Part shown: positions 1 through 64,000 of the stretch, one piece after another
Position numbering within the stretch: the stretch's first letter is position 1
Layout of the letters: each line of letters starts with the position of its first letter
Source of the DNA: Lepidodermella squamata
Lineage: Eukaryota > Animalia > Gastrotricha
Length of the DNA stretch: 64,000 nt
Assembly (NCBI GenBank): GCA_047495785.1
Contig: JBLDXI010000073.1
Span: 372,001-436,000 of the forward strand
Reading direction: 5' to 3'
Program-made: the position numbers and the translations under genes
The notes under the pieces: model-generated
Told to the model about the DNA's origin: nothing
The model's database searches: none
The model's input: the letters and a program-made list of their open reading frames with translations, nothing else

Positions 1-124
1 TTTTCTTGCATTTACATAACCATCAACCCTTTCTGGTCTAGACCGACGTGTGATTAGAATAAATATCCTGCGCATTCCTCGATGATTCTTTGCCCAAGAA
101 AGATCTCAAGAGAAGCCCAAAGAA

Positions 125-2047
125 ATGTCCTCACGGCTACTTCTCGTACTATTGCTTCCGCTAATTGGATTCACCTATGGTAATTTTACAGTGATTTTAC
201 GTGAATGAAAGATTGAAGATCTAATAATTTATTCAGGTAGCCAATTTCTACAAGTATGCAGGGATGACGATAGGGACAAATTCGAACCACTACTTGAAGT
301 CGAAGGCAATGCTAAATCAGTTGACAACGATGGCAAAACGTGCCTGATGATCGCTGCTGAACATGGCCACTGCAAACTCGTCAGGAAAATCATGAAAATG
401 CGAGACGCAAATGAAAACGCTCAAAGCAACAACGGCTACACAGCGTTGATGTATGCAATCGCGGCCGAAAAGCCAGATTGCGCTGAAGAAATGCTGAAAG
501 AAATGAGAGGCATTTTGGATGTTAACATAAAATCGAAGGACAAAACTACGGCTCTTCACCTGGCTGTTAGAAAGAATTACATCGAAATTGTTGGAAAATT
601 AGTGGATAAAGGAGCGAAACTTGACGAAATCGATGACAGAGGGATGACTCCTTTAATGGTCGCAGTTGAGTCTGGTTCGACAAAATCTGTGAACTTCCTA
701 ATCGAGAAAAAATCGAATGTGAATGCCGCGACTTTGAAGGAATTCAACCGAACTGCCCTTCATTTCGCAGCAGCAAAAGGCGATCTGGTCCTTATTCGGA
801 AATTAATCTCATCAGGAGCTCAGTTAGACACAGGCGCTAATGAAACCCCTCTTATTCGAGCGATTGAGGAGAATCATTCCGATGCTGCGTTGTTCCTCCT
901 TAATCAAAAGGCGAATCCTGATGCGAAGAGTAACAAACCCCTATTCTACGCACTTCATTGGGCAGTTTCGAAGAATAATTCGAAAATCGTCGAGGCTTTA
1001 CTAAGGTTCAAAGCTAAGGAAGATGTTAGGGATGAAGCGAATCGAACTCCGCAGATGTTGGCCGCTGAACTCAAATCTTGCGATTCTGTTCGGAGATTCG
1101 CATCGCTACGGCCGAATTCTCTAAATTTGAAGGGAAATCTGAAAAACAACGAAACTGCCTTGATAATCGCAGCTGGGAATGGTAGAATCGACTGTGTCAA
1201 AGCTCTTCGAAGGTCTGATTTGAATATGGCTAGAGATTCAGACAACAATACGGCTCTGCACCTTGCTGCTTCGCGCAATCATTCCGAAGTTGTGAAGTTT
1301 CTTCTCAAGCTCAACGCCGATCCAACGATGTTGAATAAGGCAAAACAAACACCGCTTTTCGAGGCCTTGAACACTTGCAGTAAGGAAACTGCGAATCTTT
1401 TGTTGATGGAGAATAACAGCTCTAGTAACAGTTCAGATCCTCAACTGAAGGCGAACTCTCCAGCTTCAGGTCTTGCTCTTCTCCACCTGGCTGCTAGATG
1501 TAATTTCGGCAAAATAACCTTAAAATTGATCGGAAACGGAGCTGCTATGGATCTGAAGTCTGCGAATGAAGATATGTCGCCTCTAGTCTATGCTACTTCT
1601 CACAAATCATGGAAAGCTGCTAGATTGTTGATCGAATCCGGCGCTGATGTGAATTCTCTTACTTCAAAATTCAACAAAAAATCTGCGCTGAATTTCGCGG
1701 CTGCGGAGAATAATTTCGAGGTCGTGAAGGCTTTGTTAGATGCGGGGGCTGAAATCGAATCTGGAGGAATCGAGACTCCCTTACTCTCTGCTTGTCGAGG
1801 CAATGCGACAGGTTCGGCGTTGTTGTTGCTGGAATCTGGAGCTCAGGCGAATGCGAAGCTAAGCGATGCTACGGCTGAAACGTGTTTGCATATGGCTGCG
1901 AAGGCAAACGACATAGAGCTGGTTGATAGATTGGTTAGACTTGGAGCAGATTTGAATGTGCGGAATGCTGGGAAGAAAACTGCGCTGAGTCTTACGGCTA
2001 ACAAAGAAATTCGGGATTTACTAACTGCTGCGGGAGCATCAGAATAA
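125..2047 (+). CDS. Ankyrin-repeat protein with N-terminal signal peptide, 2 exons (125-179, 237-2047)
   Basis: ATG at 125 encodes MSSRLLLVLLLPLIGFTY. A GT..TTCAG intron at 180-236 (57 nt, phase 1) joins it in frame to the 347-2047 ORF, which carries many TALH/TPL..A ankyrin repeats. AATAAA overlaps the stop. Confidence 0.88.
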
Positions 2048-2777
2048 ATGTTGCCCTCTCTAAATGTCTGAGCCTCTGAGCCTTGATTTAACAACGGCGA
2101 TACGAAATTATTCCTAATTCGAGAAATTCTATAGCATTGTAACTTGTAACCAAAAAGCCTTAGATTCAACGATTCCTTGCTGAATTTTGATAGGATTTAT
2201 TCCGGCTTTGTTATTTTTTAGCAAGCAATACTGCAGCTTACTGCAGAATATTCAATCCAATTCAGTCTTAGAAGTCTTAAGTTTGAACAATCGCATTAAA
2301 TTCTATGCAATTCGACCGGGTTGAACCTGCTTGTCTGAGTTTTGGCCCTGTCTGTTCTTCCTGCTCAACGCCTCACGACATCATCGATAGCAAATCGATA
2401 AGTCTCCCGGAAAATGTGCGGCGGAAGTCGAATAAGTTGACTCTAGCTATCAAGAAGGTAAATCTAGCAACGCAGAGCCATGGATATGCCCTACTAGTGA
2501 TCTTACATGTCCTCGGGAAATTGGAAAACTTACGACCGCCAGCTGGTTTGAAACGCGCCTACACTATACACTACATAGTACAAGCGAAAGATTACGGGAT
2601 ACTTGCGTTGGTTGAAGAATATTCTCCGTTCTCCAGAACAGTAAATACACACCCTAAAAGCTCTAAAAATTACATCCGGTTATGTCTTCAAAAATAAACA
2701 GTCATCCCCGTACCTCGTGGGCGGTGGATCTTGCTTTCGAATTATATAAGATCACGAAAATCCAAATTATATTTAAA

Positions 2778-5104
2778 ATGAGCCCGATGTTCCTCTTAAT
2801 TCTCCTTCTGCCACTCACAGGCTTATGTGATAAGCCAACCCTGCGAATTCTAAACCTTATGCCCTTCACTGGTCTTCAGCCTAATGAGTACAAAACATGC
2901 CGAGCTGTAACTGAATTGGTTTATCAGCTTGCTAACGAGCGTAAGGACTTGTTACCAAACTACAAGCTAGAACCTCAATTCTCGGACGATGGCGCTGGGG
3001 CTTTAGCAGCCCGGCGCCTACTCGAATTTGATGACCAGTTTTTAAACGGCCGCATTCCTGGTCAAGATATCTACAAGGCGCCTGTGATCTCCGGGTCATA
3101 TGTTTTTTGTGAGTATATTGCTGCCTTTGCTCACATCCTCGACTACGTCCAAATTGCTTCTTGCACAAGTGAAATGCTCTACAACCGAGCTAAATTCCCG
3201 AATATCTACTTGATAAGGCCAATAGGGTCGCAAGCTTTCATTGCTAGACTGAGATTCATGGTTGATGTTGGAAAATGGAAGTATTACGCAATCTTCGCGA
3301 ATTCCAACTCTGAATTCATTAACGCGAAATTTCTCCATAGTTCCGGGACAAAGCTAGGCCACGAAATGGTTTTCGACGTGATGACAGATTTCGACGAACA
3401 AACGGCGGCAGCCTTGAAAAAAGCTGATATTCGCGTGATTGTGCTCGTTTATACAACGACTAGCATGGTTTCGAAGTTACTATGTCAATTTTACGAGTAT
3501 GGCATAACCGGTTATCGATACGTCTTCATTCTGCCAGGAAGCACTTTCGCAGAGCCGAATACGCTGCCAAAAATTATCAGCCCTGGATGTACGAGGGAAA
3601 TGATAGCTATACAGTTCCAGTCTTCAGTCTGGGTCTCATCTCAGGTCATTACAGATGAGGTAAATGTTAAATCCACTCTGGGATACAGCTTGATAGAAAC
3701 TGATCTGTTACTCGATAATTATACAAACAAAATGAGACATCCTGATTACGGAACTCGTCATTTATGCCATGATATAGCCCTTCAAACTATCCTCTTGCTT
3801 AACGAAACCGAGGCGGGATTGAGGCTAGAAGGATTGTCCTTACTCAATGTTACCCAGCTGCCACGTTACATTGCAAAAATAACGAACGAAACCTCTCCTA
3901 AGATTACTTACATGGGTCTTAGAAAAAGTGGATTGAGTATCTACAACGAAAGAGCGGAGATAACGGGGAACAAGTGGCCAGTGTTTCGATGGAACCCGAG
4001 AGATGGCCAAAGAAATGTGGCTATGATTGTTCAAAAATCCTCAGGAAGTAGCGACGAATTCTCAACATATCTAACCCAACAAATAGCCGGGATAAAGTGG
4101 CCAACATCTGATGGCGAGCCACCAAACGAACGACCGTTTGTAAAGTTCGAATCGAAAAAAGTCCCACTCGCGTTGAGGATCATTATTTACATAGTATCAG
4201 TATTGTCCATCGTTTTTAAGTTAATGGTGATTGGAGATGTTTTAAAAACCCGAAATGATGATCAAATGCCGGCATCCTCAGCGTTCATATTCGCAGCTTT
4301 TTTACTGGCGGACATGGCTTCCATTCTATTTTTGGTCGAAATTCGGTTGGCTAATGCATTTTTTCTTCATTTGGCGAGGTTTTTCCTTCTCGCTACTGGG
4401 CTCAGTGCTTCGAATGGAACATGGTTGCTAGGGTCTTTTTCCTGTTCAGGGAAGTCAGCAAGTGGATGTGTGAAAGATCCACAGACTTGCGCGAGAATTT
4501 TTTTTTCAAAAGCCAAAATCGGAATTCTCGCTTCAAACTAAAACTGGCAAAATATTCGGCCGAGGTTTCCTTGAAATCGAGCAAACGTGACATTTCTATT
4601 ATCAATTATTTCCGTCAAATTTTCCGAAAATTCGACCGGTTGACTTTACTAACTGGTACAGTCGTCTCCGGTGCCATTCTGATCTTTATGATAATATGGT
4701 TTTCAGTCGACAATATTTCATGTGAACAAGTTCCGCTGCAAAGAGACTTGATCTACCTTGAAACCGAGGATGTTTTGCTGCAGGAATATGCTTTGAAATG
4801 CTCCTCGCATCATCAAAGCATTTGGATGGCCGTTATTCTTGCAGCTAATCTCCTAGCTCTGGTTTTCGGCTGCTACTTTGCCAGGTTTCTCTGTCGAACT
4901 GCTAGTTTCATAAAACAGTATCCCGATAGCAAGTTCGTACTAAGGGCGATGCTTAATGCTATCGCAATATCTATCGCAACTTGTCTTATACTTATCGCTG
5001 TTCCGGAGTCTCCGGTAACGGAGCGAAATGTTGTATCCGTGGCAACTGTCGTTGTATCGATCTCGTCGACTACAATTTTATACTTTCCTCACTGGAAAAC
5101 TTAA
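2778..5104 (+). pseudogene. GABA-B-like class C GPCR copy 1 (Venus flytrap + 7TM), single 1-nt frameshift at ~4420
   Basis: ORFs 2682-4541 and 4421-5104 together match paralogs 2-4. Copy 1 reads GGA-AC-ATG-GTT where copy 3 reads GGA-GCG-ATG-GTT. Either a young pseudogene or an assembly indel. Confidence 0.85.
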
Positions 5105-5149
5105 CCGCCGGCCTGAAGTAATAGCAAGTTGCACGCCATCGCTAATCAT

Positions 5150-5176
5150 TGTGTGTGTGTGTGTGTGTGTGTGTGT
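5150..5176. repeat. (GT)n microsatellite
   Basis: About 13 TG units, directly visible. Confidence 0.95.
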
Positions 5177-5393
5177 AAGGTTGTGAAAGGTCTAAGGTTC
5201 AAATAAGTTGTGGATTAGGATTGAGACTTGCGTTACGCTTTAACATCCTCTATTTCAAGATTCGGATAAAAATTAAGAAGTGACTATATTTCTCTGATTC
5301 ATTTGACCGGTAGCAAGTAAATATCTACGTTGTATACTTACATTCAACAAATTTGCATCATATTAAGGTTATTCAGTTTTAATACCCGTCTGA

Positions 5394-7016
5394 TCAGCCA
5401 AACTTTACTCTCATGCGAGGGTGCACAGTTTGATCAGTCCGTTTTCCGGCTGAAAGGAGAATGTCAATGGTTTTCAGCTTGTTTTCCTCCGACACGTCAT
5501 CATCGTCGCATTTCTGAGCGAGGAGTAGAGCTGTCCAGCCTGTTGACGGCGCCTTGTAAGTGGCGTCAGCGCCCGCCACCCGTATTAAAACATCTACAAC
5601 GTTGTGGTGGCCTTTCACTGATGCACACATGAGCGGTGTCATCCATTTTTCAGATGGTGGATCTTGACCGAGTATCTCTGACAACCGAGATGAGACCACA
5701 TTGTTGACGCACAGAGCATTTACATCGGCATTGAATTCCACGGCCAGAATTCTCACGATTTCGGCCTGTCCATTCAGAGCAGCGTAATGCAAGGGAGTCC
5801 AGCCATTTTTATTGGAGGCATTAACGTCAGCTTTGAATTCTCCGGCAAGATTTCTCACGATATCCGCGTGTCCTTTCCAAACAGCGTCATGCAAGGGAGT
5901 TCTGCCTAATACATTAGGGCCATTAACGTCAGCTTTGAATTCTCCGGCAAGAATTATCACAATTTCCGCGTGTCCTTTCCAAGCAGCGTAATTCAAGGGA
6001 GTCTCGCCATTTTTATCAGAGGCATTAACGTCAGCTTTGAAATTTCCGGCAAGAATTCTCACGATTTCCGCGTGTCCATTACGAGCAGCGTAATGCAAGG
6101 GAGTCACGTCAGTTTCTTTACGGGCATTAACGTCAGCTTTGAATTCTCCTGCAAGAATTCTCACGATATCCGCGTGTCCATTCTGAACAGCGATGTGCAA
6201 GGGAGTTAAGCCTAATTGTTTCGAGGCATTAACGTCAGCTTTGAATTCTCCTGCAAGAATTCTCACGATATCCGCGTGTCCATTCTGAACAGCGATGTGC
6301 AAGGGAGTCTCGCGTTCATCATTAATGTCTTCAACATTGTCTTTCTTGGCAATAATTCTCAAGATCCCCGCGTGTCCTTCCCTGGCTGCGATGTGCAACG
6401 GTGTCATGCTATCTCTCGATTTTGCGATTGCATTAGCTTTGAATTCTTCCGCAAGTAAAATAACCATGTCCTTATGGCCTCTGAGCACGGCCAAATGCAA
6501 CGGTTTATAGCCCGAATTCATTGACTTCTCCACATCAATGAATTCAGTTGCTAGAATTCTTGCAACTTCCACATGACCTTCCATAGCAGCGACATGTAAC
6601 AAAGTCATGCCTTGCTCATTCGTTATTTGAGTGTTCGCTCCCATTTCTTTCGCTAATAATTTAACAGTAGTAGAGTGGCCGTTCTCTGCTGCAGCCCATA
6701 TCGGTGTCTTACCATCTGCAGCTGCAATGTCAACACTTCTCCGTGTCAATTTTCCAAGCATTCGTGCAATCTTTGCTCGACCATTAACAGATGCGACGTA
6801 GATCGGCGTTCTTCCCAGTAGGTCCTTAGATAGTGGATCAGCCTTGAACCTTGTCACCAGAAGATCTACTATATCATCACCGCCCTCTTGTGCGGCCAGA
6901 AACAACGGGGTAACACCTTCATCATTCTTGCAGTTCACATCCAAATTCAAAGTTGAGTTTGATAACAACAATTCAATTTCTGTTGTGTTGTGTTGCCTGA
7001 TGAGTCGAAAGAGAAA
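5394..7016 (-). CDS. Ankyrin-repeat protein 2 (long single exon; 5' exon/start uncertain)
   Basis: 543-aa ORF with G.TPLH.A...GH repeats. A polypyrimidine tract plus CAG near 7017 suggests an upstream exon. Confidence 0.88.
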   Translation of the reverse strand, partial: FLFRLIRQHNTTEIELLLSNSTLNLDVNCKNDEGVTPLFLAAQEGGDDIVDLLVTRFKADPLSKDLLGRTPIYVASVNGRAKIARMLGKLTRRSVDIAAADGKTPIWAAAENGHSTTVKLLAKEMGANTQITNEQGMTLLHVAAMEGHVEVARILATEFIDVEKSMNSGYKPLHLAVLRGHKDMVILLAEEFKANAIAKSRDSMTPLHIAAREGHAGILRIIAKKDNVEDINDERETPLHIAVQNGHADIVRILAGEFKADVNASKQLGLTPLHIAVQNGHADIVRILAGEFKADVNARKETDVTPLHYAARNGHAEIVRILAGNFKADVNASDKNGETPLNYAAWKGHAEIVIILAGEFKADVNGPNVLGRTPLHDAVWKGHADIVRNLAGEFKADVNASNKNGWTPLHYAALNGQAEIVRILAVEFNADVNALCVNNVVSSRLSEILGQDPPSEKWMTPLMCASVKGHHNVVDVLIRVAGADATYKAPSTGWTALLLAQKCDDDDVSEENKLKTIDILLSAGKRTDQTVHPRMRVKFG

Positions 7017-7045
7017 CTGAAACAACGAAGAAGAAGTATATTTGT

Positions 7046-7187
7046 ATGATATAGTACGAGTGTTTCATTTATATCTGAGATTCGTAGCACGAGATGCGGG
7101 CATGCAGACGAGCCGGAGCCGAGTCGGCATGACCAAATCGAGTGCGGAGAATCCAGATATGAATGAAACACTCGTGTGCTATATCAT
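7046..7187. repeat. Palindromic (hairpin) repeat element
   Basis: ATGATATAGTACGAGTGTTTCATTTATATCTG (7046-7077) is inverted at 7154-7187. Confidence 0.75.
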
Positions 7188-7250
7188 AAAACTTTGCATG
7201 AGCATGGGTAGTAACACTATATTTTTTGAGCGAATGCTATATTTGAATGC

Positions 7251-7447
7251 TATGATATAACATGAGTAGGAATCTATATTTGAGTGAAGCGCGAAATTTA
7301 GATCAAGTAAAACGAATGAAACAAGTGAAATCGAGGCGGAACAAGCCGGCAGGCGAGTGGAGACGAGATTTCATGAGGTGAATGAGTTTTACGAGATCTA
7401 TACGAGTGCTTCACGAAAATAGAGGTTTCTACGAATGTTGTATCGTA
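7251..7447. repeat. Second related palindromic element
   Basis: TATGATATAACATGAGTAGGAATCTATATTTGAGTGAAGC matches the inverted GCTTCACGAAAATAGAGGTTTCTACGAATGTTGTATCGTA. Confidence 0.65.
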
Positions 7448-7463
7448 AAATATTACACGGTAT

Positions 7464-8520
7464 AATTTTCGCAACGCAAAATAATAAATAATAAAAAATC
7501 CAACTTAAAATTTCATCGAAAAATGGCTTTCTATTCATTCTCGCTCATTTTTCTCATTCGTTTGAATTTCGTCTCGTTTTGAACGTCGATTTTCTGTCCG
7601 ACTGAAATTCTGCCTTGATAATCGCAGCTGGGAATGGTAGAATCGACTGTGTCAAAGCTCTTCGAAGGTCTGATTTGAATATGGCTAGAGATTCAGACAA
7701 CAATACGGCTCTGCACCTTGCTGCTTCGCGCAATCATTCCGAAGTTGTGAAGTTTCTTCTCAAGCTCAACGCCGATCCAACGATGTTGAATAAGGCAAAA
7801 CAAACACACCGCTGTCAAACACCGCTTTTCGAGGCCTTGAACACTTGCAGTAAGGAAACTGCGAATCTTTTGTTGATGGAGAATAACAGCTCTAGTAACA
7901 GTTCAGATCCTCAACTGAAGGCGAACTCTCCAGCTTCAGGTCTTGCCCTTCTCCACCTGGCTGCTAGATGTAATTTCGGCAAAATAACTTTAAAATTGAT
8001 CGGAAACGCAGCTGCTATGGATCTGAAGTCTGCGAATGAAGATATGTCGCCTCTAGTCTATGCTACTTCTCACAAATCATGGAAAGCTGCTAGATTGTTG
8101 ATCGAATCCGGCGCTGATGTGAATTCTCTTACTTCAAAATTCAACAAAAAATCTGCGCTGAATTTCGCGGCTGCGGAGAATAATTTCGAGGTCGTGAAGG
8201 CTTTGTTAGATGCGGGGGCTGAAATCGAATCTGGAGGAATCGAGACTCCCTTACTCTCTGCTTGTCGAGGCAATGCGACAGGTTCGGCGTTGTTGTTGCT
8301 GAAATCTGGAGCTCAGGCGAATGCGAAGCTAGGCGATGCTACGGCTGAAACGTGTTTGCATATGGCTGCGAATTTTCGCAACGCAAAATAATAAATAATA
8401 AAAAATCCAACTTAAAATTTCATCGAAAAATGGCTTTCTATTCATTCTCGCTCATTTTTCTCATTCGTTTGAATTTCGTCTCGTTTTGAACGTCGATTTT
8501 CTGTCCGACCGAAATTCTGC
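7464..8520 (+). repeat. 150-bp direct repeats (7464-7613 and 8371-8520) flanking the ankyrin gene fragment
   Basis: The two copies differ by one base (ccgacTgaaa vs ccgacCgaaa). Confidence 0.95.
7610..8372 (+). pseudogene. Near-identical partial copy of ankyrin gene 1 (source ~1155-1902)
   Basis: Translation is almost identical to the middle/C-terminal part of ORF 347-2047. It has a few substitutions and a 15-nt internal duplication (KQTHRCQTP), and no start or signal exon. Confidence 0.93.
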
Positions 8521-8960
8521 TGGAATTTCACGAACCTGCTCCCAGAATTCAGATCCGATTAGCAAAGCTGCCGCATTTAAAGCGGGAAGGTTCGATAGCC
8601 CATCAACCCTGTTCGCGAAAACCATGTGCCTTTACTGAATCTTTTCGAGGATCTTCTGCGCTACTCAAACCACGAGACGCTGCCGAATTCACGCAAAGTG
8701 GGGACGACATGCTGCCCGATTTCCTAGATTTTTCGAAGAAATTCTGATTCCTACGGCCGATTTTTGCTGCCAGAAAGAAAGCCTGCCAAACTGCCTCCGT
8801 CAAAATTATTCTCAAAATTGAATTTCCCCATTTTCCTTAATAATAAATTGCGTTGCGAAAACTATATCCCATAGTGTTTTTCCGTTACAATTAGCTGTTT
8901 CAGGACCTCGGGAACCTTCAAGTAGGGTTGAAAATGGTATTCTGTATTCAAAATATAGAT

Positions 8961-9779
8961 CAGTGCTTCTCAACCTTTTTCAATAGTGGGCCATTTTCTA
9001 ACTCATTTTTCATCCCGGCGGGCCGCTACCGCTGTATTGTAAGAACACAGCGGGCCACATGTTTATAATGTGAGCGAAATTCAACAGATATTGTTGCTGT
9101 TTAATCGCCAATTTTATTGGCATGAAATTTGAAACACAACAAATTTAACAAAAATTGGGCATTCATGAGTAGGTATTGAGTATTGAGGTATTGAGTAGGT
9201 ATTAGGAATTATCAAATAAGTATCAAGTTTTATGAGCAGTTATATGAAATAGCAATGTCATTTCCGCTCATCGCAAAAAGAAACTAGAAAATCATAACTG
9301 GAATTTATTTACGCAAAATGTCTCGAGGGCATTTGAAAAAAATTGATTAGCGTAAATGAACGAATAAGGAATAAGGGAAAAAGTGGCTTTATTAATGGTA
9401 TAAACTGCGTTAAGCTCAGTAGGGTAGCCAAGATTTTTGTTTGGGCGTAAAATTGTTCACCCTTGCCCTCGAAACATTTTGCGGCATAAAAACTAAAAAC
9501 TACTTGAAAATAAATTCGCGAGCGAAGCGAGCTTCAGCTGACGCTTTTTGGGGCATTTTCAACCCAAAAATGGGCTAAAAATGCATTAAAGTATGGATGA
9601 TTCATAGGAACCCTGTAGTTGGACTTCCGGGCATCGCTTGCACCTTAAAGCTATTACAAATGATTGATAACAATGTTTGCGGGCCGCAACCAATACAAGT
9701 TACCTAGTTGAGTGCCGGGCCGCACAAAATCGGGCTGCGGGCCGCATGCGGCGCGAAAAATGAAGGTTGAGAAGCACTG
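8961..9779. mobile_element. Non-autonomous hAT (Charlie-like) element
   Basis: TIR CAGTGCTTCTCAACCTT at both ends; perfect 8-bp TSD ATATAGAT. Confidence 0.92.
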
Positions 9780-10288
9780 ATATAGATTTTCCATGTCAAA
9801 AATATAGAAACACCTGAATCTATATTTCAGATATGGAACAGAAATATAGTTCATATTATTCAAATCTATATTTGAAAAATGAAAAAATATTCCCAAAAAA
9901 TCGGATGGGATAAAAGTTATACAGTGATAGTCAAAAGATCCGCACGGTGGAATTGAGGCGATGCTAGTTGAAATTTTTCGCACGTGCGAAATGAGGCTGT
10001 TTATTCCAAGCAAAACGGACCAAAATGACGCCTTTTTCACGATCTCCAAAAATAGCTCCAAGGAAAGGGTGTGACTTTTTTCATCCGACCAATGTCTTTT
10101 TTTATCCGACCAATGTCTTATTTCATCCGACAACCAAAAATGTGACTAAAAACATCCGACAAGGGTGACTTTTTTCATCCGACAAAATAAAGCTGTCGGG
10201 CGTGTGGATGGCGCAGCTTCGGCTCAGCTGTAGCGCAGCAAAGGTTTTAAAAGCGGAATGTTTTTCCATTCATTTCATCAATCTGAGA

Positions 10289-12802
10289 ATGGCGTTTTCA
10301 CTTTTACCACTAATTTTTGTGTTCTCTGTTTTCGTGGCAAATTTGCCGCTGAACCTCTACTCATCCTCGGAGTCCGAATCCGATGATGGCGAATCTGATG
10401 GCGAATCAGAAGATCGCAGCGAAGGAACCAGCGAGGAAGATGCGGATGAGCATCCTGCTGTCAAGAGAACGTATGAATATGATCAGCATGTTCGACCGTC
10501 AGCTCCACCGGGTGGACTACAGCAGTCACTTGATTGGCTTCGCCGATACGACCCTTACATCAACTGGACCAAAACTCGGGTGAGCAATGGGCGAGGGCAG
10601 GTGTATGGCAAATGCAAATTTCATAAGAAGAAAGGCTACGAGCACTGCCCTGTTCGATGCACGTTGCATGTCAACAACAACGACTGTAACGCCGAGTTCA
10701 GTGGAACGCACAATCACAAGGAGGTTGATCGTCGAATAACACCTCAGCTGATCGCTTACGTCAAGAATTCGGACCCGAACACTCGACCGAAGAAGCTTCG
10801 AACGATGATACGCGATGCAGGGCTTGGGGATTTCACAGGGCGAGTAGGTTTGAAGTCACTCCGAAACTTGAAGTACCGGATAAGGCGGGAGGAGCGAATC
10901 GAAGCCTTAATGCGAACAGGTCTTTCACGCGAAGAAGCCATTCTGAGCGGACCGATGGGCACAGTGGAGTTGCAAAACTGGTGCGATGCGAGAATGGAAG
11001 AGCCTGAAGATGAAGACCAGCCGTTCGTTGTTAGCTATCGAATCAACACGAAACCGACATTTTTCTCAGGTACGATGAAAACATCCGACAAACGTCTTTT
11101 TTATCCGACATTCTCTTTTCAGTCTGTTTGTCAACTCCTCGACTTCTACGGAACCTCGACAATTCTAAGGGCTTCTTGCAAGTCGATGCCACGCACAAGC
11201 TCATCCGACAGCCTGACAGAGCCAAGGTTCTTGTCGCTGCAACTTCCGATCGCGATCGCCGATGTCACCCGGTAATGGTGTCGGTTTCCTCCAACGAGAA
11301 TCAGCAAGCGTACGATGAGCTTTTTTCTGGTATGCTATTCCATCCGACAAACGTCTTTTTTATCCGACATGGTCATTTTATAGGAATAAAGATCGCTCGA
11401 CCTGAGTTCTATCCCAGCCATGTCATGGCCGATGGCGCTGACTACATAACGAACGCAATCGCCAAGGCCTGGAAGAAGGCGAAGAGGTCAATGTGCTGGT
11501 ACCACGTGTCGGCTAATGTCAAGAAGCACATTCACAAGTCTGAGAAGGAAATCAAGCAAAAGGTAATGTGTCCGAAAAATGACTTTTTTATCCGACATTC
11601 TATCGTATTTATTCCAGATAAGAAGTGACATCTCGCTGCTTCAACTTGCTCGGGACTCGGAGGAGTTCGACAACCTTCGACAGCTTTTCGTCGACAAATG
11701 GCGTGACAACGCGAAGACAAGAAGCTTTGTCGAATATTTCGAAAAACAGTGGTTGACCTCCGACGTTCAAGGCTGGTACGAGGGATTTTCGAGTTCACAA
11801 ATCGGGAGAAGGTGCTTCTTCGGAACTTTCTTACTCTTACAGCGTACGAAATGCTCCAGAGTTGGTCCCGCTACGATGACGCCTGGGCTGAAGTTGCGAC
11901 AGTTTCGAAACAGTTGAAAACGCAAGCTTGGCAGTTTTTAGCTTCTGATCAACCCAAGATTTTGCCGGCAAGTGATCAAGTCTACTGCTACGTCATCTCA
12001 ACAGGAAACGCTGATCCCGCATTGATTAGGGCGCTCAACTACTCTCAGTATCAGTCTCTCGGACAGTTTTCTGAAGCTTTGAATTCGGCGTGGTTTCTGG
12101 AGGCGAGGCCTGGCCGGGAAACGACATGCTCTTGCCGAGTCGGAGTTAAGAAGATTCCCTGCGTTCACGCGATCGCTTTGCGCCACAGCCTGAAAATCGA
12201 TCGGATTCCTCCTGAACTGCGATCTCTGCCGCTGGCTGCTCCGAGTAAATCGTCACGTGGTCGAAATGCGAAGGTTGGAACGGCGCTTCAGGTCGATGAG
12301 ACAACTGAGCTTGAGGGCGAAGTTCAGCGAATGAGCATCTCACCTGTCGAATTGCAAGGTGGATATCGAGGAGCCAACGCCGTCGCCTGACTTTCCGTCG
12401 CCAGTTCGCCGTGGTCGCCGTGCTGCTACTGCTGCTGCTTCCGCATCGGAGTCTGAAGAATCGATGGTCGAGGAAGATTACGTCGTTAGTCGAGGTTCTG
12501 GTACTCGAGGTGGCCGAGGATCTCGTGGCTCTCGCGGTATTCGAGGTTCTCGAGGTTCTCGAGGTTCTCGAGGTTCTCGAGGTTCTCGAGGTAGTGGTCC
12601 AGGTTCTAGCGTTGGACGTGGCTTCGGGTCTCGTGGCGGTCGTGGCTCTAGTGGTGGGCGCGGGTCTCGTGTTGGCCGTGGAACTCGTGGAGGCCGAGGT
12701 GGCCGTGGCTCTGCCGGTGCAACTGGCGGTCGTGCTGTTGGCTCGGTCGATGTTGCCGCTCAGCGGCACACGAGAAGCAACACTCGACTGAACACAGCTT
12801 AA
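10289..12802 (+). pseudogene. MULE transposase; introns 11070-11122, 11330-11383, 11563-11617; frameshifts near 11790 and 12358
   Basis: N-terminal C..C..HxH WRKY/FAR1-type finger, DATHK (D1), MADGA (D2), CWYH, SWIM finger CSC..C.H, and an RG-rich tail. The TNN..E motif is missing after GWYEGF. Confidence 0.88.
12505..12600 (+). repeat. 9-bp tandem repeat (CGAGGTTCT)n encoding (RGS)n
   Basis: Directly visible; lies in ORF 12359-12802. Confidence 0.9.
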
Positions 12803-13057
12803 TCACGTGACTGTTAATTTTCTTGAATAGCGTTGTCGGATAAATAAAGTCACTTTTCTCTTGAATACATACGTGTCGGATGTTTTTAGTCACATTTTTG
12901 GTTGTCGGATGAAATAAGACATTGGTCGGATAAAAAAAGTTTTCCCCCAAGGAAATGGGGATAGTTTCAATAATATGAATATATTCATGAGATGTCATGA
13001 AACTAGGACATTCTTAGATAAGAGCCAAAAATTGCAGAAAAATTTGAGCAATTAGAG

Positions 13058-13512
13058 CAGCGCTTCTCAAACGGTGGGTCGCGACCCCCGCGGGGGTCGC
13101 GGGCCCTTTTTTCGTGGGTCGCCGAGTCAGCCGGAGGTCGCGGGGGTCGCCTGTTGCTTTTCATAAAACTTGAATATTGCAAAAAATTTGGTTCATTTTT
13201 AGTCACTCTTCCAGAGAAAATCTTTAAAAATAGCGTTAGCTAAAGCTCGCTTCGCTCGCATCCAATTTTATTTGACTAAAAACCGTCTGAAATTGCTGTT
13301 GAGAGCCGAGTTCATGTATATTTCGATGAAATTATGTGAAAAAATGCTGTACATTGGGTGATATTTTATTGCTTGGACCCAAAATGCTTGAAGTTTTGAG
13401 CATATTTTCCCACACTGAAAAATTGAAAAAATGCAAAAAATCGCTGGGGGTCGCAGCCTGGTAAAGCATTTTGATTTTGGGGTCGCTAGGTGTGCGGTGT
13501 TGAGAAGCCCTG
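13058..13512. mobile_element. Non-autonomous hAT (Charlie-like) MITE
   Basis: TIR CAG(C/G)GCTTCTCAA; perfect 8-bp TSD AATTAGAG; GGGTCGC sub-terminal repeats. Confidence 0.92.
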
Positions 13513-14140
13513 AATTAGAGTAAGGTTATAACAAATCAAAAATAATTTGTCCATAATTTTTCTGACATAATTATCAACTTTGAGGGCTTCGGAATATTAA
13601 TTAGCACCATATGAATATTCATATTTTTAAAACTATTAAAACTTCTTGGTGTGTCCGAGTTACACTTTTTGTTTTTAGCTGAGCTTAACCCAAGCTTGGA
13701 GCTAAAAATAGTTCGGGCGCGTGTGAGATATTTTTAGTTTCAACTCAACAAATTCCTGACCGTGCGTAACTTTTGATTTTCACTGTATATTTCGATAGCG
13801 TAGCCTATTCTGGTAAAGAAAATATTTTTTCTGGAATTTTCCGATCAAATTGTAACAATATTTTCCTCCCCGACTTATCGACAAATTTCGATCTTCGTGA
13901 TTTTGTGACCTCTTTGCGAATATCTAGGTGGCCTTGCAAAGGTCCTAGGAAGTCGAGCCTGGTCTCGTTTGAAAGAGCGGAAAAAGTTGTTCCAGGGCAC
14001 TAATTACCAATAATTTACAAAAATGACGTTTTCAAAAAATCGATTAAAAAATGGGTCGATTTTACATGCATTTAGCTAGGCGCACATGGCTCAAATAAAA
14101 CGCATAAAAATGTGGCTTTGCACATGGTGACCTTTGCACC

Positions 14141-15714
14141 CTAAAATTTTGACACTATGGTAAGCTTCCGATCTTTATTATTATCTATGCCACTTACCAT
14201 CTGTGCAACTTTTGGATCCAACAACTCTGTGAAACTGATCTCATGCGCATTGTTCAGGAGTAGCGGAGAATTGGGATCATTCAAAGAGTTGAGTAGATCT
14301 AGCGGCGGCATACGCCTCGAACTATCTTTCACCAAAAATGCCAAAATAATGTCTCGGAACGCGGACGAATAGCCACGCGAATCATCAAATGGTATTCGAA
14401 TGTTTCTGAAAATGTGTTGTCGTGATTCTCCTGAGATTTTCAGGTATAGAACTTACAGCATGATATCCAGGGCATTCTCAAACTGGGAAGAAGCCACGTG
14501 GTAAAAAAGTAAAAGACTTGGAAATAAAGCTAACAGGCCTGTAAAAATTGGCTAGCTCGAACAAAGTTACACCCAAAGACCACCAATCGCTTTCGTTCGA
14601 GTGCTCATTTTTGCCAAATAATTCAGGCGCCATGTACAGCTCGGTACCAAGCCTGAAGTTGTACGCTGTCCTTTGGATACTGTTCGAAGAGCTTGAAGAG
14701 TTGTTGACACATTGCGGAACAGTTATTGTAATGAATCGATTCGTCAGTTTTTACCTATCATAAATCTTCGTCAGACCGAAATCGCCGAGTTTTACTTTAC
14801 AATTGTGCAGGAAAATATTCTTCGGTTTGATGTCGCGATGGAGCGCTCGCCTCTCATGCAGAGCAGCCAGAGCCGAAGCAAGTTGTAGCGACCATTCTAA
14901 TAGCAAAACTTGAGGAATGGGACGACCATTTGCTTTCTTCATGTAGTCATCCAAGTCTCCACCCGAACAGTATTCCATGACAAGGTAATACACCAGAGAT
15001 CCAGATGTTTCTCTCTCTGTGGCAAGAGAAGGAAGCATAATGTTGAAAAGGAAGCGCAGCTCGTCAAACGTCAATTTGAGGAATTGTCCGGTTAAATAAT
15101 GGAGTAAGATGTTTTTGTTAAGAAAGAATAGAAACGAAATTCCATATTTTTTCACTACGCTTTCAAGAGATGAAATGGCTTATGGGTGAAAGAGACTGGG
15201 TTGAACTTGAACTTGTGTACTTGAATCCCACAGCCAGTAAAAATCCCAAGAACTGACATTTTCATCAAATTTCACGCATTTCCGAACAAGACCAAGCACA
15301 ATTGAATTTTTTTGCCGCGTTGTTCGGCAATGTTCGTGCCGATAAGGCTTAAATTTAGTTCGCCTAAAGTGGGTGGACATAACATACCTGCGAAAGCTCC
15401 AAAAACATAAACAACATTTGGATGTGACAATTTGTTTAATTTCTCATGCTGCAGAAGCAAAAGCTGCAAAAGAGGTCGCAACTAGGTGAAATCGTTACCT
15501 CTTCCTTGCTCAAATTCACCAGCCTTCCTGCGAAAGTTGGTTCCGCGGCAAATATTTCACGAATTCGCGTGAGGTTTACTGCCTTGACAGCGTAATGCGC
15601 TACGTCGTTACTCCGCCGGCATAGCATCGTGGAGCCGAAGTAACCACTTCCCAATGACTTCTCGATTTTGAAGTCCTGCATTGAATAATACGTATTTTCC
15701 ACACCTGCAGCCAT
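14141..15714 (-). CDS. NEK-like Ser/Thr protein kinase, ~6 exons (15714-15499, 15448-15388, 15016-14755, ~14690-14538, ~14482-14456, ~14405-14141)
   Basis: Motifs GSGYFG, AVK, MEYCSGGDL, HRDIKPKNIFL, KLGDFG, GT..YMAPE and SDWWSLG lie across GT-AG introns. The 3' exon borders are approximate. Confidence 0.85.
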
Positions 15715-17158
15715 GATTGCCCCTCGTTGAACAAAATGAATTCAACATACAGTATGCATTAGGCGAAAAGCAAGTAACACATTAAGCTGAAAAAAACGAT
15801 GACTATATGTTATATTCTATAGGTATATGGCATTAATATATGAATTAATTGTTTAATATGAAGGCAAGTACTTGTACACGTAAGAAAATGAACGAACAAC
15901 AACAATGTATTTTTTGGCGAAACATTTACTTCAGACCGGATATAAACGCTGCAGTACAATTGACGCCAGTTAAAGGGTGAGAAGTTCGATTTACTGAAAT
16001 ATTCAGACATAAGGTAATGATGGGCCATCAAGGGTCACAGGTAGCGAGGACCCTATTCAAATGTTTGGCGAAAACATCGACAATTTAGGATGGATTTTTC
16101 TACAGAGAATTGTTCGCCGGATTTTATCATAAAATTCAAGCACGCGGTTCCGAACGATGAATTTTCAGTCGTCGAAATACAGAAATGTTGACATTTTTCA
16201 TTCGCAATTTTCTCCCTACTATGGCTTGTTTGAATGAGTTCACATCGGCATTAAGCTTTTCAATGGAGCTTTTTGCAACCAAATTTTTTTCAAGATGATC
16301 CCAGATTGTCCAGAATTTGAAAGTCATAATTGGACCGGCCTTGTTTGCTTGGTTCTCTATGCACTTCGTTCTCTATGCAGTGGGGTATCCTATTTACATC
16401 CCATGCTAAATGATAGAATTTATCTTTAAAACTGACGTACTGTGGCGCGGTCCTTTTTCTGACGGGTAATTTCGAGGTATGTCCTTTGTTATTTAAGCTT
16501 GTTACCAATTTTACATGACGACATGATCAATTGAAATTTTTATAACTGAGAACTAAAATTCCAAAGTGAATTTCTGAATTTCTGTTCGGCTGCATCGCAA
16601 TCCTAAGCAATACTGCAGGTTTCATTCACGTGCTGAATCTAATTCAAAGTTCTAGGTATACGAACAATCGCATCGTATGCTTTCAACGGTTGAACCTGTT
16701 TTTTCAAGTTGCGTGATGTCCTAGTCCGTTATTTCTCTTCAAGCCCTCACGGCGGCAGATCGATGAGTTGCTATCGAAAAATGTGCGACGGAAATGTGAA
16801 ACACTCATCTCCTGCACTCACGAGTGTAAATGGATTCCGAAATTTGAAAATCATCATACGGGGACCGGGGCCGTGATTCCGGGGAGTTCGAACATTACCG
16901 GCGTCCAGCTGGGTTAAAGCTCGTTTGCAATAAATAGTACACGCGAAGATAGTTGACACTTGCGTTGGTTGAACATCGGACAGTTTCCTCCCAAAACACT
17001 TAAACACCCCACCCTACAAAGGCCCCACCCTGAAGCTCTCAGAATTCCATCCTGTAATATTTGCAAAAATAACTCTGTAGGCGTTAGATCTTCCGAACTC
17101 TGTGAGATCACAGGAATTAATAGAAAAATACAAACATTACTATTACCTTTTATTCAAA

Positions 17159-19498
17159 ATGGATCGTATTTTGTTCGCAATTCTTCTCCTGCCGTTCGTA
17201 GGGATTTGCGCTAAACCAACTTTGCGGATTCTGAACCTTATGCCCTTCACTGGGCTCCAACCTAATGAATACAAAACATGCCGAGCTGTAACTGAACTCG
17301 TTTATCAAATTGCTAATGAGCGTAAAGACATTTTACCAAACTATAAGCTGGAACCTCAATTCTCAGACGATAGCGCTGGAGCTTCAGCAGCCAGGCGACT
17401 CCTCGAATTTGACGATCAGTTTGTAAATGGTAGGATTCCTGGTCAAGATATCTACAAAGCTCCCGTGATCTCCGGGTCTTACGTCTCTTGTGAGCTGATT
17501 GCAGCGCATGTCCATATCCTCGACTACGTCCAAATCGCTGCTTGCACGAGTGAAATGCTCTACAACCGCGCTAAATTCCCGAATATATACTTGATAAGGC
17601 CACTCGCGTCGCAATCGTTTCTCGCCAGACTAAGATTCATGGTCGATGTTGGGAAATGGAAGTATTATGCAATCTTCGCGAATTCCAACTCTGAATTCAT
17701 TAATGCGAAATTTCTCCACACAACCGGGTCGAAATTGGGCCACGAAATGTATCTCGACGTAATGACAGACTTCGATGACCAGGCAGCTGCAGTGTTGAAA
17801 AAAGTTGATATTCGCGTCATTGTCCTCGCTTATAGCACGAATAGTATGATTTTGAAGTTTCTTTGTCAGTTTTACGAAAATGGCATAACTGGCTATCGGT
17901 ATGTCTTTATTCTGCCTGGAAGCACTTTCGCAGAACCGAACACACTACCGAAAATCATCAGCCCAGGATGTACGAGAGATATTATTGGAATTCAATTCCA
18001 ATCTTCAGTCTGGGTCTCCTCTCAGGTCATTACTGACGAGGTAAATGTTAAATCCACTCTGGGATACAGCTTGATGGAAACAGATCTGTTACTCGATAAC
18101 TACACCAACAAAATGAGACACCCTGATTACGGAACTCGCAATTTGTGCCATGATATAGCCCTTCAAACCATCCTGTTGCTTAACGAAACCGAGGCAAGAT
18201 TGAAGCAAGAAGGATTGTCCTTACTCAATGTTACCCAGCTGCCACGTTACATTGCAAAAATAACGAATGAAACCTCTCCAACACTTACTTACATGGGTCT
18301 TAGAAAAAGTGGGCTTAGTATCTATAACGAAAGAGCGGAGATAACGGGGAATAAGTGGCCTGTTTTCCGATGGAGCTCAAAGGAAGGCCAAATGACTGTG
18401 GCTATGATTGTTCAAAAATCTTCGGGAAGCAGCGGCGAAGTTTCCTCATATCAAACTCAACAAGTTACGGAAATCAAATGGCCTACACCTAGTGGCGAGC
18501 CACCGAAAGAACGGGCGTTGGTGAAGTTCGAATCGAAAGAAGTCCCACTCGCTCTGAGGATCATACTGTACCTTGTATCAACGATTTCAATGGTTTCAAA
18601 TTTCGTAGCAATAGGTGATATCTTGAAAACTAAAAATGATCTCCGAATGCCGGCATCCTCAACCTTTATATTCGCAGCATTGTCACTTACCGACATCGCA
18701 TCTATTATCTTCATGATAGAGATCGGCTTGGCAAGTGCCTATTCCCATCATTTAGCGAGATTTTTTCTAATCTCAATTGGGTTCAGTGCTTTAAATGGGA
18801 CGATAGTTACCAGGGTCTTTTTCCTGTATAAGGAAGTAAGTAAGTTGGTCTTTAATGAAAGGTGCAAATCTACGGATTTGCGCGAGACATTCCATTCAAA
18901 CGTCAAAAGTCAAAATGGCTACCTGAAACCAACTAAATATTCAGCTATTTTGAAGTCTTCTAAAAGCGATATTTCCGTCGTCAATGATTTAACCCGTCAA
19001 AATTTTCGAAAAATCGACCGGTTAAGTTTGTTAGCTGGCTTTATTGCCATTGCTGTGAGTTTGGTTTTCATGTTCATATGGGCTTCTGTTGACACAATTA
19101 CATGCGAAAAGGTCGCGCTGCACCGAGACCCAATCTATTTTCAAAAGGATGACATATTGTTGTTTGAATATGCTTTGAAATGCTCGTCGAACCATCAAAG
19201 CATTTGGATGGCCGTTATTCTTGCAGCTAACCTCCTAGCGCTGGTTTTAGGCTGTTACTTTGCAAGATATCTCTGTCGAACTGCTAGTTTCATAAAACAT
19301 CATCCTGACAGCAAGTTCGTTTTGATGACAATGCTGAATTTCATCGCGATTTCTATCGCAACATGTCTTATTCTCATCGCGGTTCCGGAATCTCCCATCA
19401 CTGAGCGAATTGTTTTAACCGTGGCAACTGCCGTAGTATCGATCTCGTCGACGGCAATGTTATACTTTCCTCATTGGAAAACTAAGCCGCTAGGCTAA
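17159..19498 (+). CDS. GABA-B-like class C GPCR copy 2, intronless
   Basis: Signal peptide, Venus-flytrap-like ectodomain (NRAKFPN..LIRP, DIRVIV, GITGYRYVFILPG), seven hydrophobic helices ending in LYFP. Confidence 0.92.
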   Translation: MDRILFAILLLPFVGICAKPTLRILNLMPFTGLQPNEYKTCRAVTELVYQIANERKDILPNYKLEPQFSDDSAGASAARRLLEFDDQFVNGRIPGQDIYKAPVISGSYVSCELIAAHVHILDYVQIAACTSEMLYNRAKFPNIYLIRPLASQSFLARLRFMVDVGKWKYYAIFANSNSEFINAKFLHTTGSKLGHEMYLDVMTDFDDQAAAVLKKVDIRVIVLAYSTNSMILKFLCQFYENGITGYRYVFILPGSTFAEPNTLPKIISPGCTRDIIGIQFQSSVWVSSQVITDEVNVKSTLGYSLMETDLLLDNYTNKMRHPDYGTRNLCHDIALQTILLLNETEARLKQEGLSLLNVTQLPRYIAKITNETSPTLTYMGLRKSGLSIYNERAEITGNKWPVFRWSSKEGQMTVAMIVQKSSGSSGEVSSYQTQQVTEIKWPTPSGEPPKERALVKFESKEVPLALRIILYLVSTISMVSNFVAIGDILKTKNDLRMPASSTFIFAALSLTDIASIIFMIEIGLASAYSHHLARFFLISIGFSALNGTIVTRVFFLYKEVSKLVFNERCKSTDLRETFHSNVKSQNGYLKPTKYSAILKSSKSDISVVNDLTRQNFRKIDRLSLLAGFIAIAVSLVFMFIWASVDTITCEKVALHRDPIYFQKDDILLFEYALKCSSNHQSIWMAVILAANLLALVLGCYFARYLCRTASFIKHHPDSKFVLMTMLNFIAISIATCLILIAVPESPITERIVLTVATAVVSISSTAMLYFPHWKTKPLG

Positions 19499-19796
19499 AT
19501 TAATAGCGAAATCTGTGTCGATCATCATGGACCTGTATATGATTTTAATTGACCTCTCATTATAATTACATTAGGATTAGGTTTGCTAAATTATTTTGAT
19601 TATGATATCTATCTTGAGTTGTTGGTCCACAGTGTATTTTTGTGGAGCTTTTATGCTGTTTAAAGAAATTGGTTTCTCATTATTAGTTTAATTTATTCCT
19701 TTAATTCAATAGACCAGTAAATTGACCGTTTCAACGAATTTGAGGTTTCGAACACCTTTCAACAAATTTGCAGCATACTTCAGTCATTCATTGTTC

Positions 19797-20350
19797 TTAG
19801 TCCACCTTAATTAATTCGTCGAAGGATGAGCTTGGCGAAACTATGCGAATATGGGAAGAAATCTCTGACCCCGAAGATCCTTTCGGCGTATGGTTTACTT
19901 GCAAAGCTGTCAAGCCTCTTTCGTCCCGAGTCCGTTTGCTGTGCTGGTAGACGTGCTTGCTGAGCTGAGTAGGATTGTCGAATCGCTGTGAACAGGCAAA
20001 GCATGAAGCGGCGAATTTATCGGGATGGCGCTTTCCAACGTGGTAGCGAAAGCCGTTGAGGGAAGTATACAGCCTTCGATTAGAACAATACTCGCAGACT
20101 AATCCTACTTTTCGCTGCTCTCCATTCATCACATTACCAAAATTTGGGTAAGAAGAGTCAAGAAAATGTTTGACCTAGAGAAAGACAGGTTGCAGACAAA
20201 CATCGAAATTCAAAAAATCAATTTTACCAATAGTGAGAAGGGGAGTCCTCGTAGCCGGAATTTAGTGGGATTTCCGCGGTTGGATGGAAAGCTGAAAGTC
20301 TGGTTGAGTTTAGTACGGCAAGGTTTTGCTTTCGTGACGGGAGAGCCCAT
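19797..20350 (-). CDS. Small C2H2 zinc-finger protein (two fingers); putative intron 20175-20227
   Basis: Fingers CEYC..H....H and CFAC..F..L..H...H. A phase-0 splice links to an open frame from ATG 20350; the true start is uncertain. Confidence 0.65.
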
Positions 20351-22066
20351 GTAGCTATTGTAGTAATCGAAATAATAGTCGCTTTAGAAGAACTACTTCG
20401 CGATAAAGGCAGCGTCGAAATTCTTGTATCCATTATGTTTACAATTTTTCTAGAAAAGAAGGAATGGAAAACTATAGTTAGGAGCGTAGGGCCACAGTTG
20501 GTATAGAATCGGCTGGAATAGTATAAGTAAGGCTTCAAAACAATTGAAAAATTAATCATGGAAAATCTGCAATATCTACCAATTTTGCTATGTTCAACCA
20601 GATTTTTCTAATGATCTAATGAGAAAGATCATTTTTCGACTTATTGGCGAAGAACCTTTCGACTGCTTTCTGTAAAGCACCGACAAGAAAACCGGTGCGA
20701 AATGGAGTACAGAGCGTAAATGACTGGGAAAATAAAGCCTCTAGGTTGAAATAAGATTGAGAAATAAGCGCGATAAAAACAAATCAGCTTCGCACGCGAT
20801 TGCTACGTGGCATAAACAATAAATCGTTCAACGGCGCAGCGTTTCTTTTTTGTTCTTGATTTCGACGATCTTTCTTTTTTCACTAATCAGAGCGACAGTT
20901 TAAATTCGGCCGAACATTTGAACGGATTTTTCAATTTGGAGATAAACCATATTTTCTTCAGCTTTTTATCTCCCTGAGCGAGTAATTTTACGACCCTCTT
21001 GGGCGATTTTCTCCGCTTCGGATATGGGTTTCGAGGCCATTTAAATGAACGCATTCTTAAATGATTACTAGGCAGCCAGCGTTACTATTATCCCCTAGAT
21101 AAATTCCTATTACCTTAATACCGACAGTTGCCATTTCAACGAGCCGAAGGTGAAAAATGTTCCTTAACAGTGAGCGAGATACCCACCATTTTGATCAAAC
21201 TTGTTCAAAAAGTTAAAAAAAAATAGAAAGACATTTGAATTTCACTATTACATTAAAGAACAATTATAAATCAGATTATCTTTTAGCGGAACCAAATTTG
21301 ACTGTAGCGAAACAAAATCGGCATTTTGCGGAACCTAATTTCGACGAAATTGAGGCAATGCATGATTTCTATAGTGAAGAATGCGTCTTTTACAGTGGTT
21401 TACAGTGTGGTTCCGCTAACAGGCAATTTTGGTTCCGCTGCAGTTTCCGCTAAAAGTAAGACCCATTATAAATTTGAATAATAATACATTTCTACTCATT
21501 TGGCTGCTGATTCAGTCCCTTATAAGAGTGATTTAATTTCGGAAATTTCAAGCGATCAAAATATGGGGGTTCCAGAATGATCGTGTGGACATGATGTATA
21601 ACGTGGCTTCACAAGGTCGTCAAATTTCACCTTAGATCCAGATGTGTATTGCCTCAAAGGGTCATGGTCGAAAAGGGCCGTTGAATTCTCGGTCGCCTAT
21701 CGACCACTTATAAAAATGCTACCTGGCTAAATTTAGTATGAAAAAATCTTACTCTGAGACCCTAACCCTAACCCCGTGCGTTCAAATGAGCGGAGCCAGA
21801 AGCGGAAGAGGGATGATGTTTCACGGAAGCGCGTAAATGTCGAGGAGAAAAACATTCAAGTCGGTTGTGGATTCAACTATGCGAAATGCGAACCTCCTCA
21901 AGAATGATTCAAACACATTAATGTACCCGGGAAGAAAACACGGCAGTATGTAGGCGTTCCACCATCCTGAAATCAGCTTCGGATTTCAGACTTCTAAAGA
22001 CAGGAATTGATGTGTGTAAAATGTCGAATTCGGTCGAAAAACAACATTAGTGACTTTTGATTCGAA

Positions 22067-24415
22067 ATGGACAAAATTTGTTGCGTGATTCTTCTCCTGC
22101 CACTCGTAATAGGCTTATGTGATAAGCCAACTTTGCAAATTCTGAACCTCATGCCATTCACTGGTCTTCAGCCTAATGAGTACAAAACATGCCGAGCTGT
22201 AACTGAATTGGTTTATCAAATTGCAAATGATCGTAAGGACTTTTTACCTAACTACAAGCTAGAACCTCAATTCTCAGACGATGGCGCTGGGGCTTTAGCA
22301 GCCCGGCGCCTACTCGAATTCGATGACCAGTTTGTAAACGGCTGGATTCCTGGTCAGGATATATACAAAGCCCCTGTGATCTCCGGGTCTTATGTATCCT
22401 GTGAGTTTGTTGCGGCCTTCGCCCACATCCTCGACTACGTCCAAATTGCTGCTTGCACGAGTGAAATGCTCTACAATCGCGCTAAATTCCCGAATCTCTA
22501 TTTGATAAGGCCAATCGCGTCACAATCGTTTCTTGCTAGGCTGAGATTCATGGTCGATGTTGGGAAATGGAAATATTACGCTATTTTCTCGAATTCGAAC
22601 TCGGACTTTCAAACCGCGAGAATCCTTCACACCGCCGGGTCGAAATCTGGCCACGAAATGCTTCTCGATGTGATGACTGATTTTGACGACCAGGCTGCTG
22701 TTGCGCTGAAAAAAGCAGACATTCGCGTGATTGTGCTTGTCTATAGCGCGAATAATATTATTTCAAAATTACTATGCCAATTCTACAATAATGGTATAAC
22801 CGGATTTCGATATGTCTTCATTTTAGCGGGGAGCAGTTTTGCGGATCCAAATTCGTTACCGAAAATCATCAGCCCTGAATGTACGAGGGATATGCTAGCG
22901 ATACAATTCCAATCTTCGGTTTGGGTCTCATCTCAGGGCATTACTGATGAGGTGAATGTTAAATCTACTCTCGGATACAGTTTGATAGAAACAGACTTGT
23001 TACTCGATAACTACACCAACAAAATGAGACACCCTGATTACGGAACTCGTCATTGGTGCCACGATATAGCCCTTCAAACTATCCTGTTGCTTAACGAAAC
23101 CGAAGCGAGATTGAAGCAAGAAGGATTGTCATTACTCAATGTTACCCAAATACCGCGGTATATTGCGAAAATTACGAACGAAACTTCACCTAAGATTGCT
23201 TACATGGGTCTGAGAAAGAGTGGGTTGAGTATGTACAACGAAAGAGCGGAGATAACGGGGAGTAAGTGGCCCGTGTTTCGATGGAACCCGAGAGATGGCC
23301 AAAGAAATGTGGCTATGATTGTTCAAAAATCTACGGGAGGCAGCGACGAACTCGCAACGTATATAACACAACAAATAGCCGGGATAAAGTGGCCAACATC
23401 CGACGGCGAGCCACCAAAAGAACGAGCATTTGTGAAGTTCGAATCGAAACAAGTCCCACTCGCGATGAGGATCATAATTTATATTTTATCTGCGTTCTCG
23501 ATCGTTTCAAAGGCGGCAGCTATAGGAGATGTCTGGAAAACTAAAAACGATTCTCAAATGCCGTTATCTTCGACTGCCATATTCGCAGCTTTGTCACTTG
23601 CGGACATCACTTCTATTCTATTTATGGTTGAAATTGGCCTGGCTGGTGCATGTCCCCTTCATTTAGCGAGATTTTTTCTACTCGCTCTTGGGCTCAGTGC
23701 TTCGAATGGAGCGATGGTTGCTAGGGTCTTTTTCCTGTTCCGGAAAGTTAGCAAATTGGTATTCAATGAAAGATGCAAATCCACGGATTTGCACGATACA
23801 TTTCATTCTAACAGTCCAAATCGAAATTTGCGCCGAAAACCCACAAAATCATGCGCCAAGGTAGCGTTGAAGTCGACTAAAAGCGAAATTTCTTTCATCA
23901 ATAATTTGAGCCGCCTACATTTTCGAAACTTCGACCGGCTAACACTGATGGTTGCCACCTTTGTCTTCGGAGTCATTCTGATCTATATGGTAATTTGGGC
24001 TTCAATCGACATATCTACTTGCGAAACAGTAACCCTTCAAGGTGGTCCAATCTACCTTGAAAAGGAGGATGTTTTGCTGTACGAAAATGCTTTGAAATGC
24101 TCCTCGCATCATCAAAGCATTTGGATGGCTGCTATTCTTGCTGCTAACCTTTTAGCACTGGTTTTCGGCTGTTACTTTGCCAGGTTTCTCTGTCGAACTG
24201 CTAGTTTCATAAAACAGTATCCCCATAGCAAGTTCGTACTAAAGGCGATGCTTAATGCAATCGCAATTTCTATCGCAACTTGCCTCATACTCATCGCAGT
24301 TCCAGAGTCTCCGGTAACTGAGCGAATTGTTTTATCCGTGGCAACTGCCGTAGTATCGATCTCGTCGACAACCATTTTATACTTTCCGCATTGGAAAGCA
24401 AAGCTGCTGTCTTAA
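22067..24415 (+). CDS. GABA-B-like class C GPCR copy 3, intronless
   Basis: 782-aa ORF collinear with copies 1, 2 and 4. Confidence 0.92.
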   Translation: MDKICCVILLLPLVIGLCDKPTLQILNLMPFTGLQPNEYKTCRAVTELVYQIANDRKDFLPNYKLEPQFSDDGAGALAARRLLEFDDQFVNGWIPGQDIYKAPVISGSYVSCEFVAAFAHILDYVQIAACTSEMLYNRAKFPNLYLIRPIASQSFLARLRFMVDVGKWKYYAIFSNSNSDFQTARILHTAGSKSGHEMLLDVMTDFDDQAAVALKKADIRVIVLVYSANNIISKLLCQFYNNGITGFRYVFILAGSSFADPNSLPKIISPECTRDMLAIQFQSSVWVSSQGITDEVNVKSTLGYSLIETDLLLDNYTNKMRHPDYGTRHWCHDIALQTILLLNETEARLKQEGLSLLNVTQIPRYIAKITNETSPKIAYMGLRKSGLSMYNERAEITGSKWPVFRWNPRDGQRNVAMIVQKSTGGSDELATYITQQIAGIKWPTSDGEPPKERAFVKFESKQVPLAMRIIIYILSAFSIVSKAAAIGDVWKTKNDSQMPLSSTAIFAALSLADITSILFMVEIGLAGACPLHLARFFLLALGLSASNGAMVARVFFLFRKVSKLVFNERCKSTDLHDTFHSNSPNRNLRRKPTKSCAKVALKSTKSEISFINNLSRLHFRNFDRLTLMVATFVFGVILIYMVIWASIDISTCETVTLQGGPIYLEKEDVLLYENALKCSSHHQSIWMAAILAANLLALVFGCYFARFLCRTASFIKQYPHSKFVLKAMLNAIAISIATCLILIAVPESPVTERIVLSVATAVVSISSTTILYFPHWKAKLLS

Positions 24416-24770
24416 CTTTATGGAAAGCTTTCGTTATAGTGAACTTGAATAATTGTAAGACTCTAAATACGAGTAAATCGAGGTTTGGCTTGCCCACAAA
24501 ATTTCGACTTTGGCAGCCATACGCTGTTGGGTCATTTTTGCCTGAAAAATTTCAATCGGTAAAGTCACAGGGCAAGTTCGGTCAATTATCTATCGATTGA
24601 ATATGGTGTTCTCGCTCGAAAAAAAATTAAATAAAAAAGTAATATATGTGAATTGTAAATTGTTCAGTAAATTCAGTAAAATTACGTAATGATGAGTCAT
24701 GTCAGCTGGCATCGTGCACACGTGGGCGCATATTTCTATCGTCCTGTAATCGAGAAAATGCTGCGCTATC

Positions 24771-26772
24771 ATGGCGGATGTAAGCTTTGAAAGCCTCCGG
24801 TCTGTTAAAAAGACACAAAGGTTTCCTTCTTTAGTTGCATTTTCTAAAATACAGCATTATGAACAACAGCACAATTTATCAGGCTGCAACAGCTCATTCG
24901 AAGGCAGTCTTACTGCCAGGTGGGGGGTTGCCCTCACTTGCGCATTTATCACTTGCGCATTTATCACTTGCGCATTTTATTTTTACCCTTATTTTATCGC
25001 TTGCGCATTTTATCTAAAAAAATTGAAATATCAAGTGCTTTATTGCCATTTTGTCGTATAATTATACAATATTTATCAAAAAGTTCGACATTTGTGGTAC
25101 AAACGTATTTGTCAACTTTCCATAGTCCTATAACGGACTAGGAGACAGAATTGAAAGCGAAAAATAGAAAAACAGAGTAGACATGTTTTGGGCGCCATTT
25201 CAAGCACGTGCCGTGCACCATGTGGTGCAACTTTATCAGGATTGTCCTCCGTCAATGGCGGGTTTCGTTCAATATTGGAAATCACAGTGGAGTGCGACTA
25301 TCCATGAATGGTGTGTTCATTCTGAAAGGCACCGAACCAACAACGCCAATGAGGGCTGGCATCATAAGTAAGCCAAACTTTGCGCTGAGAAATTGACAGT
25401 TTTGAATGAAAATATAATTCTAGACTTAACCGCCTGTGTGGCAAGAGACATCTGAACATTTGGCGTTTGATTTTGGTTCTTCAAGAAGAGGAGGTCGTAG
25501 CCGCAGCGAGACAACGAAAGCTCGAGTCTGGAGCACGTGTCAATAGATTATAGGACGATGGAAAGTTGACAAAAACGTTTGTACCACAAATGTCGAACTT
25601 TTTGATAAATATTGTATAATTATACGACAAAATGGCAATAGAGCACTTGATATTTCAATTTTTTTGAGGTAAAATGCGCAAGCGATAAAATAAGGGTACA
25701 AATAAAATGCGCAAGTGATAAATGCGCAAGTGATAAATGCGCAAGTGAGGGTAATTCCAGGTGGGGCTTGGATTGCTGCTGTTCAAATGTCATTCAAATG
25801 TTGCATGGTCGCTGTTCAAAATATCATTTGGGCCGTGACTTGGTCCAGCAGCATGCTGATAACACTGCCGACGGGCTACTGGGCAGCCAGTCCAACCTCC
25901 TGTTCGCTCGTCTATCTTATATCCGGTGCGGTTGGGCTTCTCGCCGGCCTCTTCCACCTTTTCATAAGCTACGAGCGACGACTCTGCATCACCTCAACAA
26001 GCATGTATCGAACAAGCTCGGCCAAAGAAAGTTTGAACAAAATCCGCGGCCGTAATATGTTTTCTTCAGATCTTGATAGTAGCCGCGATTTCTGTCGTAA
26101 TTGGCGCCGTTTGTATCGGAATAGGCGCGATCGTCCCGTTACCGCTCATGGCCCACCAACGGCTGGTCATCGAAGGCATCAACAACGATACAGCCATTGA
26201 TTTATGCGTCTTCTTCCCTCGCCGCTTCATCGGCTCTACAGACACTATCACAATCCTGCTCGTTCTTAAAGTTGTAGCTATTCAAACCACAACATGTGGC
26301 TTAGCTTTCAACTATTGGTAACTTGCCCGACATGAACAGGCTTGAATTATGATTCTACGTTCATTAAATTAGGAAAATATTCTCACAAATTCGATCTATC
26401 CGATTGGGCTGGCGATTTAAGCAGAGCGGCGATCACGAGGCGCAATGGTATCAGCGGCAGTTGTTCTTCGCTAAGCAATCTATAGCCACTGTTGTTCTGT
26501 ACAATACGTGCCAAATTCCACTGGTTGTTCACATGGCTCTACAGGTGGGCTACGCCGAGATTGGGCCGAGATTTGCGAACGGCGATTTCAACAAGTACAG
26601 CCATGTGGCTTTCATGTTCGAGATTACAGCCTCGGCTTTCATTCGCATTCTCAAGCCGTCGAACCGCGTCGGTAGATCCTCTAGGCCGAACAGCAGATCA
26701 TTAAAAACTGTGTCAACAATGATCACCGCGGTCAATTCACCTGTTCATTTTTCGAAGAATTTGAAGCACTGA
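24771..26772 (+). pseudogene. Divergent class A (rhodopsin-like) GPCR disrupted by a MULE insertion
   Basis: Frame ..KAVLLPGG (before the element) continues as PGGAWIAAV.. after it. TM3-like CSLVYLISGAVGLLAGLFHLFISYERR; further TM segments in ORFs 26073-26321 and 26404-26772; intron ~26318-26372; probable extra frameshift near 26030-26070. Confidence 0.65.
24926..25756 (+). mobile_element. Internally deleted MULE with ~180-bp TIRs
   Basis: Long near-perfect TIRs with ACTTGCGCATTT sub-repeats; duplicated target CCAGGTGGGG (8-10 bp, ends ambiguous). Internal transposase remnant RTNNANEGWHH / intron / LNRLCGKRHLNIWRLILVLQEEE. Confidence 0.92.
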
Positions 26773-26829
26773 TCGATTTATACCCAAGTTGAAAACATGA
26801 CAATAAGTGAGAATAAAATTCAGTAAATT

Positions 26830-26965
26830 CAGTGCGCGAAGTTTGACCCTCGGAATGGGGAATATTTTCGGGCCGATTTGTATGACGGGAGGGTCCCCTG
26901 TGCTTTGTTTCCCACATTGGCCTTGCGAACTAAGGGGTTCGATACCCCTGGTACTTCGCGCACTG
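26830..26965. mobile_element. Small hAT-like MITE
   Basis: TIR CAGTGCGCGAAGT; degenerate 8-bp flanks AGTAAATT/GGTCAATT. Confidence 0.7.
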
Positions 26966-27059
26966 GGTCAATTACTCGATCATAAACGTGAATCCATCAA
27001 CAAACAGCTTTTAATATGTGAAGCAAGTAAAATCCATATCCACATCCACATCACTTGAA

Positions 27060-28465
27060 TACGTGCAGCTCTTCTCGTCTTCTCCCCATCGTCATTCTCA
27101 TCTGCCAAAGCTGCATCAATACCTGCAGCGGCCGCATACCCAGCCGTTCGGGGTTGAGACCCATATGCCCAGCTGGTTCGTGTTAGTAATGCAGGGTTGG
27201 CGCGCAGCTTCTTTCGGCGTCGTTTCCTCGCGGTGTTTGCCGGCGTATTTAGTATCGAGATTGCAAAACGACTTTGGGGTGGCCACCTATTCCAAGTGCC
27301 TAGAGTTGGAGAGTTGGAGAACCCTTAACCCTGCACGGCTTTCATTGAACCGCTGGTTACCAGCGCAAGAGTAGCCTGTAAAGAAATTAATAAAAATTCT
27401 ATGAAATTCTTCAAAAAATGTATTGTTACCATTAGATCTATAGCGAGAAAAAGCTTTGCCATGATGAAATTTCTGACGTAGGAAACGAATTCCCAGTGTT
27501 ATTAAAGTCGGTTTGGAGAGATCATGGAAAAGAACTCATCCATCTTCAGGCAGCTGAGATCACAATGCATGAGCATCTCCCTGAGGGGTGACTGATTAAA
27601 TAATCAGAATATGACGTCAATGCTGGGCGAATTCGCAAAAAAACATTAAAAAAATGGAGTAGTGATAATCATCATTAATGACTCATAGCAAGCTTTTGCT
27701 TTTATGGCGATTGAAAATTTTTCAACTTTCGGGTGCCATGGTACTATTATTCACTAAGTAATCCTTAAACTCAATTAGGAATGGCCAGAATGAGGATGCT
27801 GCCTCAAACTTTGTGGAAGGTTCAATGTTCTAAAATCAATAATGCTCATTTCGAAGGGATCTGGTAACCATCATGTTGCAGGTTAGGCCTCGTAAGGCCA
27901 AAGTTGCCCTGTTTAATGAACTTGGACGAGACTTGTTTGCCAACTAGGGGTACCATATCCGTCGGCCCCGCCACCTTATTTTACGTTGCTGTTTCTGAGG
28001 CCAATTAAATGTGAAAAGTGAATCACACATTGAAGACTTTTATTATGCTAAACATGCAAAATTATCACCCAAGAGAACATCGCGTGAATTAAATATATCT
28101 CGCTATATAGGTTGTGGCGTGCAGCTCTTCTCATCTCATCTTCTCATATTCTCCTCGTCTAGACCAAATCCCTTCAGGGATACGCCGGCTGGTTCTTTTC
28201 AGTGAGCCAGGCGCGCAGCTTCCTCCAACGCCGTTTGCTCGCGATGTTTGGCGAGTTTGCTGACCCATGGAGTGTTGACATCGCAGAAAGGCGTCGGGGT
28301 GACCGCCTTTTTTGAAGTTGAAAATGAATAGAATGAATTTCGATTCAGAGTGATAATCGTAAAGAACTCATCCATCACCAGGCAGCTGAGACCACAATGC
28401 ACGAGCCTGCGTCATCTCCCAAATGGGTGACTGATCAAATCATCCGATGATGACGTAAATGCTAT
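27060..28465 (-). repeat. Diverged tandem duplication (27060-27625 vs 28118-28465), possibly decayed small genes
   Basis: Shared blocks CGTGCAGCTCTTCTC, GGCGCGCAGCTTC and AAGAACTCATCCATC..AGGCAGCTGAGA.CACAATGCA..GGGTGACTGAT..ATGACGT.AATGCT. Confidence 0.65.
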
Positions 28466-28996
28466 AATATGACGTAAATTGAAAATAAATTGAAGCGGGA
28501 ATCGGGATAGATGATTCATCTGCTAAAAAAGACACATAGGTTTCCTTGTCTCTATTTTCTCTCTATGTTAATGCTTTATTTTGAGGTACTGATTTCCAAT
28601 AGGAATGGTCGGAATCTCGATCTTGTCATTTGGTCCCGAAATTTGCGGCCTAAAATACCCTCTAGCTCGAGAATCGATAATCAAGCTTCGCTCGGTTGGG
28701 CTTGTTTCATCAGAGTTTTGAAGTTAGAGAAACCCGATGGTGGAAGAGGAAGTCTTTTTTCTGCGTGGCTAAAAGTTAGCACAACACTTTCCTGACAAAT
28801 GGATTTGTTGAAGACTGAACATTCATGTTCAGAATGGTTCAAAAACTGACTATGCTAAAAGCTCTCAGACTTCCGCCATGTGTCGCTTCCGAAAAATCAT
28901 TAACCTTGCTTTTAGGTTTTAAGTTTCAAGAGTCACATGTATCCATATATAATGGATAATTCCATTGACAAACACTATTTTAACTAAAAATTCGAA

Positions 28997-31282
28997 ATGG
29001 TCGGACTAAGCTTCGTGATTCTTCTCCTGCCACTCGCAGGCTTCTGTGAAAAGCCCACCTTGCGAATTCTGAACCTGATGTCCTTCACGGGTCTTTTGCC
29101 AAATGAGTACAAAACGTGTCGAGCAGTCACTGAACTCGTTTATCAGCTTGCCAATGAGCGTAAGGACTTGCTACCAAACTACAAATTGGAAATTCAATTC
29201 TCGGACGATGGCGGTGGACCTTTGATATCAAAGCGTCTCCTTGAATTCGATAGCCAATTCGTAAATGGCAGGATTCCAGGTCAACAAATCTACCGAGCCC
29301 CCGTAATATCAGGGTCTCTCGTTGCTTGTGACCAAGTATCGACCCATGTCCACATCCTCGACTACGTCCAAATTGCGGCTTGCGCGAGTGAAATACTCTA
29401 CAACCGAGCTAAATTCCCGAATCTGTACCTAATCAGGCCCATTTCGTCGCAATCTTTTTTCGCTAGACTGAGATTCATAGTAGACATCGGGAAATGGAGG
29501 TATTACGCTATCCTCGCGAATTCCAACGCCGACTTCAATAGCGCAAAAACTCTTCATACAGCTGGGTCGAAATTAGGCCATGAAATGTACTTCGACATAA
29601 TGACGGATTTCGACGACCAAGCTGCTGAAGCCTTGAAAAAAGCTGATATTCGCGTGATTGTTCTCGTTTATACCCAGAATAACATGATTATGAAGTTACT
29701 CTGCCAATTATTCGACTATGGCATAACCGGCTTTCGATATGTCTTTATTCTGCCCGGAAGCACCTTTATTGACCCGAATACTCTGCCAAAAACTATCAGT
29801 CCAGGATGTACGAAGGACACTATAGTTATACAATTTCAATCCTCAGTCTGGGTCTCATCTCAGGTCATTACCGATGAGGTAAATGTTAAATCCACTCTGG
29901 GATACAGCTTGATAGAAACAGATCTGTTACTCGATAACTACACCAACAAAATGAGACACCCTGATTATGGAACTCGCCACTTGTGCCACGATATAGCCCT
30001 TCAAACTATCCTGTTGCTTAACGAAACCGAGGCGAGATTGAAGCAAGAAGGATTGTCCTTACTCAATGTTACCCAGCTGCCACGTTACATCGCTAAAATC
30101 ACGAACGAAACCTCTCCTAAGATTACTTACTTGGGCCTTAGAAAAAGTGGATTGAGCATCTACAACGAAAGGGCAGAGATAACGGGGAACAAGTGGCCTG
30201 TTTTCCGATGGAGCCAAAAAGATGGCCAAAGAACTGTGGCTATGATTGTTCAAAAATCCTCGGGAAGCAGCGGCGATGTTGCCTCGTATTTAACTCAGCA
30301 AGTTGCGGAAATCAGATGGCCTACACCTAGTGGCGAGCCACCGAAAGAACGAGCGTTGGTGAAGTTCGAATCGAAAGAAGTCCCACTCGCTCTGAGGATC
30401 ATAATGTACCTTTTATCGGCGATTTCAATGGTTTCAAAGTTCGTAGCAATTGGTGACATCTTGAAAACTAAAAATGATCTACGAATGCCGGCATCCTCAA
30501 CCTTTATATTCGCAGCATTGTCCCTTGCTGACGTCTCTTCTATTCTATTACTGATAGAAATCGATTTGGCTGGCGCATTTCTATTTCATTTGGCGAGGTT
30601 TTTTCTTCTCGCAATAGGGATCAGTGCTTCGAATGTAGCCATGGTTGTTAGGGTCTTTTTCTTGTTTTCCAAATTAAACAAGTTGACCATTAACAGAAGC
30701 CCGAGTCGTTTTCATTCTGCAAATTCTGCCCCGATTTCTGTCAAGACAACGCAGAACGACATCAAAGATTCAACTCGCAAGATCTTCCGAAAATTCGACC
30801 GGCTGACCCTGATAGCTGGTCTAACTGCCTCTGGTGCCGTTATTGTCTATATGACAATATGGGCGTTGGTGGACACGCCTTCATGTGGTAACTTCACGCT
30901 TCAACATGGACCTATCCACATTGAAAACGAGGATGTTTTACTGTTCGAATATGCTCTGAAATGCTCATCGCAGTATCAAAGTGTTTGGATGGCTGTTATT
31001 CTTGCCGTTAACCTTCTAGCTCTGGTGTTTGGATGTTACTTTGCTAGGTTCCTCTGTCGAACAGCTGGTTTTATAAAACATCATCCCGATAGCAAATTTG
31101 TTCTGATGACGATGGTGAATTTTATCGCGATTTCTATTGCAACTTGTCTTATTGTCATCGCGGTTCCGGAATCTCCCATCACTGAGCGAATTGTTGTTTC
31201 CGTGGCAACTATCGTAGTATCGATCTCGTCGACTGTCATTTTATACTTTCCGCGTTGGAAAACGAAGCCATTATCATCTTGA
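28997..31282 (+). CDS. GABA-B-like class C GPCR copy 4, intronless
   Basis: 761-aa ORF collinear with copies 1-3; shorter ICL2. Confidence 0.92.
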   Translation: MVGLSFVILLLPLAGFCEKPTLRILNLMSFTGLLPNEYKTCRAVTELVYQLANERKDLLPNYKLEIQFSDDGGGPLISKRLLEFDSQFVNGRIPGQQIYRAPVISGSLVACDQVSTHVHILDYVQIAACASEILYNRAKFPNLYLIRPISSQSFFARLRFIVDIGKWRYYAILANSNADFNSAKTLHTAGSKLGHEMYFDIMTDFDDQAAEALKKADIRVIVLVYTQNNMIMKLLCQLFDYGITGFRYVFILPGSTFIDPNTLPKTISPGCTKDTIVIQFQSSVWVSSQVITDEVNVKSTLGYSLIETDLLLDNYTNKMRHPDYGTRHLCHDIALQTILLLNETEARLKQEGLSLLNVTQLPRYIAKITNETSPKITYLGLRKSGLSIYNERAEITGNKWPVFRWSQKDGQRTVAMIVQKSSGSSGDVASYLTQQVAEIRWPTPSGEPPKERALVKFESKEVPLALRIIMYLLSAISMVSKFVAIGDILKTKNDLRMPASSTFIFAALSLADVSSILLLIEIDLAGAFLFHLARFFLLAIGISASNVAMVVRVFFLFSKLNKLTINRSPSRFHSANSAPISVKTTQNDIKDSTRKIFRKFDRLTLIAGLTASGAVIVYMTIWALVDTPSCGNFTLQHGPIHIENEDVLLFEYALKCSSQYQSVWMAVILAVNLLALVFGCYFARFLCRTAGFIKHHPDSKFVLMTMVNFIAISIATCLIVIAVPESPITERIVVSVATIVVSISSTVILYFPRWKTKPLSS

Positions 31283-32236
31283 ATGAATTGCCAGCCTTCG
31301 TTTATCCTGCAATTAATCCGCAATACCATCCGGGTTGATTCAAAGTTTCATACTTATCATCAGTTGTTGTGTTCTATTTTAGAAGTAGTTTCAAAAATTG
31401 TGAAAACGTGAAAGCAGGCGGTTTCATTTCGGAATAATTTTGAAAACAATTGAATGCAAAATGTCAATCTTCCATGACATCATTTTGATTTCTAGCTGCG
31501 ATTTCGGTTTCCTAAAAGGCTCAGCAATGCAATTTTATGCATTCAACTTGGCATTCAGCGATTCCCTAATTAAAGCATGCCTATGATTAAATTTGTCCGA
31601 AGTTTCAAGTTGACATCCCACACGATTTTCTTATAATGAACAGCGAGCAACAGGCGTTTGTTGCCAACGGCTTCTAATTGCCTAGTATTCAAGAATCACA
31701 TTCGCAATTTCTAAAAACCGCACGCCGTGCGAATATAATTAGATTTTCGAACTGCCCCTTAACATCCCTCATGCTCATGTGACGTAGATAGGACGCCGCA
31801 CTCAGAGCACGCCGACAGACAAGAAGACGTGTTCACTTTTTTCCTCATTAATATTCAGAATATTTTGCAGCTTAAAAAAAATGAAATGGCGGGGCTCAAT
31901 TCGAATTTGTTTAATAATTAAAATTTAAAAATTTAAAATTAATTAGTTCAAGTTTCAAAGATCGCAAAAAGTAGTGATTTGGCGCGGTTTCCGAGACGCC
32001 ACAAAGAGAAGATGCATCTTTAAAGATGAACTGAGCTGATAGAATGGCAGCATCTGCTCAAAATTACACACAAACAGCACAAGAAATATTGGGGTGGAAA
32101 ATAATGACATGATTCATCTCATTAAATTTGAAACGATGAACTTTGCCCCTTATTAGTCTGACTTCAGTTTTTCGTGTCCGAAAACCTCTTAGTGCGGCGT
32201 CCTATCTACGTCACATGCTCATGCTAGGTATGATTT

Positions 32237-32352
32237 CAGGGTACGAAGTAAAGGGGGCACGAGGGGTACGTACCCCCCCCAGGCAAGAATACACAGAAAA
32301 TACCCAAAAGCCAAAAGTACCCCCTAGCTCGAAAATCCTACTTCGCACACTG
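32237..32352. mobile_element. Small hAT-like MITE
   Basis: Ends CAGGGTACGAAGTA ... TACTTCGCACACTG; TSD not conserved. Confidence 0.6.
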
Positions 32353-32773
32353 GGTAATTTGACAAAGTTTCCTTCTGATGCGTTTGAGGCTAATAAAAAT
32401 TTGCCCTAAGCCTTGACAAATTCTGCGTGCTAATTGGAGTGAGCAAACATGACGAAAAACCTATCAGCGAATCGTGATGCCGAAAAAACTTGGAATTTTT
32501 ACCATTTTTACCAAATGTCAGAAAGACGTCGCAATCCATCGAAAACATCCGTCTGCGTAGTTTGTCCTGGGCAACCCTAATGAATGCTAATTACTGTTCT
32601 TCACATCACGACTTCCCTACCAGTCCTCCCCTCCTAATATCGAATTTTCTATTTTTCCGAGTAATAATTAGCTCGCTGCGCGAAAATATGACAAATCACG
32701 CATTTCGTCACGGAATCACGCATATAAGACATGGAAAAGTAGTTTGACTTCTAGTTCGGATTTATTTTACATA

Positions 32774-35182
32774 ATGGGCAGACTAGCAATTCTTCTGTTT
32801 AATTTACTTTGTGCTACTGCAGCTGACCCCACTGTTCTACGACTCCCACATTTCATGCCATTCACTGGGTTGGAACCAAATCGGTACCAGACGTGTAAAG
32901 CAATGTCGGAGCTAGTTATCGGCCTCGTCAACGAACGCAGCGATATTCTGCCCGGCTACATCATCGAGCCTCAGTTCATCGACGACAATAATGGACCGAT
33001 GTTAGTTCGCCGATTCCTCGAGTTCGAAAACCAGTTCAAGGACAACAAAATCGATGAGAATACCTTCAAAGCTCCTCTGATTGTCGGCCCTCAGAATAAC
33101 TGCGAATTGACTGCTACGTTCGTTCATTTGATTGGGTATACCCAAGTTTCGCAGTGTGCAAACGACATACTAACAAATCGAGCCCGTTACCCGAATCTGT
33201 ACCTGATCCGGCCGATAGGATCCCAGTCCTGGATAGCTCGGCTTCGTTTCATTTTCGATATCGGGAGATGGAAATATTTCGGAATAATTGCGAATGCGAT
33301 GCAAGACTTATTTGGGGCTAAAGTAATGCAAACGCTAGCGATTCGAAACGGGATTCGGGTTTACTTCAACGCTGTCTCAGATTTTGATGACGAAGCTGCT
33401 GTGGCGCTGAAAAAAGCTGACGTTCGCGTAATTGTCATATCGTCATCTGGGAACATGATTTACCAAGTATTGTGCCGTTGCTTCCAGCTAGGAATGACTG
33501 GTTCGAGGTACGTTTTCATCCTAGCCGGGAGCACATTCGCCGATCCAAGGACCTTACCGCCCGTGATCTATCCGGGCTGTACCAGGGAGATGGTTTTCAC
33601 TCAAAGCCTCTACTCATTCATGGTTACGTCTCAAATCGTAACAGACGAGCCTTTGGTCAAGTCAGAGTTGGGGTACAATATGGTGGAAATGGATAAAATG
33701 CTGGATTTATACACGAATAACTCACGGCTTCCTGACTACGGCAATCGATATCTATGCCATGACGTTACCCTTCAAAGCTTGATACTCCTGAGTAAGACTG
33801 AAGCCCGACTTCAGGAGATGAACCTTACCTTGCGAGACGTTTCAACCCGCCCATTCCTCATTGGGAAGGTCATGAATGAAACCGCATTGACGCTCAACTA
33901 TACTGGGCTTAGAAAAAGCGGCATGAGCTCTTACAGCCTTGAAAGGGGTGAAATGATGGGTAGCAAATGGCCTGTGCTTCGATGGAACCCTTCCGAAGGT
34001 CTGAAGACCATTTGGATGGTAGTTCAATCAGGCGGTAACGATACAAACAATGAATTGGCAATGTACTCGACCTATCAGGTTGCTCCGGCAAGATGGTTAA
34101 CGCAAAATGGGAGGCCACCTAGGGATTCAGCTCTAGTTATTCATGAAGACAAGGACATACCATTAGCTCTCAAGTTAGCCATCTTCGTGATATGCGGTGG
34201 ACTTTTGATTGGGAAAGCTGTTGCTATCAGTCTAACTTGGTTTAGAAAATCAGTGAACTCCTTTCGGAGAATGCCTTTGATCTCAACAATTCAGTTTATT
34301 GCTTTAAGCTTGGTCGATATTTCAGCAGTTTTGTTCGCGATTGAGTTGGATTTATGGAGGATGAACTCTCTTCAAATTGCAAGGGTGATCACGTTGTTAC
34401 TAGGCCTGAGCGTCTCAATTTTTTCCATGGTGTCTCGGGCTTTGTTCACAAGCTTCAAAGTTCAAGGGATCAAGCGAAGCCCATCCGAGGATCGTTTAAC
34501 CAAGCCGCAGAAAGGACTTAAAATGAGACGCTTGAAATCCAGTTCATCTTACGCAAAACGAGTTCCGACTTCTACTAGTGCTTACAAGCTGCCCTTGAGC
34601 CAATCTTTCCCAGCCCAGCTCGAACAAAGCAACGAAGAAATCTATATCAGGGCAATGGGTCCTGAGCAATTTTCGTCAGTTGTCGTGAAATGTCTGATAT
34701 CGATTGCGATTTCTTTGACTGTATCCGCAATTTATGGGTTATCCTGGGTCATATTCGACCCTACAAAGTGCGTGAGAAACGAACTGCAGCCCACGCCTCA
34801 TTACGATTTTGAAACTGATACTAACATCTTCACGTACGCTGTGAGTTGCGCGGCTGAAAAGCAAGACGTGTGGATGCTGGGTGTTCTTGCCCTCAATGTG
34901 ATCGCTCTAATTGTCGGATGCTACTACGCGATGGCTCTGAAACGTAATCACTTATTCATTCTTCACCACTGGGATTTCAACTATTTACTCTACGGCATGG
35001 TTAACAGTATCATCAGTTTGTTAGCAGCTTGTCTTGTTTTACTCGCCGTATCGAAGAGTCCTATTACACTGAGAATCGTGTTGTCGGTATCAGCAATTTG
35101 GGTCTCGGCTACATCGTCTATTATTTGTTACTTGCCATTCAAAAAAGCTGCTAACCAATTCGACGAACCCATGATATTATGA
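32774..35182 (+). CDS. GABA-B-like class C GPCR copy 5 (subfamily B), intronless
   Basis: Signal peptide, flytrap domain and 7TM; closest to copy 6. Confidence 0.92.
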   Translation: MGRLAILLFNLLCATAADPTVLRLPHFMPFTGLEPNRYQTCKAMSELVIGLVNERSDILPGYIIEPQFIDDNNGPMLVRRFLEFENQFKDNKIDENTFKAPLIVGPQNNCELTATFVHLIGYTQVSQCANDILTNRARYPNLYLIRPIGSQSWIARLRFIFDIGRWKYFGIIANAMQDLFGAKVMQTLAIRNGIRVYFNAVSDFDDEAAVALKKADVRVIVISSSGNMIYQVLCRCFQLGMTGSRYVFILAGSTFADPRTLPPVIYPGCTREMVFTQSLYSFMVTSQIVTDEPLVKSELGYNMVEMDKMLDLYTNNSRLPDYGNRYLCHDVTLQSLILLSKTEARLQEMNLTLRDVSTRPFLIGKVMNETALTLNYTGLRKSGMSSYSLERGEMMGSKWPVLRWNPSEGLKTIWMVVQSGGNDTNNELAMYSTYQVAPARWLTQNGRPPRDSALVIHEDKDIPLALKLAIFVICGGLLIGKAVAISLTWFRKSVNSFRRMPLISTIQFIALSLVDISAVLFAIELDLWRMNSLQIARVITLLLGLSVSIFSMVSRALFTSFKVQGIKRSPSEDRLTKPQKGLKMRRLKSSSSYAKRVPTSTSAYKLPLSQSFPAQLEQSNEEIYIRAMGPEQFSSVVVKCLISIAISLTVSAIYGLSWVIFDPTKCVRNELQPTPHYDFETDTNIFTYAVSCAAEKQDVWMLGVLALNVIALIVGCYYAMALKRNHLFILHHWDFNYLLYGMVNSIISLLAACLVLLAVSKSPITLRIVLSVSAIWVSATSSIICYLPFKKAANQFDEPMIL

Positions 35183-35439
35183 AACTACTTAACATTCACT
35201 CTGTTTTACAATAAAATTAATTTTATTTATGTAAATCGAGAATTTTTTATCTAATTTCTGAGGATTTCTAGGAAGCCGACATTTGGCCAATTTCGAGAGG
35301 TTATAAGCCAAGAAATTTTTGTCTGGTGAATCATTGTGGAAATACAACCTCTCGAGAAGTAAAATGTTACCGTCAGCAGTGAGCGTTAAGTGACAATTGA
35401 GGTTTCGCGAAATTTTAAACATCGTGAGATTTTGATGCT

Positions 35440-35795
35440 GTTGGGGCCCGAGTCCGAATTCAGCCCGTACGCGATCCGACCGGCCCGTACGCGGACGGGT
35501 AGCATCGACTTGCCGCTCCACGGTCCGGCCGCTTTAAAACATGCCCGTGTACGGTGTTTACTGTAAATTTAACAAATTCGAATGAATCACGCTTCACCGC
35601 ACACGGGCCGGCCAAGGTGTTGGCCCGAGCACGGCGGAGAACAATAAGAACCACTGCTTTTGTTCAAAGGCGCACACGGGCCGCCGGGCTCGGCCCTCTG
35701 GAATCTGGCCGCCGGGCTTGGATAGCCGGGCTTGGGTCATTCTACAACCAACGCCCTACCCGGCAGTTTTACCAAGTCCCAGCCCGAGCCCGGAG
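35440..35795. repeat. GC-rich island of GGCCCG/CGGGCC sub-repeats, probable MITE remnant
   Basis: Dense gcccg/cgggc motifs in both orientations within an AT-rich context; ends not defined. Confidence 0.4.
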
Positions 35796-35960
35796 GTTTT
35801 CAAAGACGAAATTCGGTATTTATGACAAAAGTTGCTAAATAATGGCCGGATATTTTTAAATACTTTATTCCTCTTATTCATGCCCTTTCTGATCTCTGAT
35901 CGGCTCCAACACTTGTATCACTCAGCTAATGAATCATGAAGCACTACTTCGCGAAGGTTA

Positions 35961-37111
35961 TCATCCTTGAGTACGCTCGCACAGGCCGGCCATAGTGGTA
36001 TCAGCGCAAGAAGCTCGTTGAAGCGAACCAGAAGATAGCACCACGCCTGGAAAAATTAATTGATCAGTTCATCAAATGAAATCTAGGTTTCATTCCTAAC
36101 AGTGTATCTTGTCGTCTGGCTCGCCATTCAAACTGAACAACGTGCTGTTGAAGGAACTGCCTGTGATCCAAGAATAAGAGACCAAGTCTCTCCGTTTCCC
36201 ACCGATGATTCTTTGACTTGGCGCTGGAACCAGCAACAAAGCAGCATCAAATGCCGCTTGATCCTTAATTGTAGCCAAAGTTTTATTGATGCCGACACAG
36301 TATCCGGCCACAATCTCAATAGAGTTAGCGTATAATGTTAGCTCAAAGGTAGTAGGACTCTTTAAAAAAGTAACAACAGTTCTTTGAGGTTGTTTATAAT
36401 AAGGCATTGCACTTACATTGCCGCAAATGCCATAAGTTGCCCAATCGCATGGAACGTCGATGAAGCCGGCTTGTATGACATGAAACAGCAACATACCTGT
36501 CATCATAATTCAAAAATTAATTCAAGAAAAACATCAAGTGGACCACGTAATAATGTGAGTTTGCTCCAACACGGGCGCTCCAAATTTTAGCCAGTTTTGA
36601 CAAGGAAACCCAATAAATGAAAAAAACTCACATGAGCCGGAGTTTCCCGGCGCACCGTACTGGCCAGTTAGCCAGAAAGGGGAATCGATCGCAATGAGAG
36701 ACCCATCTTCCCACGTGAAGTCGGCGACCAAGCCGATGAATGCAGATGAGTTAGCAACGACTTGGTTGGCCGCCGTCAAATCATCCAGCGATGAGAAAGT
36801 TGCCAAACGGGAGCCTGGTACCGCCTTACAGGCGTCGAGTTGCGAACGGAAGTGGCCAGCAGCTAGAGGGGAGATGAAATATGACGTCGAGGTAGCAGCT
36901 GGTTTCAGGTCATTCAAACACGCGGCGTAGTTGTCAGCAAATTTAGTCGAGTTCGAATATATGTTCAGCTGTATTTGTCAGCAATCCTATCATTGCAGTT
37001 TATTAAAGAAGCTCATTCGGAAGCTCACCCGAGTCGATCCGTTCGGGCAGATGTTGTAACATTTCTTGCCGTTCGGTGTATCGCATTGAGCAGCATACTG
37101 GGGAATATATT
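35961..37111 (-). CDS. Cys-rich segment plus two C-type lectin domains (multi-exon; possibly the 3' part of the gene starting at 38742)
   Basis: CTL1: C..RLATF..FIGL..F.WEDGS..W..G.P..C / DVPC..GIC. CTL2: YC..LATI..IGGKR..YSW.TG..GEPD..C / C..GLCE*. GT-AG introns. Confidence 0.78.
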
Positions 37112-37500
37112 CTGAATTTCAGCGTATGAAATATGATCCTCGAGCTGGTTAATACATTTGGGCACTATCGGCCCCGAGTTTGTTGGACTAAAGGCTGAAG
37201 GGCCCCATGTGATTTCTTGTCTCGAAGTTCAAGTTCGATGTGGGCATCAAACACGTATGATACCGACATCTTCCCTTAATAACCCTGAAAAATAGCTTGC
37301 CAATCCCCTGCCAAGAAAAACACATGTCGATTTCTTCACAACTTTGTAGCTGGGGCGATTTTTCGGCAGGATTTCGAACTATCGCTAGTGAACAATCTGA
37401 CCCTTATTCAATTCTTTACGCCGATTCGAGACTTGGTACGTTTTTCGATGGTAAAGCACCGCACGAGTGTTAAAGGTTTTTATATTAGACGGTCTAAGGT

Positions 37501-38742
37501 CTAAATAATGATTACCCATGACAAGCAATTGGCTTTGTTTCGATAGGTGCCAGTAGAGAACTCTTCGGTTTCATTGGCCATGCAACGCGAGGTGCTCAAT
37601 CGGCAAGCGGTGAATTCCCGAGTGACGGCATTGAAGCAGCGGATGTGAGGCTTTATAGAATCAGCGACGTCGCCTATGAAAAAAAATATTCGTTTTTTTT
37701 GCTGATATTTTATTTTCAAATTAAAGCTAATATCTATTCTAATCTAATATTAAATCTGATATCTAAAATTAAATTTCCAGGGAAAAAACTCAATAGCTAA
37801 CTCACTGCTGGCACTCCGAAGACAGGCGTCCAAGTTCGAAAATCCCTTGGCATTTTTAGCCTAGCATTTGATATAAAATGTTATAAGAAATTAAATATAT
37901 CATGGATTACCCCTCTAGGGCAAGCGAAGTCGCTGGGAACGCAAGTGAAAAACTGTTGATCGATGCATGAGTCAAACTTTTGATTCTGTAAATCATAGTG
38001 ATATATTGCAATTAATTAAGAAGAAAAATTCAAACCGGGAAGGATTTGAAATCGCTGACGCATGGGGCCAGATTTGTTCTGAATGGATAAGCACCGTTGT
38101 ATGACCCACCAACCTTGAAACAATTGAAATCGAATATTCTTAGTAGAATCAGTAATTGGTAGGAAACATGAACATTAAATGAACATATTTTTATCATGGA
38201 ATTATGGAATTTTATCCAGGATTCAAACTCCTGCTATTGAAAGATTTACAATTTTAGCAATTTTTGTTTCAAAATTATGGGAATTTGCTAACATTGTCTG
38301 ATTTTGAGAGCATCGTGCCTCGCGAATAATCGAGTCAGAAATTTCTTACCATTATTTCATCGGTTTTTCTGCATCCAGGTGAGCCAGGTCGGCAAGATGC
38401 GGCGAAATTTGCGAATCTGTAGCACAATCTCGCAGTCTGCAATTATCGGAATTTTCTTTGAAAATGTCTAAATCTGAAAAATAGTTTTTACCGCACGTAG
38501 GCACGTAAATTTGTCTGGAACATTGTCACCGAGCTGCCGAAAAAATTAATGAGAAATAGTGAACATTTGAAAATAAAATAGCGTCTCACCTGGTATTCGC
38601 GCAATTGATAACAGCCGTTTGGATTTTCGCGACACTCCGTGAATGCATCGTCGAATTGCGAGAAACAACGCGCCCACTCGCCGCATCGCACTTCGTTAAA
38701 GAAAGCGAGCATCGCGATGATTAATGGCAGTAGTAATTTCAT
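37501..38742 (-). CDS. Secreted cysteine-rich repeat protein, six phase-consistent exons
   Basis: Signal MKLLLPLIIAMLAFFNEVRC. Exons ~38742-38590, 38436-38350, 38113-38036, 37985-37911, 37860-37806 and 37673-37501 splice in phases 0,0,0,0,1. Confidence 0.75.
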
Positions 38743-38894
38743 TGTGTGATTGTGTGATTGGAATGGCTGGATAGCTGCTGCTTTCAAGCGATATTTATCG
38801 AATAACGTTAATAATCTTAAACAAATTCATCTTTATACTTTACACATATGTGAATGAACGAAGAGTGTTTAAGAATCAACACAAAATAAACTCT

Positions 38895-39250
38895 TCATAT
38901 CGGCGCAAGAATCTCTTTGGAGCGAACCAGATGAAAGAACCGCGCATGGAAAATTAATTGAGATCAGCGCAAGACAGCGTTTCTTCCCTAGCAGTGATTT
39001 TCGAATGTTGGCTCGCCATTTAAAGCGAAGAACGCGCTGTTAAAGGGATCGCCTGTTATCCAAGAGTATGAGACCAAGTCCCTCCGTTTCCCACAGATGT
39101 AGTATTGATAATATACGGATCCATCAACTGCTTAGCAGCTCCGAATTTCGCTTGATCCTTGATTGTAGCGAAGGTTTTTGAGATGCTAACGCAGTAAGCT
39201 GCACGTTGGTCCCTAGTATCAGTCATTGATGTGACTTCAAGGCTATAAAT
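38895..39250 (-). pseudogene. Frameshifted copy of the second C-type lectin domain of the 35961-37111 locus
   Basis: YCVSISKTFATIKDQAKF matches YCVGINKTLATIKDQAAF; GKRRDLVSYSWITG is in a shifted frame; a last-exon homolog is present. Confidence 0.8.
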
Positions 39251-39354
39251 GTTGAAATAAATGTTCGGCTGTGATTTTACCATCTTATCATTAAAGATCA
39301 GTCATGTAACATTTCTTGCCTTTTGACTTCTGATTATTTGTATTAAGCTATTTA

Positions 39355-39782
39355 CAGTGTAGAAAGTAGGGGGCGGGGATGGTGGGGATGATCCTGGTCT
39401 CAGAATAGGCGCGCACCCGGGATGGCACCCATCTCGAGAGCTGATTGGTCCATTTTAGGTATTTATGATGGTTGAGCGCGCGTATTGGCTGCCGCGCGCA
39501 CTCAATAATGTGCGCGAACGCTCAATGGTCAACGCGCGCTTCGCTCGCTTAGCGATGAATAACATTATATGAATAACATTAGAGCCCGAATTGAGCTAAA
39601 AAAAATCAGGGAAATATAAATGGGAAAATTTCGAAAGCAAGAAAAGACGACGAATGACGAACAAGTACAAATGAAGAAGTAAATTTGAAGATACATGCGA
39701 GCGAACGCGAAGCCTTCGCGAGCGCAATTTTTCTGGAAGTAAAACCAAATCCCCCTCGGCAAAAATCCTACTTTCTACGCTG
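39355..39782. mobile_element. hAT-like MITE
   Basis: TIR CAG(T/C)GTAGAAAGTAGG; 8-bp TSD GCTATTTA/GTTATTTA (7/8 match). Confidence 0.85.
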
Positions 39783-41429
39783 GTTATTTACGGAGCCGAT
39801 ATTCCACGAGAATTGTAAAAAGAAGATGGAAAACTAGCCAGATTACAACTTCAAGGTGCTTTAAAACATTCGCCCTTTTTGTTAACTTAGTTTCGAATTC
39901 TATCAATTTTTTAACCGAAAGGTAGAAATAAACGCATTACGTTTTATAAACAAGATTTTTTCGAAGAAACATGTATTAAAGTGTAATAAAGGAATATTGT
40001 AGCGGATTTTATTTCGAAATAAGGCTTACTCCGATCGATGACTCCGATCGAAATCATATCGAAGGCACATCCAGGGTCACGTTTTGGCCAAAAATATGAA
40101 TGTTATGAATTTTTGTAACTTCTAATGAAAAAAAACAAGTTGCTCTGCGTGGAATTCGATCGGACACCGGCAAAAAAGTTTCAAATGAAATAAAGATTTA
40201 TATTGGGATATATAGAAAAGGTCGATTCAAGTCGTAGGCTTGCCCTAAGGAATTTAAACAACGTATCCTCATTACGAATGTCAAACAGTTGGCCTTGTTG
40301 CGATAGACACCAGATGAAAACTCGACGATACAACGCGAGCAGGGTGCGAAGTACAGGGGTGCTCTGGGATGAATCATAAGTGCGTAGCTACGTTTTTTCT
40401 AAGTTGCCAAGGAGACGTTGTTTTTAGTGGGTAGCCACATCTCAAACCAAGCCCGAGATCACTTTTTAAGGATCCGCATTTTTTTCTTAAAAGCAGCTGT
40501 TGCCAGTAATGAATTGAAATGATCGTTGGTCCACTAGGGTCATTTAGAATTTGGATCATGTTTCGGATCAATGGCCTTTGGCCTTTTGGAGCGATTATGG
40601 TAAATAGGTTGCTATTCTCATGATTATTAATACCGAAATAATTTTTTGGATCGGGCTGGTAGTTACTATCATGACAAAATTTAAAGCAAGATGAATGCTC
40701 GAATAAATTCGAGATTTCTGGAATCTGTGCCACGCCAATTATTTCAACAGCAGCAAATATCTAAGCATTTGTGATAATGAACTATTTCTCAATAGCTGAT
40801 TTTAGCCGCATTTTAGCGGGATGAGCCAGCTAGGTAAAGTTCAAATTTCACTTCTATCAACGAGCTTTTCTGTTGAAATGCTTGTTAAAACGAATTCAAG
40901 AATATAAGGGCTGAATAATCAATTTTATCTTCACGCTGAACAGCATCGTGAAGCACTCTAATTTGCACTCTAAGTCATTAAATCATCCACTATCCACCGT
41001 TCCATCAATGAGATTGTAGTAGTTGTGAATGAAAAAAATCACGAATAAGTCAGACGCGTGCACACTATCAATCGCTCTCTCAATGATCTTGAGATAAAAA
41101 ACGTTGATCTGTAGAGATCGAGAGATCACGTCGCCTAAAATTGCCGGGTTAATAATTAGGCATTCCCACTAAATTAGGCTGGCATTTATCAATGGGATAA
41201 TCTTCCTTATTAGAGAGCGAAAATTCGAATAGCAAAAAATAAGCTGTTGAAGTTCCCCGCGTTGATCCAAGCTCAACCGGCACCGCCCTTCCATTGCTAA
41301 AAAAGCTGCGGCTCAGCCAGTGTTGCTAATGAAGCTATTTTCTTGAACTTTAATAAATTTAATTTTGTAAATATTTTTTCTTCCACTAATAAAAATTATT
41401 TATTTACCAATTTTGAGGGGGCTGTAAAA

Positions 41430-41760
41430 GTGTGGCAGATAACGAGGGACTTGCACATAGCCAGGGTGCACTTAGCGAGGGAGCACTGTAGCTGTAGTAA
41501 GGCTGAATCGAAAAATCAACAGCGAAAGTCCTACCGCCGTTAAGCAACTGCTATTATCGGTGAAGTTGCTTCCACCCTGAACAAAGACATTAAAAATCGG
41601 CTATAAATTTAACTATAAATTTAACAGACTTGGTACTAGCTCGATTGCTGGAAGCCGGTTGGCATTCGTGGTAAACAGTGAATGAGTCATCGAATTGCGA
41701 GAAGCACCGAGCCCAATCGCCACAAAGCCAACAATAATTATCGCTAATACTTGTCGCATT
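41430..41760 (-). pseudogene. Decayed paralog of the secreted Cys-rich gene (exon 1 region)
   Basis: MRQVLAIIIVG followed, after a frameshift, by CGDWARCFSQFDDSFT (vs CGEWARCFSQFDDAFT). Confidence 0.75.
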
Positions 41761-42939
41761 TCAAGTAATGGAGAAATATCGATATTATCGGGTTACTAAA
41801 CGCTCGGGAATTTAGAATGAATGTTGAAGTAATTTAAAAAATTCAAAAGTGAGGTGAAAATATTTCCATCGCGCAGAAAAAACTGCTCTCACGTGGAACA
41901 GATGGCGCCGTAAGAAGTCGCGAGCTTGAAAAGTAGCTGGTTTTCTCGCTTGTATTTTTTAACACGCTTTTCAAAACTGAAAAGCAACCCCGTCTGGCTC
42001 GTGCTATTTTCCTGTGTTGGTTGCGCTCATAGACAACTCTATACAGATCGAAAACTAGCGATCTTCCTATAGTAAATATAAAAACAAAATTCACACCAAA
42101 AGTAGGCACGCGACCATTTTTATTCACTCCTCGCCCTATCTGCTTATTGTAATTTTTTCCGATTTTCAATTATTCTCTAAAAATCCTAGAGAAAATCTTT
42201 CATTACCCACGAATTCCAATTTTTTTTCCGTAATACTAGCGCCGCTCCTCTATCGAATGAGTCCCGTCTCATGAGACAGTTTTTTTTAATTTTTTTGAAA
42301 TTGCCGTAAAGTTGGTCTTCTTTACGAAAAACCGCCATTACGAAAGAATTACGAGTCTTTCAGGCCGATAAAAAAATTTATTTTACGCCGAAAAATTCCG
42401 AAGAAAATACTATTATCTTATTTGCTCTTATCTAACAATATAAAACTCGAGCAAATCTTTCGATAGGGTAAAATTTTATTGGGGAAAAATTGCCTACTTT
42501 CATTTATCACGGGCTTTTCATCCTATCGACTCGTACTATATGCTACCACCAATTTAATGAGATTTTTGCTTTTTTTAAAAACCACACATAAAAACAACTT
42601 TTTATAAGCAATAGTGAGCGGCGGATTAGCTTATTAGTTAAGCTTCGCCAATGCTGATCGAAAAGTCGCTGGTTTAAACCTCATGATATACTGATAGGCA
42701 AGAGCCTATTGATCAGCAGAGCAGCTTGATTCGACAGCAGAATATTATAACCCTACGATTCGAATATTTTCAAATATGACAGCGACTGCTAATTTTGAAG
42801 GCATGAAGCACAGGATCTTGAAAAGAATTCTAATAACTGATTGAGGCGGCAAATATTGAAGGTTTTTATATTACAAGGGCGCGTGGAAAAAATGTGTGAA
42901 TGAACGTAGTGAGATAAATAATAACTCGATGTGTAACCG

Positions 42940-43400
42940 CTAAATAGATTCAGAGGTCTCAGAATTTTCCTTGTAAATAGGGGGTTAAGGCAAGGCTGCC
43001 CGCTGTCCCCTCTACTTTTCATTGCCACCTTAAATAAAATCTGCGAAACATTAGCCTACGAAAAACTGGGATTTCCTATTAACGACACTGATTTTCTAAA
43101 CTTGTTAGCATTTGCCGATGATGGAACACTACTAGGCATGAACCATGACGAAATCAAACGCCTTCTTGAAATCTTGAAATCTCTCTATGGTACCTACCAT
43201 CATTTACGCCTGCGAATCATGGAACATTTCTCTTAATGTTATAGAACTTAATTAGAATTTCGATGGCTTCGTTCTATTTTGGGAATTCATTCAATTGACT
43301 ATCAGACTTGCACTTTGCGGGAGCTTGATATCTTTGAAGTCAGCCGTATTATTGAAAAACAGCGAATGAGGTATTTAGTATACGTACATAATTAGATCGC
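42940..43400 (+). mobile_element. Non-LTR retrotransposon (LINE) reverse transcriptase remnant
   Basis: GLRQGCPLSPLLF ... NLLAFADD read in one frame from ~42982. Confidence 0.88.
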
Positions 43401-43564
43401 GTGAATATGACGAAAACGGTCCTTTACATAGAATATAATATACTTGGCCCCCTTAATCGGATGGTTTGCCCCAAGACCCCGAAGACCCTGAACCAGGTGG
43501 ATAGACTGTACCAAAAGAAGTCTACACAAGGCTTGCATTGTTAAGTAGGTTCACTGAAGAATTC

Positions 43565-43690
43565 GGATTGATATCATAACTGTAGCAGCCGCTCGTTTCG
43601 TCTCGCCTGAATCAGCAAGCCCCAGCCACATTTCGCTGGTAACGCGTCGCCACATGCCAGACTCGAAAGATTCCGAGAAGAACATGCTAG
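43565..43690 (-). pseudogene. ~110-120-bp duplicated fragment of the neighbouring ion-channel gene
   Basis: GTAGCAGCCGCTCGTTTCGTCTCGCCTGAATCAGC...GAGAAGAACATGCT also occurs at ~44958-45064. Confidence 0.85.
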
Positions 43691-43754
43691 TAATGTCATG
43701 TTTAGTAACAGAAGGAATTCCGAGAGTTCTGATTTTTTTAAATCAGCAGTAAAT

Positions 43755-43860
43755 CAAGTGGGCTAAATTTAAATCAAATCAAATCATCCTGAAATTTTCT
43801 AAATCAAATCATTGGTAAATCAAATCATCAAAAAATGGCCTAAATCAAATCAAATCAAAG
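43755..43860. repeat. (AAATC)n-rich repeat end; inverse-orientation relative at ~53004-53165
   Basis: AAATCAAATC runs here; TTTGATTTGATTTG at 53004. Confidence 0.6.
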
Positions 43861-44461
43861 TCTCTGTCCTAGATGTCTGAAATTCGAAAATTCGAAACCC
43901 TCAAAAGCTACTGAGGAAGAAAATCTTGATTTCCAAGAGTCATCCTTTATCTTCAAGTCAACACCCATGTTGGGAAATCCAGAAAAAACCCACTTTTCAC
44001 TCACTTACCTCATTGTTGGATTAACGATGAAAGCCGATAAGTTTTGCGGGTTTTCCTTTTCTGTTGTAGCTGAGGGGACAGCTGCAATGTTTTGCAGTTC
44101 ATGAGCAACAAATAACAGTGATTTGCGGAGAACGGCGAAGAATACGTGAGATTTGCATGAAACAGTATCTAGATAAGGCTTGTGATTGCAAGGAGCGCGT
44201 TCCCTTCTCAATATCAGCCGGACAAGTGATGTGGGTCATTCCACCACAACTGTGAGTAAGTATAGCGTATAGCTCCAATTCCCGGCTGGACGTAGCACTT
44301 GGCCTTCAAAGACCAACTTGCGATATATTTATTTTTACTAGATAAAAAAGTCACGGAGATGATAATTTTTAAATCTCTACGGCTATATCATATAAGGCCC
44401 ATAGATAGTACGAACAATTAAGTAATTTCAGCGTAACACTTCAGTTTGTTATAAATTGTCG

Positions 44462-45658
44462 TTAATTACAATTATTCGTTGCTATGTTTGTCATATTTGT
44501 TGATTGCTGAAATATAGGTGGTGATGTAAATACAACTCCGTACGCATACGTATTGATTGCGATAAAAATGACAGCAGCCGGCGTGAAAACCACGGCGTCA
44601 ACAATCCTCTTCCTAGTAACCTGCATCGTTCGGCCAAATGTTTGCTTAAAGTAATCACTATGCGATTTTGAAAGGCCATAGATGATCAGGAAATAAGCGT
44701 TGAGGCTCAGAGAGTAGTAAGCATTCATATCGATGAAATCGCTCAAGAAAATCCTCTGAGGCGTCAAAGGCACGCTTTGTATGACCTGGCCTTGTAAGAC
44801 GGTTAGCGCCAATAAGATGCTTACGGCGAAGACAGGTCGGTCTGGGGAGGAAGGTTCCATGCAAAAGCTCAATGTGTTGAGAAAAACCAACAGCGTGCAA
44901 GGGATCATGAGGTGATTCACGTAGTAAGTTGGATCCCGTCGTATTGATATCACGAAGGTAGCAGCCGCTCGTTTCGTCTCGCCTGAATCAGCCAGTCCCA
45001 TCCACATTTCGCTTGTAACGCGTCGCCACATGTCAGACTCGAAATATTGCGAGAAGAACATGCTTTCATTGTCTAACTTGAATACAGCAGCGTGGCGATT
45101 CTCCTGCAGCATGAATTGAACCTCGCAGCGTTGAACATCGATCGGGAACCATCGCAAGTTCATAGCACAAGCTGAGACGAATGATCCGGTGATGCCGAGT
45201 TGGAATGCGAATGAAGTTTGGTTTTCGATTTTAACAGTCATCCGAGTTGAAAAACCAGTCGACATATCGGAGTTCACGGGCGAATTCTGGTGGCTGATTC
45301 GCGGCCTCCAAATCGCGTCCTCATCCACGTAGAATTTAAAGGTCCCATTAGAGGAGTGGTTATACTCCGTACAATCGACATACCAGTAGAGCTGTAGTGT
45401 ACCGAAAATGACAAAGGTTTCGTCGATATCGTCAACATTCCTCAGCTGATCCGCGCTGAAATACATGAAAATCTCGGTTACATCGCATTTGCCGCTGTTT
45501 TTTCCGAGGGGACAATCCGGCGAGTAAGACTCAGGGGAGAAGTGAGGGCATTTATCAAGGATCTCAAGGGCTCGCCTCATAGAACTCGGCGGAACATTGC
45601 GGGCATGATAGCTACTTGCCACAATCAAAAATAGGATGAAATTCACCGTATTTTTCAT
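44462..45658 (-). CDS. Cys-loop ligand-gated ion channel subunit (non-alpha nAChR/5-HT3-like fold), intronless
   Basis: Signal peptide, IWRPRI (loop A), Cys-loop CAMNLRWFPIDVQRC, IRRDPTYY pre-M1, four TM helices. Confidence 0.93.
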   Translation of the reverse strand: MKNTVNFILFLIVASSYHARNVPPSSMRRALEILDKCPHFSPESYSPDCPLGKNSGKCDVTEIFMYFSADQLRNVDDIDETFVIFGTLQLYWYVDCTEYNHSSNGTFKFYVDEDAIWRPRISHQNSPVNSDMSTGFSTRMTVKIENQTSFAFQLGITGSFVSACAMNLRWFPIDVQRCEVQFMLQENRHAAVFKLDNESMFFSQYFESDMWRRVTSEMWMGLADSGETKRAAATFVISIRRDPTYYVNHLMIPCTLLVFLNTLSFCMEPSSPDRPVFAVSILLALTVLQGQVIQSVPLTPQRIFLSDFIDMNAYYSLSLNAYFLIIYGLSKSHSDYFKQTFGRTMQVTRKRIVDAVVFTPAAVIFIAINTYAYGVVFTSPPIFQQSTNMTNIATNNCN

Positions 45659-48366
45659 TACGATCTCAAGTTGACAAAATATAACAAGAGAGCATCCTCG
45701 CCTCGTAGGAGAACATCGCACCACCGGAAGTTGAAATTAATACTGGATGAGTTCGAAGTTGGAAATTCCATGCATTTTATTTGTTTTGTCTGGCATTGCG
45801 TTAAAAACGATTGATATGTTTCAAAGAGTAAGGTTCTCATCTGCCGACATATTGATCCCGATCAGAACAAAAAAAGCCCAACAGAAAACAATAGACAATA
45901 GACAAAAGAAAATTCTCAGCTGCCTCGTAAAACAGAAACACTTGAGGTGGAAATAGTATTTAATAGTATTTAAGCCATATTTTCCCAGGACTTTATTGAC
46001 GATTAGGCCATCAACCATCCACTATACATCGCAGCCCCATGATAAAAATGCGAATTGATGTGTATTGGCTCTACCGAGTGTATTGAATTTACCGAGGCTT
46101 TGCTAGGACCACTAGGAGAGCTAGGAGGCTTTGCTTAGGAGTGAAATGTATCACAACAAATTTCTTTTACTGTAAAGGTTACACTAGGAACTCTCAAAGT
46201 CCACCCTGTTGGAAATTCGGAGGTTGGAAATTTAGGGTCCGATTGAATCCGAATGGAATGGAATCTTCTTGGTTTCACATAGCTTTGATATGAGTCAAAC
46301 CATTTTACAGCAGTATGAGCCCACAATTTCTCAAGGTTTTTGATGCGAGACAACCGACAACCATCATTTCGTAATGCTGAATGCGTTATTCCCATCATAA
46401 TATCGTTGATCTTATGAATCATTCGCCAAATCATTATGTGGTTAGCTGTCTGCGCCTGGATGTTTGCTTTTCAACTACATACCGCGCTCATGCTTACTAT
46501 CAGTCATTACATTTTAAAGTTGAATAGCAATTGGAGTTTTCTTCTCAATGGCTAAGCTATTTCTCGTCGTTATTGCTCTATTGGTAAGATATAGTTTGAA
46601 AGCATATTAATGACTACATAAGAACATGTTGATCTTGTTTCATGAATTACGCAAAGCTTTCGTAAGAAACAAAAGATTCTTCTTCGAACCTTTTGCAACC
46701 CGAAAAGCGTCTTGTTTCTTGCTACGGCTTTCCTAATAATTATGACAATGCAACTTTTAACGCATTTCAAGGCTATTTTCAACTTGAAAATGCCCGAAAA
46801 AGCGTCAGCTAAAGCTCGCTTCGCTCGCAAATAGGTTTTCAGGTGTTTTTTAGACCCCGAAATTTTCGAAGCCGCAAGTAAAAAAAATTATCACCCCCCA
46901 AAAATAAATCCTGGCTACGCCTCTGATTATGAACCTGAAACAGGTGGTCGTGGTTTCACTCGTAGCTGACGTTGCTGCTGCTGCTGAAGATGGTGAACCG
47001 TGCAAACTATTGGGCAACATTAACGGCTCTTGGAAAAACAATTTATGCGTTCCGACGGGGCAGCGGCGCGAGGAAACGGAGTCACAGCCAGTGGCAAGGA
47101 CAATAACTCGTAACGGGCGCTAATCGATGAATTCAAAGACGATGGAGATGAGCAGAGGAAGATTTTCTGGGCAGCAATTGCAATTATTCGCTCTGCTTTC
47201 AGTGATTTTGCTAGTTTCCCATCAGAAATTGAGTAAAACATTGCAGGGGACATCTAGTTTGAAGTTTAATATAGCCTGTCTTCAATTTCTTTGAAGTGAA
47301 TAGGCCTTTCCGAGAGATGAAGCTCTCTCCTACCTCTCATAAAGAGCTTGAAGGCAGCAATGGTTGAGTTTCATCGGGAAATAAGCATGCTTGCTCGTAT
47401 GTTTTCAGTAACGCGATCTTGTACGAGCGCTCCTTCCTGCATTGCGTGGAAAGCTGAGTCGTTAATTAGTCGAAAGCTTTATTATCTGGCTACTATTTTA
47501 AGGTTGAACCATTGTAGGGCAGGAATTCACGAACACGCCCCAGACGCCCGTCTTTCGCGTTGAGTACGGTTGAAAATTTCCAGTTCAGCACGTCTTTCCT
47601 GCGTTTCTCACTGCTAGAAGATGCAACGACTACAACGACTATTGAATTCGAATAGGAATTCGACGCATACTTTTCAGGACATAAGTCCATCACTTGCGAA
47701 TAATACGCATAGATCAATATGATTTCTGAAGATTTTCGGAGGCTTCGGACTTCGGACACAAATTACTTCGGACGTCCATTTTCCATATTATCCTTACCAG
47801 TTCTGCTGTCCTGCTTCGATCTTCTGAGCGAGCTCATCAACTCACCACTGCAATAAAATACATTTAAGTAGATTTGATAAACCCAAAATTAACCAAGCAT
47901 GTCCTAGTGGTTTTTGAATACAAAATAAATTGAAGTGCTGAATTCGATGAATACCCTGATTTTGATAGCGGCGAGGTTAATGAGTAACTAAAGTCAAGAC
48001 GATCATAATCCTTGCGATTGCAGGTCGAGTATTAACCGGAAACCAGCTGTTTTGCAAAGCTAATTAGTAATTCAATAGCCTACGAGCGCGCTCCCCGGCA
48101 TCACGTGGCATTCCAAGCTTCTTGTTTGTCGCTGGATGCGAAAATAACGAATCCTAATAAGCTTCATTATATAGCTAATATGTTAACATTTCATCAGCGT
48201 CAGACAGGAACTCACGATCAAACTTCGGAAGTCCATTTTTAACACCTTTTTAGTTCAGTTTCCGGCGGGGTCTCATGTCAGTGGAGAAGAGCACGTCTAA
48301 CCTACGCCTTCCTGGACAACGTATAAATATTCATATTCGGATACACCAAAATTGCTTTACCATCCA

Positions 48367-50775
48367 ATGATATCAAACATGTCTCTCTCGTTTATGATTG
48401 TAATTGTCGCCTCAGTAGTTTCTGTGAGGTGCGAGCTGCCAAAGCTGCGACTACCTAACTTCATGCCATTCACCGGGTTGGAACCTAACAAGTACCAAAC
48501 ATGCAAAGCTATGGCTGAACTAGTTATCGGGCTAGTCAACAATCGCAGCGACATTCTGCCGAATTACAAAATCGAGCCTCAATTCATCGATGACAACAAC
48601 GGGCCAATGCTAGTTCGCCGTTTTCTCGAATTCGACAATCAATTTACTGGCAACAAACTCGATGAGAATACTTTCAAAGCTCCTATAGTGGTTGGCCCGG
48701 TTAGCTCTTGCGAACTGATAGCTTCGTTCGTCAACAAACTAGGATATGTTCAAATCGCCCAATGCGCATCAGATGTATTGAAGAGCCGAGCCCGTTTCCC
48801 GAATTTGTACCTAATCCGACCCTTAGGAGCTCAGTCTTGGATATCGCGGCTTCGTTTCATTGTCGATGTTGGGAAATGGAACTACTTCGCGCTGATTGTC
48901 AACGCGAACCAAGATTTTCAAGGGGCCAAACTCATGCAAAGGTTGGCGATTCAAAATGGCGTTCAAGTCTATCTTAACGCAGTTCCGGAATTCGACGACA
49001 GCGCTGCGATGGCTTTGAAACAATCTCAAGCTCGTATAATTGTTGTCTATGCAACTGGTCCGATGAACTATCAAGTCCTGTGTCGCTGTTTCAACCTCGG
49101 AATGACTGGTCCGAGGTACGTTTTCATCCTGGCAGGTAGCTCCTTCGCAGATCCAAGGACCTTACCAGCCGTTATCTACCCAGGCTGTACCAGGGAGATG
49201 ATTTTCACTCAAAGTCTCTACTCAATCATGGTTACGTCTCAAATCGTAACAGATGAGCCTTTGGTCAAGTCTGAGTTGGGCTACAATATGGTTGAAATGG
49301 ATAAAATGTTGGATTTATACACGAATTACTCAAGACTCCCTGACTACGGCAATCGCTACCTATGCCATGACGTAACCCTTCAAAGCTTGCTACTATTGAA
49401 TCGGACCGAATATCGACTTCAAAGAATGGGTTTGAGTTTAAGGAATATCACCACCCACCCTGATTTGATTGCTAGAATAATGAATGACTCGGCGTTGCGA
49501 ATGAGTTACATAGGCCTGAGGAAGAGCGGTCCGAGCTCTTACAGCCAAGATCGGGGGGAGATGATGGGCAGTAAGTGGCCCGTACTTCAATGGAACCCTA
49601 CAGACGGCCTTAGAGCTATTTGGATGGTATCCCAGGCTGAGAGTAACGATTCAAGCAACGAACTGTCAATGTACTCAACTTACAATGTCCTAAAGCCGAA
49701 ATGGTACACATTGGATGGGACACCGCCCGCGGACAGGGCTGACGTACGTTTTCAGGTTCAGGAAATTCATCTGGCACTCAAAATCACCATGTTCGTGCTA
49801 TGTGCGGGTTTGATCACGATCAAACTTGGCGTTGTCTTGCAAATTTTGCGCTACAAATCTCCCGACAAGTTTCGACGAATGCCATACGCCTCGACATTGC
49901 AATTCATTTTCCTCTGCCTCGTCGATATTTCAGCCATCATTTTCGCTGCGGAGGTTGATGAAACACGAATGATAGCCACCCACATGGCTAGAGTTTTAAC
50001 CCTCGTAATCGGTCTAAGCCTATCGAACTTCTGCATGATATTCCGGACAATCGCTGCGAGTAGCTTGGTTGCTAATGTTAAGCAGAAGGCGAAAGGCGAG
50101 CGGTTTTATTGGGTTCAAATGACCTTCAAAAAATCGAAGGGTGACCGGAACTCAGGTCGGGGTGGCAGCGGCACGATCAGGCCAACTCCATCCTCCGTCA
50201 GTTTCCCCCCAATCAATCACGACGACTTCTACTTGAAGAAGATTTGCCGCGAAACGTTCAGCCAACTCGAAAGGAAATGTGCGATTTCAAACGTGATAGG
50301 ATTTGCGCTACTGGTTGCTTACGTAGCGATTTGGGCGTGCTTTGACCCTACCAACTGTGAGAATATTATGGTAACCCCAAGCCCTGTCTATTACGATGAA
50401 ATCGATACTTACATCTCAACCTCAGCCGTGAGTTGTCACGGGGATTCTCAAGACATTTGGTTTCTGGTCATTTTTGGGGTTAACATCGTGCTGCTAGTTA
50501 TCGGTTGCCTTTATGCCAGGAAAATGACCAGAGATACTAAGTTCATCTTACACCATTGGGATTTTACGTATCTGTTCTATGGTATGACGAATTGTATCAT
50601 AACTATGTTAGCTTCATTTCTCGTTTTGCTGGCTGTTCCTAAGAGTCCGGTTACGATCAGGATTGTTGTGGCTATTTCTGCGATTTGGATATCAGCTACA
50701 ACATCAGCTATTTGCTATTTGCCGTATCGAAAGAATCCAGTCCTAGTACGAGATGAAAACGAGGTGAAAGTTTGA
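48367..50775 (+). CDS. GABA-B-like class C GPCR copy 6 (subfamily B), intronless
   Basis: ~800-aa ORF collinear with copy 5; TATAAATA at ~48322. Confidence 0.92.
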   Translation: MISNMSLSFMIVIVASVVSVRCELPKLRLPNFMPFTGLEPNKYQTCKAMAELVIGLVNNRSDILPNYKIEPQFIDDNNGPMLVRRFLEFDNQFTGNKLDENTFKAPIVVGPVSSCELIASFVNKLGYVQIAQCASDVLKSRARFPNLYLIRPLGAQSWISRLRFIVDVGKWNYFALIVNANQDFQGAKLMQRLAIQNGVQVYLNAVPEFDDSAAMALKQSQARIIVVYATGPMNYQVLCRCFNLGMTGPRYVFILAGSSFADPRTLPAVIYPGCTREMIFTQSLYSIMVTSQIVTDEPLVKSELGYNMVEMDKMLDLYTNYSRLPDYGNRYLCHDVTLQSLLLLNRTEYRLQRMGLSLRNITTHPDLIARIMNDSALRMSYIGLRKSGPSSYSQDRGEMMGSKWPVLQWNPTDGLRAIWMVSQAESNDSSNELSMYSTYNVLKPKWYTLDGTPPADRADVRFQVQEIHLALKITMFVLCAGLITIKLGVVLQILRYKSPDKFRRMPYASTLQFIFLCLVDISAIIFAAEVDETRMIATHMARVLTLVIGLSLSNFCMIFRTIAASSLVANVKQKAKGERFYWVQMTFKKSKGDRNSGRGGSGTIRPTPSSVSFPPINHDDFYLKKICRETFSQLERKCAISNVIGFALLVAYVAIWACFDPTNCENIMVTPSPVYYDEIDTYISTSAVSCHGDSQDIWFLVIFGVNIVLLVIGCLYARKMTRDTKFILHHWDFTYLFYGMTNCIITMLASFLVLLAVPKSPVTIRIVVAISAIWISATTSAICYLPYRKNPVLVRDENEVKV

Positions 50776-51239
50776 CCTTATATTAGTTCGATTCCTTATA
50801 TGTAATAAAATGAAGTTCTTGGCTTGGATTTGCCACTAATTATGCTTCTGCTCGTTGTCAGTCGCGATGCATTATGCGCTGGACAAGAAAATGATAATTT
50901 ATCCCACTGTTTCATTAATTTAGCGAGGTTTTGGAGCGTGTTATAGTGGGAAATCTGCAAAATCTTTTCGCTTTGCTTGCTTTTTAGTTAACAGGACTAG
51001 TCATTTTGGCAAAAACAGTAGGGAAAAACAGTGAAATTTGTTCATCCTCCGGGTCTCTTGATTCAAGAGATTTCTTTATTTTGGTAATCTTCCGCAACTG
51101 CTTCATTTTCAATGGCTATCCAATTTTAATTGAAGGCTTTGTTAATATACAAAGAATTGTATTCATCATCCGTATTAATATAAATAACATAAAACAATGA
51201 AAAATAATTATCTCTTTAATTTAAAAGTGAAGCTTTTCT

Positions 51240-53460
51240 TGACAACAAAAGGCTTTGTGTGTGTTTACGCTAATATACCGGGGTTTATTACGACGGTATA
51301 TTCTCTCTCGTAATAACGTGTATTCGTGAATTTTTAAGCTACCTGCACGCCGGTGTGTCAAAATGGCGGCAACGTGTGCAAATGTGCGAATGGCTACACA
51401 GGCTCAGCCTGCTCGGTATAGCTAAAATAGACAATAGACAGCAAAATTTGGCATCATCTGCCAACAAGCTTCGCATGCCACAAAAATAGCCACAATTTTA
51501 TGATTCTGCGACTCGGGATGGACTGGTTTGTTCAAATTTTGAATTATATTAAATGCTTTCTTCAGCTATGTTACGATTTTATTAACCAAAAGCGGCCTGC
51601 TTCCCAGCCTCGCCCAGCTTCATTGGACGAGCTTGTACTTGGCGCAGATTTGTCTCTCGGCAGTTACTATGACTACGGGATGAAATCTTTTTACCGTGCA
51701 CCGTGCATCCAATACTAAATTATGTAAATAATCTTAAATCTTACCAAGCTATGTGCAAGGCTTTTAAATGAGAACAGCTTTGAACCCCTTATTAATCAAC
51801 TTACTGAGAAGAAGGGGAACACCTTTTGCAACAAATTCGATTGCAACACCTCGTGGTAACAATTTATTTAATTTAATTTTTCATTTTTATTTTCATTTTT
51901 ATTACTTTGTTTTTTTTCATTTTACATATTCCACTTTTTCATTTTTCTGTTTATTTAATTTTTTGATTATTTATTTTAATTATTTTAATTATTTTTATCA
52001 TTTTTTGGGACCCCCACGAAGCAGCAGGCTTCGAAGAAGGGTAAGCGCACTAAGCAGTCCTTCCAGGAGGCGCTCAGGCTTAGCCTCTGATTTTCAACCA
52101 ATGGACTAACATGATGGTCAGCTATTCTAGCTTTCCACACCTAAATTTGAGGAACTTAAGTCATGAAAACTCCGTAATGTAGCTCAGACCTCAATTTTGT
52201 CGAAAAAGTCGTTTTTCGATAATTCTCCAAAATTCATAAGCCGGGCTCTTCAAGTTATGATGGGCCTATATTCAGAAAATTACGCAGCATTTTACCGTAA
52301 TTAATTTGATTTATTGTAGCGTGGCTTTGCACCGCTTTTTGGGTTTGTCCTGCTTTGAAGCCTACTGCTTCGTGGGGGACCCTTTTTTCATTTTATTCCC
52401 TTTTTTCATTTTTTTCACTTTTTTCATTTCTTCATTTTTGATCATTTTTCTAATTATTTAAATTGTTGATTATCATTTAGTTTTTCATTTTTATCATTTT
52501 GTCATTTTGCTATATATAATTTTGACTCTCAAGATTTATATCCCACCCAGTGTGTCAGTAGAAAAAGAATTCTTGCGTTTGAAGTTTGAAGATGCTCTGA
52601 TGCAACGTGTGCCAAAAGTAAATGTTGCTGAAATGGTTGCAAAAATGGAGGTTTCTGCTTATCTGCCCGGAACACCCGCAGCTGCTGTGATCAATGGGCT
52701 GGCAAAGTCTGTAGCCTAGTGGTTCCTGACAACAATTTCCTGCTACCCCAAATTTTCTTTTCAAAAAAGGCGCGACCCAATGCTTTTCATATGGCCTATC
52801 AGAAAAGTATGCAATTTTGCTTGAATAAATGATTGTGAATTTAGCAGACGGTTCAATAATTTTGACAGAAGATAGTTCAAAATTGCTCCAAAATTGCATT
52901 TTCACCATCAATTGTTTTCATAATTTGCGCTGCGACTTCCGAGGCCCCAAAAACCGTTCGCTGAGTTAAAAAACCGCTCGTGACCTCACTTTCATGCAGA
53001 GGCTTTGATTTGATTTGATTTGATTGTGATTATATATATTTTTATGCCATAATAAATGTGCCGTAATTCTCAAGTTTCTCTATCCGTTTACCATGGATTT
53101 TTTTGGGATTTGACTTGAATTGACTGATTTAAGAAGACTTGTGATTTACTGAAGAAATCAAATGAGCCTCGACAAATTGTGAAAACCGTATCATCTGACG
53201 ACATTATTTTTTCTAAAATTCCCATGTCCGATTACGCAAGTCGCTCTGCCGGCACCAGGGCTGGGAGATGGGCTAAGTATATTTGCGTACAATTGCTCCG
53301 TTCTAGATTTTTCTGATTTGATCTATTGCTCTTTCTGATTTACAGCAATAATTACTTATAATTTTATTTCGCTATAGGCACATGTCTTACGGCATGGCAA
53401 ACGACGGAATTAGCTCCTACGTCAATCTTGTGCCTGTAGTAACTCCAGCATGCGTTACGA
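51240..53460 (+). pseudogene. Scattered decayed exons of an EGF-repeat gene paralog
   Basis: 51317-51420 matches 56650-56770 including intron sequence; ~51503-51530 matches ~56871-56898; ~53378-53445 matches ~57450-57520. Confidence 0.75.
52007..52382. repeat. Inverted-repeat element in T-rich low-complexity flanks
   Basis: GGGACCCCCACGAAGCAGCAGGCTTCGAAG is inverted as CTTTGAAGCCTACTGCTTCGTGGGGGACCC. Confidence 0.65.
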
Positions 53461-54509
53461 ACATGAACGAGCAGCACTTTGTCAAGATCCAAACAATCCG
53501 AACATGTGACAAACCTTTTATCATAGGAAAAGTGACAGTAAAGCTTCCCGCGTTCCGCTAGACGTTGATTGGTGAACGGCCAAAAGTAGCTTCGATTTAA
53601 AAGGACTACAGCTACGGTTGGACAAGGACATGATCGAATGGTACCGAGAATGGGCCCGATTGCGATTATTCCAAGTCTATTATGCCATTCGGTATGGGCT
53701 CCAGGATAACCATCTGTTATACACACTTTAATCGTGATTTCTGGTCATTAAGGATTGAAAAGCGCAGCTTCAACGCAATGATGCGGGTATACAACTCAAC
53801 GAGGAAAGCAAAAATGACATTTCATCATTGAATAGCTTCAAAAATGATGTACTCATATAATTGAAGTATTTAAATTTTTTAATAAATTTCTTTCGTATCC
53901 AATGCTGCTTTCGTGCAATTTTATTATGAAATGTTCAGGAATCCCAATGGATTTCATTCGATTTTCTCGTAATCTTATGATTTCGGGGATAATTTTCGGA
54001 AATGTTATTTTATATTTATTTTATAATTATATTTTTCTTAACAGTGCCGTATCCTAGTTTCAGTCAGGCCACTAGGTCTTCTCATTCGGCCGGTGATGTT
54101 TTTCTATGCCTTACAGATCCATCAGCCAGTAGCGCTATTCGTTTGATGAAAAAATGTTAATTGGCTGAGAAAAAAATATGGAAAATTCGCGCTCGTACTG
54201 CTTAAGCATAGCCTCTTTGTTCAAACAAAATACAAGGGGGCTTCCAATGAAAAATAAGTGCGTTTAACGAATAAGTAGGGCAATAATAATAATAGTTTCG
54301 CTCTGTGTGTCAATTACCTGTGCATGCTCATCTCTGGCATATATTGTGGTTTAGCTCTAAGTCAAGCTCACAGCCACCGGCCGAGCGCTCGTATCTCTAT
54401 TTACGTACTGAGCATAATATGGAGTCGTAAACTCAATTAACGGCAATATGTATGTTCGAGAAGGCCGATAACCCTTGATTCGCGCCAACGCGTCAAATGG
54501 TTGGCAGCA

Positions 54510-54517
54510 TATAAATA
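54510..54517 (+). promoter_or_regulatory. Putative TATA box of the EGF/lectin gene
   Basis: TATAAATA ~75 bp upstream of ATG 54586. Confidence 0.4.
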
Positions 54518-54585
54518 AACAGAAAAAGTGTTGAGGTCTACATTAAGTTAGTTTTTCGAGTGTGAAAGGTGAATTTCTGTATCAG

Positions 54586-57500
54586 ATGACGTTAATACTG
54601 GCACTACTCTATGGTAACATCCCGGAAATCAATTCATCGAATATAATCAGCTTGTTTATTTCTCTTCGAAGGTCTGATTGGGGCGAGCTTGTGCTGCAAC
54701 CCAAACGAATCTCAGAAAAAAAGCGCGGTAATTCATGGTTCTTGCTCATTCGTATCTGACCTCATGAAACCCTGTTTCTAATCAGCTATACTGCTCGAAT
54801 GGTGGAACTTTCGACTCAGCAAGCAGTTCTTGCCTTTGCCCATCTGGGTATGGCGGTTCCCAGTGCGAAAAATGTAAGCAGAAATTCCAGATGGTTTCCA
54901 ATATCAAATCATTCTGCCATAGTTACGTGCCCCAACTGTCTCAATGGAGCTAGCTGCAGCGGTCCGAACAAATGCAGCTGTCCATCAGGCTGGTCCGGTT
55001 CGAATTGCGAAACTTGTAATTGATAAAGGAATGGCTCGTTACAAGCGTTGATGTTTGTAAATTGCTAGCTAATTGCGATGGCCTTCCTTGTCAAAATGGC
55101 GGAACTTGCGTCGGCGCTAACAAGTGCAACTGCACTGAACGGTGGATGGGTCTGAACTGCGGCACATGTAAGAACAGGCTTCTTTGAGGTTTTAGAGTGA
55201 CTAAATTTCTCTCATTTAGCTGCTTGCTCGAAGAACCCGTGCCAAAACGGTGGGACTTGTATTGGCTACAGCCTTTGCTCTTGCCCTACTGGCTATTCTG
55301 GAACCGATTGCAGCAGTACGTGCTTTCGGAAATTCAATGAATGATTCTCATCCTCCTGTGTTGAAGCTTTCTGTAACCCACCCTGCGCAAATGGTGGAAT
55401 ATGCCGAACTGGGAATAGTTGTAGCTGCCCTGTAGGCTGGACAGGATCAGATTGCACCACGCGTTAGTGCTACGCAGAATTTGTTTCATTGATTCACAGA
55501 ATATTTTGAATTTCACAGCTTCCTGCAACCCCGCGTGTCAAAATGGCGGCACGTGTTCGAACCAAAAGACTTGCACGTGCCCTAATGGCTACACGGGCCT
55601 TACTTGTGGAGTCTGTACGTCAGACCATTATTGGCCCTTTCTCCATATTGCTAACCTTTGACTTGTAGTCACGTGCTCTCAGACCTGCGCGAACGGAGGC
55701 CGATGCTCGGGACCGAACACTTGCACGTGCGCCGATGGTTGGACTGGAAAGGATTGTACCACACGTATGTCGCCTCGAAAATCGTTGTATATGAGTCCCT
55801 CCTATCTCTAATCAATTTCAGCGACCTGCTCACCGGCCTGTGTCAATGGAGTTTGCAAGGCCGATCGAACTTGCGACTGCACTGGTACTGGTTACACCGG
55901 GACTCGGTGTGAAACAGGCAAGTTTCATCGATTCATTATGATTGAATCATCTTTTATTCTGGCAATCACTGCTCATATTTTCTGCAGCCGCCTGCTCCCC
56001 TGGTTGCGCAAACGGCGGAGTTTGTTCAAGACCCAACACCTGCTCATGCATTAATGGCTACACTGGGCCAACCTGTGCTCTCTGTTAGTATTTTGGGTTG
56101 TCATTGAAATTTCAGGCTATATTTTTCCTACTGATTCGACAGCATCTTGCTCGCCCGCTTGCTTGAATGGTGGAATCTGCGAAGGCAATAAATGCACATG
56201 TGCAGCTGGTTGGACGGGAAATGACTGCTCCATTCGTAAGTCTTCTTGTCATAAACCCTGTAATCTCGTCTTCATCCATTTATTATTGGAAATCTTAAAT
56301 ACCGTGAATATTTGATCCTATAGCAGCCCGGGCCAAATTTCAACCTGGAAATTCAAAAAAGTCCAAAAGTAAATTTGGGTGAATTGTTCATATTAGATGT
56401 TTTTGAACCGACTTGCCCCCTCAACCCTTGGCTACTACTAGTGAATGGGCTCCTGTTAGAACAAATCAAGTAAAATTATTCCGTGTGGCTTATTCAGTTT
56501 TAATATCCACATTGAAATTAAATTAATCTACTGCTCAGATTTGAAAGTTTTTTCGCGTGAAATTACCCTTTTGCATAAAAACAAAAGGATCCGCGTTTCT
56601 TGCTAATATACCAGGGTTTAAAATGAAAGTATTATCTCACTTAATTATACGTGTGTTCGTGAATATTAAAGCTACTTGCACGCCGGCTTGTCAAAATGGC
56701 GGCACCTGCCTCGGCGGCAACGTGTGCAAATGCGCGAATGGCTACACAGGCTCAACTTGCTCGGATGGTATGGCAAACAGTTGTTGACAGCTGTTAATGA
56801 TAATATTCGCATGATGTAGCTGTGTGCTCGCCAACTTGCAAAAATGGCCGATGCACTGCGACAAATCTGTGTTCTTGCGACTCCGGATGGACTGGATCAG
56901 ATTGCTCAACTTGTAAAATCACCCTAATTTTCTCTCTAATCAATCAACAATTTTTAATATTGCGAAGCGGCTTGCTCATCACCTTGTTTGAACGGAGGAG
57001 CTTGTAGTGGAACGAACAAGTGCTCTTGCGTTAATGGATATACAGGAGCAACGTGTGCAGAATGTGAGTCATCTCTTTACCTTCATTGCTGCTCCGGCTA
57101 ATATGCTTGTCGATCATCATAGATACTTGCTCACAAACGTGCAAAAATGGAGGTGTCTGTATACGCCCAAACACATGCAGCTGCGGCGATCAATGGACTG
57201 GCATAGACTGCAGCATACGTAAGTAGTGGTGATATTTTTAAACTGAGGATAAAATCATGATTGTAAATGAACTGGAAGGACTGGAAGTAAACTTGAATCA
57301 TGCTTTGTATTCTTAATACATCATCGGCCCTTGCTTTTGGTGTATAGCTGTTGCATAGCTTCTCAATACTCGCAAAGCTAGTGGGAATCGATTCGAAAAT
57401 AGCACCTCCATTTGAAAATGCTGAGTTTGTAATGTCATTGCAATTTCAGCCACGTGTACTCCAGCCTGTGCGAACGGCGGCATTTGCTCCTACGTCAATC

Positions 57501-59489
57501 TTTGTACCTGCGTGAATAACTACTACGGATCGCGATGCACGCAATGTGAGGCTAGCAATCTTTCGATACCATCTCATACCTAGTTTTTTCTCCAGTTTCC
57601 TGCGTTAAAACCTGCCAGAACGGCGGCACGTGCACAGCCCCGAACACTTGTACCTGCGCTGCTGGATGGAAAGGAGAGGACTGCACTACAGGTATTGAGC
57701 TCATCTTGAAGCATTGGCCATTCAGTCGATTTTCAATTATTTACAGCCATTTGCAATTCACCTTGCCAGAACGGAGGTACTTGCATCGCTCCGAACACAT
57801 GCAAGTGCGATGCTGGATGGAGAGGGGCTACTTGTTCCCAAAGTAAGTACCTTCGTAGTTTGCCATGGAAACGAGAGACTTATAGGTGTATCTTTCATTC
57901 AGCCAAGTACTATTTATCCGCTAGCTCAACTAATTTCCGCGATGCTACGAATTACTGTGAGACATCAAGCAGCCGCGCTGCTGTGATTTACTCGCAAGGT
58001 GAATGGGACAAGGCGAAGATCAGCTTGGGGGGTGAAAGCCAAGTTTGGATTGCGCTATCGGCTGGTTTCCGCTGGGTCTACGACAACTCGGCAGTTGGGT
58101 TATCGAATATTTGGGCAGGCGGTGAGCCGAGTGGTGATGGCAGCTGTAAGTTTGAGCAGTAGCCACCCTGGTATTCAAATTTCATGAGCTTCTCTATCTC
58201 AATGGCCAAATCATCGCTTACCATTTACCAAACTGTCTGGCTGAAGGCTGAGAATCTATTACTGAATTGATATTCAACTTTCACGCTAGCTTGCTTACAC
58301 TTTCCAGATTCATCCATACCCCTCATTGAATTCCCTCAACAACAAATATTAGGATCAGTGAGTCCCTTCCACCACTTAACGATAAATTACGGGGAAAAGT
58401 CCAATACAACTCGGTAAGCCCCTTAGGTGAAAATATTTCTGAGATTCTATGGTCAGTATGGCTTGATCAAAATTCATTAGAATTACCATCAAATTTGAAT
58501 TCATTTTATGTAACTCCATGTAAATCGCTGAAAATTCTGACGACACCTTTCAAACCTCGAAAACCGATGAAGATTAAATCCGAATTTATCGACAGATTGG
58601 GATTCGTCACTTCGTCATCGATAGTAAAAAACACTGATAAAGAAAATATTTGGAGGATTCGATCCCGGAACTTCGAGCTTTGAGGCTTCGAACCGTGGAA
58701 CCTTGTGATAGACAGTGCTATAAAATAGGAGTCATGCAATCTGACTATCTATACCGAAGATCTATCGACGAGTGAAAACATTTCCTCATGGTTATGAAGT
58801 TTATAAGTTAGTTGACGAATGAAAAAATGACGAATACTCATTAAAGGCTTCAAAGAACAAACAATCTTTTTTGATTTTTTCAGCGAGTTATCAACCTGTT
58901 GTTTATTACTTTTTTACTCTTCTATCTTCAGGTATTGAACTTAATGGTGGCCTGCACGCGCTCAATGATTTACCATGCGGCAATACTCTAAAAGCACTCT
59001 GCCAAAATCCAAGCAATGTGAGAGCGTTTCTTCGTGACCATATTTAATATTGTCATTAATTTTCAATTGTCTTACCACAGGATTACGACGTGGTGGAAGT
59101 CCTTCCTACTGTTGATTGGGCTACAGCCAAAATCAATTGCGAATCACAAGGACTTAAACTTGCAATCTTGAAGACAAAACCACTAGTTGATGACATTGTG
59201 AATGGACAAGGTAAGACTGGTTGGATCGGCGGCAAGCGTCCTGATGGCAATAATTTCTACTGGTCGACGGGCGTCGCTGTCACGCCGAGCAATGTCATTC
59301 CGCCATGGGGTCCAGGCCAGCCGGAAATAAACGATAACAAGCAATGTGAGATGACATTTTTGTAATAATAATATATATTTTTAAATCGCACTTTTCGGAA
59401 ATTTAGGCGTAACGATGGACACGTCAGGTCTAATGAGCGTTGTCCGATGCAGCGACGGCTACAAGGCGCTATGCGAGTATACAAACTAA
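54586..59489 (+). CDS. Secreted protein with 17 EGF-like repeats (one per exon) and two C-type lectin domains
   Basis: Spliced signal MTLILALLYGLIGASLC. Seventeen ~93-99-nt exons C...C.NGG.C.....C.C..G(Y/W).G..C between 54786 and 57842. CTL exons 57903-58146, 58932-59017, 59081-59345 and 59407-59489. No TM segment. Confidence 0.9.
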
Positions 59490-59911
59490 CGACAGAAGCA
59501 GATGCTACTCTGATAAACAGTCGATACCTTTAAGATAATTTGAATGTATCCATTTTCAAAGTAAATACCTACAATTTATGAGCAGAGTTGGTTTTCAATC
59601 AGGTTTTCGCAACAAATTCGCAAATCGCAAAATCATGTTACAAACGAAGAATAAACAGTATATTTATTGGTTGGCCAACTTAATTAATGATCGGCACAAC
59701 CCGTTCCTGATTTGAATTGCAAGTATGGCAATTCATTCTATGCATGTCTGTGTTCGCAGTCGATCTCGGGAGAGCCCGAATACAACTCAGTCCATAGACA
59801 TTCAGGGAATTTCGACTGCGATAAGGTCCCAATTCTAGAGTAGGAATTTTACGATATCTTGCCAACAGACAATCATCAAAGCTTTCTTGAGAATACTTCG
59901 ACCAAAAGAGC

Positions 59912-60176
59912 CAGGGTGCGATCTTCGATCCCGGAGCTGCCGGGGATGGAAAAAATTTTTTTGCTGTATTTGCCAAAATGACTAGTCATTTCGGCGAATG
60001 ACCGAGCGAAGCGAGAAAATTGTGAAAATTTTCCTCTAAAGCAAGCTCCACAACCTCTCAAAATTAACGAAACAGTGGGAGAAATTCTCATTTTGCTGTC
60101 CAGCCCGGCCGAGCTGGGGGGGATGATCCCCCCCCCCCCCCCCCCCCCCCCCATCCCCCCTGAAAGTCGCACACTG
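59912..60176. mobile_element. hAT-like MITE with poly-C tract
   Basis: TIR CAG(G/T)GTGCGA; perfect 8-bp TSD AAAAGAGC. Confidence 0.9.
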
Positions 60177-61132
60177 AAAAGAGCCCAAGAGATCAGGAAT
60201 CTTATTTCAGTGGTTCTCAAACTATTGCCGTTCCCGCCAGAAATTGCGGCCGGCTGGTGATCTTTCCGGCCGCATTGCCACTTGTACCATCTATCGGCCG
60301 CTTGCAATGATAAATTACGACCGGACGCCTCTAAAATCGAAAGTCAACGTTTGTGCTTAAATTGGCGGTTTAAAGTTATTTTGCTGATAATGCCAACATT
60401 CACGAGCGACAAGAGAAAATACGTTTGCCCAATAAAAAGCGCCCGCAAATCCGAAAAAGATGCAAATGATATTCGAATTCATGAAATGTTGCGAATAGCT
60501 CAGTTCAAAAATTCTGATTTCAATACTGTTGAAAGGTTTGGATCCTGAAATGAGCAAGCGGAGCGATAAATTTTTCGGAGAAAATGGGTTTTTACACATT
60601 AATAGCGGAAAAAATGAAAAAACATGCAGGAGGGGGGGGGGGGCAAATTACAGTGGGCAGATTTTCCGCGATCGTGGGGCAGAAAACAAGTTTTCCTACC
60701 ATGGCGAAACTGGTAGGCGCCTTCGAATAGAGGGTCCCAAGGCCTAGAGGGTAAATGAGTCAAGAGGGATCGGACAGGTTAGAAGAAGTGCGTACCTTGA
60801 ATTCGTTTTAAGCTTGTTTGCCGTCGCGTAGCTCACTGAACGAGAGCTTTCAAAGCTACAACATAAGACTTCAGTCCGTTTCGTAGGGAAGTGTCGAGGG
60901 CATTTCTCTGTCAAGATCTGCCTCAGTGCCAGGGTCTGCTAGAATTAGAATATTATCCAACACTTCGAGAATTCATCACCATCGTGCTTTGATGGGTTGG
61001 GTTGTAGCCGAGGCAGCTTGAGTCGGCGAAGCTCGTCAGACCTTTCCAGCTAATTGATTATCAGTTGTCGATTACTTTGTTCAATCTTCCAGCTTTCGGA
61101 TGAATAAAAATTCTAAGATGTGAAACGTCATC

Positions 61133-61258
61133 CAGGGTGCGATCTTCGATCCCCGAACTCCCGGGGATGGACAATTTTTTTTTCTGTTTTTGCCAAAATG
61201 ACAATAAATTTTTGGAGATTTTCCACTGAAACACGCCCCAGAACCTTCCAAAATTAAC
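61133..61258 (+). mobile_element. Truncated copy of the 59912 MITE (left end only)
   Basis: CAGGGTGCGATCTTCGATCCC..CCGGGGATGGA..TTTGCCAAAATGAC is shared with the 59912 element. Confidence 0.8.
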
Positions 61259-61390
61259 AAAGTCATCCGAATTAATTAATTAATTAAAAGGCCTGATCTT
61301 ACATGTAACTGGCTGCCACTACATTACGATTTACTTGCTCAACGCCCTGGCAATTTTCCCGGTTTATTCACAGCTTATTATAATTTAAAC

Positions 61391-61972
61391 TTTGACTTTG
61401 AAAATTGCAACATCCCGAGGAGGGGCGGCGGGAGCTTCTGCCCGATTTTTTCAATTGCTCTGATCTCATTAGGCCATTTGAATGGGAACCAGACCATGCC
61501 TGGGAAGATAATAATTCATTCATTCAATCGATTTTCCTATCAAATTGGTGTTTCCTCTTGACGGTATTATGACTTGAAATTACGAAGTTTGTGACCGCTC
61601 AATCCCATTAGTTCGATGAAATTCATAAATGACAGAAGCAGGTTCGTAAAAATTATCAAAAATATTACAAATTATTTTCTGAAACTCTTCGATACCAGAA
61701 GCTTTATTGTCCTTGTCACGAAAAATTCCTCGTTGGAATTTAATTAAAATTTGAAACATAGATTTATTTTAACGTATACGGATGGCATTCTCTCGATTTA
61801 ATGGGAGCAGCCATCGACAAGACTAGCATGAAACTGGCTTCTACTACTTCACCGTTGATTTGTTCAATATCCTGGCGATTACGTGCTATATTTTAACCAT
61901 TTTTATCATTTTAATTTGACTTTGAAATCGTAACAACCCGAGGAGGGGCGGCGGAAGCTTCTGGCCGATTTT
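61391..61972 (+). repeat. ~60-bp direct repeat pair (61391-61450, 61915-61972)
   Basis: TTTGACTTTGAAA..AACA.CCCGAGGAGGGGCGGCGG.AGCTTCTG.CCGATTTT occurs twice. Confidence 0.8.
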
Positions 61973-62660
61973 CCGACTAGGCCGGCCTTCACTCCGCTGA
62001 TTTGCCAGTCGATGATTACTATTCTAATGAGATCCTACGCCTCTGCATATAAAATACTGTCGTAGACAGTAAAATTTGCCATCCTTTGTCAGTTACATGT
62101 CAATTATAAATTATAATTGATAATTATAATTATAATGGATTTTTCATGGAATTTTGCTCTGAATTAGGTGACTCAATTGAAGCATCCTCGTAGAAAATTA
62201 ATATCAATCAACTAATTTTCCTCGAGCGAGAGACAGATAAGTAAGACGTAAGACGTGACACAAATGACCCTCCCACTTGATCTTTATGCTGATTTATTTT
62301 TCATAATTTGTCACGCAATTAAAAAGGTCACGGCAAACTTATTAAATATTATGAACATTAGTAGCAAGTATATGCTTCTCACGGTACATGCGGCAAGAGA
62401 ATCAGGCTACAAGTAATATTTACTGTGAAACAATCTAAAAAGTGAAATTATCACACAGATGACCAATTCGAGAGAATTTACAGTTAAAGCAATCGCTGAA
62501 CAACAAAATAAATACAGGCAACAACAAACAATTCATACGAGTTTCCTTAATGGATGTAGATTAAATGCTATACCACAGGGGATTTACTTTGAAATTAGTT
62601 GTTTTTTTCGAAAATGCTTCGAAAATGAGCAGTGTGCTTATCGCCATTCAGGTCAGGCTG

Positions 62661-64000
62661 TTAGCTGTTTATATGCACGCACAGGGCGTTGTAGGCGTTG
62701 TTGCACCTTTCGACAGTCATTTGACCCGACGTGTCCATCGTTACGCCTGAATTATCAAAAAGCACAATGGAAAACAGTGTATACTGTAAATATTCAAATA
62801 CAAGCCCAGCGGCACTACAAAGAACATCAAAGTGCCGACAAAGAGGAGCCGCCTGGGCTTGTATTTCGGAATTCACGTTACTTATGTTACATTGAGAAAC
62901 GTTGAATATTCTTTCCACGCAAAATGTTTTTCAGTGAAATTTCTCGTTCAAGAAGCATCTTCATTTGAACGGATAGTCTCCATGAGGGGTATAACTTTCA
63001 ATAAAACGTTTTGAGTGGAAAGTGAACATTTAAGGTTGGACACTCTCAATGTAACATTTAACACTTCAACTGCCAAAGATAGACTGCGAGATCCGATATT
63101 TAGGCCCAAATCCTGATTTTGTCAAAAAGTCCCTTTTTCGAGCTAACGATGCGTCGCAGAGCAAAATGCCCGACGGCAAAATGTAAGCCTTGACTCGGCG
63201 AAAATGACAGTGAAATATCGTCGAAATTTTGGATTAGTGACCCTAGAATTGGACCTAATTATTAGACCCAGTACACTGTTTTTACAAGTTGGTTTCTGTG
63301 CGTTCTTTGAAGTCTTTTGTCCCAAGTTTGGTGTCAATAGAACCGCCGGGTCAAGGCTTACATTTTGCCGTCAGGCATTTTGCTGAATGACGCATCGCTG
63401 ACCCGAAAAAAGGACTTTTTGACGGAATCAGGATTTAGGCCTAAATATCGGATCGTGCAGTCTATTTTTGGCAGCTAGTGTTAAATACACGAAAAAACTA
63501 TGAGCTCACATTGCAGGTTAGGGTTTATTTCTGGCTGACCCGGTGCCCACGGCGGGATGGTATTGCTCGGCGCGACAGCGAGGCCCGTAGACCAGTAGAA
63601 ATTGTCGCCATCGGGACGCTTCCCGCCAATCCACGCAGAAAAAACCCCACGAGCATTCAGTACATTGATTGCTGACTGCGCAAGCGACGTTGTCTTGATG
63701 ACAGCTAACCGCAGCCCTTGAGATTCACATGCGGCTTTGCCACCTGCCCAGTTAAAGCCACCAGTTACGACCTGCACAGCATTTTCCTAAATAAATATAA
63801 GGTGAATCCCATCAGATTGGAATCCCAGTCTCACATTGCTCGGATCCTGACAGAGTGTTGCGCCTCTAATGTCATCGCAGGGATAATCGTTGAAGCCATT
63901 AAATGGCTCTTTTATTATTTCCATACCTGAAATTAGCAACTTAACGTCTAGAACATTAATAAACATAATAACGCCTATCACTCACAACTGCCGTCACCAC
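62661..64000 (-). CDS. 3' end of a convergent paralog of the EGF/C-type-lectin gene (continues beyond the window)
   Basis: Exons ..GDGSC / ..NDYPC..LCQDPSN / CESQGLRLAV..WIGGKRPDGDNFYWSTG..QPEI..C / GVTMDTSG..ALC* mirror those at 57903-59489. Confidence 0.88.
63062..63480. mobile_element. piggyBac-like MITE in an intron
   Basis: TTAA on both sides; ~130-bp TIRs starting CACT..CTGCCAAA.ATAGACTGC..GATCCGATATTTAGGCC.AAATCCTGATT. Confidence 0.85.

Follow-up and report, generated by a model that had tools for sequence, protein, structure and literature searches.

Introduction

To our knowledge, expanded class C chemoreceptors come mainly from vertebrates (V2R/OlfC and T1R), and we know of few chemoreceptors that have been identified in micro-invertebrates. 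The V2R/OlfC families grow by clustered birth-and-death, and T1Rs and V2Rs share a common partner subunit. A second group, GPR156, GPR158 and GPR179, combines a GABA-B-type seven-transmembrane (7TM) bundle with long tails; these receptors have no Venus flytrap and are not activated by GABA.

The expansion of GABA-B-like receptors as such is already known, with 37 members in Trichoplax, 29 in Saccoglossus, 21 in Amphimedon and 16 in Stylophora, and has been interpreted in terms of amino-acid signalling or nutrient sensing (PMC10133484). In Clytia larvae, a GABA-B-like gene also marks sensory-like cells (bioRxiv 10.1101/2024.10.30.621027). For the GABA-B receptor itself, GABA-B1 contacts GABA through W182, S247, S270, H287, Y367, W395 and E466, GABA-B2 contacts the G-protein through R577, I581, F582 and L686, and full coupling of GABA-B2 requires its proximal tail (PMC12499500).

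The gene cluster described here resembles the V2R/OlfC/T1R receptors in encoding class C flytrap receptors, and the V2R/OlfC expansion is likewise clustered, but those receptors belong to the CaSR/mGluR branch, carry a cysteine-rich domain and have introns; any likeness is convergent. Like the published GABA-B-like expansions (PMC10133484), the cluster consists of orphan GABA-B-type receptors that have multiplied within a lineage and whose pockets are altered. Our overall reading, held tentatively and at somewhat less than an even chance, is that its members are orphan ligand-binding subunits for molecules other than GABA that probably signal via a partner.

Six class C receptor genes in one array

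The window, by which we mean the whole 64-kb stretch of DNA that was analysed, contains six class C GPCR genes, each a single ORF and all on the + strand. Subfamily A comprises copy 1 (2778..5104), which is frameshifted and pseudogene-like, and three intact genes: copy 2 (17159..19498), whose 779-aa single ORF runs through a signal peptide, Venus flytrap, stalk, 7TM bundle and 8-residue tail, copy 3 (22067..24415; 782 aa) and copy 4 (28997..31282; 761 aa, with a shorter ICL2). Subfamily B comprises copies 5 (32774..35182) and 6 (48367..50775), both intact and 802 aa long. The five intact ORFs are uninterrupted (761–802 aa) and each has a hydrophobic, signal-peptide-like stretch at its N-terminus. 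Identity is 72–84% among copies 1–4, 60% between copies 5 and 6, and 41–46% across the subfamilies, so that ORFs and identities together bear out the six co-oriented single-exon paralogs in two subfamilies (1–4 and 5–6) proposed in a previous sequence-only reading of this DNA. A tblastn search across the 64-kb window found no seventh copy or remnant.

The receptor copies are separated by gaps of 1.5–13 kb that hold ankyrin genes, a MULE transposon, a kinase, lectin genes and a Cys-loop gene. The same reading had called these neighbours intron-dense, which is right for the EGF/lectin gene (introns of 50–70 nt) and for the kinase, whose ORF lies in short pieces, but not for the ankyrin ORFs (556–612 codons) or the Cys-loop gene (398 aa), which are long single exons too.

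Copy 1 is the one frameshifted member. Aligned to copy 3, it lacks one base at ~4420 (4419..4421, + strand), near the cytoplasmic end of TM3, and its stop falls four codons before that of copies 2–3; we translated it through the break with an X at that point. A 739-nt contig of run X1, which may be the assembly's own sample, is identical to positions 4079–4817 of the window, with zero differences or gaps. Because this contig is identical across the site, the break is present in run X1 DNA, and an assembly error is unsupported. An apparent 'inserted G' in another contig proved to be the sequence of copy 3 itself. We also rejected a 26-nt GT..AG 'intron' at ~4423–4448 that would restore copy 1: the same bases code for TM3 in copy 3, and local introns measure ~50–70 nt.

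Among the intact copies, dN/dS is 0.10–0.17 in the flytrap, 0.21–0.28 in the 7TM bundle and 0.09–0.20 in TM5-7, values that indicate purifying selection, with the flytrap more conserved than the 7TM bundle. Informative sites are mosaic among the copies (p < 2e-4), and a tract in copies 5 and 6 looks converted (p = 0.0005). The family multiplies by local duplication, swaps DNA between copies and loses copies by frameshift; with six copies, one pseudogene and gene conversion, the birth-and-death clustering claimed earlier stands.

GABA-B-type architecture and family relationships

The Pfam ANF_receptor model matches all six copies above its cut-off. The 7tm_3 model matches copies 1–4 above the cut-off and copy 6 below it (29 versus 33.5 bits), and copy 5 is unlisted. 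No Pfam match to the cysteine-rich domain (NCD3G) was found in any of the six copies, and Pfam and fold comparison agree that the flytrap is joined to the 7TM bundle without this domain, as previously read. The AlphaFold model of copy 6 (mean pLDDT 86.6) has a GABA-B fold in which seven TM helices, the stalk and an ECL2 hairpin are all present, with the Venus flytrap at ~aa 23–455 (48433..49731, + strand; model and alignment). For copy 2, folding from the single sequence gave no usable model (pLDDT 38).

When compared with the PDB, a profile of 38 family members scores 334 bits to GABA-B1, 280 to GABA-B2, at most 82 to mGluR and at most 73 to T1R/CaSR; its full-length match to GABA-B1 has an E value of 1.7e-98. 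Foldseek gives TM scores of 0.58–0.69 to GABA-B versus 0.33–0.41 to mGluR/CaSR/T1R (T1R/CaSR taken separately, ~0.35–0.41), and a structure-atlas comparison gives 0.79 to the GABA-B1 cluster. Profile, Foldseek and atlas matches therefore all place the cluster with the GABA-B-type architecture that had been assigned to it. By homology and model, the five intact copies encode membrane proteins with a flytrap, a short stalk and a 7TM bundle. For GPR156/GPR158/GPR179, which share the GABA-B-type 7TM bundle with the cluster, the only PDB match was non-significant (E 0.64); the cluster differs from them by its flytrap and short tail.

The comparison with GABBR1 and GABBR2 reveals both likeness and loss. 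Shared are the flytrap, stalk and 7TM bundle, the ECL2 beta-hairpin, the cysteine pair C239/C274 and TM scores of 0.6–0.8. In contrast, identity is ~20%, the GABA contacts are mostly lost, coiled coil and RSRR are absent, the tail is 4–16 aa, ICL2 is 30–60 aa longer, a second ECL2 cysteine stands in place of the TM3 cysteine, and the genes are single-exon and multicopy.

The family to which the cluster belongs has no name and evolves fast; animals from marine metagenomes contribute at least 34 relatives. Mitochondrial IF-2 from these relatives is about as close to insects as to fish and molluscs (41–47% identity). In quick ML trees with SH-aLRT support, drawn with midpoint rooting and without an mGluR outgroup, the six copies form a clade (support 100) inside a 40-member family (99) that sits on long branches apart from GABA-B1. 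The earlier claim that the copies are not GABA-B1/B2 orthologues agrees with the freely estimated trees, which place the family outside the GABA-B1 clade. A topology constrained to join the family with GABA-B1 is not rejected on these long branches (AU p = 0.26), and descent from GABA-B1 is neither shown nor rejected. At least one other animal also has the family, which therefore predates the lineage of this genome. For this reason, and because GABA-B-like expansions have been published (PMC10133484), the lineage-specific expansion proposed before was overstated. A word-index homologue search returned nothing with copy 2 and four matches with the family profile; the empty search reflects divergence rather than absence, because the method needs similar length and shared exact words. 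A candidate ankyrin-receptor microsynteny with a marine relative (L001/L002) was discarded, the ankyrin proteins being only ~21% alike.

The ligand pocket

Five of the seven GABA contacts (W182, H287, Y367, W395 and E466) are replaced in all six copies, S270 has become T or A, and S247 is kept in at most three of the six; in sum, five or six of the seven are replaced. All seven are invariant among six GABA-B1 orthologues. Two flytrap cysteines, C46 and C333 (copy 6 numbering), are kept in 39/39 family members, and a second pair, C115 and C133, co-varies, with both present in 32 members and neither in 7; the two pairs may form extra disulfides near the pocket. Because most GABA contacts are lost and the pocket appears to have been rebuilt and cysteine-stapled, the flytrap probably binds small molecules other than GABA.

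This evidence also weighs on the proposal that the cluster consists of true but divergent GABA receptors, i.e. GABA-B1/B2 orthologues duplicated in the lineage. The best PDB and fold matches are indeed GABA-B1/B2, and a GABA-B1 origin survives the AU test. Yet the GABA contacts are mostly replaced, RSRR and coiled coil are missing and the copies have 19–25% identity to fish GABA-B1, and we consider the proposal highly improbable.

Diversification of the pocket among copies is only suggestive. Among copies 1–4, variable sites account for 17/43 pocket positions versus 103/389 in the remaining flytrap (p = 0.07), and family-wide pair identity is 0.15 in pocket columns versus 0.25 in the flytrap (p = 0.15); the GABA-B1 pocket columns score 1.00. 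Such a repertoire would most likely serve to sense outside chemicals, such as food or cues from other animals, a reading that comes close to an even chance; a chemosensory role in smell or taste is plausible. The receptors might instead respond to signals from inside the body, such as paracrine amino acids, taurine-like metabolites or gut nutrients, as has been proposed for GABA-B-like receptors of placozoans and cnidarians. Two points speak for internal cues: the paralogues have strongly conserved, partly homogenised flytraps, and the published expansions have been given an amino-acid and nutrient interpretation (PMC10133484). However, dozens of paralogues, unconserved pocket columns and ongoing pseudogenisation would better fit an outward-facing repertoire of the V2R or OR type, and we judge an internal role quite unlikely.

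ECL2 and the cytoplasmic face

Judging by our alignments, a disulfide between TM3 and ECL2 is otherwise general in class C GPCRs. The TM3 cysteine position (H539 of copy 6 by alignment; 49981..49983, + strand) is not a cysteine in any of the six copies. A second ECL2 cysteine replaces it in the six copies and in relatives P0001, P0002, P0006 and P0012, whereas the remaining 29 relatives all carry the TM3 cysteine and lack the extra one in ECL2. Model and alignment place the gained C664 and the conserved C690 in the ECL2 beta-hairpin of copy 6 (50356..50436, + strand), where they may form an intra-loop disulfide. As in GABA-B, flytrap closure would then be relayed by a beta-sheet of stalk and ECL2, but here the ECL2 staple would lie within the loop and not reach TM3.

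At the cytoplasmic face, the equivalents of R577, I581, F582 and L686 are absent in 6/6 copies. Twenty other GABA-B-like proteins retain these residues exactly in 20, 18, 16 and 19 cases, respectively, and an equally diverged control group (n = 10) has R577 and F582 in 10/10 and I or V at 581. The sampled Nematostella, Ptychodera, Saccoglossus, Lingula and related proteins keep the K574/R577/I581/F582/LNDS motifs and a fixed ICL2 length; compared with this set, which holds no named Trichoplax or Amphimedon sequence, the cluster family has lost the G-protein motifs and forms a separate long-branched group. The sequence-only reading missed the loss of the canonical G-protein-binding face. GABBR1 likewise is missing the coupling residues R577 and L686. 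Conserved columns of the family number 35 in the flytrap and stalk and five in the 7TM bundle, none of these cytoplasmic, against 67 in the other GABA-B-like set, and conservation is higher in the flytrap (0.25) than in the 7TM bundle (0.16–0.17), the reverse of other GABA-B-like proteins (7TM 0.38–0.43 versus 0.31).

The tails after the TM7 proline measure 4, 8, 8, 9, 14 and 16 residues and hold neither a coiled coil nor RSRR, in line with the ~4–15 aa and missing coiled coil reported before. That such short tails are real is supported by AATAAA signals ~30 nt downstream of the stop codons in copies 5 and 6; with these signals, and with short tails recurrent among relatives, a spliced-on C-terminal exon is unlikely.

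Given the loss of the Gi-binding residues of GABA-B2, the very short tails and a cytoplasmic face that is not conserved across the family, we propose a GABA-B1-like division of labour, in which variable ligand-binding subunits would pair with a conserved partner that is encoded at another locus and couples to the G-protein. This model has about an even chance of being right. Against it, a coiled coil that could keep a heterodimer together is missing from the copies. No partner gene for the cluster receptors was identified within the readable window.

Other features also fit autonomous signalling. R3.50 is kept in 6/6 copies, D6.35 in 5/6 and the TM7 proline in 6/6, and TM5-7 remains constrained. 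A long, basic, Ser/Thr-rich ICL2 follows the cytoplasmic end of TM3 (copy 6, ~aa 560–630; 50044..50256, + strand; low pLDDT); this stretch has 36–69 aa with 7–13 K/R and 10–14 S/T, against 9–12 aa in two GABA-B references. Homodimers or A+B heterodimers could therefore couple non-canonically to G-proteins, with ICL2 as a docking or phosphorylation site replacing the GABA-B2 contacts and C-tail. However, no other part is as poorly conserved as ICL2 (dN 0.27–0.69 in copies 1–4), whose length is highly variable across the family, and most marine relatives are without R3.50 and D6.35; we regard autonomous signalling as rather unlikely. More improbable still are non-signalling or G-protein-independent proteins (sinks, decoys, or recognition and adhesion molecules) whose 7TM bundle would be mainly an anchor and dimer scaffold. 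The lower conservation of the 7TM bundle, the lack of any conserved cytoplasmic column and the lost TM3 cysteine tether would suit them, but the seven helices, stalk and ECL2 hairpin are retained and the 7TM bundle is still under purifying selection.

A candidate sensory repertoire

If the cluster receptors are sensory, they would constitute an independent GABA-B-derived repertoire. The fuller picture, which we put well under an even chance, is a large chemoreceptor repertoire that a small-bodied invertebrate lineage would have built independently, made of dozens of intronless 'tuning' subunits with rebuilt pockets and no G-protein face and one shared co-receptor, including a subclade without the TM3-ECL2 disulfide. 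It would be convergent with the logic of vertebrate V2R/T1R and of insect OR/Orco. Whatever their role, the receptors offer a natural experiment in how class C receptors are activated: flytrap, stalk and ECL2 sheet persist, while the GABA pocket, coiled coil and GABA-B2 G-protein contacts have been lost, as has the TM3-ECL2 cysteine tether in the subclade. The only candidate sign of expression consists of sparse contigs of depth 3–5 in a run only guessed to be RNA and carrying a different organism label.

Origin of the array

A retrocopy founder is compatible with the gene structures but unproven, given that these genomes commonly contain long single exons and that the relatives' gene caller favours intronless genes. 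No poly-A remnant was seen after the stops of the copies. The copies in the window are intronless, as are all six relatives for which the locus was retrieved, and one basal relative, also intronless, lies antisense and nested in an intron of NALCN.

Architecture of the receptor cluster

Six class C GPCR ORFs lie on the forward strand at 2778-5104 (copy 1, frameshifted), 17159-19498 (copy 2), 22067-24415 (copy 3), 28997-31282 (copy 4), 32774-35182 (copy 5) and 48367-50775 (copy 6); tblastn found no further copy within the 64-kb window. Protein identity is 72-84% among copies 1-4, 60% between copies 5 and 6, and 41-46% between both groups. All six copies match ANF_receptor above the Pfam cut-off, 7tm_3 is above it for copies 1-4, below it for copy 6 and unlisted for copy 5, and no copy has a Pfam match to a cysteine-rich domain. 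The TM7 proline is followed by 4, 8, 8, 9, 14 or 16 residues. The cluster is real, and the sequence-only reading described it correctly: six co-oriented copies in two subfamilies, one of them frameshifted, with a GABA-B-type build and a very short tail. Its further claim that neighbouring genes are intron-dense holds for some, with introns of 50-70 nt, but others consist of one long exon. Between the receptor copies lie ankyrin genes, a kinase, a MULE transposon, lectin-like genes and a Cys-loop subunit without introns.

A separate family within the GABA-B branch

Copy 6 alone matched human GABA-B1 at E 2e-12. In an exhaustive HMMER search 24 proteins reached E<1e-30, with identities of only 22-34%, and the ten best are ENA metagenome proteins. 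The fetched loci of these relatives come from a compact, small-intron animal in apparently marine metagenome assemblies, and their receptor genes are likewise intronless. For the window itself, spliceosomal introns and a Cys-loop gene point to animal DNA. Against the PDB, a 38-sequence family profile scored 334 bits for GABA-B1 and 280 for GABA-B2, versus at most 82 for mGluR. The AlphaFold model of copy 6 (pLDDT 86.6) aligned to GABA-B subunits at TM 0.58-0.69, versus 0.33-0.41 for mGluR/CaSR/T1R, and matched a GABA-B1 cluster of the structure atlas at TM 0.79. In maximum-likelihood trees, which have long branches and no outgroup, the six copies group as a single clade (100), united with five marine proteins (98) inside a 40-member family (99) that stands apart both from GABA-B1 orthologues and from the GABA-B-like proteins of cnidarians and hemichordates. 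The free trees place the family outside GABA-B1, but a tree forcing the two together is not rejected (AU p=0.26). Because of the profile, fold and tree results, we assign the receptors to a separate family within the GABA-B branch, common to at least two animals. Another metagenome contig (L006:6572-12151) carries P0050, a receptor of the sister group, head-to-head with a divergent gene of ionotropic-glutamate-receptor type and near a rhodopsin-type GPCR.

Ligand pocket, G-protein face and cysteine swap

GABA-B1 contacts its ligand through W182, S247, S270, H287, Y367, W395 and E466 (PMC12499500), all seven of which are invariant across six GABA-B1 orthologues. In the window copies W182 has no counterpart, H287 is replaced by R, Y367 by S/T, W395 by S, E466 by T/N and S270 by T/A, and S247 is kept in at most three of the six. 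Since these contacts are mostly replaced, the window copies are unlikely to bind GABA. Cysteines 46 and 333 (copy 6 numbering) occur in 39/39 family members; 115 and 133 occur together in 32, are both missing in 7 and never occur singly, a co-occurrence whose p-value is not independent evidence as kin share states. These pairs point to two disulfides that would frame the lobe-1 pocket. Extra variability of the pocket loops is suggestive only, both in variable sites among copies 1-4 (17/43 versus 103/389 in other flytrap, p=0.07) and in family-wide pair identity (0.15 versus 0.25, p=0.15).

GABA-B2 contacts Gi via R577, I581 and F582 in TM3, ICL2, and L686 in ICL3, and its proximal C-tail is also required (PMC12499500). 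When mapped by alignment, none of these four residues is found in any of the six copies; exact R577, I581, F582 and L686 are present in 20, 18, 16 and 19 of 20 other GABA-B-like proteins. An equally diverged control group (n=10) retains R577 and F582 throughout, so the loss is not a matter of divergence in general. R577 and L686 are also missing from GABA-B1, the non-coupling subunit. By these residue tests, the family is not orthologous to GABA-B1/B2. Columns conserved at 75% or more number 35 in the family's flytrap/stalk, only 5 in its 7TM and 0 on the cytoplasmic side, versus 60 (flytrap/stalk) and 67 (7TM) in the other GABA-B-like set. The window copies keep R3.50, D6.35 (5/6) and the TM7 proline.

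None of the six copies has the TM3 cysteine at its position, nor do their nearest relatives (P0001, P0002, P0006 and P0012), and all ten carry an added cysteine where ECL2 begins. The remaining relatives retain the TM3 cysteine (29/29) and have no extra ECL2 cysteine (0/29). In copy 3 a cysteine lies three residues before the TM3 position. The swap is a single old event in this subclade. In the copy 6 model, C664 and C690 sit at the base of opposite ECL2 hairpin strands (663-668, 681-691), where they may form a cross-strand disulfide. The distinctive features are this swap and, across the whole family, the loss of the canonical G-protein face.

Proposed working and use

We propose that the flytrap would close around a small molecule other than GABA, and that the stalk/ECL2 sheet would then shift the 7TM dimer in GABA-B fashion. 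Output through a conserved coupling partner is the likeliest route, with roughly even chances. From R3.50 to where TM4 ends, the copies have 70-103 aa, versus about 41 in GABA-B proteins, owing to a basic, Ser/Thr-rich, disordered ICL2; signalling through this loop instead of a partner is a weaker candidate, and output without any G protein is improbable.

The chemoreceptor reading is plausible. The family would operate as a class C receptor repertoire, without belonging to V2R/OlfC/T1R. External chemosensation is the leading use, tentatively held, with internal amino-acid or nutrient signalling as its main alternative. GABA-B-like expansions have been published for Trichoplax (37), Saccoglossus (29), Amphimedon (21) and Stylophora (16) (PMC10133484), sponge-specific class C receptors have been described (PMC4302439), and sensory-like cells of Clytia larvae have a GABA-B-like gene as a marker (bioRxiv 10.1101/2024.10.30.621027). 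Within an incomplete coverage of the literature, we found no published GABA-B-like chemoreceptor family that is both intronless and tail-less.

Inactivation, selection and origin of the copies

Alignment to copy 3 places one missing base of copy 1 at about 4420, and its stop lies four codons before that of copies 2-3. A contig of X1, a sequencing run that may derive from the assembly's own sample, matches 4079-4817 exactly, frameshift included; the G-containing variant in this run matches copy 3. Pairwise dN/dS of copy 1 is similar to that of intact copies, which suggests recent inactivation. Contigs of depth 3-5 from a run of 2015, which is tentatively taken as RNA and labelled as another organism, cover parts of copy 1 and neither of the two flanking bins; they are too weak to count as expression evidence.

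Purifying selection acts in all pairs (dN/dS of 0.10-0.17 in the flytrap, 0.21-0.28 in the 7TM and 0.09-0.20 in TM5-7). Informative sites among copies 1-4 fall in blocks (72 switches in 152 sites, p<2e-4), and a flytrap tract of copies 5/6 shows few synonymous differences (p=0.0005), which together indicate gene conversion or unequal crossing-over.

A retrocopied founder had also been suggested. The basal relative P0020 is intronless and antisense within a NALCN intron that contains a 10-N scaffold gap (marine contig, L007:9459-12547, also L008), a nesting that fits movement via an RNA copy. However, the window holds no poly-A traces, and long exons are common in these genomes.

Other elements in and around the window

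Copy 1 is flanked by long single-exon ankyrin-repeat ORFs at 209-2047 (+) and 5394-7064 (-), the latter with internal tandem repeats of about 102 bp. Part of an ankyrin ORF (1155-1902) is copied at 7610-8372 (97% identical) between 150-bp direct repeats (7464-7613 and 8371-8520, 99% identical), making 7464-8520 a gene fragment that was either captured or duplicated recently. The MULE (Mutator-like) DNA transposon at 10074-12940, whose transposase ORF is split (Pfam MULE), has perfect terminal inverted repeats of 66 bp and looks recent. A spliced NEK-like protein kinase gene (14144-15741, -) and a C2H2 zinc-finger gene (19800-20607, -) also lie between receptor copies, as does a MITE-like non-coding element between copies 3 and 4 (24928-25754, inverted repeats of about 207 bp, 97%). 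Weak rhodopsin-type fragments (7tm_1, E 0.02) and a reverse-transcriptase fragment occupy 25706-26772 (+) and 42937-43233 (+). C-type-lectin-like genes that have been duplicated, together with an EGF/C-type-lectin gene of many exons, occupy 35999-39300 (-), 54700-59400 (+) and 63484-63786 (-); the EGF/C-type-lectin gene has introns of 50-70 nt, one apparently with a GC donor. The intronless, highly divergent Cys-loop channel subunit at 44462-45658 (-) is head-to-head with copy 6, and in the marine relative (L003:3065-5399) two similar subunits (20-25% identical) lie tail-to-tail with P0002, placing orphan channels and orphan GPCRs side by side in two species.

Follow-up and report, generated by a model that had tools for sequence, protein, structure and literature searches.

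Introns derived from transposon DNA, among them the introners, are well described (PMC9860276, PMC12130899). The introns of the transposase gene described here resemble introners in their likeness to transposon DNA, their precise removal, and their apparently recurrent gain; they differ from them in that the source would be a 30–50-nt internal piece of the element's own terminal inverted repeat (TIR) and the recipient its own transposase gene, in that inverted ends are lacking, and in that a match to a target duplication is loose and confined to intron 1. A Mutator-type or nematode case, or an insertion within a transposase gene, is not mentioned in these two papers (PMC9860276, PMC12130899). 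The Mutator/Foldback element Tm1 from root-knot nematodes (PMC3169594) shares with the present element, as far as the accessible part of its description goes, a transposase of the Mutator-like (MULE) type, a 9-bp target duplication, TIRs in which short repeats are arrayed in tandem, and the presence of introns in the transposase gene; it differs in its repeat unit and protein, and this part of the description reports no TIR repeats inside introns. Transposon-derived introns are thus known, but a full-text literature search yielded no published account of TIR repeats residing in the introns of the same element's transposase gene, and an origin of introns from an element's own TIR within its own transposase gene is apparently undescribed.

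Two further systems offer points of comparison. Models of intron gain by double-strand-break repair or templated insertion have come from the Daphnia and C. elegans literature; the present introns are similar to those so explained in being clean short insertions with junction microhomology and a patchwork of nearby sequence in either orientation, and are different in that the element itself would have supplied the template from its TIR, at a distance of about 1 kb, with no repair intermediate or polymorphism seen. Phage Mu has an internal enhancer that binds its transposase, and binding of the transposase studied here to putative internal end-like sites would make the two systems analogous in function; the two transposases are unrelated, however, and the putative sites of the present element lie in introns.

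The element occupies positions 10067–12946 (2.9 kb) of the window, by which we mean the whole 64-kb stretch of DNA analyzed, and is best classified as a Mutator-like DNA transposon, being flanked by a 9-bp target-site duplication (the CCAAGGAAA pair) and bounded by long terminal inverted repeats. Its features, in order of position, are as follows.

10058..10066, no strand assigned: left copy of the target-site duplication, CCAAGGAAA, the same 9-mer standing immediately outside both ends
10067..10200, plus strand: left TIR, with a GGG terminus and then five ATCCGAC units with a T-run before each
10289..11069, plus strand: exon 1, an open frame encoding an acidic N-terminus and a Cys/His zinc-finger-like region, aligning to the N-termini of the homologous proteins P0001, P0002, and P0006
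11070..11122, plus strand: intron 1, 53 nt, phase 1, GT..AG, with two TIR-like units
11123..11329, plus strand: exon 2, first half of the MULE catalytic domain with the first catalytic D; GTACGATGA at 11310
11330..11383, plus strand: intron 2, 54 nt, phase 1, GT..AG, a multiple of three without a stop, with two TIR-like units
11384..11562, plus strand: exon 3, second half of the MULE domain with the second D and CxxH
11563..11617, plus strand: intron 3, 55 nt, phase 0, GT..AG, with one degenerate unit (GTCCGAA) and one perfect unit
11618..12390, plus strand: rest of the coding region, with a SWIM zinc finger and frame breaks near 11789–11806 and 12360
12391..12802, plus strand: Arg/Gly/Ser-rich C-terminal tail, in a shifted frame
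12815..12946, minus strand: right TIR, with four units
12947..12955, no strand assigned: right copy of the target-site duplication, CCAAGGAAA, an exact 9-bp match to the left copy

The TIRs have arms of about 130 nt, within which a 66-nt stretch (10096–10161 versus 12874–12939) is 100% complementary; their unit consists of a T-run followed by (C/T)ATCCGAC. The initial annotation had described them as tandem (C/T)ATCCGAC units spaced uniformly at ~19–22 bp; the units are as described, but the spacing is less regular, being 21, 21, 29, and 23 nt in the left TIR and 21, 29, and 40 nt in the right. The DDE transposase domain was recognized by a phmmer match of the query 11125–11562 to P0001, a carrier of PF10551 (E = 3.8e-20, among 1.8 billion representatives). 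Exons 2 and 3 correspond to two halves of Pfam MULE (profile positions 2–50 and 65–99), and their PF10551 scores of 16 and 18 bits lie under the cut-off because the domain is split between the exons. Downstream of the catalytic domain, the SWIM zinc finger (PF04434) scores 23.2 bits against a cut-off of 19.6. All protein comparisons were run exon by exon, the exons not being joined into one model. On either side of the MULE lie two MITE-like elements (8961–9779 and 13058–13512), each with inverted CAGnGCTTCTCAA at both ends and many GGGCCGC or GGGTCGC palindromes; the CAGnGCTTCTCAA-type end pattern has six matches in the window at no more than one mismatch, versus 0.4 expected, the four bounding matches being exact.

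The single family copy read (n = 1) is defective. Its first frame break directly follows WYEGF, and an intact catalytic triad is not found: the TNNGLE..N..K stretch, which we take to carry the catalytic E, is present in P0001, P0004, P0006, and the related element L004 and missing from the window copy. Both frame breaks look like lesions rather than additional introns, and a fourth intron at 11776–11842 was rejected, since its removal yields the wrong frame. The perfect TIRs and the intact duplication suggest that the window copy is a recently moved non-autonomous derivative with inherited introns. The transposase tail forms, between 12480 and 12760, an Arg-Gly-Ser repeat of 9-nt period, and the tail of L004 has a comparable basic repeat of a different unit.

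The coordinates and lengths of the three introns (53, 54, and 55 nt, all GT..AG) are those that had been annotated initially. On sequence logic only, the three segments behave as spliceosomal introns: they have GT..AG ends with T-rich 3' parts reading ..CAG or ..TAG, and their removal restores both the frame and the spacing of the homologues. Counted by hand with each segment removed and with the uninterrupted P0001 as reference, the distances from FV to LQVDA, from AY to MADGA, and from NVKK to EF are 33, 21, and 33 residues, respectively, the same as in P0001; the 18 codons of intron 2 also appear as a gap in the alignment to eight homologues. The other lesions of the window copy might be taken to mean that the segments are merely unspliced filler insertions in a dead copy, but this is the least probable of all the readings considered here, as the three segments are GT..AG, with a length and 3' end like those of the host (a candidate host intron of 51 nt was read by eye on the minus strand at 14406–14456), and as the exact homologue spacing is regained upon removal in three of three cases. 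The host introns are nematode-like in style, and one host protein is similar to clusters composed mostly of nematode sequences.

The 64-kb window holds 17 copies of the motif YATCCGAC where 2.6 are expected, a count of 17 being reached in none of 100 shuffles. Nine copies belong to the TIRs (five to the left one, four to the right), the three introns together hold five, a single copy is exonic, and two strays lie elsewhere. The motif is nearly absent from the exons, as had been noted before, the single exonic copy (11202, in exon 2) being a chance one. The claim that all three introns carry the TIR sub-repeat holds for the introns visible here, with the reservation that intron 3 has a degenerate first unit. 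A 27-nt two-unit pattern, for which zero occurrences are expected, is found in the window in the three introns only; introns 1 and 2 match it exactly, and intron 3 does so at all but two positions. Every one of the introns holds a two-unit stretch of roughly 27–36 nt resembling the TIR array. The local alignments to the array, confined to the plus strand, extend over 25–36 columns that include the spacers and score 32–44, against 13.5 ± 2.4 for shuffles (z of about 8–13), and the minus strands and 183 exon windows score at most 21. Because the alignment spans units plus spacers, the likeness is homology to the TIR array, beyond a shared 8-mer. All three introns contain one full unit (T-run plus ATCCGACAT) that is perfect; the paired units have a TIR-like spacing of 20 nt and are repeated directly, without inversion. 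Introns 1 and 2 agree at 30 of 30 positions in their cores, beside flanks that are unalignable.

A comparison with related elements bears on when the introns were gained. A homologue search with exon 1 gave no protein, owing to the length window applied, a profile search for homologues returned P0006 and P0151 only, a related-locus search of genome contigs and viral contigs gave no match, and a metagenome scan gave distant relatives alone, on short contigs. A look-up of the ORF 10289–11272 for further copies in the genome gave no recorded match. The contigs L023, L024, L027, and L028 are too short to show TIRs. The relatives that inform on intron positions, other than L004, are the following.

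P0001 (locus L001), the closest relative: core identity 53%; no introns, a single open frame across the transposase but for one in-frame stop
P0006 (locus L003): identity ~34–41%; no introns, one 606-codon ORF
L022: core identity 49%; intron after QVTQLK, without its own TIR unit inside
L024 and L026: intron after CYFHM, without its own TIR unit inside for L026, L024 being too short to show its TIR
L010: identity ~30%; introns at two other sites, without its own TIR unit inside

An intron at any of the three window sites was found in no readable relative; since the introns are absent from these sites in the relatives, the simplest reading is that introns 1–3 were gained specifically in the lineage of the window element. 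In a scan of all the loci compared for array units, intron-internal matches were obtained in L004 only, and the carriage of own-TIR units in introns is not general to MULEs, as the introns of L022, L010, and L026 are without the own unit. At L001:1619–1621 there is a lone in-frame TAA, beyond which the transposase frame runs on through the SWIM finger; the gene is therefore a nonsense-mutated, fully intronless one. The P0004 element has a frame break directly after the SWIM finger (L022:6225–6240), and that copy has therefore decayed too. Across this MULE clade (L001, L003, L004, L010, L022, L023, L024, L026, and L027), the introns are each seen at a different position, which suggests that intron turnover in its transposase genes is unusually fast.

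The most informative relative is L004, a 2.6-kb contig holding a nearly whole related element with a core ~50% identical to that of the window element and with an end unit of a different, CCGATGCG type (left, CGCATCGGAAA; right, TTTCCGATGCG). Its coding region has a single intron of 87 nt (1400–1486, GTAAGT..ATAG), the removal of which gives an NVKK-to-EF spacing of 33 residues, and this intron contains two copies of the element's own CCGATGCG-type unit as a 30-nt tandem dimer; aligned to its own TIR, it scores 36, versus 17.8 ± 2.7 for shuffles and at most 23 for exon windows. The L004 intron thus holds the differing end unit of L004 itself, so that the intron motif changes along with that of the TIR, and the co-variation between the two that the initial annotation had proposed as a check is borne out. 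Convergence on splice signals was rejected as the source of the motif, because the L004 motif differs. Compared with intron 3 of the window element, the L004 intron is located nine codons apart and in a different phase, with its units oppositely oriented relative to the gene; the notion that the two represent one old intron was rejected on these grounds, and the gain in L004 looks independent of that in the window element. A constraint on core over spacer in the L004 intron was likewise rejected, a tandem dimer of one TIR unit being the better reading. Both elements have, at one conserved Pro codon in an exon, a near-copy of their own TIR core (CCGACATT at 11054–11061 and TCCGATGTG at L004:1035–1043), which could be due to chance or could be a seed for microhomology.

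An origin of the introns from TIR-derived sequence, one of the two explanations offered initially, is well supported by the homology of unit and spacer, the intron-free sites in the readable relatives, and the pattern in L004. As to how they arose, we consider it probable that three short spliceosomal introns were acquired by the transposase gene in an ancestor of the MULE, the sub-repeat array of the element's own TIR having supplied the body of each by repair-type templated copying, without transposition. Such copying would have occurred during break repair, primed on short homology, most likely in the order of intron 2, intron 1, and intron 3; the U-rich unit would fit the host intron type of ~50 nt, and the window copy would be a defective derivative that inherited the introns. 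Traces of the copying may be seen in intron 1. Its first nine bases, GTACGATGA, have only two occurrences in the 64 kb, the second being located 20 nt upstream of intron 2, within the conserved AYDE codons, and the 30 bases after GTACGATGA in intron 1 repeat the intron 2 core exactly. The 3' part of intron 1 resembles the end of exon 1, the last 16 nt of which contain CCGACATT, a sequence also present in intron 1, and introns 1 and 3 have 19 bases in common, running into the exon-like tail. These matches suggest that intron 1 may be a patchwork copy of the end of exon 2 plus intron 2. Repair copying is favored because of this patchwork and microhomology in intron 1, because the units all run in the same direction, not as inverted copies, and because the two families carry their units in opposite orientations; it is preferred over transposition because the match to a 9-bp target duplication is loose (7/9, between the ends of exon 1 and intron 1) and is found at intron 1 only. 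We infer the mechanism from two short matches together with missing target duplications, which may have decayed.

The introns might instead be shrunken remnants of small non-autonomous family members nested in the gene by an introner-like transposition into the element's own gene; MULEs do insert into one another, and the 7/9 match at intron 1 possibly represents a decayed 9-bp duplication ending in AG. This origin is nevertheless improbable, given that no 9-bp duplication exists at introns 2 and 3 or at the borders of the L004 intron, that the element termini (GGG...) are absent and the units run in direct order instead of inverted, and that all three removals are codon-exact, which is rarely expected from the decay of nested elements. 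Of the properties of introners, homology between intron and transposon is found both for the window introns and for the L004 intron, whereas many near-identical copies in unrelated host genes are not, the 27-nt module occurring nowhere else in the 64-kb window, and the borders of introns 2 and 3 and of the L004 intron show neither duplication nor termini, intron 1 having its 7/9 match. The interest of a gain by repair copying, as favored here, lies in that the origin of new spliceosomal introns is still debated and that the donor, the recipient site, and the intron-free ancestor can rarely all be named. Here, four introns in two related transposon families can each be traced to the end repeats of their own element; one of the introns bears marks of copying, and together they offer a small, tractable system for repair-mediated intron gain.

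The TIR origin might explain only how the units arrived, and they may since have been kept by selection as putative internal sites for the element's own transposase, where they might serve in autoregulation, in enhancer-like help during transpososome assembly, or in protection from self-insertion. The second of the explanations offered initially was of this kind and had also named splicing control. We regard such selection as possible, though unlikely, and no observation made here requires it. The perfection of one full unit in all three introns and the TIR-like 20-nt spacing are in line with it, as is the way in which the L004 intron motif tracks the L004 TIR motif, and selection on the core would account equally well for the agreement of introns 1 and 2 over 30 of 30 core nucleotides beside flanks that do not align. 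Recent copying, however, predicts all of these points equally, and the first of the intron 3 units is degenerate, some relatives have introns without internal units, the apparent core-versus-spacer constraint in L004 disappears under the tandem-dimer reading, and the unit orientation is unlike between the two families. The same orientation difference is more simply explained by an origin at the DNA level than by a role of the units in RNA, in which the intron copies would pair with the TIR in the untranslated ends or would be putative targets of TIR-derived small RNAs, so that splicing or silencing would be linked to TIR transcription; although the right TIR, read on the same strand, is almost the complement of the intron cores, and in L004 the left TIR is complementary to them, we consider such a role very improbable.

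Returning to repair copying as the preferred origin, it remains a doubtful further proposition that the transposase binds the putative TIR-type units in the introns, which would then co-evolve with the TIRs, and that some MULE lineages repeatedly turn TIR pieces into introns. If true, the units would constitute an internal control or assembly site (for autoregulation, as a transposition enhancer, or for self-target immunity) present only in DNA and unspliced RNA, and the present system allows a direct test of whether a transposon plants its own binding sites in the non-coding pockets of its gene. Finally, the end units of four related families (L004, L022, L026, and the window element) have in common a half of the AAAGA(C/T)AT type, the other half varying (TCGGAT, CCGATG, or GGATGGAT), a divergence that looks like co-divergence of a putative binding site with the transposase.
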